A DNA stretch of 64,000 nucleotides from positions 310,001 through 374,000 of the forward strand of contig NW_026250405.1 in the NCBI RefSeq assembly GCF_024521635.1, read 5' to 3'. Each line of letters opens with the position of its first letter. Positions within the stretch are counted from its first letter, which is position 1. The notes beneath the pieces are model-generated. The model was given only the letters and a program-made list of their open reading frames with translations, was not told where the DNA came from and did no database searches. This stretch comes from Tricharina praecox (lineage: Eukaryota). Shown in pieces: positions 1-64,000 of the stretch. The translations under genes were made by a program, and so were the position numbers.

Positions 1-130
1 GAGTACGTAGCGGGATCAGGGCCTGCCAGAGCCTGGCTGGCCGATGCTTAACGTTTTTCTCGCCATGTGGGATTAGGATTTTGTGGGTATGTAAGCCTGG
101 AACCTGGGTGGTTGATGATGTCTTGCGAAT

Positions 131-161
<31 letters not shown>

Positions 162-162
162 C
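131..162. repeat. (GCAC)n microsatellite
   Basis: Tandem GCAC units seen directly. Confidence 0.9.
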
Positions 163-2411
163 CAGGCACGCAACGCAGGTACGGATGACCCGAGTTAAGA
201 TGCGAGACCTGTTTCGGTCGGCTTGCGGCCCGCTGCCCGCGTCAGAGACCTGCGATGGTCACCGTTTTTGCGGGCGTATGGAGCCTGGCCTTGCAAACAC
301 GCGGGCCATAGGAGCGAGTACATCGTGTCGTACACACGCCCGGTACCCAGAGAGGTACCCACACGGCAGCGTGCGAGAAGGCCAGGCCCTCTTGTTATAC
401 TCGAGAGAGACACGCGAGGAGCAAGTAGAGTACTCGTCAGTTGTGACCGGCGGGCCCCACTTCCCCCAGCTGTAAACTCAGCGAGCGTATTCCTCCTTGT
501 CTCCGCCCGCGGCTCTGCACGCTTACCGCTGCAGACTTGCAGACTTGCAGTCTCAGTTTTCTCCAGAGACAGAGGCAGCAATCGTTCGGATAGAGCTACA
601 CCCCGCACGATCTAGCGTTCTGGCTTGGGTTCGGTATCTTATGTATCATGTATGTACGAAATACCTTCTGTGTACATTGGGTACTTGCTGACCAGTTCGG
701 ACAGATGCGGAGAACGATCCGACCCGACACTTTCGATTGGCCGCGGGCAGCAGAGGGGAAGATTCTGTCTGTCCAGCCAGTGGGGCAGTGGGCGAGTGGA
801 CCAGAGGCCTTGGCCGTTCATGTGCCGACCCGGCTCCTCTGCGCACGCAATTCGATGCAGTGGGTGCCTGGTAGGTGGCATACGAGGTGTTCTACTATGT
901 AACGATACTTCTCGCGCTGTACGGCCATAGAATCAGCCGGAAGAGCCCGCGGAGAACGAGTGGAACCGGCATCGAGCCAACGACCCAACGACTGAAGCAC
1001 AATGTCGTGCTTCGACGGACTGGGTATGCACATACGAAGCAGACGGTCGTGACGCCGAACGAGAAGCAAACACGATGAACACGACGGGCGCGATGGACAC
1101 GACGAATACGACGCGCAGGAAGCGGAGCACGTCACCGCGGCGGCAATTGGCTTTGCGCATCTATAAAATTGCTGTGACACGGTTGCGTGTTCTATACGGT
1201 TATATATCGCGGCAGATAACTCTCTTGAGCCTACATCTAGATTCTAGGCATCATACCTGTGAGCACCCGGGCGGGGTAACGGTGGTCTGGTCTGGCCTGG
1301 TGACAGCGACTCCACGTCATGCCGTCTCACTCACCGGCTGCTTGGCGGGGCCCTGGCCACCACGTTTGGGGGTTGCGGACTTGCGGTATGTACCCTGTTG
1401 GGTATGCGCCCGTCAGATGTCATATCGATGGCCAGGATTCGTTTTCGCGAGGGATGAGAGACTTTTCGTCGCCAAGATAAGATTCGTTCGAGTGTCAACC
1501 TAGCTCTGATGATTGATACCTAGCTTAGTACGTACTGCGTACATAGCGGTGGCCTCTGGAGATTGATTGCGAGCTGATGTCCAAGCCAGCGAATGGATTC
1601 TGACCCGAGTCCCATTGGGTGCTCAAACGAATGCGCCCAGTCCTGACGTTAGGTTGCACACACCGTTTCTCTCGACATACCTCCTACTCTATATAGCAGT
1701 ATGCACTATGCACACCTCTGCACCTCTGCCCTCGTTCGCACCGTCCCTACGCGGAGTGCCATGCATGCGGATATAGTGTCTAGAGCGCCAGTCTTCTCCA
1801 CGACTTCCGTTGCAGCACAGCCCCTCACGCCGACTCCGGGCCGTGTTCCAGGAGGTACAAAGTGGAGACACAACCATGCGATGTCCCGGGATCGGCCCAT
1901 TCCTGTGCTCCGGGTCGCCATAACGTCCTGTCGGGACCCGGTATGTTGCGATTTTCCGCAGCCGTTGGAGATCCATATGCTCTGCGCCGCGTGGATGATG
2001 GCACATACCGCAGATACCGGCATCGCTGTCTGTGCCTTGCCGTGGGGAGGGCGTTGGGACGGCGGGTGGGCGGGGGAGTAGTTATACGAGTTATACATAC
2101 GAGTGATACTCTACTCCAGACTTTGGTACTACTTGCTCTGCACAAGGTTCTCGTATTCATGCGAGGGATGTAGCTCCGACACTCTATTCGCAGAGATAAC
2201 TACATTCTGGAGTTACAGAGGTACGGAGTACATCGCAAGCGAGTTGGACTTTGGCGTCATTCAGTAGAGAGAAAGAGGAAAAAACAACAGGCTTCACCGG
2301 AGTCGAGTGTCGATTGTGCTGTCGAGTTCGAGTTCGAGTCTTGTCGTTGCGTATCTCCGCAGTGGAGATTATTGCCTCGCTTCGACTCAGTAGGATGGCG
2401 GCCGCACCCGC

Positions 2412-2671
2412 AAACACCTTGGGGGTTGGTTTTCTGCCACGGACTTGTGTAGCGAGAAGAGTTGCGGGCGCCCAGCCACAATCACGGAACCAGTCTCACA
2501 GCGCCCCGTCCGTGCCCAGAGTCCCGATCGGTTTGAGTTTTCACGGCAACGCACTGGGAGGAAGGAGCCTTGGTAGAGCAGCTACGTCGTCCGCGTACGT
2601 GCGATACTAGGTCCTGCTAGCCTAGTTAAAGGCGCGGAGAAAAGAGAGCGAGCAGAAACACCTTGGGGGTT
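2412..2671. promoter_or_regulatory. Two identical 16-bp AAACACCTTGGGGGTT elements, putative zinc-responsive (Zap1/ZafA-type) sites
   Basis: Exact copies at 2412-2427 and 2656-2671 upstream of the ZIP gene. They contain ACCTTG (CAAGGT on the minus strand) and resemble the yeast ZRE ACCTTNAAGGT. A further CAAGGT is at 2143. Confidence 0.6.
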
Positions 2672-2882
2672 ACTCGGGCTCTGCTATCTCTGCTAGGTGG
2701 AAAGGCCGGAGCATACAAAGGGGAACACTGCCCCACATCCACCCCCTCAAACCCCCTCTCCCCCCACCGAGAATATTCTGCTTGCTCTCTCCCGTTCTCA
2801 TAACTGCTTCCCCTCCCTCCGCATTGAACCGGTTAAATCATAGCCCCCACGGCATTTTCTTCACTTATACACACGGCCCGTG

Positions 2883-4354
2883 ATGATGTTTACACGCCAC
2901 ACCAGCGCACTGCCGCTACTGGCCCTCCTCGGCGCCGTGCATGCACAGTCAGCCACTTCATCTGCTGCATCGCCAACCATCACGAGTCTTGATGACTGTC
3001 ACTTGCACGACCTAGTACAGTATGTGTCACTTCCGCTGCCCCCCGAGACTGAAACGGGCGCTGATCACGATGGTGTTCTAGATTATGCATGCCTAAACCC
3101 GCCGGCGAGGAGGTCGTCGTCACTACCGCTTCCAACGCCGCCGCTGCCACTGCCCTGCCCACCGCTTACAACGACTGCCACACCCACGACGGAGAAACAT
3201 TCTGTGTCGACGCTGCCGGAAACGACGTCTTCATCGAGGGTCTGTCCGGCGAAGCCCACGAAGACCATGAGGGCCACGATGAGGAGGAGGAGACCACAAC
3301 AGTCGCGGCCACCACCCAACAGAACTGCCACTTCCACGCCGGCGTCGAGCACTGCACCGGTGGAACGCCCGAGCAGATGGCATTAGCAAGCTCGTGCGCG
3401 CGCGTCGACAGGAAATACAACATCCCGCTCCGAATCGGCAGCATCTTCATCGTGCTCGCGACGTCCGCCATCTCGGTGTTCCTTCCGCTGCTGCTCCGCC
3501 GCTTCACCAAGGTCAAGGGCTCCAACATCGCCTTCACGCTGATCAAGCAGTTTGGCACCGGCGTCATCATCGCTACCGCCTTCGTCCACCTCCTGACCCA
3601 CGCCGACCTGATGTTTACCAACGACTGTGTCGGCGAGCTGAAATACGAAGCGACGACGACCGCGGTCGTCATGGCCGGCCTGCTCCTCGCCTTCTCGGTC
3701 GAATACGCCGGCAACCGGATCATCAACGCGCGCAACGCTCGCCGCGCCGCCGCTGCGCCAGCCAACCTCGAGTCCTCAGGCGAGAGCCCCAGTGCCTCGA
3801 TCGCATCCGGCGAGAAGCCCGAGGCGGAGATCGCGCACTCCCACGCCCCCACTCACGCCGAGCCCGGCGACGACAAGCTCTCCGTGCTGGTGATGGAGAT
3901 GGGGATCATCTTCCACTCGATCCTGATCGGGATCACGCTGGTCGTCGCGGGCGACAGCGTGTTCAAGACGCTGCTGGTAGTGATCATCTTCCACCAGGGC
4001 TTTGAGGGCCTCGCGCTCGGCACGCGCATCGCCGGCCTCTCGCCGCAGGGCGCGCTGAACCCCGTCAAGATCCTGCTCGCTACCATGTTCGCACTCATCA
4101 CACCTATCGGCATGGCCATCGGCATCGGCGTTAGGAATTACTTCAATGGCAACGATAGGGAGACACTCATCGCGCTCGGCACCCTCGACGCGCTCAGTGC
4201 GGGGATACTCGTATGGGTCGGCTGCGTCGAGATGCTCGCGGGCGACTGGATGGGCGGCGAGCTGAGGAACGCGGGCGTTGTCAGGACTCTTGCTGCCGCG
4301 TTCAGTCTCCTCGCCGGGTTGGTGCTCATGAGTTTGCTCGGGAAGTGGGCGTAG
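2883..4354 (+). CDS. zrfC: ZIP-family zinc transporter with signal peptide and Cys/His-rich extracellular N-terminus (ZrfC/Zrt1 type); exons 2883-3019, 3082-4354
   Basis: Intron GTATGT..CTGAT..CTAG (3020-3081) joins the two ORFs in frame. ZIP motifs KQFGTGVIIATAFVHLL, EMGIIFHSILIG, FHQGFEGLALG and C-terminal LGKWA. Three CHxH..C motifs. Orthology to zrfC is inferred from architecture. Confidence 0.93.
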
Positions 4355-4930
4355 TAGAAGACGGAGGGGATTGCTCTGAGTTATTGCGTTTATGTTGGTG
4401 GGTATTTGGTTTTTACTTTTACTTTTACAGGCGCTGGGGCGTTGGGGGCATGATAGTTATTTGGTTGAGTGTATTTGTATTTGGTTAAGTGTTATTGTTT
4501 GTGCACTGCAGTGCACTGGGAATAGATGGTTGTATTTTTATTTTATCTTACGTTTCTTGTGATTCTTGTCTTGTCTCGTCTGTCTTGATAGCCACCAGGA
4601 ACGTGGTTGGGATGGAAGTAAATGCGAATATCTGGGTGTATGAAGTATCTATCCAGTTTCATGATTGTCACCCGTCGCTACTTAAGGATGATGATCCGGC
4701 CAATTTGATCGTGCTTGATGGGCGTGTCTGTCTCCGTCCTTGGGTCTGTTTGGGTCTCGAGGAGGTATCATGGGCCAAGTGGGGAGAGTGGGGGAAATAG
4801 GTATACCACAGTGCTCAAAGACCTTGGTACTTGAAGTGATGAGGCACCTAGATAGCCTATAAGTCTGCTGCTGATGATGCAATACTGGTGTTTTTTTTGG
4901 TTTAATCATCTCCTGTGATGCCTGCGAAGT

Positions 4931-5071
4931 GCCTAGACTAGAGAGAGATCTTCAGTTTATTTCGCATGCGGCTACCTAGACTAGAGAGAGAGAGAGGGAG
5001 AGAGAGAGAGATCTTCCTGTTTTATTCCGCATGCAGCCTATCTAGACTATGGCGAACGTACCTAGACTAGA
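4931..5071 (-). mobile_element. Two tandem, extremely 5'-truncated retroposon 3' ends with (TC)n tail
   Basis: Minus strand reads GCCATAGTCTAGATAGGCTGCATGCGGAATAAAACAGGAAGATCTCTCTC, matching 56432-56486(+) and 21585-21622(-). TACCTAGACTAGA is repeated at 4973-4985 and 5059-5071. Confidence 0.65.
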
Positions 5072-6149
5072 ACTTGGAGACTCACCAGGACTTTCCGTGC
5101 GAGGAGTGATATCTCTCGATCGGCAATCACGGCTGTGCGCGGCAGATCACTCGCCTGGCTACATAAATGGACATGGATATGGACATGGCGATCGACGGCA
5201 AATCGAACTGAGGTGGTGCACACTGCACGTGGGATCTAGAAGTAATCGACGTCGAGAACAACCAACACAACACTGTTACACCGTGCGCAGTAGCCTTCCG
5301 GCCAGAGCAGGCCTCCTTATATGTTGTATGTTGGCCCTCGAGCCAACAAACGGGTTCCCGCATCGGCTCCCGAGTGGAGTTGGGTGGCCGTACATAAACA
5401 GATCGTCAATAACGGCCGTGCGCGGCAGAGTTGCGTCGCTGGCGGCCGGTAGCCGTGAACACTACCGACAGCCAACACATAACATCTAACAGGAACGCCG
5501 GGATGAACGTCGGGAGGATGGTCGGGAGGATCCAGGAGTATATAGGCGGAATCGAGCGCAGAGATACCTACCTACCTAATCTACTATATATGATAGTACA
5601 TACGAGACCCGCTCGAGACCAACGCAAACCTACGAGAACAATTCGTCGCCATAATCCGTTGCGCACTTTACTGGCTATGCACTGCCGGAGTGGATGGTAC
5701 CAACTTCTACGTACTAAGTCGCTTCGCGCACGCAGCCTGCACCAGTGCACCTAGCTGCCGAGCGATTGCCGTCCTGTGAGGCTGTAAAGCTGTAAAGCTG
5801 TAACTCACCCACCCACGCCAGGGCGTTTTACGAGGCGACGCTCGCAATAGGATAGAGCAGTGTCGTAAAGCAAATCTGGTGAAATCCGGGCTTCCGGGAC
5901 TTGTTTTGAGACGTCGGGGGGTGGTTTATGTTTCCGCCGGGTATGAGCGAGTGATATACTGTGCGGAAGAGTTTGTTCATCGGTGCTTTGTCTTTTGGAC
6001 TCCCGAGAGTCGGTGACCGTCAAGGGCTTTTGATATACCACGTCGTTGCCCCGAGGTCACAGGTGGTCATTATGCACATGACGGTTTTTGTGTTGGACGA
6101 GGCAGGTTTGCACACATCTTAAATTGCGGCTTGCCAGATTGTGAAGATC

Positions 6150-7610
6150 TCTCTCGCGACCTATCAAGATCATAGCAAATTCTACCCGTGCACCCTCCGT
6201 TTCCACGCCACTTTGCAACCCAACTTCCATCAGGCGGCCCGAGGTGAGTTTCTCTGCTCTCTGCTGTAGCCTACAGAGACGAGCACTGAAACCCAGACAA
6301 TCGAAGTCATCCCGACCGTCGAGTGATGAGTGACAAACTTTGGTAAGGACTTCACCAGCCTCGCACTCGCGATCGAGTGATAATCGCAGAAGGACAGTTC
6401 GAGATCATCCCCAGCAAGCGGCTGGATTCCCGTGATTCAATGGGTGATAGGACGTGCATCTTTGAATTGTTGCTGGTGGCTAGCCATCGGCGAAACTTGT
6501 GGTGGGATCTAGTGGTCGTGCGGCTCCTCAAACCTTTATCTATAAAATACCCCCTCCGCTCCTCCTCCTCTGGTTCTTCTCTCCTTCTCTTCACATTATT
6601 AACCACAACTTCCATTCCTTCTATCGATACTCCTGCTTGATTCACTTGACTGATCTGTTGCCTTCCGTCTCAAGACCCCGTGCGGTGCGGAACGCAACCC
6701 GGTGGTCTCTTCCGCCCTTGTTTTTGCTTGCCTCTTATTTTGTTTTCCTAGAGTTTGACCGTTCCTTCCCCCTTCTCTCTCCCCCTGACCCTCGCCGCGG
6801 TCTTGTTTTCTTTTTTTCGATGTTTTCCCTTGCGTTCGTTTCATTTCACTACCCAGCAGCTTCGTCTGGTGTGTAACACTCCACACCATTTCTTCTGGCC
6901 ATTTCATGATACGCCGATCCCGGATAAGACCTTGATCACTTCCAGCGGCAAGATGGTTGCTGCCGCTGCAGCGCCTTGTGTTCCGGCTCTCATCGAGTGC
7001 GGCCACAAGGTCTTCATCTTCAGCCAGTTCAAGTCTGGCTGAACAGAGAAAGAAGTACAACTTGGTTGTACTGCCAAGTTGTACGTGGAGGTTTTCTTCC
7101 GTTGATGCGATCGCAGCAAAGGTCTTTCCTCCTGGTCATGTGTGACGCACATGACCGAAGCCAATGTTGTTGCTCTAGCCGCTGCGCGAGACGACGACAT
7201 CGGCTTCCGAACCGACTGCACTGTAGTCCGCAGTCTGAACTCGCGATCCATGGCTGCTTCCTGGCGTGCGTGTCCTTAGTTCGTGCTCTTCAACCACGTA
7301 CGTCGTATCGTGGCCGCCAACACTACTCCAGCGCGCGAGGGGACTTTGGCCCTTCTCCGGCGATAGGCGCATGTTTGCTTGCTCAGAGTCCTTTGATCTG
7401 ATGAGGAAATTTTGGTGGGGACTCGCCCTCTGGCGGCGGCGAAAAAAAGAGCCTGCCCAGCCGTAGCAGCGAGGAACTGATGGATCCGTGCAACCAGTCT
7501 AGCAAGCAGACGGTTTCAGCTTGTAGCAACAATAGACGGATCCAACCCTCGAGGCCCGGCTTAGCAGAAAAGGTCGGGGTTGTCTCTGCTGCTGCCTGCA
7601 AAGTAAAACG
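6150..7610 (+). repeat. Modular dispersed repeat, copy with antisense LINE-tail module at its left end
   Basis: Colinear and highly similar to 7918-9040; shares hairpin and tandem modules with the other copies. Confidence 0.85.
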
Positions 7611-7614
7611 GCCG

Positions 7615-7915
7615 CTGGTTTGTTCATTCATTGATTGCATACGACCTATGTAGATCATGGCAATATCATTTACCCGTGCACCCCCCCGTTTCCACGCCAC
7701 TTTCCAACCCAAATTTCGTCAGGCGGCCCGAGATGTAGCTTTCCCTGCCCTCCACCCTGGCCTTTCCCGACAGCATGTGAGCGCAGGAAGACGCAATGAC
7801 CGTTCCCCGCCACGCCCTCCTCTACCGCTCGGCCTGCCCCCCGCACCCGCGCCCACCGACGCCATTGTGCCGTCCCACCTCCACCGCAACTCTCTAGTCC
7901 GCTATCGAGAGACGG
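7615..7915 (-). mobile_element. 5'-truncated non-LTR retrotransposon 3' UTR fragment
   Basis: Colinear with 20818-21110 and similar to the LINE 3' UTR at 44900-45050. Ends ...GCCATGATCTACATAGGTCGTATGCAATCAATGAATGAACAAA on the minus strand. Confidence 0.7.
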
Positions 7916-7917
7916 AC

Positions 7918-9680
7918 ATTTTTTTTTGTTCAGTCATTAATTGCATGTGACCTAGGTATCTAGATCATGGCAGTATCATCAACACGTGCGCCCCCCGTTT
8001 CCACGCCACTGTCCAGCCGAGCTTTCGTCAGGCGGCCCAATGTGACTTTCCCTGTCCTCCGCCCTGTCCTGGAGAGACGAGCATTGAAACCCAGACAATC
8101 GAAGTCGTCCCAGCCGTTGAGTGATAAATGACGAACTGCGCTAATGACGTCACCGGCCTCGCGCTCGCGATCGAGTGATATACGCAGCATACACAGCAAG
8201 TGGCTGGATTCCCGCGATTCAATGGGTGATAGGGCTTGAACCTTTGAATTGTCGCGATCATCCCCAGCAAGCGGCTGGATTCCCGTGATTCAATGGGTGA
8301 TAGGACGTGCATCTTTGAATTGTTGCTGGTGGCTAGCCGTCGGCGAAACTTGTGGTGGGGTCTAGTGGTCGTGCGGCTCCTGAACCACCTATAAAAGACC
8401 ACCTCCGCTCCTCCTCCTCTACTTCTTCTCTCCTTCTCTTCACATCATCAACCACAACTTCCCTTTCTTCAATCGATATTCCTGCATGGTTCACTTGACT
8501 GTTCTGTTGTCTGCTGTCTCAAAACCTTTGCGGTGGCAAGCGCAACCTGGTGGTCTCTTCCCCCCCTTGTTTTTACTTATATCTCTTGTTTTTGCTTTCC
8601 TGGGGTTTGACCGTTCCTTTCCCCCTTCTCCCTCCCCCTCACCCTCGCCGCGGTCTTGTTTTCGTTTTTTTCGATGTTTTCCCTTGCGTTCGTTTCATTT
8701 CACCACCCAGCAGCTTCGTCTGGTGTGTAACACTCCACACCACTTCTTCTGGCCATTTTGTGATAAGCCGATCTCGGATAAGACCTTGATCACTTCCAGC
8801 GCCCTGTGTTTCGGCTCTCATCGAGCGCGGCCACAAGGTCTTAATGTTTAGTCAGTTTAAGGCTGGCTCAGAAAGAAGTATAACTTGGTTGTACTGCCAA
8901 GTTGTACGTGGAGGTTTTCTTCCTTTGCTGCGATCGCAGCAAAGGTCTTTCCTCCTGGCCATGCATGTCTGCGGGCATGCATGGCTAAAGTCAAATGTTG
9001 TTGCTCTGGCCGCTGCGCGAGACTACGACATTGACCTGGTGCGCGGGTTGGTTGCTGCCGCTGGGGGCGGTATCAGTGGGCGTGAGAAGTGGCAAGCATG
9101 CATTTTCGCCGGAGAACTATATCTTCTTCGACAGCTGGAGCATACCTATCCAGCCTATAGTCATTGGCGACAACCTCGTCTCCTACGCCCACCGTCTAGG
9201 TACGACAGATGATACAGTTCGTACCCACGAAACAAACAGACGTCAAAGAACCACTTTTCACACGTCTCCGCCTACCTATCTTATCTTCCTCTCCCTGGAG
9301 TCTATCTCGGAAGCCCTCACTCAGAGCCATAATTTCACTTTCCCCCTGTGTCGAGGAATGATGAATGATCTTCTAAAACGACTTCCGTCTATCGCTATTC
9401 GGATTGAAGTAACTATCACCATTCCCCCGTTGACGCTCTCTTTTTTTGGTTTATTCATTGCTTTCGAGTGCGAATGAATGAAGCTTCCTCGTGCACCCCC
9501 CCCCCCCCGCCCAACTGTCGTCTCGGTGTGTCTCTTTAGGTTGGCTGGTGTGGCAGCTTCAAACTGCACACGCATGCGCGTAGGAGGGCTTCGTGTGGAG
9601 AGTAGCAAACGTGCTGGCCACCATATCACGTTTGTCGATATTATTTTTTGGTTTTGTTTAATCAGTAATTATTTACGCGT
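7918..9680 (+). repeat. Modular dispersed repeat, copy with antisense LINE tail and T-tract at its left end
   Basis: Similar to 6150-7200. Segment 9150-9510 matches 55690-56040, and 9590-9680 matches 54215-54320. Confidence 0.85.
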
Positions 9681-9681
9681 C

Positions 9682-10559
9682 TGACACGTCTACAATGTCT
9701 TCCCTCGTCCGCCGCAATCCATCCCCCCCTTTCACCTCTACAACCACAACTAAATAATGCCACCAAAGCGGGAGCTGGAAGTAGAGATCTATGAGTCTAC
9801 TGAGATTTGGATTCAAAAGGCAATCGACGTTGTGGAGGCAAAAACCAACAATTATTTACACGAGCCTGCTCAAGAGCACCCCGCTCGCGAGCACCCCGCT
9901 CTCCCTTTTCACCACCACAACCACAATTAAATAATGCTACCAAAGCGGAAGCTTAAATTAGAGCATCATAAGTCTATTGAGACTCGGATTCAAAAGACTA
10001 TCGACGTTGTGGAGGCAAAACCAAACAATTATTTACACGAGCCCTCTCGCGAGCAGCGCGCACACCAGCACCAGCGGGCTTCTTCGCTTGCGCTTAGTCA
10101 TTCGCACGCGCGAGGATCGAATTCGCACAGCTCGTAACCATCTTCTTGCGAGCACACTTCCTAACCGTATCTAAGAGATCTAGATAGAGGCAAACTGTAA
10201 GTTCCTGATCTCCTGAAACTGTTTTATTACTTCCTGTTCGGCCACTCTTCGATTGTTGACCGTTTCATCTCGCTCTTAGTCTTTGTGGTGGAAGTTCGAA
10301 CTCCCGAGCAGCAGCAGGTTATGTTTTTCCTCCCCTCTCTCCTCCACAACGTCGATAGCCTCTTAAATCCAAGTCTCAATAGACTCATAGGTCTCTACTT
10401 CAAGTTCCCGCTTTGGTGGCATTATTTAGTTGTGGTTGTGGTGAAAGGAGGGGTTGATTGCGGCGGACAAGGGAAGAAATAGTAGACGTGTCAAACCTGC
10501 TTAACATGTCGGGCACTCCGTAGGAGTGCCCTGGGTGGTGTTAACCACCTTGGCACGAG
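9682..10559. mobile_element. Foldback remnant of a pogo/Fot1-like DNA transposon (inverted 5' ends, transposase N-terminus relic)
   Basis: Inverted arms at about 9682-9840 and 10341-10493, with a tandem copy at about 9900-10050. Translation MPPKR..E(T)RIQKAIDVVEAK..YLHE resembles the HTH_psq start of Fot1/pogo transposases. The right end abuts TA (10560-61) and interrupts a host repeat. Confidence 0.6.
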
Positions 10560-11920
10560 TATTCCTCGCTGTGGGAACGTGTTTATAATCACTCACTCGG
10601 AGTTCGAATGACTGCGTGTGAGGTTGAACATGTGTCGACACCTTGGAATGTAGCGGTGTTTGCTATGAAGCAAACTTTTAAGTCGCGGCTAGTGCGGTAG
10701 TAGTGGTTGCTTGGAATTTCGATTCTCACCCGCTTCACCTATAAAACCCTCCTTTCCTTCCCAACTCTTCCTCCAATTCTCCTTCCCCTATCCACTCATT
10801 TAACGTCTTCTCCTTCTTTCCCGTCCGGCACTAATTGTTGGTTCATGGTACTGACCTAGGATTATTTTAGTCAACATCAGCTTTTTCAACTACATCCTCA
10901 GTACGTCCTCTCTCCCTCCTCCACCTTGTCACAGCTTAATACTTACTTCTCTTCTTTATTCGTCAACAGAGGTCCTCCGCTGAATATTCCCCCTTCCTTC
11001 CTTCCTTCCCACCCACCCACCCTCCTTCCTTCCACCTAAGCCCGAGCTCAATCGTCGAGGTACGTTGTTCTCTCTCCCCCCAACGTTTAACTTCCAGGAT
11101 AACCTTACAGAGCTATCCTGCTCAGCCGTAGTAGCGAGGAACTGAGGGATCCGTGCAACCGGTCCACAAAGTAAACTGTTGCAAGAGACGGATCCAACCC
11201 TCGAGGCTGAGCAGAAAAGATCCAAGGACGGGGTTTTCTCTTGTGCTGCCGGCACAAGTTCTTTCCCCCTTCCTCCGGGGGTCCAAGTCGGTCAAGACTC
11301 GACTTGCCGACTTGCTCCCGTTGGATGGCCTCGCCGATACCGGGTGACAGACGGTCTCGTGACGGGGAAGAAAAAAATAAGAAGTATGACTTGGTTACTA
11401 TCCCCCCAAGTTATATGCGGAGGTTTTCTTCCTTTGCTGTGAGTCTGTGACAGCAAAGGTCTTTCCTCCTGGCCATGCATGTGTGAGAGACATGCATGGC
11501 CAAGGCCAGCTCCCCGAAACTGCGGGACAGACGGTTTCGGACGAGCAAACCAAAAAACCAAAGAAGTATAACTTAGGCCACTGTCCCCCCCTCAGGTTAT
11601 ACGCGTATAGCCTGGTTTACTACCCCCCCCCTCCCCCCCCAGGTTATACGCGGAGGTTTTCTTCTTTTTGAAGGTGTTTCCTCCGGCCATGCATGTGAAG
11701 CATGCATGGCCATTGGCCAAAATGTTGTTGCTCAGGCGGCAGTGCGAGACAACGACATTGGCTTTTTAGACGAGTGCACCTTCGAAACACAGCTGCTTCT
11801 CATGTCCCTGCTAGGTAGTTCCTAGTCGCTAACCGCGGTTATGCGGACGGTTCTTTTTCCCACAAACCTCCAGGCCGGAGACGGGATCCAGAGGGAAGCA
11901 CACACAGAAGAATGAGAAGA
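10560..11920 (+). repeat. Modular dispersed repeat, promoter plus hairpin core copy
   Basis: Core 11085-11850 is near-identical to 41360-42110 and to the reverse complement of 61560-62010. Confidence 0.92.
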
Positions 11921-11922
11921 TA

Positions 11923-12562
11923 AAGTACTAGGTCAAAATTTTCGTACGATGGCTGTTTTACACCAAAAATGCCCATTTTCAAGTAACCAAAACCCACCCT
12001 TCACGTGGCAGAAAAAAAGCGAGTCTTTCATAGAAGCTTTAGAATCGCATGATGCATCACATAGAAGAAGCCTGACGATTTTTGCTTCGTATTGGTGGCG
12101 CATGGTACGGTGTTGTGCACGGGTTGGAGAGTGATTTCAGATTTTGTATGGGGCCCCATACAAAATTATTGCGTGACAACCAGTTTCAACACCAACTTCT
12201 CTCCCATACGGCATTACTCAACCACCACCAGTTAGAATTATGTGCCAATTTCAATCGAGGTTCTCTACCTGATTTAGAAGACCTTCTAATGGTCCACATT
12301 TTTTTATACTATCTTATGGTTGCTGTATCTATGGCGGGAAATGACCTGCCTCGGTGAAAGGGAAATCCGCCAAGCCATCTACTTCGCATAAAATAATCCG
12401 CCTGGCGAACTGGAAATCTCATTGAAGCTTTATTAGTATATATTCATAATATATGCCAATTATTAGTACTCTCTTAAGTGTGGTTGTTGTGTTATAGAGA
12501 TATATGTCTGTGGTGTGGTGGCGCTTTTGGGGAGGTGTACGAAAACTTTTGACTTGGTACTT
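11923..12562. mobile_element. Tc1/mariner-type MITE (640 bp)
   Basis: Imperfect TIRs AAGTACTAGGTCAAAATTTTCGTAC / AAGTACCAAGTCAAAAGTTTTCGTAC with flanking TA. The empty site is visible at about 42712-42730. The interior is homologous to 19560-19800 in reverse. Confidence 0.8.
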
Positions 12563-13290
12563 TATAAAAGTTGATCGTCTATTCGGTAGATGATGGATGA
12601 GAGAAGAATGAGAGCGAACGACCAAGAGAGCAGACGACTCGCTGGACCCACCAATGTTGACGCTCCCTACTAACCACACAGGTACGGTTCCTCACTGCCG
12701 CCGACAAGTCCTGCTCTCGCCCACCGCTCCTCCATCGGTCCGCCAAAACGGCTACGAAGTATCGTGCCCCCCAACTACCCCCAAGTTATACCCTATATTT
12801 CCGGCGCTTTTAAATTTGTTACACCTCCCTCTGTGGACCCAATCTTAACTGTTGTAAAAAGGTTGGCAACGAGTGATTTCAAAAGCATTCGGCGAGTGGG
12901 CTCTTCCGCAGAGCAACTTAGGTAACTCAGTACAGTGTATCAGCTTGATCGATTGCAATCTCAATGCATGGACCATGGCTGCTTCTCAGCCTAGTTTATA
13001 GTACCCAAACACGGCTGGGTTACGAAGTACTGTGGCCCCCAACACTCCAAGTTCTATCAAATACTATTTTCCTCCTGGCCAGTATGTCCGAGAGGCATTG
13101 CCGCCTAAGCGGAATTTGGTTGATCTGGCCGCTGCGCGAGAGGATTATATCGGCGTAAATCGACTGCAGTCTCGACTCTCGATCCACGGGCCTCGGCTGC
13201 TTCTTGTGTCCCTGGTTCCTAGTTACCAACCACGGCTACGAAGTATCGGGGACCTCATTGGGATACTCCGTGTTCTATCAAATACTTCTC
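12563..13290 (+). repeat. Central module (12563-12730) and tandem ~190-bp subunits (12950-13290) of the modular repeat
   Basis: Matches 42720-42900, and the subunit GGCCGCTGCGCGAG..ATCCACGG.CTGCTTC..CAACCACGGCTACGAAGTATCG seen in other copies. Confidence 0.75.
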
Positions 13291-14009
13291 TTGTAATAAT
13301 TTTCCTTGCTACTGTGTCCTGAAACCGGAGTGGAAACGAATTCTTGCGATACCGGCGGTACTCAGTCCGATCGTGTCCGAGTGCTTTGCATGATCCGGGC
13401 TAACTGCTTAAGTAAGTAACCCTGCTCGCGATAGACGCCTTTACGCGATATGCTATTACCCGATCTACCATCTTATCAGGAACTACTATCATGGTAGAGT
13501 TATACCCATGTGGCAGTCCTCCTCGTCAGCGGTATAGTCGTGGTCCTCGGCATTATGCCGCAGCCCGGCCGTGCTGCGCCGCTGTTTTAACATCTTCCGA
13601 CATGGAGCTTGGAGAGAGTACAGGTCGGGAAGAGCCTTGTCAGTTACCGGTATTCTCGGCTACAGTGTGTGGGCGCAGCGTCGGATGACTACAGGGTTGA
13701 ATGCTGCCAGTGAGGAGACCGGGGGTTCTTGTTGGAGGCCTGTCGGTACATATGTATGAAGTGAAGAGGCGGGTGTCCGTCCGTCTCACACCGGTACTTA
13801 CATAGTCCGAGAGAGCGTAGAGAGCGAATCCATGATGCCCGAACTCCATGTAATCGAAGGCCTAGTAATAGTCTTCAACGCTCTTGCAGATTCATGCCCA
13901 CGCGGTGATACCTATCACTGCCAGCATGGCGTCGAGACATCGCCCTACTAGTACCGCTGCTCATAAGTATCCGCAGTCACGGAGCGATGGAGGGTCTTCC
14001 GGCGAGAGG

Positions 14010-14200
14010 AGCTGTCGGCGAGAGGAGGAAGTGAAGGAGAACTCCTGTCAGCGGGAGAAACCGAATGTGGTTAGCACTGGGCATCAGCGTTGGCTGGAAT
14101 CAACGTTGGCGGGCATGGCGGGGTCTTCGTCTTCTTCTTCTTCTTCTTTTCCTTCCTGCTCAAACATCATCTATCGAATAGACGGTCATCCCCATTCCCT
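14010..14200 (-). repeat. Inverted copy of the central module
   Basis: Reverse complement resembles 42722-42890 and 12570-12720 (CGTCTATTC..TAGA, (GAA)n, CTAACCACA). Confidence 0.6.
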
Positions 14201-17200
14201 CTATATCCTCTGTGTGCGCTTCATTTCTCGTCAGGCCTAGAGAGTCATTGGCAAAGAGCCCTCGCAACTCCGCCTCCTCCTCCATCACCGTCGTGGGCGC
14301 GCGTCCTTCCCTACGAGTCTACATAGGACTCTGGAACTTCCGACGTCTAACGACATCCGTCCGAGACCCAACCAGCCTCCCCCAAGTGTTGAATTGTCTC
14401 ATTGTGGCAAGCACCTGGGTGCATACGTGCCCGCCAACCCCAACCGCTCATCATCCGGGCAGAATTGCACGCGGGACCCCTTGGCCTAGGTTCTAGCCAA
14501 CCACACCGGCCGCCAGCCACCCGTCATCACTCTTGCTGCCCAGCATTGCCGAGAAATCTAGCCAGAGTGGATCTCGAGCGGAAAAGCCGGTGACCGAGAC
14601 CCCAGTCCTTTGCATCACGTCCGGTCCTACTAATATGGTCGATAGTGGCTGGTTCTGCACCCCATCATGCAATGCACCCCACACCGCTTTCGATTGGATC
14701 GTCTCCTAGCCGCACCGCCCACCGAGCCGGTCCTGCGCTATGAAAACCGGCGCTGCCGAGGGGTGCGGATATCGCATATATGATAGAGTAGCTGTGATAT
14801 CCGCAGGGGAGGTGGAAGAGAAGAAGGGGGCGGGGGGGGTTGGTGGTCAAGTCCCAGAGGCGAGAAACTGGTAGGTATTTAGGTGCCGGTAGTGAGTGAG
14901 CCGTTAGATTGATTGTTGAAGCCGCATAGGTAACCTGCCATCGGTCAGTCAGTCTCCCGGGCTCGAGACTCGAGTTCCCTGATCACAGACAATAACCCAT
15001 AGCCACTGTACCATGGCCCATGGGCTGATCGGGACAGCCCCATCCACAATCGCAAGGAAACGGCAGATCGAAACAGCATCCACAATCGCAAAGAACGGCA
15101 AAGCACTTAAAAAAGTCTACAGATCCACGCACATATATGGAGTGCATTGGGATCCAAGGCAGCCACACTGCCTACATACGCACAGAACTGATTCCTGATG
15201 TCTGCTGCGAAGTTTCAAGTGGGTTTAACGCAATCCTCGGCGTGCGTTTCATCCGCGGACCGGATCCCGGGGTTGCCCCGGTATTTACCCTGTGCGCGAA
15301 TACTGGTTGCAGATAAATGGACGAGCAGAAGGCAAGGAGCGATGGCCACTTCTGTCCTTGGAAATGGGCCGGCCAGCCACCGGTGGAGGGTGGGTGGGCT
15401 GGAGGGGAGGAAGTAGCTGGTACATACGAATAGGTACCTTTGGCCACTAAATCTGGCCGTAGATACTCTACTCTTTATGTACCGATGATTCTGGGGAGTC
15501 ACCTCGGGCAGGTCAGTCGCAATACATGTCACATGTGGAGGAGAATATTCGTCAAGCGTTGTTGGGTTCGTTCGGATGAGCGAACTTGAAGTTGGGTTCT
15601 TCCCCGCACTGAGCTAACCACGGCAGCCACATTCTTACTAACTACATCGGTGCTCTCGGCATGCAGTAGCCGTCCGAGCCGAGAAGTCTAACATGAATCT
15701 AGGTTGCATGGAACGGTTCCGATTCGATGGACTTTTAGCCGGAAGAGATCTCATCCGGGGGGCAGATCCCAACGCCCACTGCTAAGAGTACACACAATAT
15801 CACTCATCGCACGTGATGGCTCGCGTCACCAGCCACATTGATTGCGCGCGACCGAGCGGGCGAGCAACCTACATCATAGTCGGAAGGATGGGAACACGGA
15901 ATACAGCAATTTCTCAGCGCAGCGAGTAATACGTCTCCGATGCGGAGTCGCAGAGCTCTCCGACCCTCACCACCGATATCCTTCCGTCCGCATCCATTGC
16001 TCCGCGTATGTACTCGTACGCGTTCCTTTCGTCCGTTAATCAGGGGGTCGCGCAGCGCGCTGCATCCAACAACGGAATGCTGACACCCGGGATTCGAATC
16101 GGACTTTGGCGCGACCCGGGCTTGTGGGATTGGTGCTTCTCCAGACTCCAGGCCCCAGGGTTGCTAGCTATTGTGGGCCGATGATCTGTGGGGATTCGCT
16201 TGTTTATGCTGAATGCCTATGTGAGGTCCGCGTAAATTGTATGGTGGCTGGAAGTGATCAGATAGCCAGCCAGCCAGCCAAGTGCGCAAGAGCAAAAGCG
16301 ATAAGCAGATGTACTTGTTACCAGCCCCCAGTCGCGCCGCACCGCGGCATACATAGTGCTGCCTAGGCCTAGGACCGTCAACGTGATCGAAATGGTAGTG
16401 CGAGAGGTCAACGTCCATCCGCTACGGTATGTATATGGCCAACCCACACATCGCTTTTTCCGTCCTTTTCCCGGATGCACATTGGCCTTTCGCACTATGT
16501 ATTTTATGGCTTTCGACCGTACCATTCCTGCAATGTCGATCCGACCAACTTTCAGCGAATACCTAATACGTACGTCGTCTGTGGAAGACTGGTTACCTCC
16601 CGTATAGTACTGTACCAACGGCTGCACCCCCCCCCCCCCACCCCCCAAACCAACAAGTACCGTACCTATGTAGGTAGGCTGCTGCTCCATACGGACAATC
16701 TGGATCGAGCGCCACCGAGAGGAATCTGCATGGCAGCCATGAACCACCATGTCCACCCCCGGAGTCTGATCGTATGTAGCCATGGCTCTCTACTATGTAT
16801 CTATGTATATTGACAGCTGGCGTCCCCTAGCTCACCACCCCCAGCGAAATCCTGGCCCCCACATGTTTCTGCGGGCCATGCATTATAGTGTCTTCTCCGG
16901 ATTCACCACGCCACCAGCTCCCGGAACTACCCCACATACGTACTATTCTCCCACACATGCCGCTTCTCTATCTGGGCTAAGCGGGCGCGCGGACATGGCA
17001 GTTGTTGGATGGATGGATGGAGCTGTGGGCGAAACGCATGCGCAGCTCACTCAATCGACGCCCCGGGTCAGTGGAGGGGGGAAGGGGGACGGGGGACGTG
17101 CAATCCTGTGGATAAGACATGGATATGCAGCTACTATACGGTACACTCATACACTCGCTCGTACGCACGTACGGAGATTCCTCTTGCGTCTGGCGATTAT

Positions 17201-17350
17201 AATACATTCATACATCCCCCGCGTCGTACGTGTTTTTGGATCTCTAACCTCTGTCCATCAACTGTGCTTGCATCCCCCCAAGCCCTCAATCGCAACCTCC
17301 TCCACCGCCTCTCCCTTTACCTTCCTACACATCACAACCTGGCGAGTACG

Positions 17351-18445
17351 ATGACTCCCACCACCCTCGGAGCAGAAAAACAACACGGCAGCAGCACCGA
17401 CACGATCAGCAAGATGGACGGCGTACAACTGAGCCGCGGCGATACCATCACCATGACACCAGAGCTGTTCGAGAAGCTGTATTTCTCACCGCCAAACGTG
17501 GTCAAGGGAGACCTCCGAAAGACGTTTGCCAATCCTACACCAGTGTATGCATTCCTACCGGAACGAACTCCATGCTATGTGTATGTACCTAGTGTGCTGA
17601 TGCGGCGTGTTCATGCAGGGCCCTCGCTGGAATGTGTCTGACTTTGACACCACTGGCATGTCAACTCGTGGGCTGGCGAGGAGCGGACGGAAGCGGTTCT
17701 GCGAATAAGTATGTCCATCCTCTCTCCCCCACTCCTGCATCACTCGCGTGAAAAGGGTGTTGACTAGTTTGGTGTAGCGGTGTACACTTCTTCTGCGGAG
17801 GCCTCCTCATGTTGGTCGGCGGACTGTTCGAGTTCGTTCTGGGCAACACATTTTCGTTCGTGGTCTTCTGCTCATTCGGTATGCATCCATCCACCTGGCA
17901 ACGGTCTCCATCCTCCTGCAGCAAAAATACTAATAATCCACACAGCCGGCTTCTGGCTTTCCCTCGGCGCAACACTCGCCCCCGGCTTCGGTGCCATCTC
18001 CCCCTTCGTGACCGAAGCCGGTGTCGGCGTGGACTTCTACAACAGCTTTGGTACTACACGCCCCGTCCCTCCCCTCGCGCGCTCCTACTAACCTCCGCGC
18101 TTAGCGTTCTACTTCCTCTTCATGGGCCTCCTCAGCTTCATCTACCTGATCTGCTCAGTGCGAACGAACGTGTTGATGGTTGGGATATTCCTCGGGCTCA
18201 CGATCGCGTTCCCGCTGCTGACGGCGGCGTACTGGAACGTGGGCGAGGGCAACGCCGCCACGGCTGCAACACTCCAACACGGCGCGGGCGGCACCCTCCT
18301 AGTCGTCTCCGGCCTCGCTTGGTACGCCTTCTTGGCTGCTATGCTGCTCTCGGTCGACTTTCCCATTGATCTGCCGGTCGGCGATCTTAGTACTACTATC
18401 CGTGGGAAGAGTGATCGCGCGGCGAAGGAGCAGCGCGGCGAGTGA
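17351..18445 (+). CDS. Gpr1/Fun34/YaaH family (AlcS-like) acetate/ammonia transporter; exons 17351-17544, 17619-17708, 17778-17878, 17946-18050, 18105-18445
   Basis: Four GT-AG introns give a continuous frame with ELFEKLY, KTFANPTPVAL, EFVLGNTFSFVVFCSF, CSVRTN and LPVGDLS, typical of the family. Confidence 0.92.
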
Positions 18446-18904
18446 GATGCTGGGGGGGAAGCAAAAGGGTTTGGGGATTATTTTCTTCTCTTCCGCAGGG
18501 ATGCGGGAGGGCTTGCTACCACGAGGAGGGATAAAGAGGTCACTGTCTTTGCCGTGTATATATGTAGGGTGTAGTGTAGTGTATTGCAGTGTAGTGTACC
18601 TAGTTTAGTGTTTAGAATCATCACGAAGAACGACAACTTTCAAGTTACGACGACTTCACAATAATCCGTTACGCGGGCTAGTGATGTGTCCCAGTAGGTA
18701 GGACTACAAAGACGCGCGGCAATACTTTGTTTGGTATGTAGCGATACATCCAGCGAGCCGGTTACATACGCAAGGCGTGACTTTCCGAACTCCCACGCTG
18801 TAGAGTAGGTAGCATGCATACCAGAGCCGGCGACGCAATGCGCTATATACCTAGTTTGAATCATGGAATCTCACACGCTCTTAAGGGAAAACCAAACAGC
18901 GTCC

Positions 18905-20760
18905 TCACTCGGCGGCAGTTTTACTTTGCCGGCAGCGGAAGAGAAGAGCCCGACCTTTTCTGACGCCGGGAAGCAGCCGTGAATCGGGAGTGCAACCTGC
19001 CGTCGAAGCCGATATCATCCATTCGCACAGCGGCCAGAGCAGCAACATTTGACTTCGGTCATGTCCGTCACTCATGGCGAGGAGGGCATAATTATATGAT
19101 AGAACATGGAGTAGTATTGGCGGCCACGATACTTCGTCGCCTTGGTTGACGACCAAGAATCAGGGACACACCGGGAAGCAGCCGTGGATCGAGAGTGCAG
19201 AAGACTGCAGTCGATTCAGAAGCCGATGTCGTTGTCTCGCACAGCGGCCAGAGCAACAACATTTGGCCAATGGCGCATGCATCTCACTCCTGCATGGCTA
19301 GGAGGTAAGACCTTTACTCTGAAAGGAAGACGACCTCCGCGTGTAACATGGGGGTTAATAAACCACGTTATATGCGGATAACTTGGGGCGGTAGTAGACC
19401 AAGTTATACAGTACTAGGACAAAAAGGATTGGACAGTGCCCGTTTTACACCAAAAATGGCCATTTTCAGCCACCGCTACAACCACAACGTATCGAAAAAA
19501 ATCAGAGACCCTCGGGAGACCTCTATAACTACACCAAAAACGATATGAGAACTCCTCACGGAGTTCCGAACCGTTGTTGTGGAGCAATACCATACGGGGA
19601 AAAGTTAATGGTTGCCAAGTAGCTTTTTGTATGGGAGCCCCATACAAAATGTCATGTCATTTTTCAACTCCTGTATAATATGACGTCATATAGCCCTAAT
19701 CCGTGATGAAAGTCGTCAAAGTTTTTATTGATGAAGAAGCTTGTGATTCTAACGCTTCTGTGAAAGAGACGATTTTTTTCCACCAGGTGGAGGGTATGTT
19801 TGGGTGTAAAACGGGCTTTGTCCATTCCTTTTTGTCAGGGTACTTTACTTCTTTGGTTATTTATCTGCTCGTCCGAAACCGTCTGTAGCCCGGTTTCGGA
19901 GGCATGGGCCGTGGCCACGCATGTAGCATGTCTCTCACACATGACATACATGGCCAGGAGGAAAGACCTTTGCTCAATGCTCTCTCACAGCATTTCACAG
20001 CAAAGGAAGAAAATCTCCGCGTATAACCTGGGAGGGGGGTAGTAGACCAGGTTATACGCGTATAACTCGGAAGTTATACTTTCTTTGTTTTTGTCTTCCT
20101 CGTCAACACGAAACCGTCTGTCACCCGGTTTCGGAGAGGCCATCCTCCGGGAGCAAGTCGGCTCTCACCCGACTTAGACTCCCGGAGGAAGGGGGAAAGA
20201 ACTTCGCTGGCAGCAGAAGAGAAAACCCCATCCTTAGATCTTTTCTGCTCAGCCTCGAGGGTTGGATCCGTCTACTGTTGCTGAAACCGTCTACTTTGTA
20301 GACCGATTGCACGGATCCCTCAGTTCCTCGCTACTCCGGCTGAGCAGGATAACTGTGTAAGGTTATCCTGGAAGTATAAAGTTGGGAGGGGAGAGAACGA
20401 CGTACCTCGACGATTGAGCCCGGGCTCATGGAAGGAAGGAGGGAGGGTGGGTGGAAAGGAAGGAGCGATGGAGGGTGGGAAGGAAGGAGGAAGGATGAAT
20501 AGCCGAGGAGGAAAGGAAGCTGTGATGGTTGTAAAGAGAAGGAGAGAAGGAGGGGCAGAGGGGGGATGGTATTATAGCTATTTTTGGGCGGCTAGTTTAC
20601 ACTCAGTTTCGTCGCCGCCAGAGGGCTAGTCCCCACCAAAAAGTGCTTGGAACGACCGAGAAAACGTGACGTTCTAATTGCCGCAGACGGTCGATCACCT
20701 CGCACGCCGAATATCACACGCCTGAAAGCTAACCGTCCGTCTACATTCACTAGACCACGC
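18905..20760 (-). repeat. Modular dispersed repeat, minus-strand copy (contains a MITE)
   Basis: Reverse complement of 19850-20410 is closely similar to 54760-55300; 20400-20690 matches 62030-62340. Confidence 0.9.
19409..19845. mobile_element. Tc1/mariner-type MITE (437 bp) with TA target-site duplication
   Basis: 43-bp imperfect TIRs CAGTACTAGGACAAAAAGGATTGGACAGTGCCCGTTTTACACC / AAGTACCCTGACAAAAAGGAATGGACAAAGCCCGTTTTACACC. Removing it and one TA restores CCAAGTTATACTTCTTTGGTTATT, as seen at 43273-43296. Confidence 0.9.
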
Positions 20761-20817
20761 AGATCGAGTGATCAGCGGTGCAACTAATGTGCGACAAACT
20801 GAGCATCTTCTAAAGCT

Positions 20818-21210
20818 TTTTTTTGTTGATTCATTGATTTCATGCGACCTATCTAAATCATAGCAATATTATCTACCCGCACGTCCCCCCGTTTCCACGC
20901 CACTGCCCAACCCAACTTTGATCAGGCGGCCCGATGTGGCTTCCCTTGCCCTTCGCCCTGGCCTTTCCCGACAGTATGTGAGCGCACTAAGCAGAGGCAG
21001 CGCTAGCAAGAGGTAACGATCGTTCTTCCACCACGTCCGCCTCCACTGCTCGCTCCGCCCCCCGCACCCTCGAGTCGTCCCCCCCTCCATCGCAAGTCTC
21101 TGGTCCGCTATTCTACGTCGCTTGGATCCTCAGCTTCAGCTTCATCCTCTTCCTCCTCGGCATTGGCGCCCTTCTCCTCCTCCTCGACTCGCCTCAGCTC
21201 CAAAGCATAA
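20818..21210 (-). mobile_element. 5'-truncated non-LTR retrotransposon 3' end with A-tail
   Basis: Minus strand encodes acidic LELRRVEEEEKGANAEEEEDEAEAEDPSDVE*, followed by a 3' UTR ending ..ATAGGTCGCATGAAATCAATGAATCAAC(A)n. Confidence 0.72.
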
Positions 21211-21339
21211 CGAGTGACTGTACTATTTATGGCTCCGAGCGAGTGATGGGTGATGCACCCCGTGGCGTCTCCATGGCCGGTGCCCACTGCCTAGGGCAGC
21301 CGGTCGGCGGGAACCCGTGCCCTTTACAGGGTCAGTATG

Positions 21340-22280
21340 GCAGGAAAGAGTATTGAATAGAACATGGATTACCCCAATGGGGGGCCACGAGACTTCGTAG
21401 CCATGGTTGACGAATACTTAAAATCAGGGACACGCCGGGAAGCAGCTGTGGATCGAAAGCGTTGTCAATCAAGCGATAGGATCCTCTCGCGCACTGCAGC
21501 TGCCAGAGAAATAATACTTCGTAGCCGTGATTAAAGAATAGAGACTAGCTAAGGACACGGGAAGCAGCCGTGGATGGATATTCAAGAGAGAGAGATCTTC
21601 CTGTTTTATTTCGCATGCAGCCCCTTACTCTACTAGTATTATTGCAGCACACCGGCGGTGGTAGGCGACCGAGTGATTGGAAGTGAATCGCTGGCGGCGG
21701 TAGACCTCAGTGGACCGCCGTAGCTAGGTTTGTGGCCTCGGCACCAAGAGCTTACTTTTTGCCATTATCGCAAGGTATTCTTTGGGTACCCTCTCTTTTA
21801 TTTCCGTAGTATAGACTGTATTTACATGGTATCAATACAATTCACATTCATATCAACAATCCTCTCACGCCGCGGCCAGAAGAGCAGCAACAATCATAGC
21901 TGTCATTGATGACTAAGTAGCATCCGGCAGTGGACCGCAACACTGGAAGTAGCCGTCAATCACGAGTGCAGTCAATTACGCCGATACTCCATACCCTTCG
22001 CCGAACGACGGCCAAGTTGCAACTATCGGAGAAGATTGAGTTCTCCGCTGAGTCAGCACTTTTGCCACTTGGTACGCCGACTGCTACCGGCCGCAGCAGC
22101 AACTAACTCACCCACACACCAAGTCAATGTCGCTGTCTCGCACAGCGGCCAGAGCAACAACATTAGGAGGAAAGACCTTTGCCCGTCGTTCACAGGAAAG
22201 GAAGAAAACCTCCGCGTATAACTTGGTAAAACAAGTTATACTTCTTTAATAGCTCTGTAAGGTTATCCTGGAAGTAAACA
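21340..22280 (-). repeat. Degraded mosaic of modular-repeat subunits
   Basis: CAGGGACACGCCGGGAAGCAGC subunits; 21950-22160 matches 61200-61400. Confidence 0.75.
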
Positions 22281-22489
22281 GAGGGTGGGTTTATATTACT
22301 CAACCATATCAGGGAATATGGGAATCGGCGGATTCTTCCAGTCGTTGAGAAAGCCGATCAGGCCTAGGAATGGTCCGTCCAGTCTGTCCTGGGCCATCCG
22401 CCGCACGGGACCTAATTTATTAGGCCCGGAATATCAAGGACTTACTAGGTGACCGGGCAAGCCAGCGGAGGATCTAAGCCCTGTTGCCG

Positions 22490-23050
22490 AATAGAGAAGA
22501 CAAGTAAGTATTAAGCTAAGCGGACGGGGTGGAGGAGGGAGAGAGGACGTACCGAAACAAGTAAAACACGTCGTCGCTTATTACTGTGCCATTACAGCCA
22601 GTATCCCTAGTGTCGGTTTCTCCCTAGTATCTGTTTCAGACAGTGAAAAATACCTAAAGTCAGCAGCATGAACCATCAAATAGTGGGACGGGAAAGAAGG
22701 AGAAGAAGTTAATGAGTGGAGGGGAGAGGAGAAAGGGAGGAAGAGTTGGGAGGAAAGGTGTGATTTTAGAGGTGAAGCGAGTGCGATTTCACGCAACCAC
22801 AACTAGCGCACTAGCCGCGACTCAAAAGTTTGCTTTTCAGTAGACAACCGCTTCATTCGAAGGTGTCGACACATGTTCGACATCAACGCAATCATTCGAG
22901 TGCCGAGTGAGTGATTATGAACAAGTTCCCACAGCGCGGAATAGCAACAAACGTGCATGCAATTACTGACTAAACAAAAACAAAAAAAAGAATAGCGACA
23001 AACGCGAGCTGGTGGCGAGTACGTCTGTTACTTTCCACATGAAGCCCTCC
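22490..23050 (-). repeat. Promoter module of the modular repeat
   Basis: Reverse complement matches 9590-9680 plus 10560-10970, and 54215-54710. Confidence 0.85.
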
Positions 23051-24074
23051 CACGAGCAGGAGTCAAGGTCCGAATCAACGGTCGAATACCGAGTGTGGAA
23101 TGATGAATGCGAAAACTCGGTCTCTCAGAGATCCCAGCTGCCGTGCTTGTGTTTTGTGTTCGGCGTTCGCCCGCCACTCCCACCCCTCAGGCTCTCCCAC
23201 CAACCTGCGCCGCTCCAAGCAATACTACAGTGCTATATACACGGATGCTATGTACCGGTATATACGGGATGTCTACTGCTGACCGCACAACCTACTGTAG
23301 TCAACGTCTACCGACGAGAGTACGTGCTTCCTATATGCCGGTAGAACATGCTACAGTGCCATGTACGGTACCCTCACCATCCCCGCCATCCCCGCCTTCT
23401 GGACTCTTCGAGCTTCCATCCATCCATCTATCCTTGTATGTATGCAGCGCATGTTGCCGTCTGATGTGGGGGTCTACAAAGAGTACATATGGTGCGCCTA
23501 GATGCGCCGACTGTCCGTGCACTGACCTCACCGACCCTCTAGGACCGGCAAGATTATCCGGGCACCACATGTATAATCATCATTCTCCTTTGTTTACCCT
23601 GGTGATACGAGTGACATTCACGCAACATTCACACAGCATTCACGCAACAGCTTCACTGTATCAATGGCACTTCCAAGTATAGGTACTGCGACCAGTTTGC
23701 TTTGACGACTTCTACTCTATCTCGATTCTGCGATGTCCATCCCCTCATTTAACCATACCATACCGGTATTCCCGGCCCGATCCGATCCCGATCCCTAGAA
23801 TAACACACAAGAAACAAGAAAAACAAGAGGTATCGCCAAGCCATGCCTCATAAAAAGCCGAGGGGATAAAAAAGAAGAAAAAAAAGACCAGAAAATCGGA
23901 AACCCCGTTAAAAAGTTGAATCCCCAAACAAGAAAGAAAAAAAGAAAGCGGAAAAACACCCCATGAACCCCGATAAAACAATGCCCAAAAAAGACATGAA
24001 CAAGACGAAACCAGTCCCACTAAAACATTATGCCCATCCTGTCATCTCTTGCCTGTAGTAGTTGCCAGAGCAGT

Positions 24075-26920
24075 CTACAGGTTTGAGCGTCCACGATCGT
24101 GATTGGGAGATCCTTCACGGGAAGGGCTCCCACCCCTCGAGACGTTGCGGCTGGGGAGCTCGACAACCTTGGGGTCGTACATCTTCGACCTGATGTAGTC
24201 GTCCAACTCCTTGTCCGAGAGGAACTGGAGAAGCTTGTGCCTGTCGACACCCTCCTTCTGGGCTGCGCGGATCACTTCGCGGGCAACGACGACCGAGACT
24301 TCGCGAACCCTCTTGAGCTCGGGGTAGAGATCACCACGCGCAATCTCAGCCTCGTTCAGAGAGGTGGCGAGACCAGCGGCGCTAGCGTAGATCATGCTCT
24401 CCGTGACGTGGGCGGCTTCGCAGAGAATGGTAGCCAATCCGATACCAGGGAAAACGTACACTGGAGAAATGTTAGCATCAAAGTGCATCGGATACACAGA
24501 AGGTGGGGTGCTTACTGTTGTTTCCCTGACCGGGGGATTTCTCGACGCCATCGACAACGACAGAGGGGAAGGGGGATCCAGAAGCGAAGATGACGCGGTT
24601 GTCAGTCCACTTCATGGCCTGCTCGAAAGTGCATTCCGACTTGCTGGAAGGGTTCGAGAGGGGGAAGATGATCGGCTCGGTGTTCAGCTCGGCCATCTTG
24701 CGCACGATCGGCTCGGTGAAGACACCTCCGATTGTGCAGAGTCCAATCAAACAAGTGGGCTTCACATTCTCGACGACTTCTTCCAACGACTTGTATTGCT
24801 TGCCATCGTTGTCTTCGCGAGCGAAATGAATCTTGTGATCGGCCAATGTATCACCGCGATCCTTGGTAACGAGACCGCGTGAGTCGACGAGCCAGAACAT
24901 CTTCTTGGCCTCCTCTTCGGGGATGCCATTGCGAGTGAACAGTCCACAGATCTGCTCGGCGACACCGGTGGCGGCAGAGCCGGCACCCATGAAGACGAGC
25001 TTGTGATCCTTCATGGGGAGGGAGGACCTCTTGAAGGCGCTGATCAGACCGCCGAGAATAACGGCACCGGTTCCCTGGATGTCGTCGTTGAAGACGGTGT
25101 AGGTGTTGCGATACCGCTCAAGGGACCAGAAAGGAGACTTGAAATCCTCAAACTGGATGACGATGCTCCTCCACCTATCGGTGAGGGCGGTCATCATCTC
25201 ATCGAGGAACTCCTTTTGCTCGTCCTCGGAGACACGCTTGTGTCGCGCGCCCATGTACAGGTCGTCCTTCAGGAACTCCTCGTTATTCGTACCGAAATCG
25301 AGGGTGATTGGTAGGGTGCGTTCGGGGTGGATACCGGCGCATCCGACGTAGAGGGCAAGTTTTCCGACGGGGATACCCATGCCGTTCACTCCGAGATCTC
25401 CGAGACCGAGGATACGGGATCCATCAGTGACGACGGCAATCTCGACGAGCTCCTGGGGCCAGTTGGCGACGACGTCCTTGAGGTTTCCCTTGTCCGTGTA
25501 CGACAGATAGAGACCCTCAGGATTCGTGTAGATATGCGACCACTTGAGGCAAGCCTCGCCGACGGTGGGGGTGTACACGTAGGGGGTGAGCTCCTGCAGT
25601 TCGGTTAGCGACCGGACGGACTAAGGCAGAGAAGACGCGAAAGACAAACCTTCATGTGGTCGATGAGGAGGCGGTAGAAAAGACCGGCATTGGTGTTGCG
25701 GAGATTCGACAGGTAGCTGTACTTGTCGATGGCGGTGCTCTTCAGGTTGATTTGCTCCATGCCTATGCGATCAATTAGCTCGAGGTTCTCGGCAGCATTT
25801 CTCGGCATCGAGTCACAGAGTCGGCGGTAGTGAGTGGCCACCGTTCCGAGCCAGGGGTGCCCCGCATAACGCTACGCAACTGGGACATCCGTAGCGACGG
25901 GGAAGACATGTCGGGGAAGACCGCGCACTAGACACAGCCCGCGCCACCTAACGGATTCACTCTCCCGAGACGCGCAATGCTCTGAGACATCCACCAGCGC
26001 TGAGGGAATAACGCTCTCGACGGCGTACGGTGCACGACGACCGGGACTAAGGAAGAGACAAGGTACGGTCGGTGCAACTTACAGCGACGCTCCTGCTTGG
26101 AGAAACCCTCGACGGCCGGAGGCACGAGACCCTGGATGTGCAGAGCCTTGCGAGCGGCCTCGTCGAACGAGGTATCGAAGTCGATAGTCGTTGGGTGAGG
26201 GGACGACGAGCTCGAACCGTCGATCTGGAACTTCATGTGGCTGAAGTCGAAAGACGAGACGCTGTTGGAGGGAACTTCAGTTAGCACGATTTCCGGAACT
26301 CCGCAGTCTGGAGCCATCTGGGCAGTGATTGAATGCAGTGTTGTGTGTGAGAGTAGAATGGAGAGTAGTATGGGGAGCAGTATGGGGAACGATGAAACGC
26401 GGGCGCGGTGTTTAAAAGAAAGAAATGAGGAGGAAGGCAGGAAGCATCGTGACTTGTGACGTGGAGCCGTTCTGCTTCCACCCGCTTCGGCGGGTGGAAG
26501 GTCGGCGAGTACTCGAGGCGGGAAGCACGAGGCGGGTTTCACTCGAACTTCAACATTGAAAAGGGAGCATATGACGTACGCATCATGGTCATCGGTCGAA
26601 GAGGAGCGAGTAGGGATAGTCATTGCGGGTAGTTGACTTGTTTCTGAGGCCTGACCAAGGCAAACGTGTTTCGCTCGTGCGAAAGATGAGAGGGTTCGGC
26701 GGGAGAGAGAGGGCGGCGGGCGAGCAGCAAAGGCAGTGGACGACGGCGGGGAAGCGGTCGACAGGCAGGTGGCGGCGGAGGTGGAGCGTTGGGTGCGAAG
26801 GGCAGCAGCAGCAGGAGTGGAGGGCGGACGACGGAGACTGGTAAGCAATGGCTTGGAGAAGTAGGGAATAGCAGTAGCAGTTGCAGTTGCGGAAGCCGAA
26901 TACAGTCGAGGAGGCAGCAT
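24075..26920 (-). CDS. maeA: Malic enzyme (MaeA-like, probably NADP-dependent) with putative mitochondrial presequence; exons 26920-26580, 26261-26083, 25762-25650, 25593-24516, 24460-24075
   Basis: Motifs VYTPTVGEAC, VTDGSRILGLGDLG, IQFEDF, FNDDIQGTG, GAGSAA, LSNP and GQGNNMYVFPG. All four introns are GT..GCTAAY..AG and keep frame. The start codon (26920 or 26623) is uncertain. Confidence 0.95.
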
Positions 26921-27761
26921 GGTCTTATACTTGCACGCGAATACTGCGGCCACGGGAAAAAAAGATTAGAGGGGGCAGGCTGTGCGACTATTGAGTGGTA
27001 AGGATAGTTGGGTCGAGTGTACGGATACTTTCTGTCGGAGGTGTCGGGAGCATGCACGAGCTCTGTACCTTGTCACCATAATCATCAGCCCGCCAACTCC
27101 ACACTCTCTTCTGCATCCCCCCTCACCCCTCCCCCTCACCCCTCCCCCTCGCCCCTCTCACCCCCCCCTCCACACTGCCACCCCACCCCCCCGGATGAGC
27201 CACTAGCCAAGCAGGTAAAGTAGAGTAGCTACCGCTGTAGGTAGATGTCTTATGCGCAGTGGCTAGAAGGAGACGGGACAAACCACCACCACCACAACCA
27301 CCCAGAGGTCCTCGATACGCATGGAAAAGCAAAGAGAGGATCAGAAGAAGAAAAACCTGTACAAGGGTACATACTTCGTGATGGAGTCGAGTGGTCCAGG
27401 GCCGTGGCAGAAGGACAACAAGCATGCAATGGACGATAGTCGCGTGCTACCCGAAGAGGCGCCTATGTACGAGGATACCGTAGCCAACCAACAATGCTGA
27501 CACAACAACAGCAGCAACGACAACAACAACAGCAGCACAGACAGGCCACGGTCCTCTGGCTGGTTCGCTGCCTGGATGGATGGGCTGGTCCTGTCTGACT
27601 ATGGGTCTGTCTGAAGATTGTGGAGCAGACCGAGTCGCAGTGCGGTTTGCAACACCCTTCGATTCCCAACTTGACTCCTGTCAGCAGCGTTGCTTCCTTC
27701 GCCTCTCGGTGTCTCCGCCAATGGGACACCGATAAATCCCGAACTTAGCGCGGGCTGGGGC

Positions 27762-27815
27762 TGGGTTGGGGTTGGGTTTGAGTGGGGTTGGGTTGGGTTG
27801 GGTTGGGTTGGGTTT
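27762..27815. repeat. (GGGTT)n microsatellite
   Basis: Tandem GGGTT units seen directly. Confidence 0.85.
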
Positions 27816-28308
27816 GAGGGGCAGGATTCGGGTTGGGTGGTGAAGCTGAACCGGAAGCCAGGGGGAGAAGTTGAGTGAGTGAGCAAGCACAGCGACGAAG
27901 TGGGTTTCTACTCCAACGTGTGGATACGACGCCGACGAAAAGCTGGTGAGATGGAAGGGGGGGTGGATGAGTGAGTTGGGAACGGATGACAGGCAGCAGG
28001 AGTGGGGGGTTATTGGGCTTCACGGGGTTCCGGTCGGCCGCCAGAGAAGTTGCAGTGAAAACGAAGCTTTCTTTTGGAACGTTTGCACTTGTTCGATCGG
28101 GAGCTTTCGGGATTAATTGCGAGGCACTACTTTTTTTCCGGAGCAGAGTCGGCAGGGGTGGCCTTGAGCTTGGATCCCAGAAGGTCCCAAAGTTCAGGGA
28201 ACGGAGGCCAGGATTGGGGCCAGAGCCGCTTGCGTTAGCGTGCCGGCTGCTTATGTATGCAGCAAACTCAACGGTCGACATGCTGCTATTTGCGCTTGCT
28301 TGCTGGCT

Positions 28309-28348
28309 GTGCTGCGTGCTGCGTGCTGCGTGCTGCGTGCTGCGTGCT
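28309..28348. repeat. (GCGTGCT)n heptamer tandem repeat
   Basis: About five tandem units seen directly. Confidence 0.85.
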
Positions 28349-31300
28349 CAGTCTTCACGGGCCTGCCAGCAGAGAGAGAGAGAAGGAGAGAGACAGAGCG
28401 TAGGACTCGATCGAGGCGTCCCGGTCGGCTTCTCAACGAACCTCCCTGATCGCGCAGGTAACGGGACGCGAGCGGCAACTCTTCCACAACCGTCTGCCGG
28501 TCTGAAGCACCGTCGAGAGACAGCGATCAGCCCCCCCCTTCCCTCCTTCCCCCGGCGATCCCTTCACCGCCGCCGCCGCTGTCTCCGCCGTGCACGGTTC
28601 GTGAGGCATTTATCGTGTGTCGCTTTGTTTCCTGGCTCCGTGACTAGGCAGGCCCTGCGAAGAGAAACGTCCCCACGGCATCCTGCTTCCCGGCGAGTGA
28701 GGCGGTACAAATCGCAGTCAAATCCGGCATCTCATACGCATACACCCTTACACAGTGCCTGAAAGCAATCAATTGTCATCAACCTACCGGAGATTATAAC
28801 CAGCATGCCGTCCAGCAGAGATGATGCCCCCCCAGACAGCGGCAGGGAAAACACTTCGCCTCTTCCGTTTCAGCTCGTTCCAGAACTCTACCGCTTGCGT
28901 TGCGAGACCCCGGTTAGACTCGTTCACGATGCACACAGTGCTTTCGCATATTACAGCTAAAACTCTTGAGGCTTTTTTTTTCCTCTTCATCATCTCTTTC
29001 CGTACTGCGTCCGTATCACATCCCTTCGGCTCGGATGGTTGTGTTTAAGAGTAAAACTTCCGGATTCGTGGAGCCGTTCAGGCAACAAAGGGAATAGGCT
29101 GCTGCGGGACCGAAAGCTCAGACCTCAGCCAGAGCTGCGCCCGCTGCGGCATGCCAGCCTCTCCTTCCCCAGATCTCGCTAAATTTGCAGCTTGGGGATG
29201 GACTGGAAGTGTTGGGACGAACAGAATCCCACACCACACCAAAAGCAACTAGGACGCCATCACCGAGGCGACGACGACAACATCCACAGATCCCTTCACC
29301 AGCGCAGCACCGCATTCAGACAGAACCCGACTCGCCAAATTCTTGTGGTCGTGGTTGAAGTTACGCGCAGTGTCGTCCTTCGACGTTGGTTCTTGGAATC
29401 TCGATGTGACTCTTTTTTTCTTTATTTCTTTTTTTCTTTTTTCTCTTTTTCTTCTTTTGGCGCCGACGAATTTTCACGATTTACGAACGAGCTGGTGGCT
29501 GCTAACTTTCGAGCCTCTAGAAAATATGCCGGTCACAGCGCCCAACCCACCGAAGCCAAAGCGGCAGTTTTACTATAGGCGCCGTCGCCAGACTCCGGAG
29601 GGCTGCCAGTCGGAGGGGTTGCGTTGCGTTGTTTTTCCTGTGACCCGATGATTCATGCCAGGAACATCCCTCGCAGCGCGATGAAGGCAAGTCGCCGTAG
29701 AGCAGAGTAGCTACCTCAGAAGTCATCATCGCCGTCATGATACTTCTCTCGCGACGCAGCCCCACCGTCTTTCGACTTCATTTCACTTTGCTCGATAGAT
29801 ACCGCGTTTTCAACGACGCCTCGATGACCGACCATGCTTGCTCCGAGATTATTAAATCCTTGATGTCCATCCCGAACTTTTCTCGGGTGCTGTGACTACA
29901 CTACCGTACCTACACTCCCTAGAGTACTGGGTACCTTGTTATGCATACGTCACATGTCGCGACACTTGTATGTAGAGTAGACTTGTAGTGCCAGACCGCC
30001 AGTAGAGTAACTAACGGCTACGGAGTCCACGCTTCCGACCCCGACCCCGACCCACAGTTCGAACTTCGCACGCAATTCTTCGGGCTCTTATTCGCGGAAT
30101 TTCTGGTCGTCTACGCGCGGCGGTGGGCAGGCATCATGTAACCTATCGAGGGTCTGGCCCAAACCCCAACTCCGCATGTGGCAAGTCTACTCTAGTTACT
30201 CTACCATTTAACCACGGGTACACAGGTAGAGTACACATCTAGGTAGCTTCCAGCATAGGAATCGGCATCGACAGCAAGGCCGGACTTCTGTGAGATTTTC
30301 CGGCGGGACAACAGCCACCCATGGGCCATGGCCGAGCGAACCGAAAATGTGGGCGGAGATGCGGAGATGCGGAGGCGCGGAGGTGGCCAGACTCCAGAAC
30401 CGTACTCTACCGTACCCCGCATTTGCGGAGTCGTTCAAAGTAACGTTGCCTACATGTTGCGCGCTAGATATACGCGTGCCGGATGAGTCAGATCATCCAT
30501 CTCAAACGAAACGGCGACTCCCGTCTTCCGTCGTGTCTGCACTTTTGGTGCTTACATACAGTCTTATCTTCCGGTTTCCCCCCGAGAAACAGCTGCGTAT
30601 GTATGTATGCGCGCCCACCAAACGTGTGTATGTACCCACTCACCCCCGCTGCGTCGCCGACAAGTTTCAGGCTCGCAGGTTCCGGTCCAAACAGGTCCAT
30701 CGTCCACCGTCTCACAGATGCCATACCTTCCAGCCACATGCATACCTACCGGTATATACCGGTATATCCTCGCGGCTGCGGAGTGCGGAGTGCGGACTGT
30801 CGATGAATTAAGGTTATCGTGATCTAGCTTGGGGGGGACCAGGATGATGATGATGATGACCGTGATGACCGTGATGACCATGACTCGATTCGATTACACA
30901 AACCTCCGAACCTTGCTTGCCGCGTGCGTGTGTGTGGCCTTCCGGTCTTCCCGGCTGCATGGCGGTTGTGCGTGCCTCGGGCGGGCGGGTTGGCGGGACT
31001 GGCGGGCTGGCGGGATTGTGACTCCACGGACCACGGACCAAGGATCACGGGTGCGTGGAAGTGAGCTTGGTCTCTAGAGGTATAGTACCCATAGTGGTGG
31101 CTGGGTGGGTGGGCCCGGTGGGATGTGGAAAAGGGCTGCAGATCATGATTACCGTAATGCGGGGGTGTTTCAGCTACTGGAACTCGTGGGTATCTACATA
31201 CACAGGCTCGATTGACACATCTCTGCAACGTGATGGCAAATGTTTAAAGTAGGTATGCTGGCCCACTGCACTCCACTCGCGAGATATCGGGCCCGGGCCC

Positions 31301-34300
31301 GGACCTGAGTATCGTACGATACTACGATGCACGGCACGCGTCCGTTGCAGGTTGCAGGCTGCAGCTGGAGGTCGACTACCGGTATCTAGGTGCTCGTGCT
31401 TGCAATCTACGGGTATGTATTAGCACAGGCGATGACTGACCTGTCCATGGTCGAACTGATGGTCCCACGATATCCGCGGGCCGCGGGCCGAGGGACGTAG
31501 ATTAGTTTGTGAGTCATAGACCCGCACTCACTGGAGTTGGTAGGCAGCGGGGTCTGTATGCATACTCCACGTACGCTAAACAGACGAGACGAGACCCTTC
31601 TTCTCAGGACGGGAGTCTCCACGTTCGGTTTCCACATGCCGAGATCGATCGAGCGAGCGAGCGGGTGGGGAGCGAGCGGGTGGGGAACGAGAACGGAACG
31701 AGAACGGAACGCCAGGCTAGGTAGTAGGGGGGAGGGAGGATAAATCCGCACGTGCCTGTGAGTGTGTGCATGAGTGTGTGCATGTGTGGAGCACGGTAAC
31801 TACTACCTAACTACCGTAGCTATCCCAGATTATCCCCGGAGCTTGTCACCAGCACCATGGACGTCGACTTCATCGACATCGACATGTGAGTGAGTCTCGC
31901 GTGCGCCGGGTATGTAGTTCGTGCTTGAGTTCTGTTAACCGTATACGACCGACGATAACTGACTCCAAGCAAGGTATGTATCTGGCACTGCAAGGCAAAA
32001 CATGCAGGCGTGCGTACGTACGCACGGGTTGTCGAGAATTTAATATAGGGCCCGCATACTATACTCTATCTACTCTATATCAACACCACTGTTCGGCTAT
32101 CTGGAGTGATCTACTCTACCTACATATGCTACGCGCCCCATCATGACACTACCCCAGACTCTCCTCCCGAGTACATATACCAAGCTTTCGGATGGCTGGA
32201 TAGTATTACGCAGACGCAGACGCTGGTTCCGGGTCCACCCCACCACAGGCGAATTTCGCACCCAACTGTGGGATGTATGTGTGTACATCATATGTAGGCA
32301 CTCTATTACTCTATTACTCTATTACTCTATCCATGTACCAGCCGGCCGCTCTGCTCCGAAGCTGCTTCATGCTATGCGATGCGCGGCGGCTCATCACTCT
32401 CTTTACAATTACACATGTCATGATTCATCCCCAGAGTCCTGTCCTGGATGGCCGTAGCCGTAGCCGTGACGACGCGCACGGGCGTTTCACGGGCTGTTTC
32501 TATTTCAACATGCTTCATGTGTCACCGCCGAGAGATCTCGATGCATCGATGCAGCACATGTGGTTTTCGTGGGATACGGGATAAGGTATGAGGTATGCGC
32601 ATGCTATTGAGGACTGGAGATCCTCACTCACTCATGCAATGCGGAGGACGAAAACGAAAACTGTTCGGAATGGAGTGATCTTCCTCCTATTGCTCCTCTG
32701 GGTCTTCCGAGCAGTGAGTCTTCCGCCGCTCGGCGATAGAGATGTTGTAAAACATCCACTCCTGTTTTTTTTTCTTCCTTTTGTTTTGTTGTGTTTTGTT
32801 GGCAGTTGGCAGTTGACGAGAAACGCGCGGGAAACTCTGCAGGATACCGGTATGGCGTGATGCTACATCCATATCTCATACTTTTTGTATAATTGCTTCT
32901 TCCCCATCCATCGCCGGCGTTCCTCCGCCCGTCCATCCATCCATCCATCCATCCATCCGAGATTTTCCGATCGCCGGTATCTAGGCATAGGTACCCGTAT
33001 CCATATATAACTGTACTCCCCGTCAATCATGCAGAGTAGAGTTGTTGGTACCTACATGACGGCTAGTTACCGTATGTAATAACCTTTACCAGGTATGATT
33101 TTTCCCAGCCCTATGGCGGCGACCGCGGCGAGGTGAGATCCCACACCCACTGTAGTGAACGGCGTTCGCGCGGATCAGCGGCGGGCGGACGGGCGGATGG
33201 GACCCCACCCCACCCGGTTACGTTATGTGGGCCTGAGCCTGAGCTTGTATCGCGTCGTGGGGGAAGGATGGCAGGCAGGCCGGCGGAGCGGGGAAGATGG
33301 CAAGCCCGGACTCGGACCCCACGGAAAGGGTTTCAGGTTGAGGTCGGCGAGTGATGACATGTGCGGTTGACACTTGATCACGCCACTTGAAGGCTGAAGG
33401 CTGAAAGGATGGCAGTGGCGAGTGGCAGTGAAGAGTGGCAGTGAAAGCGCGGGAGCTATGTACATCTCAAGTAAGTATGAAAGCTTAAGTTTATGCATAC
33501 ATGATACCTTCCAGGGCTGGATGCAGTGGATATCACTGGAGCCTGGTAAGGCTGTAACTACAGGTACTCGAACGCCTATTACGGTAGCTTGCTGAGGCAG
33601 TGTGCTGCGGCGGGTGACGACCTAGAGTAACAACCCAAGTCTAAACAGTAGTCACTGCTCTTCAAATTGAAATGTGAAGGGCACTACGACGCGATAAAGC
33701 AAATGAATTTCCTGTCACCTGTATGTACCCTACATGTAGACTGTAGGTAGAGTATAAAGGATATGTTCCCGGACAGAAGGAGTAATCCTTACGGTACTCA
33801 TGGGAATCGCCTCAGCACGTATTTCTTTCCGTCTGTTGAATGCGTACTGCGCTCGTCGAGTTAGGATATGGCTTCACTTTGAACTCCGGTTGATGGATTG
33901 ATAATTCACACAGCATAGAACCCCAAGGTTATGGCCAGCTGAGGTATCTACATACAACAAAGCATTTGACAAAGAAATTCCCACCAAACCCCCGAATCAG
34001 AAATGACAGTCCAAATCCCTTTATCCTCGCAATACTTGAAAGTGAGCCTCCGAAAGGGCTCAAGTTGTCGGTTGTGCGCTGTAGAGGCGCGTCGTTGCCC
34101 TCCTCTTCTTCAAAAGGTACCTCAACGTGACCAGTCTAGCGCACACGGCATGGTGCCCGAAAGTAATCGTCGTCTCGGGTTTGCGTAGCTGTCAAGGCCG
34201 GGGTCCGATGAGCTTGAACTCTGGTGGAAATCTTGTGACTGTACTCGAAGGTATCTTCCGCACTGCGAAGTACTTGGTAGCATACCATCAATGTGGCTAG

Positions 34301-34736
34301 GCCCCATCCGCGTCATGGTATATCACTATCACCTGCCGCTGACTAAGTAGTGGCATCCCAATCGAATGAAGACGTTGCCATAGCAAATCCCGGAGCTCGA
34401 GTTCTGTAGATTCTCTAAGCAGACTTCCCGAGCCGGCGAATCAATCCCCGCGCTCTCGGGCCACACTCCACATTCCACATCACGGACCACGGTAATTGGA
34501 AGGGATGGCCCGTGCGTTTCCTCGTTCCCTGCACTGAACTATCCCTGTCCAGGTGAAATCAGCCGGGACGGGGTCACACACGTCACCCGACATCAGCCTG
34601 CGCGCTGGCTGGCTGTTCCGTTCAATATAGCTATCGCGAACGACACACCCCGCACCAGCACTACATCCCCTTCGCCACCCCATCACCGACCGCTACAACA
34701 ACACCGCTGGCAAACGAAGACAGGAAAGAAAAAACC

Positions 34737-35645
34737 ATGGCCCCACAGCCCCTCACCACCACCATCCGGACGTCCCGACACGGCGCCTCGCAGCCAGCAA
34801 TCTACGCGATCCACTCCGGTCCCCAGCGGGGTGTGCATCTACTATCGTCCGTCAGCCCACTCCCCCTCCCCCCCTTTCAAACTTCTCCACTCGCTAACAG
34901 CCCACGCGTACCCAGGGCGGACCCACTGCCAGCCTCAATCCAATACCTGTACCGGCACCCAATCAACGTGCACCGCACATTCCTGACTGTGACTGGCGAC
35001 TTCCTGCGGCGACGCTTCGACTCGATCGACGCCGCAACGAAATGGATCGATGAGCGCGACCGGGAGCGGGAGCTGTCCGACGCGCTCGAGGCGACCACAC
35101 TCACGCCATCCGCCGCCCCGCCCCCCACCAATACCACACCACCACCCCCGCAACAGCAGGGCTCGAATGACGACTCCGATATCGCCGCGCTCGTGTCGGA
35201 GCTGCAGGAGCTGCGCGAACAGGAGCTCGCGCCTTCCTCGCCGATCCACGCCCGCGCGAGGAGGGCGAGTGACCCTGTGTTCAAGTTCGCGCCGCAGAGC
35301 ATGAGTGTCTCGGGTGTTGTGGATGGCGGCAGGGTGAGCAAGACGCCGTCTTCGTCGCCCTCCGGGGTGAAGGATAGGAAGAGGGTGGTTGCTGTGCGTG
35401 GGAAGTATGGCATGAGCCATTTGGGTGTGAGACGTAGGGAACTACTGTATAGTCTTGTGGCCCCCGATGATGATGGCGCGGACGAGGATGTCAGGAGGAG
35501 GGAGAGGCTGGCGGTGTTGGGTGGCGTGGTGGGCGTGGGCGGGCCGACGGGGATGGGGAGTGCGTCGGCGTCGTCTTCGTCAGGAGGAGGAGGGGGTGGG
35601 AGTGGGGGTGGTGACTCGGCAATGGAGATCGAGGAAGAGCTCTAG
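34737..35645 (+). CDS. Hypothetical protein with possible RNase H1 N-terminal (hybrid-binding/Cauli_VI-like) domain and low-complexity tail; probable in-frame intron 34847-34915
   Basis: 302-codon GC3-rich ORF with AAAACCATGG start context. A 69-nt GTCCGT..GCTAAC..CAG intron keeps frame. AT-rich 3' UTR follows. Confidence 0.75.
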   Translation: MAPQPLTTTIRTSRHGASQPAIYAIHSGPQRGVHLLSSVSPLPLPPFQTSPLANSPRVPRADPLPASIQYLYRHPINVHRTFLTVTGDFLRRRFDSIDAATKWIDERDRERELSDALEATTLTPSAAPPPTNTTPPPPQQQGSNDDSDIAALVSELQELREQELAPSSPIHARARRASDPVFKFAPQSMSVSGVVDGGRVSKTPSSSPSGVKDRKRVVAVRGKYGMSHLGVRRRELLYSLVAPDDDGADEDVRRRERLAVLGGVVGVGGPTGMGSASASSSSGGGGGGSGGGDSAMEIEEEL

Positions 35646-37634
35646 CTCTAGCTCTAGCGCTCCACCCACCCTGCGTACATACTTTTACTTTTACTTTTCT
35701 TTGTTGTTTATTATCCTTTCAGCGGATCCAGCATCATCACCGTTCGTTTATTTATCATTATTGGGTGGGAGTTTCATTCGCTTTGGTATTTGGTTTTTAG
35801 TTCGGGTTTGGTTTGGCTTGCATCGCACAAAGTTGATTCCGCAGGTCTTTAATGTTTGTTTTGGGACTTGTTGCGGTTACTTATGCAATAGCTAGGCTGC
35901 TCACAATTTATTTGCTGACTCGGAGACTTCAGGTTGCATGATTCGTGGTAGCTGTTCGAAGCTTGGTGCATTCTTTGATGGGACGGGATTGACTCCGGCC
36001 CGGCGGCGCTGTCGGTCTGGCAATGGACGAGGGTGGGGTATGTGCGGGCATGGTTACCTTCATGTGAAGGAGGGAGAACTGTCGAATGCTGGAAGGTTGA
36101 TGACTTGGAGAGGATTCGGTCGGCTGTGGACCGTGGACTGTGGGATATGGAGGGTGGCCTGTTGTCGATGATGACGATGATGATGATGATTATGATGATG
36201 ATTCTATCAAGTGTATATACTCACAGGTCCAGCAAGGACGCAATACTTGTTGGCGAGTGGAACCGTAGGTCCGTAGGGACGAGGTGCGGACTCTTGATAA
36301 TCGAGATTAAACGAAGGGCGGTTCAACATGGCGTTTTACATTCCGGCTCCAATGAATGATATTCTCCTCTCGGTCCGCGAGGTCCCCGTGGAACCGCAAA
36401 CAGTCACTCGCCGCCAGCACAGTACAAAGCACTGCGGTATCCAGCTTACCGGTACTATTGCACTCCGCAATGCCATGACCCATCACTGGTGACTAGATAC
36501 TAGATCGAGATGTGGTTTGTTCCGAATCTCAACTTACATTCTCCAAGATCGAGAGTCGAGCTTGGCTTACCGATACCGACAGAGCTGTTGCATTCCGATG
36601 TTCTCTTCCGATACTCTACGATGTAAGGAGTAGGTACTTGGGTATCAAAGTCATGGCAGTGAGCGAAAAGCAACAGAACAAAACGGGGAGCGTCATTGAA
36701 CTTTGAAGCATAACAACGCGAAACTACTGAAGCTTTCTAATCGCCATCGATGGGATCATACAGACTGCAGTTATGCATAAAATGTACTAAATAGCTCCCC
36801 GCGAACCGTGGCTAAATTAAATTTAAATCTCCAAATATAGACAGATAGTCAATACGAGTGATAATCCATGTTCGGATCCTCGGTCCCCTACTAGAACTTC
36901 CCCGGAATCACCGGGTATTCCGCTACGGAATTACGCTGCCGCACCGATGGCTCACATGTAAGGGTGAAACATCCACATCGATCCTGTGCCTGGGTACTCC
37001 ATACATACCAGACTCCTGGAATGGTGGGTGCCCATCGCTGCTGTTGATCTCGGTACCTGGACGGATAGACCGGGGGTTGAGCGAGCAGACGTGGGGAATA
37101 TTCTCATGCGAGGAGGGGGCTTCTACTTATCTTTCGGGTAACATACCAGAATACATCGACACATGAAGGTTCAAGGGTGAACATTGGTCTGGGACAAGGA
37201 ATGAGCACTTGCTCGTTGCACGATACCCATTGCACACGAGAAGGGCATGTATGTACGCAATGGGGAAGTAAAGAATGTGAATCTATGGAGGTGTTGGGAG
37301 GAGAGCACCGGCTTTGGCCTTTGGGATTAGAGAATGATCACGATCACAAGCAATTGAAGGGATTGGAATTTTGAATCTAGGGTTGGGGTAAGCGGAGGTT
37401 CGAGAGGTCCACGATATTCAATTTACATATAATTGTCGTTTCGCCGCCGCACCCCACCCTCAAATTGCTTCTGTACGGAAGACTTCGTCTCCTCTTCTAC
37501 AACCACACGAAAACCGACAAACAGAGGCAGATACATAGACAAATAGTATATCCCCTTTTCCTTTTCCTTTCCCGCTCTTCCAGCCGCTGACACATGCAAA
37601 ACTACAGCGAGCATCAAGCACCAAGAAAACAATA

Positions 37635-38129
37635 ATGAAGCTCCACCACGTCTTCGCCCCGATCCTCCTCTTGATCGTTCTTCTCGGCCTCGCCAACGCC
37701 CAGACTTCGATCCGCTGGACGCAGCTGCGCATGTGCGAGCACCACCACTTCCAGGGAAAGTGTCACAGTCTGGAGCCCATGTCCTCAGGTTGCAGAAAGG
37801 TGCCTCTGCCGATCTACCGCCAGGTATGTAGCATCTCCGCTCCGCCCTCGATGAGTGAATGAGGTGCTGACAGTGCGCGCGTACTAGGTCTCGAGCTACA
37901 GGGTTACGAACGGTTGCTGCACGTTCTATCTGTACGTTGTTTTGTTGCCTTCCTGCTGTGTGTGTATGTGTGCGAGGGGCTGGTGGCTGACCAATGATGA
38001 TATGTACACAGCACCGACGACTGCAAGCTCCGCATCTTTTCTGCCACCAACCGCGAGGATGCTACCCTAGATGGAAAGCACAACGATGCGATCCAGGCGT
38101 ACAGATGCTGGTTCGATTGCCAAGCCTGA
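37635..38129 (+). CDS. Small secreted cysteine-rich protein (116 aa, 8 Cys), beta/gamma-crystallin-like; exons 37635-37823, 37888-37931, 38012-38129
   Basis: Signal peptide MKLHHVFAPILLLIVLLGLANA. Introns GTATGT..GCTGAC..TAG and GTACGT..GCTGAC..CAG give ..CEHHHFQGKC..VSSYRVTNGCCTFYLTDDC..HNDAIQAYRCWFDCQA*. Confidence 0.88.
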
Positions 38130-38721
38130 GCTTGCACGATGAGGGCTCGGTAGTTATCACGGGGGATTTCTGGTTGATTTACTGGTCAATTCTTCGAGAT
38201 AGCAATTAAAAGGGCGTAGTCTTGATTTGGCTCGAGGTTCTTTGAGATAGTGACGCAGTTCACGATAGTAAAAGTTTTTGTTCAATCGGTAACTGCATGA
38301 GACCTACCGTCTTACGTGGATCATGAAAATATACTCGGCCCGCTTTTCATGTCCACCGTCCAACTCAGTTTTCGTCAAGGGGCACGATGTGGCTTCTCCT
38401 GCCCATGGTCTTTCCCGTAGATATATGTAGAATGCACCAAGAAAATGAAGTTCGGAAAATGAAAGATCCGCTCCTCGCTCCGCCTCGCCTTCTGCCTCTC
38501 CATCAGGATTCAGGGGATGCCATGAAGGAGGGTGTAAGGAGGAATAGTGGGAGTGACGCCAGTTCCTCAACCTCGGCGCCCTCCCCATTTCGACCCCACT
38601 CGACCCCTCTCCGCCTGTTAAAAATCCAGTTCCCTGGGCTCCCGCTCGGGCACCTCAATTGCTGCGTCCTCTCTAGCGATCTCCGGGATCCGCCTGTCTA
38701 CACCAGTACGATAGTAAAAGA

Positions 38722-38775
38722 TTTTTTTTAATCATTGATTAAATGCGACCTATGTAGCTAGATCATGGCGATGTT
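38722..38775 (-). mobile_element. Tiny LINE 3'-tail fragment
   Basis: T-tract followed by ATCATTGATTAAATGCGACCTATGTAGCTAGATCATGGCG, the shared tail motif. Confidence 0.6.
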
Positions 38776-38911
38776 GGTACATGGTAAAAAAAATTGGTGT
38801 CACAGACTACTAATGGTTTTTTATGGTCACGAGAAGTTGAGATGTTTAACAGCCTTGCTTTGTTGAGTACCCCATACAGTTGTGTACTGGTAATTATAAC
38901 TAGCAGATGCC

Positions 38912-39503
38912 TTAATTGCGATCACGCCTCATCACCAACCCTCTATCCTTCGGTTTCACCTGAGAAAGAAGCAACTTATCCTCTCTGCCGAGCAGCATAG
39001 CCTTGCGAGAACGGGGAGTAACTTTCGAAGCTCCAGAAGCTCCAGGAGCAGCAGCCGAAGTCGAAGCTCCAGGATCAGACGCCGAAGCTCCAGAAGCAGG
39101 AGCACCGATGTTTTCCGCACGATAGAGGCTGACGCGTTCCTCGCAGGCCTTCTTCATAGCCACTCTCCTCTTCTCCCTCAACATCAGCTCGCGCCTAATA
39201 CTCTCGGCTTCCTTGGTGCATCTGATCTTCTCATTGTTGAGGAACGCCTGCTTCTTATTGGTAGTCTCGTCCCTCGTGGCTTTGCGCTGAGCGAGGAACT
39301 CTTTGGCCTTGTCGTCGGTGGCCTTGGCAAGAGCGTGCTGGGCGGCGCTCTTGCGGAGCTTCTGGATGACGCTGGGGCCTGGAGAGGGGGGAGGGCTCGT
39401 GGTTAGCTGGGGGATCGAAGGGGTCGGGTAAATATTAGAACTTACCATTAGGCGTCTTCTTGCAGAGCCTGCGGAAGGCGGCGGTGGTGAATCTTCTAGA
39501 CAT
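38912..39503 (-). CDS. Hypothetical basic coiled-coil protein; exons 39503-39446, 39378-38912
   Basis: ACAAACAACATG start. Intron GTAAGT..GCTAAC..CCAG (39445-39379) joins MSRRFTTAAFRRLCKKTPNG to PSVIQKLRKSAAQHALAK.. in frame. The 3' end is less certain. Confidence 0.65.
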
Positions 39504-40003
39504 GTTGTTTGTCTTGATGAATTGTTTGTGTGGGGTTGTGAGGAGTGGAGATGGATGAACCAGGAGTTGTTGTTGCGACGAACGTGGAGATTGATGAACC
39601 AGGAGTTGTTGAGACGAAGGTGGAGATGATTTGTTGTCGTGGTGAGGAAGGAAGAAGGAGAGAAGGAAGAAGGAGAAGGGGTGGAGTTGGCTCAATCCTA
39701 CTGAAGTCGCACTTACCGTTGGTGGTGAGAAACGAGGGCGAATGAAGGGTAGAACCAGCGATTCAAGAATTCCGCAAACACTAGCCTCACCAAAACAAAG
39801 TAGCCAGTTCACGACGGCAACACACGTTTTCACATGACACACAAATCCAGATTCGCATCTACCGAATCGTTCAAAGTCTATGAATGTCTACAGATATCTG
39901 AACCAGCCAAATCAATCTTGATTCTGATCGGAGGAGCCAGTATGTAGATCTTCATAAAGTCTAGCTCGTGATCGAACGAGTGCTTTCCTGTAAACCTCGC
40001 CTT

Positions 40004-40775
40004 CATGGTACAGCGCCTGGAAGTATGGATACAAGACCCAGACGAGGGGGCATTTGTTCAAGAGCTGCCCACAGTGGAAAAAACAACAGAAACCTAGGTG
40101 GACGAGGATCCATAAAGCCACGGGCCGGGACAAGGAAAGATTCAAGATCAAGGATCTCGCGAACCAAGACTGTAGTACGGCTGTCCTGGGTTTCCTCGCC
40201 AGCACGGACGGGGGCCGGAGGATACCCCTCCTCGGAGTAGAAAACGAACCAGAACCCCCGAGCCAAATCTCAGACATAGCAGCGGCGACGGCGGACCCTA
40301 CATACCTCCTGGCAGGGGCGAAGAAAGAATGAGCATGAGCCGCAGTGGCAGAGGGAGTGGCGAGAGCGGAAGAAATGAGACAGGCTGCTGAGAGCCTCCC
40401 TCCCTTCCCTCCTGCCCCTGGGGGAGGATACAGAATGAGCGAGCAGACGGCCGGCCGGCGGAGGACATAGCGAATACGGGTGGAAGGGAAGAGGAACTAC
40501 ATGTCCTAGTCGAGCTCATGGGAGGTTAAACGGGACGAGGATCGGAATTACGAAAGCTTATTCATTAATTCTTTCTCCTTTTCCGTTTCCTACTTTCTTT
40601 CTTTCTGTCTTACTTTCTGTCAGGTTGAGTTGAGCGGGGAGGGAGCAGGAAGCGCTGGGCGCAGAGCAATAGGTAATCGGTATCGAGCTCGCGGCCAGAG
40701 GTCGGTGACAGCCAGGTGGAAAGGGATATTTAATCCGCCATGATCTACTAAGGTCGAATGGAATGATTAAACAAA
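40004..40775 (+). mobile_element. Degenerate non-LTR (Tad1-like) retrotransposon 3' end: ORF2 zinc-knuckle C-terminus, 3' UTR and tail
   Basis: Translates YKTQTRGHLFKSCPQWKKQQ..TGRDKERFKIKDLANQDCSTAVLGFLASTDGGRRIP, homologous to 44440-44660. Ends GCCATGATCTACTAAGGTCGAATGGAATGATTAAACAAA. Confidence 0.85.
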
Positions 40776-41059
40776 GACAATCAGAGGGCAGAGAATCATG
40801 AAGTCTCGCTCGTGATCTGGCGAGTGCTTTCCTGTAAGCTTCGGCTTTCGCAGGGCAAGGCTCCAACGAGCGGGGCACCGCAAGATGGAAACATCGAGCT
40901 GAACCCAGAGGAGATGAGACATTGATGTGCTATCATCGGACACAGCCAGCTGAAGAATTCCGAACAAAAAAAAGAACTCCCTCATGGGCATCGTTGCATC
41001 CAGCAGAAACTGCATACTTGGCCGTCACTCGAAGCTCTGTTGACACGCTAGTGTCGGTC

Positions 41060-43760
41060 AAATTTCTGGTACTAGCGGTGTGGGGGGTAAGGTGCTTGGA
41101 ATCCGACCCGCTACACCTATAACTTCTCTCCTCCGAACCTCTATCCCTCCTTACTACTTAACTGCTATACTCCCAACTCTTCCTCCCTCTCTCCTCCAAC
41201 CATTCAGAAAATCGCTATTCACTCTTTAACCTCTTCATCTCATTCTTTCCCGTCCGGCACTACTTGTTGATTCATACTACTGACTGATTGATTAGTTTTC
41301 ATGGTCCGCTATCGACGCCGAGTTTTATCATTTCAGGTACGTCCTCCCCCCCCCACCTTTTGACTTCCAGGATAACCTTACAGAGCTATCCTGCTCAGCC
41401 GCAGTAGCGAGGAACTGAGGGATCCGTGCAACCGGTCCACAAAGTAAACTGTTGCAAGAGACGGATCGAACCCTCGAGGCTGAGCAGAGAAGATCCAAGG
41501 ACGGGGTTTTCTCTTGTGCTGCCGGCACAAGTTCTTTCCCCCTTCCTCCGGGGGTCCAATTCGGTCAAGACTCGACTTGCCGATTTGCTCCCGTTGGATG
41601 GCCTCGCCGACACCGGGTGACAGCCGGTCTCGTGACGAGGAAGAAAAAAATAAGAAGTATAACTTGGTTACTATCCCCCCCAAGTTATCTGCGGAGGTTT
41701 TCTTCCTTTGCTGTGAGTCTGTGACAGCAAAGGTCTTTCCTCCTGGCCATGTGTGTGTGAGAGACATGCATGGCCAAGGCCAGCTCCCCGAAATCGCGGG
41801 ACAGACGGTTTCGGACGAACAAACAAAAAAACCAAAGAAGTATAACTTGGGCTACTGTCCCCCCTCAAGCCATACGCGTATAACCTGGTTTACTACCCCC
41901 CCAGGTTATACGCGGAGGTTTTCTTCCTTTTAAAAGTCTTTCCTCCGGCCATGCATGTGAAGCATGCATGGTCATTGGCCAAAATGCTGTTGCTCTGGCC
42001 GCTGTGCGAGATTACGACATTGGCTTCTTAAACGACTGCATCCTCGATACACAGCTGCTTCTCGTGTTCCTCCTAGTTCCTAGTTGCTAACTGCGGTTAT
42101 GCGGATAGTTGTTTGCTGACAAACCTCCAGGCCGGAGGCGGCATTGGGAAGACGTCCTACATAGGAAGTACCGGTGGACGTCAACTACGAGTAGTGCAGT
42201 CCGCAGAACACATCCCGAATGTACTACCTATACCGGGAATATATCCTCCGAGTATACCATAATATTTCTTGCTTGGACGGGGCCAGTTGGTGGGAGAGGT
42301 GGGATAGGTGGGTGAACGCCGAAGAATGCACGGCAGCTGGGCAGCGGCGGGATGTCGTTTCTAGTATTCATCATTCGTCATTCATCAGATGGCCAACATG
42401 GACGGTTAATAAACGGCACAGGCACGTAGAAGACGTACAACACAGAGGGCTACCGATATACACGGATGGATCTCGGACGGACACCGAAGCGGTCGACTAA
42501 GTAATACGCTGTCATCTTGCGACACGGCACCCAATGGAAAGACTGCAAGTTACATCCGGGAAGTATACGCAGGCATCGCGCGAGGCTTCCCTGCAGCTGT
42601 CGATAGGTTGCACACCCTCGGCAGAGAAACTTTGCAGACGGCTCTTTTGCTAATATATACCCCTCCAGGCCGGAGGCGGGATCGTGAGGATAGCACACAC
42701 AGAAGAAAAAGGAGATAAAGGTTGATCGTCTATTCTGTAGAGGTTGATCAAAAAAGGAGAAGACGAAGAAGAAGAAGAAGAAGAAGAATAAAGTAAAACC
42801 CCACCGGATCCACACAGTCGACCCCGCCACGGCCGCTAACGGTGATTCCCACCGCTACTAACCACATTGGTTTGCTGCCGCCAATAGGATTCCTCCATTG
42901 CTCCGCCACAATGTCTCCCACACACGGTCAGGTAGAAGGACGTATTTGATGGAACATGGAGTATCCCAATGGGAGCAACGAAACTTCCAAATCGTGGTTG
43001 ACGACTAGGAACCAGGGACACGCCGGGAAGCAGCCGGTGATGCAAGGATGGAGGGGAAGGAGAAAACAACACACCTTCACGCGCGGTCACTCGCCGCATT
43101 AGACAGTACGGCCGAACCAACAAGCAGGCCAAATATCGTTGTATCGCGCAGCGACCAGAGCAACAGCATTTGGCCAATGGCACATGCATCTCACTCGTGC
43201 ATGGCCAGGAGGTAAGACCTTTCAACTTTGAAAGGAAGACGACCTCCGCGTATAACTTGGGGTGGTAGAGGACCAAGTTATACTTCTTTGGTTATTTGAT
43301 CTCATCCGAAACCGTCCGTCGCCCGGTTTCGGAGAGGCGGGCCTTGGCCATGCATGTGACATGTCTCTCACACATGACATGCATGGCCCGGAGGAAAGAA
43401 GGAGAGGAAGTGGTTAAAGACTGAATAGCGATTGTTCTGAATGGGGGGAGGAGAGAGGGAGGAAGAGTCGGGAGGAAAGGAGGATTTTATAGCTGATTGT
43501 GATTCCAAGCAACCAATACTACCGCACTAGCCGCGACTCAAAAGCTAGCTTTTCAGCAAACACCGCTACATTCCAAGTTGTCGACACATGTTTGACATCA
43601 CACGCAGTCATTCGAGCTACGAGTGAGTGAGTATGAACTTGTTCCCACCGCGCGGAATAACGACAAACGCGCAGGTAATTACTGATAAAACAAAAACAAA
43701 AACAAAAAATAGCGATAAAGGTGGGATGGTGGCCAGCACGTTTGCTTTTTTTTCTTGATG
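41060..43760. repeat. Foldback-arranged modular repeat: plus arm (~41060-42120), central module (~42120-42910), minus arm (~42930-43760)
   Basis: The arms contain the same modules in opposite orientation, and each module matches other copies in the window. Confidence 0.85.
42142..42661 (+). mobile_element. Internal LINE fragment (RNase H N-terminal region) flanked by an 18-bp direct repeat
   Basis: LPIYTDGSRTDTEA..YAVILRHGTQWK matches the non-LTR RNase H motif. CCTCCAGGCCGGAGGCGG at 42124-42141 and 42662-42679; a single (empty-site) copy at about 11867. Confidence 0.75.
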
Positions 43761-43849
43761 AACTCTCTACGAGCAGACATTTGCAGCTTTGATGCTTCAA
43801 CCGCAGCCGGCGTAAAGAGTCACAGCGAGACGAGAAAGGGTGATACATA

Positions 43850-45050
43850 CTGCGCGCAATCCCGTCAGGCTCAAATTTCAATATCGGGGCGAGGAGCTAC
43901 ATAGATTCCTATCGCTGCGATTCACTTTTGCATTGAACCACAGCCGTAACGAATTCCCTGGACACCTCTGGTCTTGATTTATGACCCAAGTTTCTAATAA
44001 AACCGGACCTTACTACATACTAGCCCTAGTATACCAGAAAAGAGCTGAGAGCCTGAGATCGCCATCGATATCAGATAGTTTTCGGCCTGCAAGGCATCCT
44101 GGAAACGAAATGGCCGGCGAATGGACCAGGCGGGCAGCCGACAACCCCGCCGCCCGCGGAATGGAGGGGCTACACACTACCTCAGCCAGTACGAGATTCG
44201 ATCACCGCCACCGCCAGCACCCTCGCTCACCATCTGGAGTGTGGGACCACGCAGGCCAAATGGAAGAGGCAAAGGCACGGGCCGACGCAAAATTCACCAG
44301 GAAAAAGTACCGTCACAGCCCGAAACCTGCCAGAAATTTGATCCGATCCCGGCCTGCGTCCCGACACGCCTGCGCTGCGGGGTTTTATCAGCCGAGGACG
44401 GGGTAGTCCCTCCACCGACAATAAACAGAAAGCCGCCTTGATGCTCGGTGCGGATGCTGTCGTTACAAAACCGGGACCCGGCAACTCCTCTTCGAATGCT
44501 GTCCGGAATGGAAACGCTAGCAGATCCTGAGGACAGATATTCGAAAGGAGACGGGAGGGGCAAGAATTAATTTGAGATACGTAAGCTTTTCGTAAACAAG
44601 CGGTGCAGTCAGGCCATCCTGAAATTTCTCACCACCAGTATTGTGGGCAAGAGAATTCCGGGGGTCGGCGAGGAAAATGCAGTAAGTGAGGTGTCCGAGT
44701 GGGAGCTCTGGGAGCAGAGAGAGATAGGCAGAGAGGAGGCGAAAACAGAATATCAGGAGGGTGCTGAGGTTGAGGCACCGGTGGGGTCACCCCCCTGTTT
44801 CTCCCATACCCTTCTTCCTGGAATCTCCTGATGAGAGACATAAGGCAAGACGGAGTGAGAAGCGGACCTTCTTTTCCTGAGCTTCATTTCTTTGGTGTAT
44901 TCTACATGGACTTTCGGGAAAGGCCAAGACGGGGGGCAGGGAAAGCCACGCGGGGCCGCCTGACGAAATTCGGGCCGGGCAGCGGACATGGAAACGGTGA
45001 GTGTATTGGCACGTATAGGTCGCAAGCAATTGACGATCACACCAAAAAAA
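43850..45050 (+). mobile_element. Degenerate non-LTR (Tad1-like) retrotransposon 3' portion: RNase H C-terminus, zinc knuckle, acidic tail, 3' UTR, A-tail
   Basis: PGNEMAGEWTRRAADNPAARG, GFYQPRTG, RCGCCRYKTGTRQLLFECCPEWKR*, GRGKN*FEIRKLFVNKRCSQAILKFLTTSIVGKRIP and SEVSEWELWE, with stops and frameshifts. Ends TATAGGTCGCAAGCAATTGACGATCACACC(A)7. Confidence 0.85.
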
Positions 45051-45802
45051 GACACGGCCCACGTCCCGGCACATCCGCCCGGTCTCCAGCAAAACAGTCG
45101 AAGCACCACGTGCGTGGCCGGCCCTGCACTCCGAGACTCGTACCTCGTACATACCATCTTTCGGACTTCTCCGGGCCCTTGGCGATACTTCCGCTTCCGC
45201 ACCACTCCATTTATATCCCGTGGAGTCGGTGACGGCCGGGGGCCTGTCCATGAACGAACCGTGCCACCGATAGTACGCCAATATCGGTGCGGTTTCAGAG
45301 TCCACCTTCTCCCGGGGCAGCCGCAAAAATTTAACCGGGCCGATCACGCACGGATCAAACGGACGCGCGCCGGCGTCGTGTCCACCGTCCCGACATATGT
45401 ACCGCGAACGGCGACTCGGAACGGTGGGCGCTGGGAATGTGCATTTAGCCGCTTCAAATTCGGGGGGTGGATCCGGAATGGCGGACGCATGGAAAACCAC
45501 TTAGGTACGTATGTCGCAAGGCGATCTCACAGTTCTGACACACGCATCGAATCATGGTTCGTGACTAGGTATAGTAATATATGACCTGTCATAATAATGT
45601 ATCTCTAACTCAGACATCGATAGCTACATACATCCACCCTCCCAGATCCCTCTACTCCTCTCCTCGTCCCCTTATATTTATAGCAAAGTATAGTATAATA
45701 TGGTATATACGCCAAAGAAAGCCCAATCCTGCCCGAGGATTAAATGATCCCCATAACGAAAAAGCATGAAACACAAACATTCGCTCGCATGGATCTAAAT
45801 AT

Positions 45803-47172
45803 CTAGTATCTGGTGTACAGAGACCTCCTGCGGAAGGGGAGGCTGGGGAGCGTGGAGTTACCAGCGAGTCCCTCGGCGCCATTGTAGGCCAAGTTGTCGA
45901 TAGTGTCCAGACCAGGGTTGGTGACGATACCGGCGATCGACAGTGCCTTCATGCGCTTGACAACGGCGGCCGGGGAATCGAGACCCTCGAGAGAGATGAG
46001 GTAAGCAGCGAGTCCGACGATGTGAGGGCAGGCCATCGAGGTACCGGAAATGGTGTTAGTCGCGGTGGTGCTGCCGATCCAGGCCGACTCGATGTCGGTG
46101 CCGGGGGCGAAGATGTCAACGCTGGCACCGAAGTTGGAGTACACGGCACGGCTGTCATCGGGATCGGTGGCACCAACGGTGATGGCGGTAGAGACGGAGG
46201 CTGGGGATGAGTCGGCGGCATCGGCGTTCTCGTTACCGGCAGCAACACCGAAGGTAATACCGGATTCGATGGCGGCGCCGACAACCTCGTTCAAAGCAGC
46301 AGAGAAAGTTCCTCCCAGAGACATGTTGGCGACGGCCTTGCCGCCCCTCTTGGAGGCATCCTCGGCAACCCATTGGACACCGGCGATGACACCAGAGTTG
46401 GTACCAGATCCATCGTCACCGAGAACCTTGACCGCGACGATGGTCGCCTTCTTGGCAACACCGAAAGTCTTTCCGGCGATGGTGCCAGCAACGTGAGTGC
46501 CGTGGCCCTGGCCGTCCTCGTCGGATCCACCAGCAGTGTTGGTGCCGAACTCAGCGCGGCCCTCGAATTCCTTGTGATCGATGTTCACACCAGTGTCGAT
46601 GACATAAGCGGTGACGCCTTCTCCCGCAGAGGAGTCGTACACGTAGGAGGTGGTGGAGCTGTTGTCGCTGGCGGATGCGGACTCATGCGAGATACGTGCA
46701 ATTCCCCAGGGGGCTCTGCGCTGTTCCACCAAGTTGTAGGCAACCACGACCTTGTCTTCCTCGACCATCTTGACGTCATCCCTTGCTTTGATCTGGTTTC
46801 AGTTAGTAAAGTGTCACTATCTGAATATGAACCCTGAGGGGGAGTATTAACCTCTTCGATCGTGACCGAGTCGAAAGCTCCGGAATATCCCGTGAGCTTT
46901 CCGAAGTGGTAGTTGTACTTGATACCGGTCAAGCTTGTGTCGTCACGGCGGGTGAGACGTCTATGATGGAGACTGGTAGCCCAGACCTTGTGCTCCTCGA
47001 ACTGAGTAGCCGTGACCTCGTCCTTCAGGATAATGATGTAGTTGTCCTGCACGATCGAACCGGCCTTGATGGTGAAATCGCCGGTGGAAAGAGGAGCTAT
47101 GGGAGCTGGCAGGGCAGCGACGAACGGGAGAATGGCCGCAGCCACGGCGATGATGGAACGGAAAGAAACCAT
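45803..47172 (-). CDS. Secreted subtilisin-like serine protease (S8A, proteinase K type, I9 propeptide); exons 47172-46852, 46792-45803
   Basis: Signal peptide. Catalytic motifs VIDTG, GHGTHVAGT and SGTSMACPH, plus NMSLGG and AAGNE. Intron GTTAAT..ACTAAC..CAG at 46851-46793. Confidence 0.96.
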
Positions 47173-50100
47173 TGTGGGAATGGACGGTTGGAGTGGTTAT
47201 AAAGGAAGGAATATAGCAGTAGTGTAAAGATGGAAGAGAAGAGAAAGGCTGGCTTTCTGCTACTTTAAAAAAGAGTGAAGTTCTGTGGTACTACTGCTGC
47301 TGCCGTGAAAGATTGTGTGAGGATCCAGATCCCGAACGCTGTACTGTGCTGTGCTGGTTGTGTTGTGTGATGAAAAGAAGCATAATCATGTCGTGGGGCC
47401 GGCAATGCTTTATAGCATTGCAGTTCTCCTGTGCTCGCAGAATGTTGTATGTAGTGGAAGTGAGGCATCGAACGCGTTGATGGGCCAGTCAGTCAACCTA
47501 CCAGACCCCCGGCGCTTTCACCAACACGGCTCGACCCGGCGGTTCATGCCATACGCCATAGGCTCATACAGGTCTATCATATCATCAGGAGTCTAAAAAG
47601 CAACGTGCCGCGAGGGAAGGTCGACGGCGAGAACTGCACATGCAAAGCCTTCAGGATGCAAGGGCCGAAATTAGCATGGGAGTGAACTTTAACCCGAAAC
47701 TTGGACTGTGTCTTCAGTCTGGGGCGGGGAGGTACACGATTGGTATCGATAAATCTCCCCGGTGATTAAGGAAAGTTTCCCCCCATGTATGTACGTACCG
47801 GCTAGCTTCTGCCGCCGCCGATCAGTCTGCGGGCCCATCTAGAGCTTGAGGTGGACCTACAACGAGAGTCCGCGGATTGCTGCCGGTACAGATGTACCTA
47901 TGTGCTCGCGAACATACCTGTATCGTATGTAGCAGGTGGCTTCCCTCCTGTCTTGTGATTGAAGTAACGGAGGATGATATATCAGCACCTCAAGGGGCGA
48001 TCCCCGCGCGTTTTTCCATCAAGCGGGTGCTAGTGTTCAAGGTAATTCTCCGAGCTGGGTGCATGTGTTGGTTGGCGGGAGCATATGTCGAATTCCCCAC
48101 TCTCCGGATCCTGACGTTTAATTTGATGCCCTATCCTATCCTTCGCCACGATTTCTACCCGCGCGAACGCCACGACGTTGCTGTCGAAGGAAAGAGGCCC
48201 AATAGGCGCGGGCATTTGCTGGGTTGTTTTGGTCGAAGCTTTGACGGGGCCAATCGCAGCGCGTCATGCCCTGTCGATCATTGGTGGATGCATGTCAGCA
48301 GGGGGATGACTGGGTTAGCGCTAGCGGCCATCCCCGCGACACCTCAGACAGCCAGACGCTTTACGTTTCGCATTCGCCCCCTCCCCCTCTTCATCAACAG
48401 CATCCGAACAACCATCGAATGGTTACTCACGCCGGGCTCTGCGGGGTTCGTACCGACGGATACCGTCCCTATGTGAAGTTAAGTCCTGGAGGCCTTAGAG
48501 GAGGCCGCAGAACGAAGCTAAGTGGCCAGACGATCACAGGCGAGCGCTTTTTGGAAACCGACCTGGAACTCCAGCTTACAGGATTATCCCGTTACTTCCA
48601 ACGACGAAGTATTTCTGCCAAAGAATGCAGTTGTTTGGGAACGTTCAAAGCGAGAATGTGGGGGATATGCCGTATGTAGCTATCCACCTTGCGGCGCACC
48701 TCCATGGATGCAGCAAAAATACAAGGGGGGGATTTTTGCGTTGAAGGCTGAGTCTCGCACTCCAGAGTCCAACGAACTAGGTACAATACATTGCGATAAG
48801 CATTTCTAATCTGGTTGCATCCAACCGTATGTATCATACGCATTCGATCGGAATCACTCGAAGGCGGCGTTGCGCACTGACTACATACCGTAGTACATTC
48901 GGGGCATTGCATTGCTAACACCGAGTAGCCGCTAAAAGGGCGCACGCATGAGATGCGACCAGGCGGCGGCGACAACATCCACCGCCACCGCTACCCGCAA
49001 CTCGAAGGCTGCGAGCCTCGGGGCATGCCTTCCTCCTCACACCACGGCCGCTAGCTTCTCCCAGTAGAGAAGGTGGGGCCCCGTTGGGCTCGGGATTCGC
49101 AGTTCAAATTTCTGGTCTTGGCGGGCAGTGGAAGTACTACCTAGTAGCAGAGCAAGGTAGTGAAAGTGCTAACAGAGAAAGGCCATTATATACAGCTTGA
49201 AGATCCCCGGCCTCTTTTTGGGCTGATAGTTTGCTCAGTCTCCCTGGAGACCTACTGCAAGGCTGTGAAAGTGACCATCGGCCGTGAATCTTGGATCTCA
49301 TGGGGGCTCACTAGGCTAGATATCTCGAAATGCACGCCTGCTGGAGGTACTTACATACCCACTGTATGTACAATACATGCGACTGTCAATTACCCAGTAG
49401 GTAAAGAGGACTGATTCGGGCATCGGATATATATCTGCGATGTTCTCAGTCCCGCGAGCGCGAGGATCGAGGCAACGAAGCATCCCTGGAAGACTGTGGT
49501 GGCGACTCTGGGCACGCTAAGCCACCCGGGGGGCGCAGCACATCATAAGAAGTCACTCGCATACGTTTCTACGGGAGTCGAAATCATTCATATGCGGCCG
49601 ATTCCTGGCTCGATTGAAGCAGGGGAGATCCGAGGAGCTTGCGCAGGTGGTGGAATAGTATAAGAGCGAGTCTTGGAGCTTTTTTTTGAGTCTGCCACCA
49701 TTGTGCGCGTTTCTTGGTGAACCAACCTATATCTTGTATCCCCAGGTGAAAAGTGAGTCGCTGCCTCGAACTTGTTCCCCAGATGGCAGACACAATAGGA
49801 ATACGTAGCACGACCTATATAGATTGCACGTAATATGAGTCAACAGGCGAATTTTGCACTCACCCGAGAAACTTCTGCTCTTTGATTTTAAATCTACTTA
49901 AAATAGCCGCAACCCCAGATTCTTCTTCCATCCTGCTTTCACCACACAACATATCTCATGCCAAGCAACTCTGGTTATCGAGACACCCTATGTATGACGG
50001 TAAAAGGTCAGAAACCCGTCACGGTAAAGCACAGCATGTGCATTTCCCTCGCTCCCTCAGAACGGAAGCTTACACGGGTGATCGATATCAGGCCTGTAGA

Positions 50101-53100
50101 CGACGGCCGCGGCGTTTTTGCAGAAGCAGTTGATGGCCGCTATCTCTTGGACCAGTCGCTCGCACTTCCGTGCCTCATTCGTGCCCGGCGACAGGAAGAG
50201 TTCGCAGACACTCCGTGCGGCGGGAGTGCGGTCGCGGCTGCAAGACCGTTTCTCCAATGTAGGCTTCGTGTCGTCAGCATTTCGGTATTTTCCGCGCCGG
50301 AATATGCCTCGCGGGATAACTCACCGACGCCTGAGCGGCGAGGACGGCCGAGAGAAGCATGGTCATGGTCCAGGATGATCGCATGGTGAACCTGTCTCGG
50401 AGATGGTTTTGGACTTTGACGGGTGGTGCTGATTCAAGTTGTCTGTGCGGTTTAGTTCGAGATGGAGACCTGACAAGAACGCTTTATATCTGCTCAAGAT
50501 GACATCTCATGACGACTGTTTCACTCTCCGTGCTATGCGACTCGAAAGGCACGCTCAGTTCAGAGATCCTGGAAGAATTTTCTGTGTAAATGAGCGAGAC
50601 TTTCCACCGACGGGTCAGTTTCGTGGACACCGAGAAAGCGGATCCGGAGGACAGACGTTGTGATACCTGTCTCGCTTACCAAGGCGCAATGCATAATCCC
50701 GACAATCGTCCGCACAGAAAACGGTTTTCCGAACTTTCGTCCCGGAATAGTCGAAGAATCGAACATTGTCGCACGCACTGTACAAAGCACTGTTGGGCAA
50801 ATCTCGCCTCTTCGAAGCAACAGAGGTGGGTATCACTACGTCGAGAGCTGGGATTCTGCATAACGGCCACACTCAAGTGTTGCACGTCGGTTGGTGTAGC
50901 TTTATACAATCTCGTTGAATTCGCTGTCTAAAGGCTAACTTTCTAGTATCCCCGCCCTTACCGGCCCATGCGAAGTTGAAGTCCTGTGGCTCTTGGAGCA
51001 TTTCAACAAACGCTCGACTACTTAGATAACAAGTAGTTTTTGGCACCAGTCTCTACCCCTGCATCCTTCCCACATTACGCAGCACGAGTTCACGTTCTCC
51101 ACCCCAAGCACCCAATGTATGTACTGCTTCCTCGGGCAAGACATACAGAAGACAACCTCGCAACCCACACAAAGAAACGGAAATTCCAAAGAACAGCAAG
51201 ACTTACCAATTAGCCCACCATTCCGGTATTGTTCCACGAGTGTCCAGTATGGTCGGGCAGAATGAAGGCGGATACACAGGGCCAGTTCAACGGTAACATT
51301 CGCTACATGTTACTCCGTTTTTCCTGGTCCTGCAAGTCTCCGCTCGCTCACTCATTCCTTGGATGGAGGTCTTGCGGGTTCACCCGTTCCCGTTTGGGTG
51401 GTTTTCGACGCCGGCCTGTGCGCGGTGGCCGTGGTTCCTGGTCGTTAAAAGGGTCTGGTACAAGAAATTTTTCATCCCCCGCCGTCCCGAATTGGGTAGA
51501 TGCCGCTACGTTGGGGGTAGAGTCCCCCGTACGGTGGTGCAAGCCCTCAGTTTCCATGCCGGTTTTGTGATTGTGTGGCAGATTTTGTGATTGTGTGGCA
51601 GGTTTCGGGAGAGCTTGTATGTACCGTTCGCAGTTTTCAGTGTTGGAATTTCGTCGGACTGGCGAGATGAGATGATGGTTTGGGTCAACGCTGGAGACTG
51701 CTGCTTATAAACATTTTTTTAGGGCGTAAATCTTTCAACTTCATGGCTGTGCTTGAAGGATCGAGTTGAAACTTTATGGCGGGATCGCAATTTGATTGAT
51801 CATTGAACGATGGTCTTTGCGGTGACTGTAGTTTTAAAGGAAGTTCGGTTTTTTCTTCTACACTTGAAGAAAACTGACCTTAGCATATTGGGAAGTTGAT
51901 TTGTTGGAGGTGTTTGCGACGAAGAATTGCTCCCACAAGATCCGGTGAGCTCTATGAGTACTAATAATTCGATTTTATAGATTAGCGGAAAGTCACTTGT
52001 GGGGGCGGGGGTGGAATCCGTTGTTCTATGACTGGTGATTTCAAGTTTGTTGGCCGGCCAACAAAACATCTCACCATGTATTTGAACGAGATCGGGCCAT
52101 TTGTCGTGTACAGGCTGACGGAGCCGCACTTGGATGAGCACACAAATAGCAAGTTTGGCCGGAATTTTAAAAGTCTTCCTTTTGCGGTCCATCTTACATA
52201 AGGCTCACCCGCACATATGCTGTCTAGATCGGAACGACGGAACCATCTGCGGAACGATGCAGCATCTAGCATAAGGTGTGCAGCTTCTATTCTTGTCGCG
52301 GCACCATTTCTGATTAGATCAAGAATCAGCATATCCTCTATCGCCGGTGCGGCTTCAGATTCCCGTCAGAGAGCGCACTGCTTTTTTGTGGGATGCATTA
52401 GCAATATGTAGCAATGAGTCTGTGTAGTAGTCCATGTGATGTGTTCACTCCGCAGCTACCGCGGTCCGCAACATCCGTTGCCGCACGCTTCCGCCGCGTT
52501 GCTAAAAATAGCGTCGCTGGTAGCCGGAGCTGACAACCAGATCCCCGCCGTCGGCCGCCGGCTAGGATGTACCCTACCCAACGTCCCGAACATGGCATTC
52601 TCCGGCTGAATACATGCGCAGTCATCGCCGTTGAATACCCTCCGACATCAACCGCACCCCGCCTACGCTGATGACATCACAACATCAGGTTTAAACTTCC
52701 GTGACGATCCGGCGCGGAAGGCTTGTCGGAAAGGCGGGCCCGATTTCGTTAGGGCGACAGGGCTGTAAGTGTATCACAGGGCCCTCGCGATCGTGGAGAT
52801 ACCTCGATGAGGAAAAATCAGCGTAGAATCTCCGCATACTCGCATACTAAGCTGCGGAACTCCCGGATGCGGATGTCACTTCATTGTGCCGAAGCCCGAC
52901 AATGGAATGTGCTGAAGACCAGATGGAAAGCGGTATAAATGAAACGATAGGTACCTCGATGAATAATACCTCACTCACATCCAACAACACAACAAGAACA
53001 GCATCTCGAGCTCATCATCCAACCTTATCAACATCCTCATTCCATCCGATCCAATCTAATAAAACCTCCTCACTCAACCAACCACTCCTCATTCAAAAAA

Positions 53101-53116
53101 CCACTCCAAAGCCAAA

Positions 53117-53548
53117 ATGCAGTTCACCTCCGCCCTCCTCTTCTTCGCCTCGACCTTCGCCGTCGCCTCGGCCGGTACCCCCGCCTCGGTCCGCTACGAT
53201 ACCACCTATGACACGTCCTCGCAGTCGACTCTCACGCTGGCCTGCTCCGACGGCGCCAACGGGCTGTACACTAAGGGCTACGAGACTCTCGGCGAGCTGC
53301 CCAGTTTCCCGAACGTCGGCGCGGCGGCGGTGATCACCGGCTGGAACTCGGCGCAGTGCGGAACGTGCTTCAAGCTGTACTACCAGGGCAAGACCGTCTA
53401 CATCACCGGCGTCGACGTGGCCAGCGGTGGCACCGGGTTCGTCCTCAGCAGGGCCGCCATGAACACTCTGACCGGCGGCCTGGCTACCCAGGTGGGAACC
53501 GTCACTGCGGATTATGCGCAGGTTGCGTCCTCTTTCTGCGGCTTGTAA
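53117..53548 (+). CDS. Cerato-platanin family secreted protein (SnodProt1/Sm1-like)
   Basis: Signal peptide, VRYDTTYD, LACSDGANGL, GWNSAQCGTC, AMNTLTGG and C-terminal CGL; four Cys. TATAAA at about 52934. Confidence 0.97.
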   Translation: MQFTSALLFFASTFAVASAGTPASVRYDTTYDTSSQSTLTLACSDGANGLYTKGYETLGELPSFPNVGAAAVITGWNSAQCGTCFKLYYQGKTVYITGVDVASGGTGFVLSRAAMNTLTGGLATQVGTVTADYAQVASSFCGL

Positions 53549-53726
53549 TCGGTCGTCGGTGGGACTGTGTATATTTTTCGGCGGGAGCGGAAGGCGCGGA
53601 GGCGGGGTAGAAGGGCTTGTATACAGACGGAAGAAGGCGGGGTCATGGCAGGGGGATGAGCATATGGGATTTAATTCTGTAATTATGATTGAACATAAAT
53701 TAATGTACGACATTGCAATTGTATTC

Positions 53727-53846
53727 GGTTTGTTTGTTTACTCATTGATTGTATGCGACGCATCTACATATGAAATCGTGTTCGGTTTTGTGTTGTTTGA
53801 TGATTAGTTGCATGCGAACCTCCTACCTAGATCGATCATGGCAATA
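53727..53846 (-). mobile_element. Two tiny LINE 3'-tail fragments
   Basis: TCATTGATTGTATGCGAC and TTGCATGCGAACC..CTAGATCGATCATGGCAATA match the tail motif. Confidence 0.55.
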
Positions 53847-54214
53847 CATGAATTGTATTCGTCAGGTCACACGTGATAATTTTTCTTCACTTTTTGAGTG
53901 AGAATCCATGTTCGTAGCATTAGATGTCAGACTGTCAGATACCTGTTGATGATATCCCAATGCTTATGTGATCTTTGGTAGATTCCCTCCACTTCACCGC
54001 TTGCTCACTACTCGCCGGAACATCCTCAATCCGTGAAAGTTACCTACCCTATACCTCTCGGAACCGCAGCTTCTACCATTGCCTAGCTCCCATGCGTTTT
54101 TGCTGTGCATATAACTCACGACTTTCTACGTGAGGAGCGTGCAGTGACCGAGTGGTTGCGATTTAGTACTTCGACGAGCATATAACCAAGTTCTTGTTTC
54201 TTGTAGTGTCTCGA

Positions 54215-56045
54215 TAACGTGCTGGCCACCATATCACGTTTGTCGCTATTCTTTTTTTTTTTTTTTTGGGGGGGGGGGGGGGGGAGGGGGGGTTTATTGT
54301 TTAATCAGTAACTGCTGGTACGTTTGTCGCTACATTTTGTTTTGATAATTCTTTGCGCATTTCTAGCTATTCCTCGCTGTGGGAATCTGTTCATTGGTGC
54401 TCACTCGGACGTCGAGTGACGTTGTTTGATGTCAAATATCTGTCAACACCTTGGAATGTAGCAGTGTTTGCTGCAAAACAAACTTTTGAGTCGAGGCTAG
54501 TGCGCTAGAAGTGGTTGCTTGGAATTCCACCAACTCCTATAAAACCCACCTTTCCTCCGAACTCTTCCTCCCTTTCTCCTTCCTCTCTCCATTCATAAAC
54601 GTCTTCTCCTTCTTTCCCGTCCGACATTAATTGGTGATTCATGCTACTGACCTAGATTAGTTTAATTGTTTTCCACGGTCCGCCACCAACGATAGGGATA
54701 CTGGCAGTAATGCTACCTTCCTTCCTTCCTTCCTTCCACCTAGGCTCGAGCTCAAACCTGGAGGTAAGTCCTTCTCTCACCCCACTTTTGACTTCCAGGA
54801 TAACCTTACAGAGCTATCCTGCTCAGCCGTAGCAGCGAAGAACCGAGGGATCCGTGTAACCGGTCTACATAGACTGTTGCAAGAGACAGATCCAACCCTC
54901 GCGGCTGAGTAGAAAAGATCTACGGACGGGGTTTTCTCTTCTGCTGCCGGCGAAGTTCTTTCCCCCTTCCTCCGGGAGTCCAAGTCGGGTGAGAGCCGAC
55001 TTGCTCCCGGTGGATGGCCTCTCCGGAACCGGGTGACAGACGGTTTCGTGTTGACGAGGAAAAAAAAAACAAAGAAAGTATAACTTCCGAGTTATACGCG
55101 TATAACCTGGTTTACTATCCCCCCAGGTTATACGCGGAGGTTTTCTTCCTTTGCTGTGAGAGAGCAAAGGTCTTTCCTCCTGGCCATGTATGTCATGTGT
55201 GACAGACATGCCACATGCGTGGCCCACGGCCCATGCCTCCGAAACTGGGCTACAGACGGTTTCGGACGAGCAAATAAATAACTAAAGAAGTATAACTTGG
55301 TCTACTACCGCCCCAAGTTATACGCGTATAACGTGGTTTACTACCTATCCCCCCATGTTATACGCGGAGGTCGTCTTCCTTTCAGAGCAAAGGTTTTACC
55401 TCCTGGCCTTGCATGAGTGAGATGCATGTGCCATTGGCCAAATGTTGTTCCTCTGGCCGCTGTGCGAGAGAAGAACATTTGACTTGGTGCGCGAGTTGTT
55501 TTGAGGCGGGGTAGCAGTGGGCGTACGGGGTGTGGCAAGCGTGCATGCTCGCTGGAGTACTATATCTTCCCCGACAGCTGGCGCATCTTTCGGCGTTGAG
55601 GACGGTGCGGTTTCCATCTCGATCTCGGTCGCTGCTCCCGTTGATGCTGTCGTTTTGTGTTTAATATCACTCGCATACAGCAAATCTAGACAACCTACTA
55701 GTATGGTCATTAGCGACAACCTCGTCTCCCATGCCCTCCGTCTGGGTAAAACGGATGACAGAGTTCGTACCCACGAAGAAAACATCAAAGAACCGCTTTT
55801 CACACGTCCCCGCCTATTCATCTCAACCTCCTCTCCCTATCCATCTCGGAAGCCCTCAGCGCCATATTTTCCCTTTCCCCATGTTTCGAGGGATGATGGA
55901 TGGCCTTCTGAGATCCCTTGCCGGTCTATCGCTATTCAGATTGAAGTAAGTATCACCATTCCCTCGCTAATTTTCTCTTTTTTTTATCGTATATTCATTC
56001 ATGCCGAGTGCGAATACATAAAGCTTCCCCGTGCACCCCCGTCAA
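54215..56045 (+). repeat. Modular dispersed repeat, long copy (promoter, hairpin core, distal module)
   Basis: Matches 10560-10870, the reverse complement of 19240-20410, and 9000-9510. Confidence 0.9.
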
Positions 56046-56429
56046 ACCGACTCACCTCTGCCTCACCTCCGCCACACCTAGCCCAAACAGCAGCCTTCTC
56101 CAGGCCATCCATCATTCGCCTTTAGACTAGTGACCTCTCATTCTCATAAAGAAAACGGGACCGATTTACATCTAACTCTTTGCTGCTGTACTGGTTCTCT
56201 CTCTCCCGAGGAGCTTTTCATACACCAGTACCTACATACTTGAACATGAGGCAACGGTTGGAGTTGGGGCTGCTGCAGTGCTCGCCTCATTCTACCGAGT
56301 ATTTCGACGACACTAATCGACGTTGTGGTGGTGGTGGTGGTCGTGGCGTACGATAAAACCTTTTTATCAGAGTCACTCGGCGTCGTTTCGAACGAGTTGC
56401 TAACTACGTCTCGAACGAACGGCCACATT

Positions 56430-56487
56430 TTCGCCATAGTCTAGATAGGCCGCATGCGAAATAAAACAGGAAGATCTCTCTCTCTCG
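56430..56487 (+). mobile_element. Tiny retroposon 3' end with AATAAA and (TC)n tail
   Basis: CGCCATAGTCTAGATAGGCCGCATGCGAAATAAAACAGGAAGATCTCTCTCTCTC; the reverse complement occurs at 4985-5055. Confidence 0.65.
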
Positions 56488-57119
56488 GACGGCCACATCG
56501 AGGATCTCACAAGCCACAAGTCCTGACCAAACCCATAACGACGAAAACGCAAATCTATTTGAAACAACACAACTCGCGCAACTCCCTGATACGATACCAT
56601 GGAGGAAAGGACGAGGGAATGGCATCGCAGACATCAGAGTGCGTATTGAGATGGTCTTGGATGCACTCGACTTATGCAACCACTCCCTGCTATACTAGTA
56701 GTGTGATGATATGGGATGGAGAAATAAAGTTTCATTCGAAACGTCGGCACCTGCAATCCGAGCGATATATCGTGATTTATTTGAAGCAACAAATGCGCAT
56801 TCGCGTATTCCATTCCACCACGTCATCAAGCCTTCGGCAGCAACTTCGCCTTCTTCGCCTCATCAAAGACGTGCTCCTAGTCGGTGATAGTATCTACCGT
56901 CCCAAAGAAGACCAACCTCCTCGCCTTCTCAGAGGCAATAACGAGGTTCTATGTACTCTATAGCCAGAATCCCATCCGCGAACTTCCAAATCGCGCCATC
57001 CCACACCTTCTGATCGGCTAGGGAAAAAGGATGGAAAGGAGGAGGAGATGAGTCTGCTTCCGAGGAGGAAGAGGAATCTACAAAGATGGAGGAGGAGATG
57101 GGAGGCCGGTAACCAGACA

Positions 57120-57275
57120 CTGCTTGTTGATTCATGCTACTGACTTATAATTAGTTCTCACGGGCCGATATCGACTCCGAGGTCTACTCTTTGAGGTACG
57201 TGCTCCCCCCCCCTCTTGATTCCCGGCTACTTTCCGGCGTGTCCCTGGTTGCTAGTCGTCCGACGTCAACCACGG
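57120..57275 (+). repeat. Fragment of the modular repeat
   Basis: TTGTTGATTCATGCTACTGAC, GAGGTACGT and GGCGTGTCCCTGGTT match 41263-41345 and the tandem subunit. Confidence 0.65.
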
Positions 57276-59400
57276 CACAACAGGTGCGAGAAAAACCGAA
57301 TGACGAGTGATGAACCAGCGAAGCCGGTCCTGCAGGGAGATGGAGAGCTAAGTAGGCTGTGCGGCTTTCAGCCCGCGCATCAGCAGCCAACCTTCGCATA
57401 CGGGTAAAACGACAAAATAAGAGTATAGCTCGGGATTTTGTCACTTCGCTCGCGGCTTCAGTCGCGGCTTCGGTGGTCTTCAGTAGCCCTCAGGAATGCA
57501 GCGTGTTCCCTATTAGCAACTTGGGATAGCTTAATTTTAACAATCTCGAATAAATACACGAGCAACCCTTTCTGAGGTTCGGCGGCGGGTTCGCCAGGCA
57601 GCACGGTGCCGTGTTCGCTAGGGGGGTTGGTCAGGCAGCTCGGTGAAGGGTTCGTAGGCAGCTGACACCCTGAAAAGCCGACTGTGAGCTGAGCTGCCAG
57701 TGCCCAAGCTGGCCGCCATTGCCCTGTTGTCACTGTCCTGTCCGAAACGAAGCCGAAGACGGTCCGGATGTGATAGCTAGACGCGACTGCGCTGAGCTGA
57801 CATAGGTATCTTCTCGGCGGCGGCCTGGAGAGGACTCATATTTGGCGCGCATAGGTAAGCGGCACGTAGGAAAGTGATTGTTTTGTGGTGTATCGGAATA
57901 AAAGCTGTTTATTTGCGGTTGGGACAGTTTCTCGTCGAGCTTCTGTGGCGACGAAGGCTGAAGCCCTTTGGCTAAGTATCTTAGCGTGTCCAGGTTTCCA
58001 CGCAATTACGTAACCGTGTCTGATTCATCAGAATGTCAGCAGCTGCTCAATCAAGACTACGGCGGTAGTTATGGACCCCGGCTCGATGCCTTTGCATGGA
58101 CGGAGTTCCTTGACATCTCCAAGCCCAATCATCTGTCGAGCATCAGCCCTCCTCCGACTCCGTGCCCCAATAACTACATCGTCCGGCACTCTTATTGGTC
58201 GACTTAAAATTTACCTCCGCCGTGCAATCAACCCGATCGATGGCAACTTGCAAGCACTGCGCATGACGGAATGAGATTTCCACATTCACAACTAAGGGGC
58301 CGAGACTCGAGGTCTCGAGAGACCGTTCTAGTTGTATCATATTGATGACGATAAAAGCTAACCGACAAGTTGATTGTCAACATAGGTAACATCTCAGAAT
58401 TCGACCAGTGTTCAACGGGGTAACAGTATGGGTAGTGGCGGAACCTCCGAAGGGGTTTTCAAATGCCTAGGGATCGGCACGATCGCCGGGCCAGCAGAAC
58501 ATAAAAGGACGGTTGCTCAAACGATGTCGATCAATTACAACCACTCTGTCGGACGCATGGGATGGGGATAATTCGGTAATTCCTGCAGCTTAGCTTCCCT
58601 ATTTGCGATTCTCCGCTCGTTTCCTATTCCTCCAGGCTCCAGCTGCGCCGTCACGCATTGCCGGTCATGTACCTGACGACGATTGAAGTATGTAGGGCGG
58701 AGCCCCCCGGCGCGGCGTTTACTCCTCCTCCATCGCTTCTCGGGCATTTTATCGGAGTGTTGGGATAAGTTCCATTTCTAGAACCAGACTCCCTTTTCCA
58801 TACCGTCGTTTCTCATATTGCTACACGACCCAAGACATTCGTTGAACTCTCTTCGATTGGGCACAAGTCATTTCGCTGTCCCTGCCATGCAAGGCACGAG
58901 ATTGCCTACGCCACCCCAACCGTTTTATATGTTTCCGCCATCAGGAAGCTTGTCATGTACTAAGGATCGTGATCCCTGACTCGATGGCCGACATCAGAGC
59001 ACGTCGCCGATATCCGATATCAATCTCGAAGTATTCCCCACATGAGGAAGTCGGGAGATCGACACACAGATAACTATCTACAGGGGTTTAACGGTGGGGC
59101 AGCTTGCTAAACTGAACTGAGATGGAGAACTGCGTGGAAGGCATAGCGCCGGGGATTAATTCCCTGTCAGGTATGGCTAATTACCGTTGGAAGGTCCCGG
59201 ATACAGTGTCACAACAACGCTTCCCCAGATGATTCGGCGCCGCGGTATAGACCAAACGATTCGAATATACATGATGTTCGGTAAGATAAGGTGCCCGCAA
59301 TTCGGTTTCAATAAGATGGGAAGGAATCCGTGTGGTCTTCATTGATCATCGGTCGTTCGACATTCATTGAAACTACATATCCCTCGCTTTCTCCGTCACC

Positions 59401-60832
59401 ATGCTCGTCAAGAACATCTTCCCGTTGCTGGCACTCGCCAGCATTGTTGCGGCCAGCCCGTCTCGCCCTACGCCTCCAGAGAAGAACATGCGACTGGTTA
59501 AGATATCTGAGGATGACGCCGGAACTTGGGTGACCGAGGACGAGAAGTTCGATAAGTTCATCTCGAAACACATTCACTTTGTCGACATCACCGAGACTTG
59601 GGTAGGTTCACTGGTTAATTCCGCCTTCCGCCATATGTGCTTACATGTGTCAGGAACTGGAAGAGCTCGGTGCTGCAAGGAAGATCGGGAAGCGACAGAA
59701 TAGCTTTCCGTCAGGTCCTACTCACCAGAGTGTGGCAGCTCCGTTGATTTCCGCGTTGTCGACAAAAAACTTGCAGAGTTGGGCGACGACCTTAACAAAG
59801 TAAAGCTCGGCCAGGTGATTCTTTAGCGAAGATGCGCCGCACTGACACAACTTGTAGCTACTACAATCGGTACTACAAATCCACCTATGGAACACAGGCC
59901 GGAACGTGGATGTACAACACCGTCGTCAGCGTCGCCGCCAGCAATCCTCTGATCACTGTCTCGAAATTCACCCACAGCTACTCGCAGCCATCCGTGATTG
60001 CGAAGATTTCTGGAACATCTGGCTCCGTCGGTACGTGTTTTCCTGCCCATGCAACTGGATGGTACGCTAACCGGTTTCATCCAAAGTGGTCGTTTCCGCA
60101 CACTTTGACTCCATCGGCAGTACCATCAGTGGTAGAGCTCCAGGAGCAGATGATAATGCTTCCGGGATTGTCACCATTCTAGAAGCCCTTCGGGTTCTCG
60201 CTACCGCCAAGTATAAGCCCTTCAATACGTTGGAATTCCACTTCTACAGCGGCGAAGAAGGCGGGTTGTTGGGTTCGCGGGACATCATGAATAATTATGT
60301 CAAAAACAACGTCGACGTTCTTGCGATTATGAATCAGGTAAGATTTCTTTTCGTCCTGCGTGGAACGGGAAACTAGTTGCTGATGGGTGGGGTGGATAGG
60401 ACATGACTGGCTATAGTCCCAACAATGTTATCGCGATCTACACCGACTTCGTCAGCACGCCTCTCACGAACTTCCTAAAAACCCTCGTCCCCGTGTACAC
60501 CCAGTTACCGCTCGTCACCGACCAGTGCGGATACGCATGTAGCGACCAGTGAGTTCGCAATCGAGCGACAATTGATGCGAGTGGCACTGATCGGTGAATA
60601 GCGGATCGGCCAACTCGGCGGGATTCCCGGCTGCCTACGTGTGCGATGAGAACATGCAGGACGCTTCGCCCTACATTCACTCGGCTCAGGATACCTATGC
60701 CACCCTGAACTTTGCTCACATTCTTCAGCATGTGAAGGTGAGCGATTCCATAAATTGTGTCGCCGGGTTCGGCTATCGCTAATCATAACTTAGTTCACGA
60801 TCGGCTTCCTCGTCGAGGCTTCGTATTTCTAG
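59401..60832 (+). CDS. lap1: Secreted leucine aminopeptidase (M28, Lap1 type); exons 59401-59601, 59654-59799, 59858-60030, 60087-60337, 60400-60548, 60602-60737, 60794-60832
   Basis: Signal peptide, FVDITE, NRYYKS, SAHFDS, APGADDNASG, SGEEGGLLGS, NQDMTGY, CGYACSDH and PYIHS. Six GT-AG introns keep frame. Confidence 0.95.
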
Positions 60833-61119
60833 GTTGGAGGCGGATATTCCTTGAGGGATATATTTGTAGATATAGGATAGATGCCGAATGGTCGTGGAAA
60901 TATGTGAAAATCACGGGAATTTGCACTTCTAGTGGAAAGTGTGTCTTGAACCATCAGAACCACAATACAATGCGTTAAACGCTTTCTTAGAACCTGGAGA
61001 CCGATTCCATCTAGTCACAGCCTAATCTGGGATGCTGGTGGTGGGACCGAGTGGGTGGATGAGTGGCAATTTCTGAGCTGAATTCGAAACTCCACGGCAA
61101 TGCGATCGATGGGATACCA

Positions 61120-62770
61120 AATTCATTTCCTCCCTCCTGTCACCGACAGCTCTCCCATCGCTCCGCCACACCGACTATGAACCAGGGACAAGGGAAGTAG
61201 CCGTGGATCGAGAGTGCAGTCAATTAAGCCGATACACCGTACTCGACGCAGAATGATCGCAAACTTTCGGAGAAGATTTAGTTCTCCGTCGAGTACGCAG
61301 ATTTGCCACTTCGTACGCCCAGTGCTACCGCGCCTAGCAGCAACCAACCCGCGAACTCAGTCAATGTCGTTCTCTCGCGCGGCGGCCAGAGGAACAACAT
61401 TTGGCCGATGGCACATGCATGCCTGACCTGCATGCATGGCCAGAGGCAAGACCTGTCAACTTTGAAAGGAAGAAAACCTCCACGTATAACATGGGGGGGT
61501 AGTAGGCCAAATTATACTTCTTTGGTTATTTGATCTCATCCAAAACCGTCCGTCGCCCGGTTTCGGAGAGGTGGGCCTTGGCCATGCATGTGGCATGTCT
61601 CTCACACATGACATGCATGGCCAGGAGGAAAGACCTTTGCTGTCACAGACTCACAGCAAAGGAAGAAAACCTCCGCATATAACTTGGGGGAATGGTAACC
61701 AAGTTATACTTCTTATTTTTTTCTTCCTCGTCACGAGACCGGCTGTCACCCGGTGTCGGCGAGGCCATCCACCGGGAGCAAGTCGGCAAGTCGAGTCTTG
61801 ACCGACGTGAACTCCCGGAGGAAGGGGGAAAGAATTTGTGCCGGCAGCACAAGAGAAAACCCCGTCCGTAGATCTTTTCTGCTAAGCCTGGAGGGTTGGA
61901 TCCGTCTCTTGCAACAGTGTGCTTTGTAACCAGTTGCACGGATCCCTCAGTTCCTCGCTGCTGCGGCTGAGCAGGATAGCTCTGTAAGGTTATCCTGGAA
62001 GTATAAAGTTGGGGGGAGAGAGAACGACGTACCTTGACGATTGAGCTCGGGCTTAGGTGGAAGGAAGGAGGGTGGATGGGTGGGCGGGTGGGGGGAAAGG
62101 AAGGAGGTAAGGAGGCTGGAAAGGAATGATCGATGGAGGGTGGGAAGGAAGGAAGAAAAGATGAATAGCCGAGGAGGAAAGGAAGCTGTGATGGTTGTAA
62201 AGAGAAGGAGAGAAGGAGGATCAGATGGCGGGTGGTTTTATAGGTGGTTTGGGGCGGCTAGTTTACATTCAGTTTCGCCGCCGCCAGACGGCTAGACCCC
62301 ACCAAAACTTGCTCGTCACTTGGAACGATCGAGAAAACGTGACGCAAATCGTTGGTGACGGGGTGGAAGTGTCGCCAGGCCGCTAGAACCGCACCAAAAC
62401 ATGCTCATCAGATGGATCGAGCGAGAAAATTTGACCCGCTGATCGCTGGAGACGGGTTAATCACCTCGCGCGCCGAACGTGTCACTGGTTCGGCTCTTCA
62501 AAGTTCAAACCGCCCAGTGCCCACTGCAGGTGCTCGCCGCGCACAAAGGCAATGTCGTTCTCTCACACAGCGGCCAGAGCAACAACACTTGACCTATGGC
62601 TATGAATACCTCACATGCATGGCCAAGAGGAAAGGCTTTTCAACTTTGAAAGAAAGAAGACCTCCGCGTACCTATAACATGGGGGTTTAGTAGGCCATGT
62701 TATGCGCGTATAGCTTGGGCCGGTAATAGACCAAGTTATACTCCTTTGTTTTTGTTGTTCTCGTCCGTAA
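61120..62770 (-). repeat. Modular dispersed repeat, minus-strand copy plus an extra subunit at 62540-62770
   Basis: Reverse complement of 61590-62090 is near-identical to 11000-11510 and 41360-41790. Confidence 0.92.
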
Positions 62771-64000
62771 CGTGAACTGTAACTTTAGCTTAAGAGGGTT
62801 CGCGAAGTCTCAGTCGTCGTCGCTCGCGAAGTGATGCGCGTTCACGGCGGCGTGCGAGTGGAAGTAGGTATGTAGGTGGAACGAAGACGTCATTTAGGTT
62901 GCCGACTGTATGTGAAGGTACCATCATCCCATCACTAATGGTCTCCTATGTTGGAATACATGTTCTCGGCTTTTAAAACCACCTCTTCACATAAAATCAC
63001 CCGCCGATGTCGCGAGTGAGTTACTATGAATGCGTGCTTCGTATGGCTGTTTCTTCATATGTCACTCGACTGTGGCTGCCATCGTATCGTTCATTTATTC
63101 CATAGTGGTTTAAAGCTGTGGACTCGCCAAAAATCTTCTAGACACTGCACTCATTTGTGCGTACGCAGTCACGCGACTGTGAACATTTACTCCAAGTAGA
63201 TAAGTATCTGCATTTTCTGCGGTGTAGTTGCAACAGAAGCAAGTCAAGCCAACGAGATTCGACATTGCGTAAAACAGCAATTTCATATCTATCATGATTC
63301 CATGCCACTTCCCTCAGTATTTAAGACTCATCATACACTCCAAAGTTCCATATCCACTGGTCGCTCGCTACCACGAACTTCGTGGAGAACTATCAGATGG
63401 TAGGCATCCGAGTGCATGTTGGTGAATCATATCGATTGCCATTTGCGGCGCATCATTGGGGACCTACTGAACCTAGCTACGTATAAGGACGGACGTCCCA
63501 TGATTATAAGTGATAATAAGGAGCGATTGTGAACGGGACAAGGAAGAAGGGAATGCTACGCATAGTGGGGGGATCGAGTCCTTTGGTTATTGAGTCCAAA
63601 CAGTCGTTCCGAGGACTATTGTATTATATTCTCCGGTTAGACTTGAAGCAGTTCACTCGTTGAAAATCCGAAAAAATAGTTTCGAGAGGGAAGAATAAAG
63701 CTGCTTCGCTCGTGCGCGTCAGATCCGTCTTCATCCCCAACGTGGTCGCCGCGATATCTTGAACCGCGCGACTCTTCAGCGTACGGTACATGCCACTTAC
63801 GCACATAGTGGGGTCAACACACAATGAAATCAACCCCACATTAAACGCGACCAGAAAGCCGTCTACCTAGAATATGCGCGACACGGACGCTGAGCTGACG
63901 CTTCAGTCGCTGCGGAACTCCAGAGTTTTCGTTGCCGCATTTGCGGCCGCGTTATCCGGGATAAGTGCCCCACCTAGGAATCATACCAGAAAACGTACCT

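Follow-up and report, generated by a model that had tools for sequence, protein, structure and literature searches.

We confirmed that a 64-kb stretch of the genome of the Pezizomycete Tricharina praecox (64,000 bases, hereafter the window) carries a genuine repeat family, the members of which are copies of a scattered, non-coding, gene-like cassette. The window is a hotspot of this family, and the genome-wide copy number is modest. What appears from the sequence to be new is a C-interrupted ENE-like stem-loop in each repeated unit, with genomic AAAGA(A) tracts interspersed. The explanation that we favor, and to which we give about an even chance of being correct, is that the cassette is a gene-like, non-autonomous repeat and that its source copies are transcribed by Pol II into a non-coding RNA that shields itself from decay. 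No description of this cassette family was found in the literature on repeats and fungal RNAs, and the main passages of a report on 17 fungal structural RNAs (PMC8216456) contain nothing on copies, triples or U-rich loops. A single unit of the family may already sit among the 200 motifs of Tycowski 2016.

Distribution and anatomy of the cassette

Self-BLAST of the window yielded 158 distinct repeat pairs at E<=1e-5, which cover all eleven coordinates at which the original prediction had placed copies or fragments, and repeated sequence accounts for 18,364 of the 64,000 bases (when compared with 302 kb). Two of those starting points, 6150 and 7918, belong instead to the Q repeat, a separate, poly(T/A)-ended family that is commoner than the cassette (179 first-look candidates, 40 of them scored). 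Genome-wide, there are 47 family matches among those listed, and an exact motif search found at least 35. From such listed matches, which give lower bounds, and ~0.7 Mb of genome stretches examined, we count ~35-45 core-bearing copies, clustered in the 38-Mb genome.

Read 5' to 3', a copy consists of a TATA head (A or B), short intron-like units, a long hairpin, two to three repeated units of ~190-230 bp, an end hairpin and a variable tail (Table 1). The two TATA/CT-rich heads, the core, the hairpin block and the repeated unit had been recognized in the original prediction, which missed a third head (C; 8255-8700) that is present in two full copies. Heads A and B are restricted to family loci (22 and 19 matches, respectively). 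The donor of the predicted intron-like unit 2 is GTACGT in 19 of the 31 anchored copies, GTAAGT in 8 and another sequence in 4. Cores that had been called near-identical are in fact 91% identical over 813 bp (11076-11887 and 41349-42144) or 83% identical over 781 bp (11076-11887 and 61359-62084). Both a MITE-like insert and a foldback insert (9679-10496) are located inside copies.

Table 1. Positions of cassette copies, their parts and other repeats in the window
Feature	Position	Strand	Remarks
Most complete copy	54216..56047	+	upstream A region, head A, two intron-like units, long hairpin, three units, end hairpin, tails T1 and P
Putative TATA-like box of head A	54536..54544	+	followed by CT-rich leader
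Predicted intron-like unit 1	54619..54655	+	non-canonical GTCCGR donor, good CTGAC branch, AG
Predicted intron-like unit 2	54764..54811	+	GTAAGT donor here, weak GATAAC branch, CAG
Long hairpin L	54819..54912	+	present also in foreign contig L091
A-rich tract 1 (AAAAGA)	54913..54918	+
ENE-like stem-loop 1	54928..54965	+	GGGG UUUUCU ... UUCUUU CCCC
A-rich tract 2 (AAAGAA)	55071..55076	+	proposed partner of stem-loop 1 (putative pairing)
ENE-like stem-loop 2	55136..55180	+	GGAGG UUUUCUU ... UCUUU CCUCC
A-rich tract 3 (AAAGAA)	55284..55289	+	proposed partner of stem-loop 2 (putative pairing)
ENE-like stem-loop 3	55366..55403	+	loop degenerate; no downstream tract
End hairpin E	55441..55480	+	tails variable beyond it
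Copy, head A and full core	10560..11925	+	preceded by E-T1-P-preA of the upstream copy, foldback insert between
Copy, eroded head	41162..42340	+	core 91% identical to 11076-11887
Copy, head B and full core	61172..62840	-	partial 3' copy 62537-62771 ahead in same orientation: terminal redundancy
Copy, head B	18912..20711	-	core interrupted by MITE-like insert
Copy, head A	21342..23313	-	most of core deleted
Copy, head A fused directly to last unit	42930..43833	-
Head-C subfamily copy	6399..7200	+	head C, LSH piece, one ENE-like unit, E
Second head-C copy	8252..9635	+	continues into T1, P and upstream region of head A
Exon piece of LSH/DDM1-type SNF2 helicase gene	6856..7033	+	sense to head
Second LSH piece	8710..8863	+	deletion, frame break
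Degenerate long hairpin and stem-loop 1	7449..7618	+	89.7 bits with model R1; absent from R1 training set
Tail modules T2/T3 without core	13022..13700	+
Leader/intron fragment fused to tail fragment	57116..57260	+	under the sole RNA-library contig found
MITE-like insert, outside family	19410..19846	.	inverted ends; 87% match to start of L114
Q repeat, separate family	7920..8070	.	also 6156-6261, 7619-7785, 20817-21111, 44904-44997

ENE-like stem-loops and genomic A-rich tracts

Each unit contains an ENE-like stem-loop: a U-rich internal loop, with a C breaking into the U run (UUUUCU(U)/(U)UCUUU), is closed by G-C-rich stems, the feature that defines ENEs. Between one unit and the next stand genomic AAAGA(A) tracts, an arrangement like that of MALAT1-type triple helices. 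Triple helices of this shape shield certain viral and human RNAs from degradation. A generic ENE descriptor gave nine matches in the window, all of them inside the family, while six shuffles gave 0, 0, 0, 0, 0 and 1. When 471 kb were scanned, 40 matches were co-oriented with family markers and none was opposite; five had no marker nearby, one of these being a family fragment. Control loci gave four matches in 296 kb. The polarity of the motif agrees with that of the TATA and intron signals, both in the family and in the foreign homolog L091 described below. The earlier reading of the window had missed this motif as well as the LSH fragment.

Of 24 first, 21 second and 33 last units, the loop is intact in 22, 18 and only 7, respectively, and a downstream tract follows 16 of the 24, 18 of the 21 and 2 of the 33; the unit pattern detects only fairly intact loops, hence 24 first units from 31 anchored copies. 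The upstream (5') tract is an equally good sequence match, with an exact AAAGA in 12/24 first, 10/21 second and 27/33 last units. Judged against the MALAT1 type, the downstream tract matches the loop in units 1 and 2 and is absent in unit 3, with no compensatory change: across copies, loop changes are never paired with tract changes (for example, in two copies at C16).

As the blunt-ended ENEs of MALAT1 and MEN-beta are described in passages of a 2020 review (PMC7583470), the family resembles them in its C-interrupted U-rich loop, its G-C-rich stems and a genomic A-rich tract with a complementary G, and those passages treat a G/C-interrupted, genome-tailed ENE as distinct to these two RNAs among 200+ elements. 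Unlike them, the family has two to three serial units in a 0.5-0.7-kb exon of a multi-copy fungal repeat, and its unit offers about five possible triples. In MALAT1, a tRNA-like element with RNase P processing directly follows the tract, whereas ARAGORN found 0 genes in the window, a search that a diverged mimic could escape.

The family is also like the ENEs of plant and fungal TEs in that its U-rich loops are flanked by G-C pairs and belong to a fungal repeat (passages of PMC7583470, PMC13541005 and PMC12501189). As portrayed there, TE ENEs bind poly(A) (PMC12501189) and are located within LTRs or downstream of a TE open frame, whereas no TE frame or terminus is attached to the family; in double ENEs, a single hairpin contains two stacked loops, whereas the family loops are C-interrupted and lie in separate hairpins. 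Because U-to-C changes abolished triplex formation in Evade, according to the same source (PMC12501189), the C-interrupted family loops would be expected to be poor poly(A) clamps. We propose that such a loop would bind the genomic AAAGA(A) tract that follows it, giving a short triple helix of the MALAT1 type (candidate triples U.A-U x3, C.G-C, U.A-U), which would stall 3'-to-5' decay without the need for a poly(A) tail.

Folding, constraint and a foreign homolog

The folding z is -11.4 for the sense strand and -7.2 for the antisense strand. Private changes number 68 per 150 paired sites and 52 per 138 unpaired sites, whereas shared changes number 44 at paired and 77 at unpaired sites (Fisher p=0.0019 for the private/shared contrast). 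Since private changes are neutral and shared ones are depleted in stems, we infer that constrained source copies give rise to decaying daughters. Covariation within the genome is not above that of shuffles (2 of 44 pairs changed on both sides; 132 of 500 shuffles were as high), and a bias of G-U over A-C is 8:0 on the RNAalifold structure, as counted by eye, and only 9:5 on a hand-drawn structure.

One metagenome contig from a foreign organism, L091, has the same plan with unalignable flanks, comprising in order its own TATA, a CT-rich leader, a GT..CTAAC..AG intron, the long hairpin and stem-loop 1. The long hairpin matches with E=0.009 and has one compensatory and one wobble change in its inner stem, and stem-loop 1 matches with E=2e-9, at 92-95% identity to 54928..54965 over 43-49 nt; BLAST aligns only 43-67 nt of L091 at E<1e-5. 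The unit-2/3 pattern had 0 matches in metagenomes and the unit-1 pattern had 0 in viral and prokaryote collections. Two viral matches to a hairpin pattern were rejected as chance.

These results bear on whether any RNA is selected. A neutral patchwork, in which an old promoter region was duplicated locally at random, template-switch mutation enlarged its palindromes and the RNA was under no selection, would accommodate the neutral private changes, the non-significant covariation and the numerous short inverted duplications in loops, and family hairpins may partly stem from such mutation. The depletion of shared changes in stems and the retention by L091 of the plan and near-identical loops despite unalignable flanks argue against it, and we regard it as extremely unlikely.

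The converse reading is a host-functional, clustered lncRNA gene family in which most copies would be expressed, with selection and concerted evolution maintaining them. Pinci1 of Phytophthora infestans, as presented in parts of PMC12566771, likewise consists of multi-copy, clustered, ~700-nt non-coding units; it has >400 copies and demonstrated transcripts, and no such structure is described in those parts, whereas our family copies decay neutrally. In keeping with a host gene family, a TATA-like match lies <=520 bp upstream in 29 of 31 anchored copies, two consensus forms of the donor alternate among copies, the architecture is conserved in L091, and the neighbors of family copies are ordinary host genes, with no transposase among 145 of 188 long frames scanned. 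However, ~1/3 of the family TATA boxes are altered, private changes are as frequent on stems as off (G-U 21, A-C 20), and copies are split by the MITE-like and foldback inserts or are missing most of the core, which makes this reading unlikely. The structured Pol II-type RNA of the original prediction is supported in part, by polarity, folding z, the stem depletion of shared changes and L091. Its other reading, a non-autonomous element, is also supported in part: private mutations are neutral, other inserts are nested in copies, and a piece of a gene has been captured.

Ends, local spread and partner enzymes

As originally noted, none of the 31 anchored copies has a common end, TIR or TSD, and no standard TE class fits. 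Across the 31 copies we found neither the fixed TG...CA ends with 4-6-bp TSD of a solo LTR, nor the terminal inverted repeats and TSD of a MITE or TIR transposon, nor a shared Helitron end (5' TC, 3' hairpin plus CTRR, target between A and T). The cassette also lacks the features of SINE/LINE-mobilized sequence (fixed 3' end with A-rich tail, TSD, introns lost); only the end of the Q repeat qualifies. Ends are ragged and modules are permuted head to tail, with 14 of 31 copies carrying 3' modules on the upstream side of the head (2 in opposite orientation) and the head downstream in 2 of 31.

The closest relative of 16 of the 31 copies is in the same cluster (null 3.4). Head type shows no association with core (16 vs 13.2, p=0.23), and in two pairs of copies, cores that are ~99% identical follow head A in one copy and head B in the other. 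Because such cores stand behind different heads, module shuffling fits local gene conversion, and the pairs that are 98-99% identical look like conversion tracts. With a mean distance of 6.5% from the consensus and pairwise identities of 82-99%, the earlier description of the family as recently spreading was overstated.

Penelope-like elements retain introns, and non-autonomous Helitrons capture gene fragments. The copies might be what erosion has left of the solo or tandem LTRs, or the pseudo-LTRs, of a retroelement now extinct, with the ENE-like motif being of the known LTR-borne kind. Plant and fungal TEs reportedly carry ENEs in their 5' and 3' LTRs (in passages of PMC13541005), a promoter and RNA 3'-protection within one repeat are LTR-like, and the partial tandem copies and ragged truncation recall Penelope-like retroelements and their pseudo-LTRs (in passages of PMC8969392), yet the family has no fixed 3' end or Rfam ribozyme match, and the general RVT_1 search identified no RT of the PLE type. 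Beyond the absence of fixed ends and TSD, the family has no module in common with three Gypsy-type elements whose LTRs are intact, and 140 RT matches (general RVT_1 model; flanks examined for 3 full elements) cluster elsewhere in the genome, away from family loci. No RT, gag or integrase remnant occurs in 141 frames of the repeated modules, bar two RT genes themselves, which we take to be DIRS-like and which share no core module with the family. A DIRS/Ngaro or Crypton element would have fixed split repeats and a tyrosine recombinase partner; PF00589 tyrosine recombinase was likewise not found, with the control positive in 14/14 bacteria and archaea. We consider an LTR origin improbable.

Even less probable is a non-autonomous Helitron-like or rolling-circle DNA element, in which the hairpins would act as single-stranded DNA and capture and tandems would come about via read-through. 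It would fit the captured exon piece, the retained promoter and introns, the head-to-tail permutation and the local spread, and non-autonomous Helitrons similarly have no TSD and ends that are hard to find (passages of PMC8969392). Nevertheless, there is no shared 5' TC or 3' hairpin-CTRR end, no RepHel was found (no match to Helitron_like_N, PF14214, for which the control was also silent), and the U-rich loops and their agreement with TATA-intron polarity are left unexplained. Three PIF1 loci were rejected as Helitron partners, being cellular genes. Our sequence searches thus found no mobilizing enzyme linked to the family.

Captured gene pieces, coding potential and transcription

Two copies hold a recognizable piece of coding sequence from an LSH/DDM1 helicase gene, a correction to the earlier description. 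The piece at 6856..7033 has 80% DNA identity to the intact LSH/DDM1 gene at G000:C35 and PDB matches to SNF2h and LSH, and the pieces in both copies derive from a diverged donor. Derivation of the whole chain from the LSH gene was rejected, the alignment being limited to a 172-bp exon piece, as was a donor gene for the tail at C61, where the match is another fragment and not a gene.

The claim that no reading frame is kept between copies held in 29 copies: the longest ATG-started main-exon frame (20-126 aa) differs per copy, and the first ATG lies 202-218 nt into the exon in 25 of the 29, so we rejected a peptide-coding reading. No homolog of the P-module frame was found. An Rfam search, as originally suggested, gave nothing above chance or at the gathering threshold for the window, the core or L091, and hammerhead or hairpin ribozyme, K-turn, snoRNA and telomerase readings found no match by eye. 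Among the RNA runs listed, none contained the core, and three soil RNA-library contig sets covered 0 cores and 0 neighboring genes over 52800-62900. One 262-nt RNA-library contig lies over 57078-57335 (1 difference, depth 3, no joint), and there were two short matches to the Z repeat, too little to argue for or against transcription.

Discussion

Under the self-protected transcript that we favor, a few source copies would be under selection for the fold, and daughters would be copied from a tandem or longer-than-unit template, appear close to their parent and then decay. Such a template would account for the many copies whose start lies within the 3' portion of a preceding unit and which retain promoter and introns, and ectopic gene conversion between neighbors would swap cores behind different heads and tails. 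For the copying step, we give roughly equal, tentative weight to cDNA of unspliced read-through RNA and to a DNA circle or rolling circle, with enzyme-free local duplication only slightly behind. A fuller version, in which species-conserved, spliced fungal ncRNAs with chained MALAT1-type triple helices spread selfishly without TIRs, LTRs or an enzyme of their own and picked up host exons by template switching, with one piece coming from the LSH/DDM1 gene of another species, is on the unlikely side.

If no RNA is made, the family reduces to an odd, decayed repeat. If the proposed structure is true, the fungal tandem version would be a second origin of the MALAT1-type design, and the family would offer dozens of natural variants (intact, degenerate, with and without a tract) for testing triplex rules. 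A repeat of this kind, with a constrained RNA structure and without termini, is one that TE pipelines would miss or mis-file.

Organization and copy number of the family

The 38.4-Mb genome of Tricharina praecox comprises 104 contigs. The window corresponds to C28:310001-374000, and its genes are ordinary fungal ones (a ZIP transporter, malic enzyme, subtilisin and cerato-platanin) separated by long intervals. Self-BLAST of the window revealed repeats at each coordinate named in the original prediction, and the family is real as a repeat. The starts at 6150 and 7918, which had been counted among its copies, proved to belong to a different repeat, Q. Using 48 hand-defined modules mapped over 302 kb, later extended to 471 kb, we observed a single module order. 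Head A or B (TATA plus a CT-rich leader) comes first, then between one and three short intron-like units, a long hairpin L and two or three further units; end hairpin E follows, and after it a tail, of which there are several kinds. Both heads are confined to family loci, and each unit consists of an A-rich tract, one or two hairpins, a stem-loop whose internal loop is U-rich, and more hairpins.

The core (11076-11887) has 47 genome matches, 40 of them scored, and searching for the repeated stem-loop with an exact pattern yielded 35 genome hits, every one at a locus already known, versus 0 in the control. By our estimate, a core is present at 35-45 places in the genome. The intron-exon anchor is intact in 31 copies, and these are clustered, with eight on C28, the contig of the window (290-398 kb), six on contig C2 (1005-1100 kb) and four on contig C83; family modules were absent from most flanking stretches fetched as fill-in. 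The family's islands are also occupied by the X47 repeat (~50-240 bp) and a purine-rich tandem module, R14 (L047-L052, L057, L082 and others).

The last intron-like unit has the donor GTACGT in 19 anchored copies, GTAAGT in eight and an altered donor in four, together with a weak branch site, GATAAC. Folding z-scores for the core are -11.4 in the sense and -7.2 in the antisense orientation (20 shuffles per strand), and an Rfam search returned no match for the family.

An ENE-like motif and a candidate triple helix

Every unit carries the same motif: a G-rich stem, UUUUCU(U), an inner stem, (U)UCUUU and a C-rich stem. This resembles an ENE, a stem-loop whose U-rich internal loop clamps an A-rich tract as a triple helix. 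A descriptor built from the general ENE shape, independent of the family sequence, produced nine hits in the window, 9/9 inside the family, while six shuffles gave 0, 0, 0, 0, 0 and 1. Over 471 kb, 40 hits were co-oriented with family markers, 0 were opposite and five had no marker nearby; control loci gave 4 hits in 296 kb. Co-orientation between copies counts only once because it is inherited. The strand bearing the U-rich loop is the one predicted by the TATA and GT..AG signals.

Since C is present on both loop strands, poly(A) would be a poor partner; PMC12501189 describes loss of the Evade triplex upon U-to-C changes. The AAAGA(A) tracts located between units could pair with the C-interrupted loop as three U.A-U triples, one C.G-C and one U.A-U. 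Among 78 units captured by the family pattern, which damaged units escape, the loop is intact in 22/24 first, 18/21 second and 7/33 last units, and an A-rich tract lies within 160 nt downstream of 16/24, 18/21 and 2/33, respectively. Thus, the unit without a downstream tract is the decaying one, which fits the MALAT1 register as described in PMC7583470. Against this register, the upstream tract matches the loop sequence equally well (exact AAAGA in 12/24 first, 10/21 second and 27/33 last units), and no loop change accompanied by a compensating tract change was seen among the units compared. From these sequence features, we infer that family loops may form a triple helix with genomic tracts.

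A foreign homologue

When the unit-1 pattern was scanned across 241 million metagenome records, one contig matched, L091; the unit-2/3 pattern gave 0 matches. L091 carries a TATA, a CT-rich leader and an intron (GTGAGT..GCTAAC..AG) of its own. Next come hairpin L, in which the inner part is doubled, AAAAAGAA, and stem-loop 1. BLAST aligned only 43-67 nt of the family with L091 at E<1e-5, far below any copy within the T. praecox genome. A covariance model trained on 26 genome copies recovered stem-loop 1 (E=2e-9), hairpin L (E=0.009, independent of the search pattern, showing a single compensatory change and a single wobble change) and, weakly, an extra ENE-like unit upstream (E=0.25). A plan and motif kept while all else is lost is the trace expected of selection on an RNA fold, as judged here from a single record.

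Constraint and decay among copies

We aligned 31 cores, which lie on average 6.5% from their consensus, and compared 150 paired sites (75 hand-set base pairs) with 138 unpaired sites. Changes private to one copy fell on paired sites 68 times and on unpaired sites 52 times, with 21 G-U and 20 A-C changes in pairs, whereas changes common to several copies numbered 44 paired and 77 unpaired (private versus shared, Fisher p=0.0019). The even spread of private changes and the avoidance of pairs by shared ones suggest that daughters decay neutrally and that source lineages were constrained. Other signs give weaker support: shared G-U versus A-C changes stand at 8:0 on the RNAalifold structure, counted by eye, and at 9:5 on the hand-set structure. 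Covariation among genome copies did not exceed that of shuffles.

No RNA runs were listed for the family core. One RNA-library contig covers the fragment 57078-57335, and we gave it no weight because it is unspliced, of low depth and lacks a control gene.

Module shuffling and a proposed route of spread

For 16/31 copies, the closest relative is a member of their own cluster, versus a null of 3.4, and head type is not tied to the core (p=0.23). Two pairs of copies have cores ~99% identical behind different heads, the identity beginning in the last intron and stopping just past E, which argues that the modules were shuffled by ectopic gene conversion between neighbours; such conversion could be the source of part of the local kinship.

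Copies end irregularly, reaching 108-2276 bp upstream of the anchor and 532-2759 bp beyond it, and no common end motif or TSD was found across anchored copies. In 14/31 copies, the 1.3 kb upstream of the head contain a 3' module on the head's own strand, and in two they contain one on the opposite strand; only two copies have a head downstream. The module map closes into circles (E-T1-P-head A, where T1 and P are tail modules, and E-head B). This fits copies being made, with random break-off, on a template that is tandem or longer than one unit and may be RNA or DNA; such a template would account for retention of the promoter and introns.

The search for a mobilising partner revealed no tyrosine recombinase in the genome, no family modules in three Gypsy-type elements examined and no transposase among 145/188 neighbouring long frames scanned. 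A Helitron Rep profile had no genome match, and its positive control was silent too. PIF1 hits were rejected as a Helitron partner, being cellular genes; three such PIF1-family helicase genes lie on C31, C27 and C83 (L117-L119). A hAT dimerisation-domain remnant lies ~90 bp upstream of one copy.

Captured LSH/DDM1 sequence and neighbouring repeats

Two pieces match, in sense orientation, one exon of an intact LSH/DDM1-type helicase gene on contig C35, whose best named matches are from Sphaerosporella, Pyronema and Wilcoxina (57-59%), placing the host among the Pezizomycetes. Copy 1 differs from the host gene at 17/31.8 synonymous and 6/121 replacement sites (p=2e-9), and both copies have 13 synonymous codons and three conservative changes in common relative to that gene; the copies differ from each other at 4/29 synonymous and 8/112 replacement sites (p=0.27). 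Of the host protein and the 31 homologues listed, it is the host protein that the captured piece resembles most. Together, the substitution pattern and this closeness suggest a donor gene that was still working, either in a close lineage or as a paralogue since lost, and a late capture. Silencing of the host gene by the piece appears unlikely, given 80% identity and the sense orientation.

Coordinates and characteristics of sequences associated with the family
Feature	Coordinates	Characteristics
Captured LSH/DDM1 pieces	6856-7033 (copy 1); 8710-8863	
hAT remnant	L054:1621-1893	
Repeat Q	7920-8070; also 6156, 7619, 20817, 38275, 38722, 44904	fixed poly(T/A) end
Poly(T/A)-ended piece, ~30 bp	9636-9680; head A upstream region of many copies	~15-bp flanking duplication
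Repeat Z	4942-5057, 21589-21622, 56430-56481	ends in (GA)n run
MITE-like element	19410-19846, 11920-12165	inverted ends of ~45 bp; interrupts a core
Foldback-like insert	9679-10496	~160-bp inverted arms; 170-bp tandem duplication within
Two intact reverse-transcriptase frames	L071:4056-6416, L072:2044-4491	787 and 816 aa

Repeat Q, with 179 first-look candidates in the genome and a motif in common with repeats N and Z, resembles a SINE or LINE 3' end; its parent element was not found. A further TATA/CT-rich head without a core lies 3' of a Q repeat (L082:6700-7400). The ~30-bp piece, for which L008 and L013 hold empty alleles, looks like a severely truncated retro-insertion, inherited afterwards. 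Repeat Z partially matches two RNA-library contigs. The MITE-like element matches the start of L114 (G000:C61:61501) at 87%, beside a decayed frame that we take to be a transposase. The two reverse-transcriptase frames are 70% identical in DNA over 887 bp, have long low-complexity ends and are presumably DIRS/Ngaro-like; no tyrosine recombinase was found with them, and they are possibly domesticated.

Relation to known elements

Terminus tests for the LTR, TIR, SINE and Helitron classes were all negative for the family, and the literature searched held no description of it, Tycowski 2016 lying outside the comparison. An LTR origin gained no support from the copy ends or from the reverse-transcriptase comparisons. 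The closest likeness is to the MALAT1 type, although no tRNA-like element was found here, and by analogy the family may work like an ENE-bearing repeat. Its C-interrupted loops in tandem, the genomic tracts that match them and the foreign homologue make it of more interest than a plain decayed transposable element, with a putative transcript, a putative triplex and putative mobility.

Follow-up and report, generated by a model that had tools for sequence, protein, structure and literature searches.

The window analysed here, 64,000 nucleotides (64 kb) from a Pezizales-like fungus, contains about 12 copies of a repeat family in both orientations. The hairpins at 55078-55445, to which the initial annotation had drawn attention, belong to two "units" of one copy (copy B, about 54354-55481, forward strand throughout) within this much larger repeat. 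Copy B begins with an upstream module (54354-54546) that aligns across 7 copies, ends in the TATA-like motif CCTATAAAACC (54536-54546) and, in a self-comparison, resembles 10560-10869, 22943-22646 and 43659-43438. The CT-rich leader that follows (54547-54798, from the alignment of copies) is closed by a 35-nt intron-like piece, GTAAGT...TTCCAG (54764-54798), whose putative splice signals were recognised by eye. The adjoining "head" of about 225 nt (54799-55022), located by its start motif and consensus fold, is built of nested hairpins, including GCTCAGCC/GGCTGAGC, GGATCCGT/ACGGATCC, CAAGTCGG/CCGACTTG and others; the start motif CTTCCAGGATAACCTTACAGAGCTAT has six occurrences, with 0 expected.

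Hairpin listing and folding delimited unit 1 (55023-55234) and unit 2 (55239-55440) of copy B. Unit 1 is composed of a CCGGAAC hairpin (55023-55049) followed by an A-rich run, a short GTATAACT/AGTTATAC hairpin (55078-55097), a 14-bp GTATAAC hairpin (55097-55136), a GGAGG/CCTTTGCT hairpin (55136-55180) and a TGGCCATG hairpin (55181-55224). Unit 2 starts with a CCGAAAC hairpin (55239-55265) and an A-rich run, and continues with a GTATAAC hairpin at 55290-55323, another at 55323-55366 that contains G.T, a GGAGG/CCTTT hairpin (55366-55403) and a TGGCCTTGCATG hairpin (55404-55433). The tail hairpin CAAATGTTGTTC ... GAAGAACATTTG lies at 55439-55481, and the tail motif AATGTTGTTGCTCTGGCCGCTG is common to 13 places in the window. 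A generic unit of the family, 165-230 nt in length, combines a CCGAAAC hairpin and an A-rich run with GTATAAC hairpins (one or two, their loops rich in C), a GGAGG/CCTTTGCTG hairpin and a TGGCCATGCATG hairpin. In its full form, seen in five copies, the repeat strings together 10-14 different stem-loops after a common TATA-like, CT-rich leader, and nearly the whole of it is stem-loop.

These five full copies (A-E) show 84-94% pairwise identity by BLAST and alignment. Two units each are present in copies A (10560-11884, forward strand), C (41215-42141, forward) and D (61235-62344, reverse). Copies A and C are 94% identical over 701 aligned bases of the body, and their upstream modules are far more diverged. 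An inverted-repeat transposon of 436 bp (19410-19845), with terminal inverted repeats of about 40 bp, splits copy E (reverse strand) into a 5' part with the upstream module, head, unit 1 and start of unit 2 (19846-20671) and a 3' part with the remainder of unit 2 and the tail (19206-19409). Internal deletions mark copies F and G, both on the reverse strand: F (21950-22957) retains its upstream module, 19 nt from the start of the head, one unit without the third hairpin, and the tail, and in G (43050-43741) the upstream module and leader are fused to the end of unit 1, with unit 2 and the tail coming after it. Copies H, I and J are truncated at the 5' end, 3' parts being common to all. H (62537-62771, reverse strand, directly upstream of copy D) and J (8866-9050, forward) each consist of one unit and the tail; I (7043-7330, forward), the most diverged copy, has one unit, the tail and a downstream module. 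Copies I and J are sisters from a tandem duplication (6399-7200 versus 8252-9031, 85% identity). Degenerate units, in which the GTATAAC stem is broken (GAAGTATCGTG.../...CCAAGTTCTATC), recur about every 265 nt over 12740-13300 (forward), and others of the same type lie at 18980-19200 (reverse).

A TATA-like motif with 0-2 mismatches was located on the sense strand 190-490 nt 5' of the head in copies A, B, D, E and F. Copy G, which has no head, also carries one, giving six of the seven copies with an upstream module. The splice-like GTACGT/GTAAGT...CAG signals are kept in A-E and bound a putative intron of 35-38 nt. The upstream and downstream modules each exist in at least two types, and homology between copies fades without sharp ends. 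The copies are intergenic, measure 0.7-1.3 kb and lie outside coding exons. Since the copies are strongly clustered in the window and some are mosaic (unit 1 of D resembles A/C, unit 2 of D resembles G), segmental duplication with gene conversion fits their distribution as well as transposition does. A scan of public metagenome contigs returned 61 loci, 0/61 of which had any of five other family motifs and which mostly represented an unrelated SINE-like repeat; all statistics given here therefore rest on the one 64-kb window.

A sequence check located every stem that had been quoted: GTATAACTTGG/CCAAGTTATAC at 55290-55323, GTATAACCTGG/CCAGGTTATAC at 55100-55133, GTATAACGTGG/CCATGTTATAC at 55326-55363, GTACAACTTGG/CCAAGTTGTAC at 7055-7084, GTATAACTTGG/CCAAGTTGTAC at 8878-8907, CCTTTGCTG/CAGCAAAGG within GGAGG/CCTCC at 8922-8945 and 11431-11459, and TGGCCATGCATGT/ACATGCATGGCCA at 11470-11502. 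The true length of the stem preceding GGAGG is 14 bp (CGCGTATAACCTGG/CCAGGTTATACGCG). The flagged motifs are not due to chance: when at most 2 mismatches were allowed, GTATAACTTGG had 53 matches, compared with 10.98 +/- 3.34 in shuffled sequences (53 reached in 0/100 shuffles), and the 21-mer GGAGGTTTTCTTCCTTTGCTG, with at most 3 mismatches, had 8 matches, with 0 expected. The loops had been described as varying, which is true of the length of the poly-C run; however, the GTATAAC-hairpin loops are homologous and do not vary freely. Their design is T(C/T)TACTAC plus poly-C, and the main difference among 20 instances is a poly-C length of 4-23 nt. In the same 20 hairpins, 196 of 220 cells were Watson-Crick pairs, 12 were G.T, 7 were A.C and 5 were other combinations. 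The G.T cells were thus accompanied by A.C cells.

Hairpin potential in the units is kept beyond chance, as supported by several measures. Pairing was retained in 94.6% of 627 cells. Both sides had changed in 6/53 pairs, a number equalled in 2/500 shuffles, and there were 13 compensated cells, reached in 0/500 shuffles; most of these cells come from few events, the pair at alignment columns 105/135 contributing 7/13 and copy I contributing 5 pairs. All 15 units had more Watson-Crick pairs than the divergence of their own unpaired columns predicts, at P<0.05 in 13/15, and copy I, despite the greatest divergence, retained 33/36 Watson-Crick pairs with 5 compensated. Divergence from the majority sequence was 7.9% (101/1274) in stem columns, 18.0% (190/1055) in unpaired columns and 16.8% in linkers, the family-wide unpaired values being partly inflated by loops and linkers that are harder to align. 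Uncompensated mispairs amounted to 57 events as against 6 compensated pairs. The head yielded a consensus fold with 64 pairs, 3 of them changed on both sides, and its covariation term of +3.68 gives no covariation support. Of the proposed selected structure on the TATA-sense strand, the preserved hairpin potential was accordingly borne out, but its assignment to an RNA of that strand was not.

The assignment to RNA had rested on G.T pairs as intermediates, for which a comparison of A-C with G-T counts had been suggested as a check. As an A.C mispair on one strand is a G.T pair on the other, both have to be counted. The units contained 32 G.T and 13 A.C cells (25 versus 13 events) and the head 6 G.T versus 4 A.C events, making 31 versus 17 events for units and head together; a hand count of the GTATAAC hairpin alone gave about 8 versus 7 events. 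A.C mispairs are therefore common, and the same sense-strand bias is found in unpaired columns, where C>T and A>G exceed G>A and T>C. These columns predict a G.T share of 0.63, and the share seen was 0.65-0.66 (p=0.87-0.88). The G.T excess is explained by the background substitution spectrum and would be no sign of RNA. It follows for genome scans that G.T-only examples chosen by eye are no evidence of RNA, and that G.T counts need to be weighed against A.C mispairs and the substitution bias of unpaired positions.

On either strand, folding is far stronger than in shuffled sequences, as RNA and as DNA. The 672-nt body of copy B reached -275.1 kcal/mol with a z-score of -9.6, compared with -6.4 for the antisense strand, and the values as DNA were -10.5 (sense) and -8.5 (antisense). 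The sense strand was more stable in 13/20 segments, and the alifold energy of the units was -32.7 in sense versus -18.5 in antisense, whereas the head displayed no sense preference (-58.4 versus -59.8). Perfect palindromes without a loop also occur, namely CTGCGATCGCAG in I and J and CTTTTAAAAG in C2. Nothing in the analysis shows the hairpins to work as RNA. The more specific suggestions are unlikely as well: the stems of 5-14 bp speak against a small-RNA precursor processed by Dicer, and arm spacings of 4-23 nt in 20 GTATAAC instances speak against a protein-binding array of fixed geometry.

To compare close relatives, we used 8 sister pairs with 113 differences, including I-J, A-C, B-E and D2-G2. 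Stems differed at 53/779 positions (6.8%) and the remaining sequence at 60/682 (8.8%), a stem deficit that is not significant (ratio 0.77, Fisher p=0.17); the family-wide 0.44x constraint would predict 30 stem differences in these pairs (P=7e-5). In the deeper pair A-B, stems differed by 4.7% and other positions by 15.5% (p=0.012). Stems are thus kept, and at times compensated, between sub-families, and close copies differ nearly equally in stems and elsewhere, which makes the family a compact case for distinguishing structure needed in propagation from structure needed in place. Repeat-induced point mutation (RIP) as a source of paired C>T and G>A changes was rejected, as the transition/transversion ratio is about 1-2, the GC content is 0.51-0.53, and A>G and T>C match C>T in frequency; the paired changes are therefore no RIP products. 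In Pyronema confluens, a sequenced member of the Pezizales, RIP is minor and affects 0.46% of the genome (PMC3778014).

The repeat is non-coding. Frames differ among the copies, and the indel lengths are not divisible by three (judged by eye), and ORFs within the copies matched no Pfam family, which led us to discard a coding or small-ORF reading. Rfam 15 returned 0 families at gathering score in the whole window; with an E-value threshold, 54300-55700 gave 3 matches only (E 3-4.6), far under the gathering scores. Of the 129 window ORFs of at least 110 aa, 0 had a transposase or reverse-transcriptase match, which leaves the 64 kb with no visible autonomous partner. An inverted-repeat search of copy B with its flanks (54300-55700) found no terminal pair; what it detected were local hairpins and weak pairings over longer distances, with 74-81% complementarity. 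ARAGORN found 0 tRNA genes, and neither ARAGORN nor Rfam identified a Pol III-type head (tRNA, 5S or 7SL) anywhere in the window. The A-rich runs are internal, and no terminal A-tail or simple-repeat tail was seen. No feature supported a tRNA-derived SINE. A solo-LTR or LTR origin was discarded as well, given that the self-comparison revealed no TG...CA ends or direct pairs and the 129 ORFs no gag, pol or reverse transcriptase. A Helitron CTRR motif was not evident by eye 3' of the tail hairpin in the copies read, whose ends are ill-defined, and no other feature supported a Helitron. Duplexes of about 20 bp or more as in miRNA precursors were absent, all stems having 5-14 bp, and sites for dimeric transcription factors were considered and set aside in view of the arm spacing of 4-23 nt. 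None of the hallmarks of standard transposons that were tested was found. A B-box-like GGATCCAACCC was noticed by eye.

We tentatively interpret the hairpins at 55078-55445 as a tandem pair of units within one copy of an interspersed repeat that is modular and non-coding and spreads as a non-autonomous copy-and-paste element, an explanation that is possible though short of probable. A full copy would run from a promoter-like upstream module, which has the TATA-like motif, through the CT-rich leader with the intron-like piece, the head and one or two units to the tail hairpin. The element would be mobile or otherwise duplicative, and its palindromic arms may be needed in a single-stranded form (ssDNA or RNA) of the source copies, so that lineages leaving descendants would keep their stems. 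Resident copies would then drift nearly neutrally, and the G.T "intermediates" would be ordinary transitions of a strand-biased substitution spectrum. The finding that sister stems diverge almost like the rest fits such a copy-and-decay element, with source copies requiring the hairpins, and fits resident functional RNAs poorly. The TATA-like motif, the CT-rich leader and the splice-like signals of full copies speak against a mobile element and would be in keeping with a gene family. In general form, the initial annotation's reading amounts to a set of Pol II-transcribed non-coding RNA genes, in which the RNA of each copy folds into 10-14 stem-loops under selection on the sense strand. It appears doubtful to us, albeit with a real chance of being correct. 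Such genes would account for the sense-strand TATA-like motif in 6/7 copies, the splice-like signals kept in A-E and the covariation above shuffles, and likewise for the somewhat better folding of the sense strand (z -9.6 versus -6.4; 13/20 segments; units -32.7 versus -18.5). Conversion or selection limited to a transcribed part would fit the 94% identity of the A and C bodies next to far more diverged upstream sequence, and transcription could cause the substitution bias relative to element orientation. However, the G.T excess equals the unpaired-column bias (p=0.87), the head has no sense preference and a positive covariation term, and sister-copy stems are under no measurable constraint. 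Moreover, truncations, deletions or disruptions affect many copies, unit and hairpin numbers vary, the loop-less palindromes CTGCGATCGCAG and CTTTTAAAAG could not form as such in RNA, the TATA-like motif is 190-490 nt away from the conserved body, and the putative intron of 35-38 nt is very short.

The loop-less palindromes would be expected if the copies were function-free relics, i.e. old duplicated intergenic DNA in which quasi-palindrome correction and shared ancestry mimic covariation; the correction would proceed by DNA-level template switching or arm-against-arm repair. Both strands folding about equally as DNA (z -10.5 and -8.5), strand-specific mispairs no higher than background, the few events behind most compensated cells and near-neutral recent divergence are also in line with relics. 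We nevertheless consider them unlikely, as correction alone would let the arm sequence drift, yet stem sequence is conserved (7.9% versus 16.8-18%), and the 57 uncompensated mispair events far exceed the 6 compensated pairs. In addition, the both-side-changed count was reached by only 2/500 shuffles, in a measure rarely exceeded by unconstrained related sequences. A cis element acting as double-stranded DNA (a palindromic protein-binding array, an insulator or a replication origin) would agree with the conserved sequence of the palindromic arms, with A-rich runs adjoining the hairpins and with the CCG...CGG-type inverted triplets of the CCGAAAC hairpin, which presumably resemble zinc-cluster sites. 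It is very unlikely, and so is a Dicer-type precursor: the GTATAAC arm spacing of 4-23 nt is hard to match with a fixed dimer geometry, the convergent copies C and G have no gene in the about 900 bp between them, so that the element does not consistently lie in front of a gene, and stems of 5-14 bp are too short for Dicer-like duplexes.

Several known systems share features with the copy-and-paste element that we favour. MITEs and foldback-type non-autonomous DNA transposons are short, non-coding, multi-copy, intergenic and structure-rich, and their copies decay after insertion. All of this applies to the present repeat, but it has no terminal inverted repeats that could be found and carries 10-14 local hairpins instead of a single long foldback; the genuine inverted-repeat transposon inside copy E looks quite different. 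Fungal SINEs such as Mg-SINE of Magnaporthe are non-coding, dispersed, often 5'-truncated sequences of a few hundred bases with A-rich runs. The present repeat is similarly non-coding and dispersed, with A-rich runs and 5'-truncated copies sharing 3' parts; however, no tRNA-, 5S- or 7SL-like head was detected, it does not end in a poly(A) or simple-repeat tail, and the upstream TATA-like module of its full copies should be missing from a retroposed transcript. Introner-like elements and the internally symmetrical stwintrons of fungi (for the latter, PMC8469720) resemble the repeat in being multiplied, in their strong predicted secondary structure and in their splice-site-like motifs, but the present copies of 0.7-1.3 kb lie between genes and their splice-like signals bound only the 5'-side piece of 35-38 nt. 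Full-text literature searches on fungal, Pezizales and Pyronema repeats yielded no description of such an element, and we regard it as a likely undescribed, hairpin-rich, non-autonomous repeat.

Bacterial REP/BIME sequences are mosaics of distinct palindromic units in variable number, intergenic and in both orientations. By analogy only, the present repeat is likewise a palindromic-unit mosaic with variable unit number and with stems kept and occasionally compensated; it differs in its eukaryotic host, its far longer units and the lack of a RAYT- or HUH-type gene among the 129 window ORFs. It is conceivable, though distinctly unlikely, that the family is a eukaryotic counterpart of such bacterial mosaic palindromic elements, its distinct hairpin units being copied via a single-stranded intermediate and its stems recognised by a trans-acting enzyme or RNA-binding factor. 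If so, it would represent a type of mobile element that has neither terminal inverted repeats nor LTRs nor a poly(A) tail, and whose footprints would be an element-oriented substitution bias and stem constraint between sub-families only.

The summed contig depth in the DNA run X1 was about 200 over 54814-55215 and about 7 in the flanks, a rough figure that does not give a copy number. In the runs X3 and X4, which are only guessed to be RNA, contigs covered the cerato-platanin gene at a depth of about 1800-3256. The X3/X4 contigs on the repeat, which give no strand, ends or level, had a depth of 1-14 and 4-24 differences, and with that many differences they come from other copies.

One modular hairpin repeat occurs in about 12 copies in the window, on both strands, as determined by self-comparison and alignments. 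Copies I (7043-7330), J (8866-9050), A (10560-11884), C (41215-42141) and B, the flagged feature (54354-55481), were located on the plus strand, and copies E (19206-19409 with 19846-20671), F (21950-22957), G (43050-43741), D (61235-62344) and H (62537-62771) on the minus strand; degenerate units were found at 12740-13300 and 18980-19200. Every count on the repeat derives from this single 64-kb window. In their own orientation, the full copies (A to E) start with an upstream module that has a TATA-like CCTATAAAACC at its end; this motif is present with 0 to 2 mismatches in six of the seven copies having this module. Next come a CT-rich leader, whose length varies, and a piece of 35-38 nt bounded by splice-like signals (GTACGT or GTAAGT ... 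TTCCAG); these precede a head of ~225 nt beginning with GATAACCTTACAGAGCTATCC (6 matches of this start motif vs. 0 expected) and two units. Each unit comprises a CCGAAAC...GTTTCGG hairpin, an A-rich run, one or two GTATAAC hairpins, a GGAGG/CCTTTGCTG hairpin and a TGGCCATGCATG hairpin, and the stem of the hairpin adjoining GGAGG measures 14 bp. The tail, AATGTTGTTGCTCTGGCCGCTG..., is itself a hairpin and is found 13 times in the window; stem-loops make up nearly the entire body of the repeat. On the plus strand, the leaders of copies E and D, CT-rich in their own orientation, show as purine-rich tandem stretches of the AAGGAAGGAGGG type at 20432-20516 and 62053-62165, respectively.

All stems quoted in the initial annotation were present where it had placed them. 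GTATAACTTGG gave 53 matches with at most 2 mismatches, against 10.98 ± 3.34 in shuffled sequences, none of 100 shuffles reaching 53, and the 21-mer GGAGGTTTTCTTCCTTTGCTG gave 8 with at most 3 mismatches, against 0. In the DNA sequencing run X1, whose contigs were placed on the window, the summed contig depth was ~200 over the repeat and ~7 in the flanks, which points roughly to a multi-copy family and gives no copy number. None of the 61 loci from a metagenome scan for extra copies was relevant.

Several copies are incomplete: H, I and J are truncated, and F and G are internally deleted. Copy D is a mosaic, its unit 1 resembling those of A and C and its unit 2 that of G. The stretches 6156-7200 and 7957-9031 form a ~1.8 kb tandem duplication, 85% identical over 817 bases. 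Copies I and J lie within it and are therefore products of segmental duplication and not of separate insertion. Copy E is interrupted at 19410-19845 by a 436-bp element with terminal inverted repeats of ~40 bp, inserted at TA/GTA within a GTATAAC hairpin; TGGACA..GCCCGTTTTACAC marks its inner ends (19430-19450, +; 19804-19824, -). Copy A is adjoined at ~11922-12170 by a sequence related, with divergence, to both the end and the internal palindrome (TTTTGTATGGGGC.CCATACAAAA) of this element.

To assess the conservation of pairing, 15 units were aligned over 270 columns, and a structure of 53 pairs in eight helices was written from the hairpins in unit 2 of copy B and unit 1 of copy A. Pairing was kept beyond chance: 94.6% of 627 cells (one pair in one unit) were paired, compared with 92.7 ± 0.3% in shuffles (0 of 500 as high), 13 cells were compensated (shuffle mean 3.5, 0 of 500), and six of the 53 pairs had changed on both sides (mean 2.4, 2 of 500). 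Compensated cells mostly trace to few events, and columns 105/135 supply seven of the 13. These columns, stem position 8 of the GTATAAC hairpin, hold T-A (7 units), C-G (4) and G.T (2), with A-T and T.T in one unit each. The claim in the initial annotation that loops vary holds for the GTATAAC hairpin mostly as a difference in poly-C length (4-23 nt); the loops themselves are homologous, T(C/T)TACTAC followed by poly-C. Slid-partner controls paired at 26-49%, a weak control, as the structure was derived from the same sequences. Divergence from the column majority was 7.9% in stem columns (101/1274) and 18.0% in unpaired columns (190/1055; linkers 16.8%, terminal loops 19.9%). Watson-Crick pairs exceeded the prediction from a unit's own unpaired divergence in all 15 units (P < 0.05 in 13), and the most diverged, in copy I, retains 33 of 36 pairs as Watson-Crick, five of them compensated. 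By eye, the variant third hairpin of copy I is partly shared with the degenerate unit near 19100. The stems of the head are also conserved, yet covariation there found no support (3 of 64 pairs changed on both sides, covariation term +3.68).

The initial annotation had taken G.T intermediates to favour an RNA (or ssDNA) structure on the sense strand, read from the TATA-like motif. The 20 GTATAAC hairpins hold 12 G.T, 7 A.C and 5 other cells, or by hand count ~8 G.T and ~7 A.C events. All unit helices together hold 32 G.T, 13 A.C and 21 other cells, corresponding to 25, 13 and 19 events, and the head 6 G.T and 4 A.C events; A.C mismatches are thus common, and the comparison meant to reveal the strand does not single one out (G.T vs. 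A.C against 1:1, p = 0.07 for units, 0.06 with the head). Unpaired columns show a sense-strand bias, with C>T 24 vs. G>A 8 and A>G 30 vs. T>C 18, as do linkers alone (12 vs. 6 and 19 vs. 8). Applied to stem composition, the unpaired spectrum puts the expected G.T share at 0.63, which matches the observed 0.65-0.66 (p = 0.87-0.88). The G.T excess is therefore a product of the background spectrum and no sign of selection for RNA pairing. The bias follows the element's own orientation though copies occupy both chromosomal strands; it may stem from transcription or from a single-stranded intermediate, the numbers being small and the cells not independent. Predicted folding indicates little strand preference. 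The body of copy B (672 nt) folds as RNA at -275.1 kcal/mol on the sense strand (z -9.6; antisense z -6.4), and its unit part (465 nt) as DNA at -100 kcal/mol (z -10.5; antisense z -8.5). The sense strand was more stable in 13 of 20 segments, by a mean difference of 2.4 kcal/mol. Alifold gave -32.7 (sense) vs. -18.5 (antisense) for units, a difference that counts the same G.T cells twice over, and -58.4 vs. -59.8 for the head. Loop-less perfect palindrome cores, CTGCGATCGCAG in copies I and J and CTTTTAAAAG in unit 2 of copy C, make sense as DNA and not as RNA hairpins.

Six sister unit pairs differed at 42/523 stem and 45/492 other positions; with two sister head pairs added, the values were 53/779 (6.8%) and 60/682 (8.8%; Fisher 0.17). 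Stems evolving at the family-wide 0.44x rate should have given 30 differences in these pooled pairs (P = 7e-5). In the head of the deeper pair A-B, stems differed at 4.7% and other positions at 15.5% (p = 0.012). Stems are thus near neutral between recent sisters and conserved between sub-families, a comparison that involves few pairs, possible gene conversion and the easier alignment of close pairs. Such a pattern is expected where the lineages that spawn copies depend on their stems and the resident copies degenerate, and runs counter to expectation for a family in which every resident copy works as an RNA gene or regulatory site.

Arm-against-arm correction of DNA does not explain the pairing alone, since it leaves the conservation of stem sequence unaccounted for and faces 57 uncompensated mispair events vs. 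six compensated pairs. The two functions proposed in the initial annotation fit poorly: a spacing of 4-23 nt clashes with the fixed geometry of protein sites in a binding array, and stems of 5-14 bp are unsuited as Dicer substrates for a small-RNA precursor. A non-autonomous copy-and-paste repeat is a tentative reading, which we place slightly short of an even chance. Its source copies would pass through a single-stranded intermediate (RNA or ssDNA) in which the hairpins act; lineages that spawn copies would retain their stems, and resident copies would decay. A Pol II non-coding RNA family is a serious rival, given the TATA-like motif, signals resembling splice sites and a substitution bias that follows the element's orientation. 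RIP was excluded for the repeat in the window (compare PMC3778014).

The repeat lacks terminal inverted repeats, the hallmark of MITEs, does not show the tested hallmarks of tRNA-type SINEs or LTRs, and matches no Rfam family. Bacterial REP/BIME elements are mosaics of palindromic units, and offer the nearest functional analogy. No description of such an element was found in the part of the full-text literature that was searched.

A Pfam search of the 129 stop-to-stop ORFs of at least 110 aa in the window identified five genes, encoding a ZIP transporter (3065-4351, +), GPR1/FUN34 (17764-18442, +), malic enzyme (24078-25620, -), a subtilase with I9 propeptide (45806-47196, -) and a cerato-platanin (53063-53545, coding 53117-53545, +), and no transposase or reverse transcriptase among these ORFs. 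The window lacks tRNAs, and no Rfam family reaches its gathering score there. Cerato-platanins are a fungal family, and the closest named relatives of this one are Pezizales (Sphaerosporella brunnea, 71%, then Rhizina, Kalaharituber, Choiromyces and Morchella), so the window comes from the nuclear genome of a Pezizales-like ascomycete. In two runs guessed to be RNA, single contigs matching without any difference span this gene (52998-53841). A long homopolymer junction, a T-run then a G-run, lies at 54252-54290, directly upstream of the upstream module of copy B (TTTTTTTTGGGGGGGG at 54260-54275, longer on both sides). In X1, the summed contig depth at 56430-56486 was ~1270, compared with ~7 on either side; a (CT)n run closes this stretch, which may represent a short repeat of high copy number or an effect of low complexity. 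Two dispersed short repeats, CCCCCGTTTCCACGCCACT... (6194-6259, 7683-7748, 7992-8057, 20886-20951, 38339-38404) and TTTTGTTCA.TCATT.ATTGCATG.GACCTA... (7614-7661, 7924-7971, 20817-20864, 38276-38323, 38722-38769, 53732-53838), are frequently adjacent to each other and bear no relation to the hairpin units.
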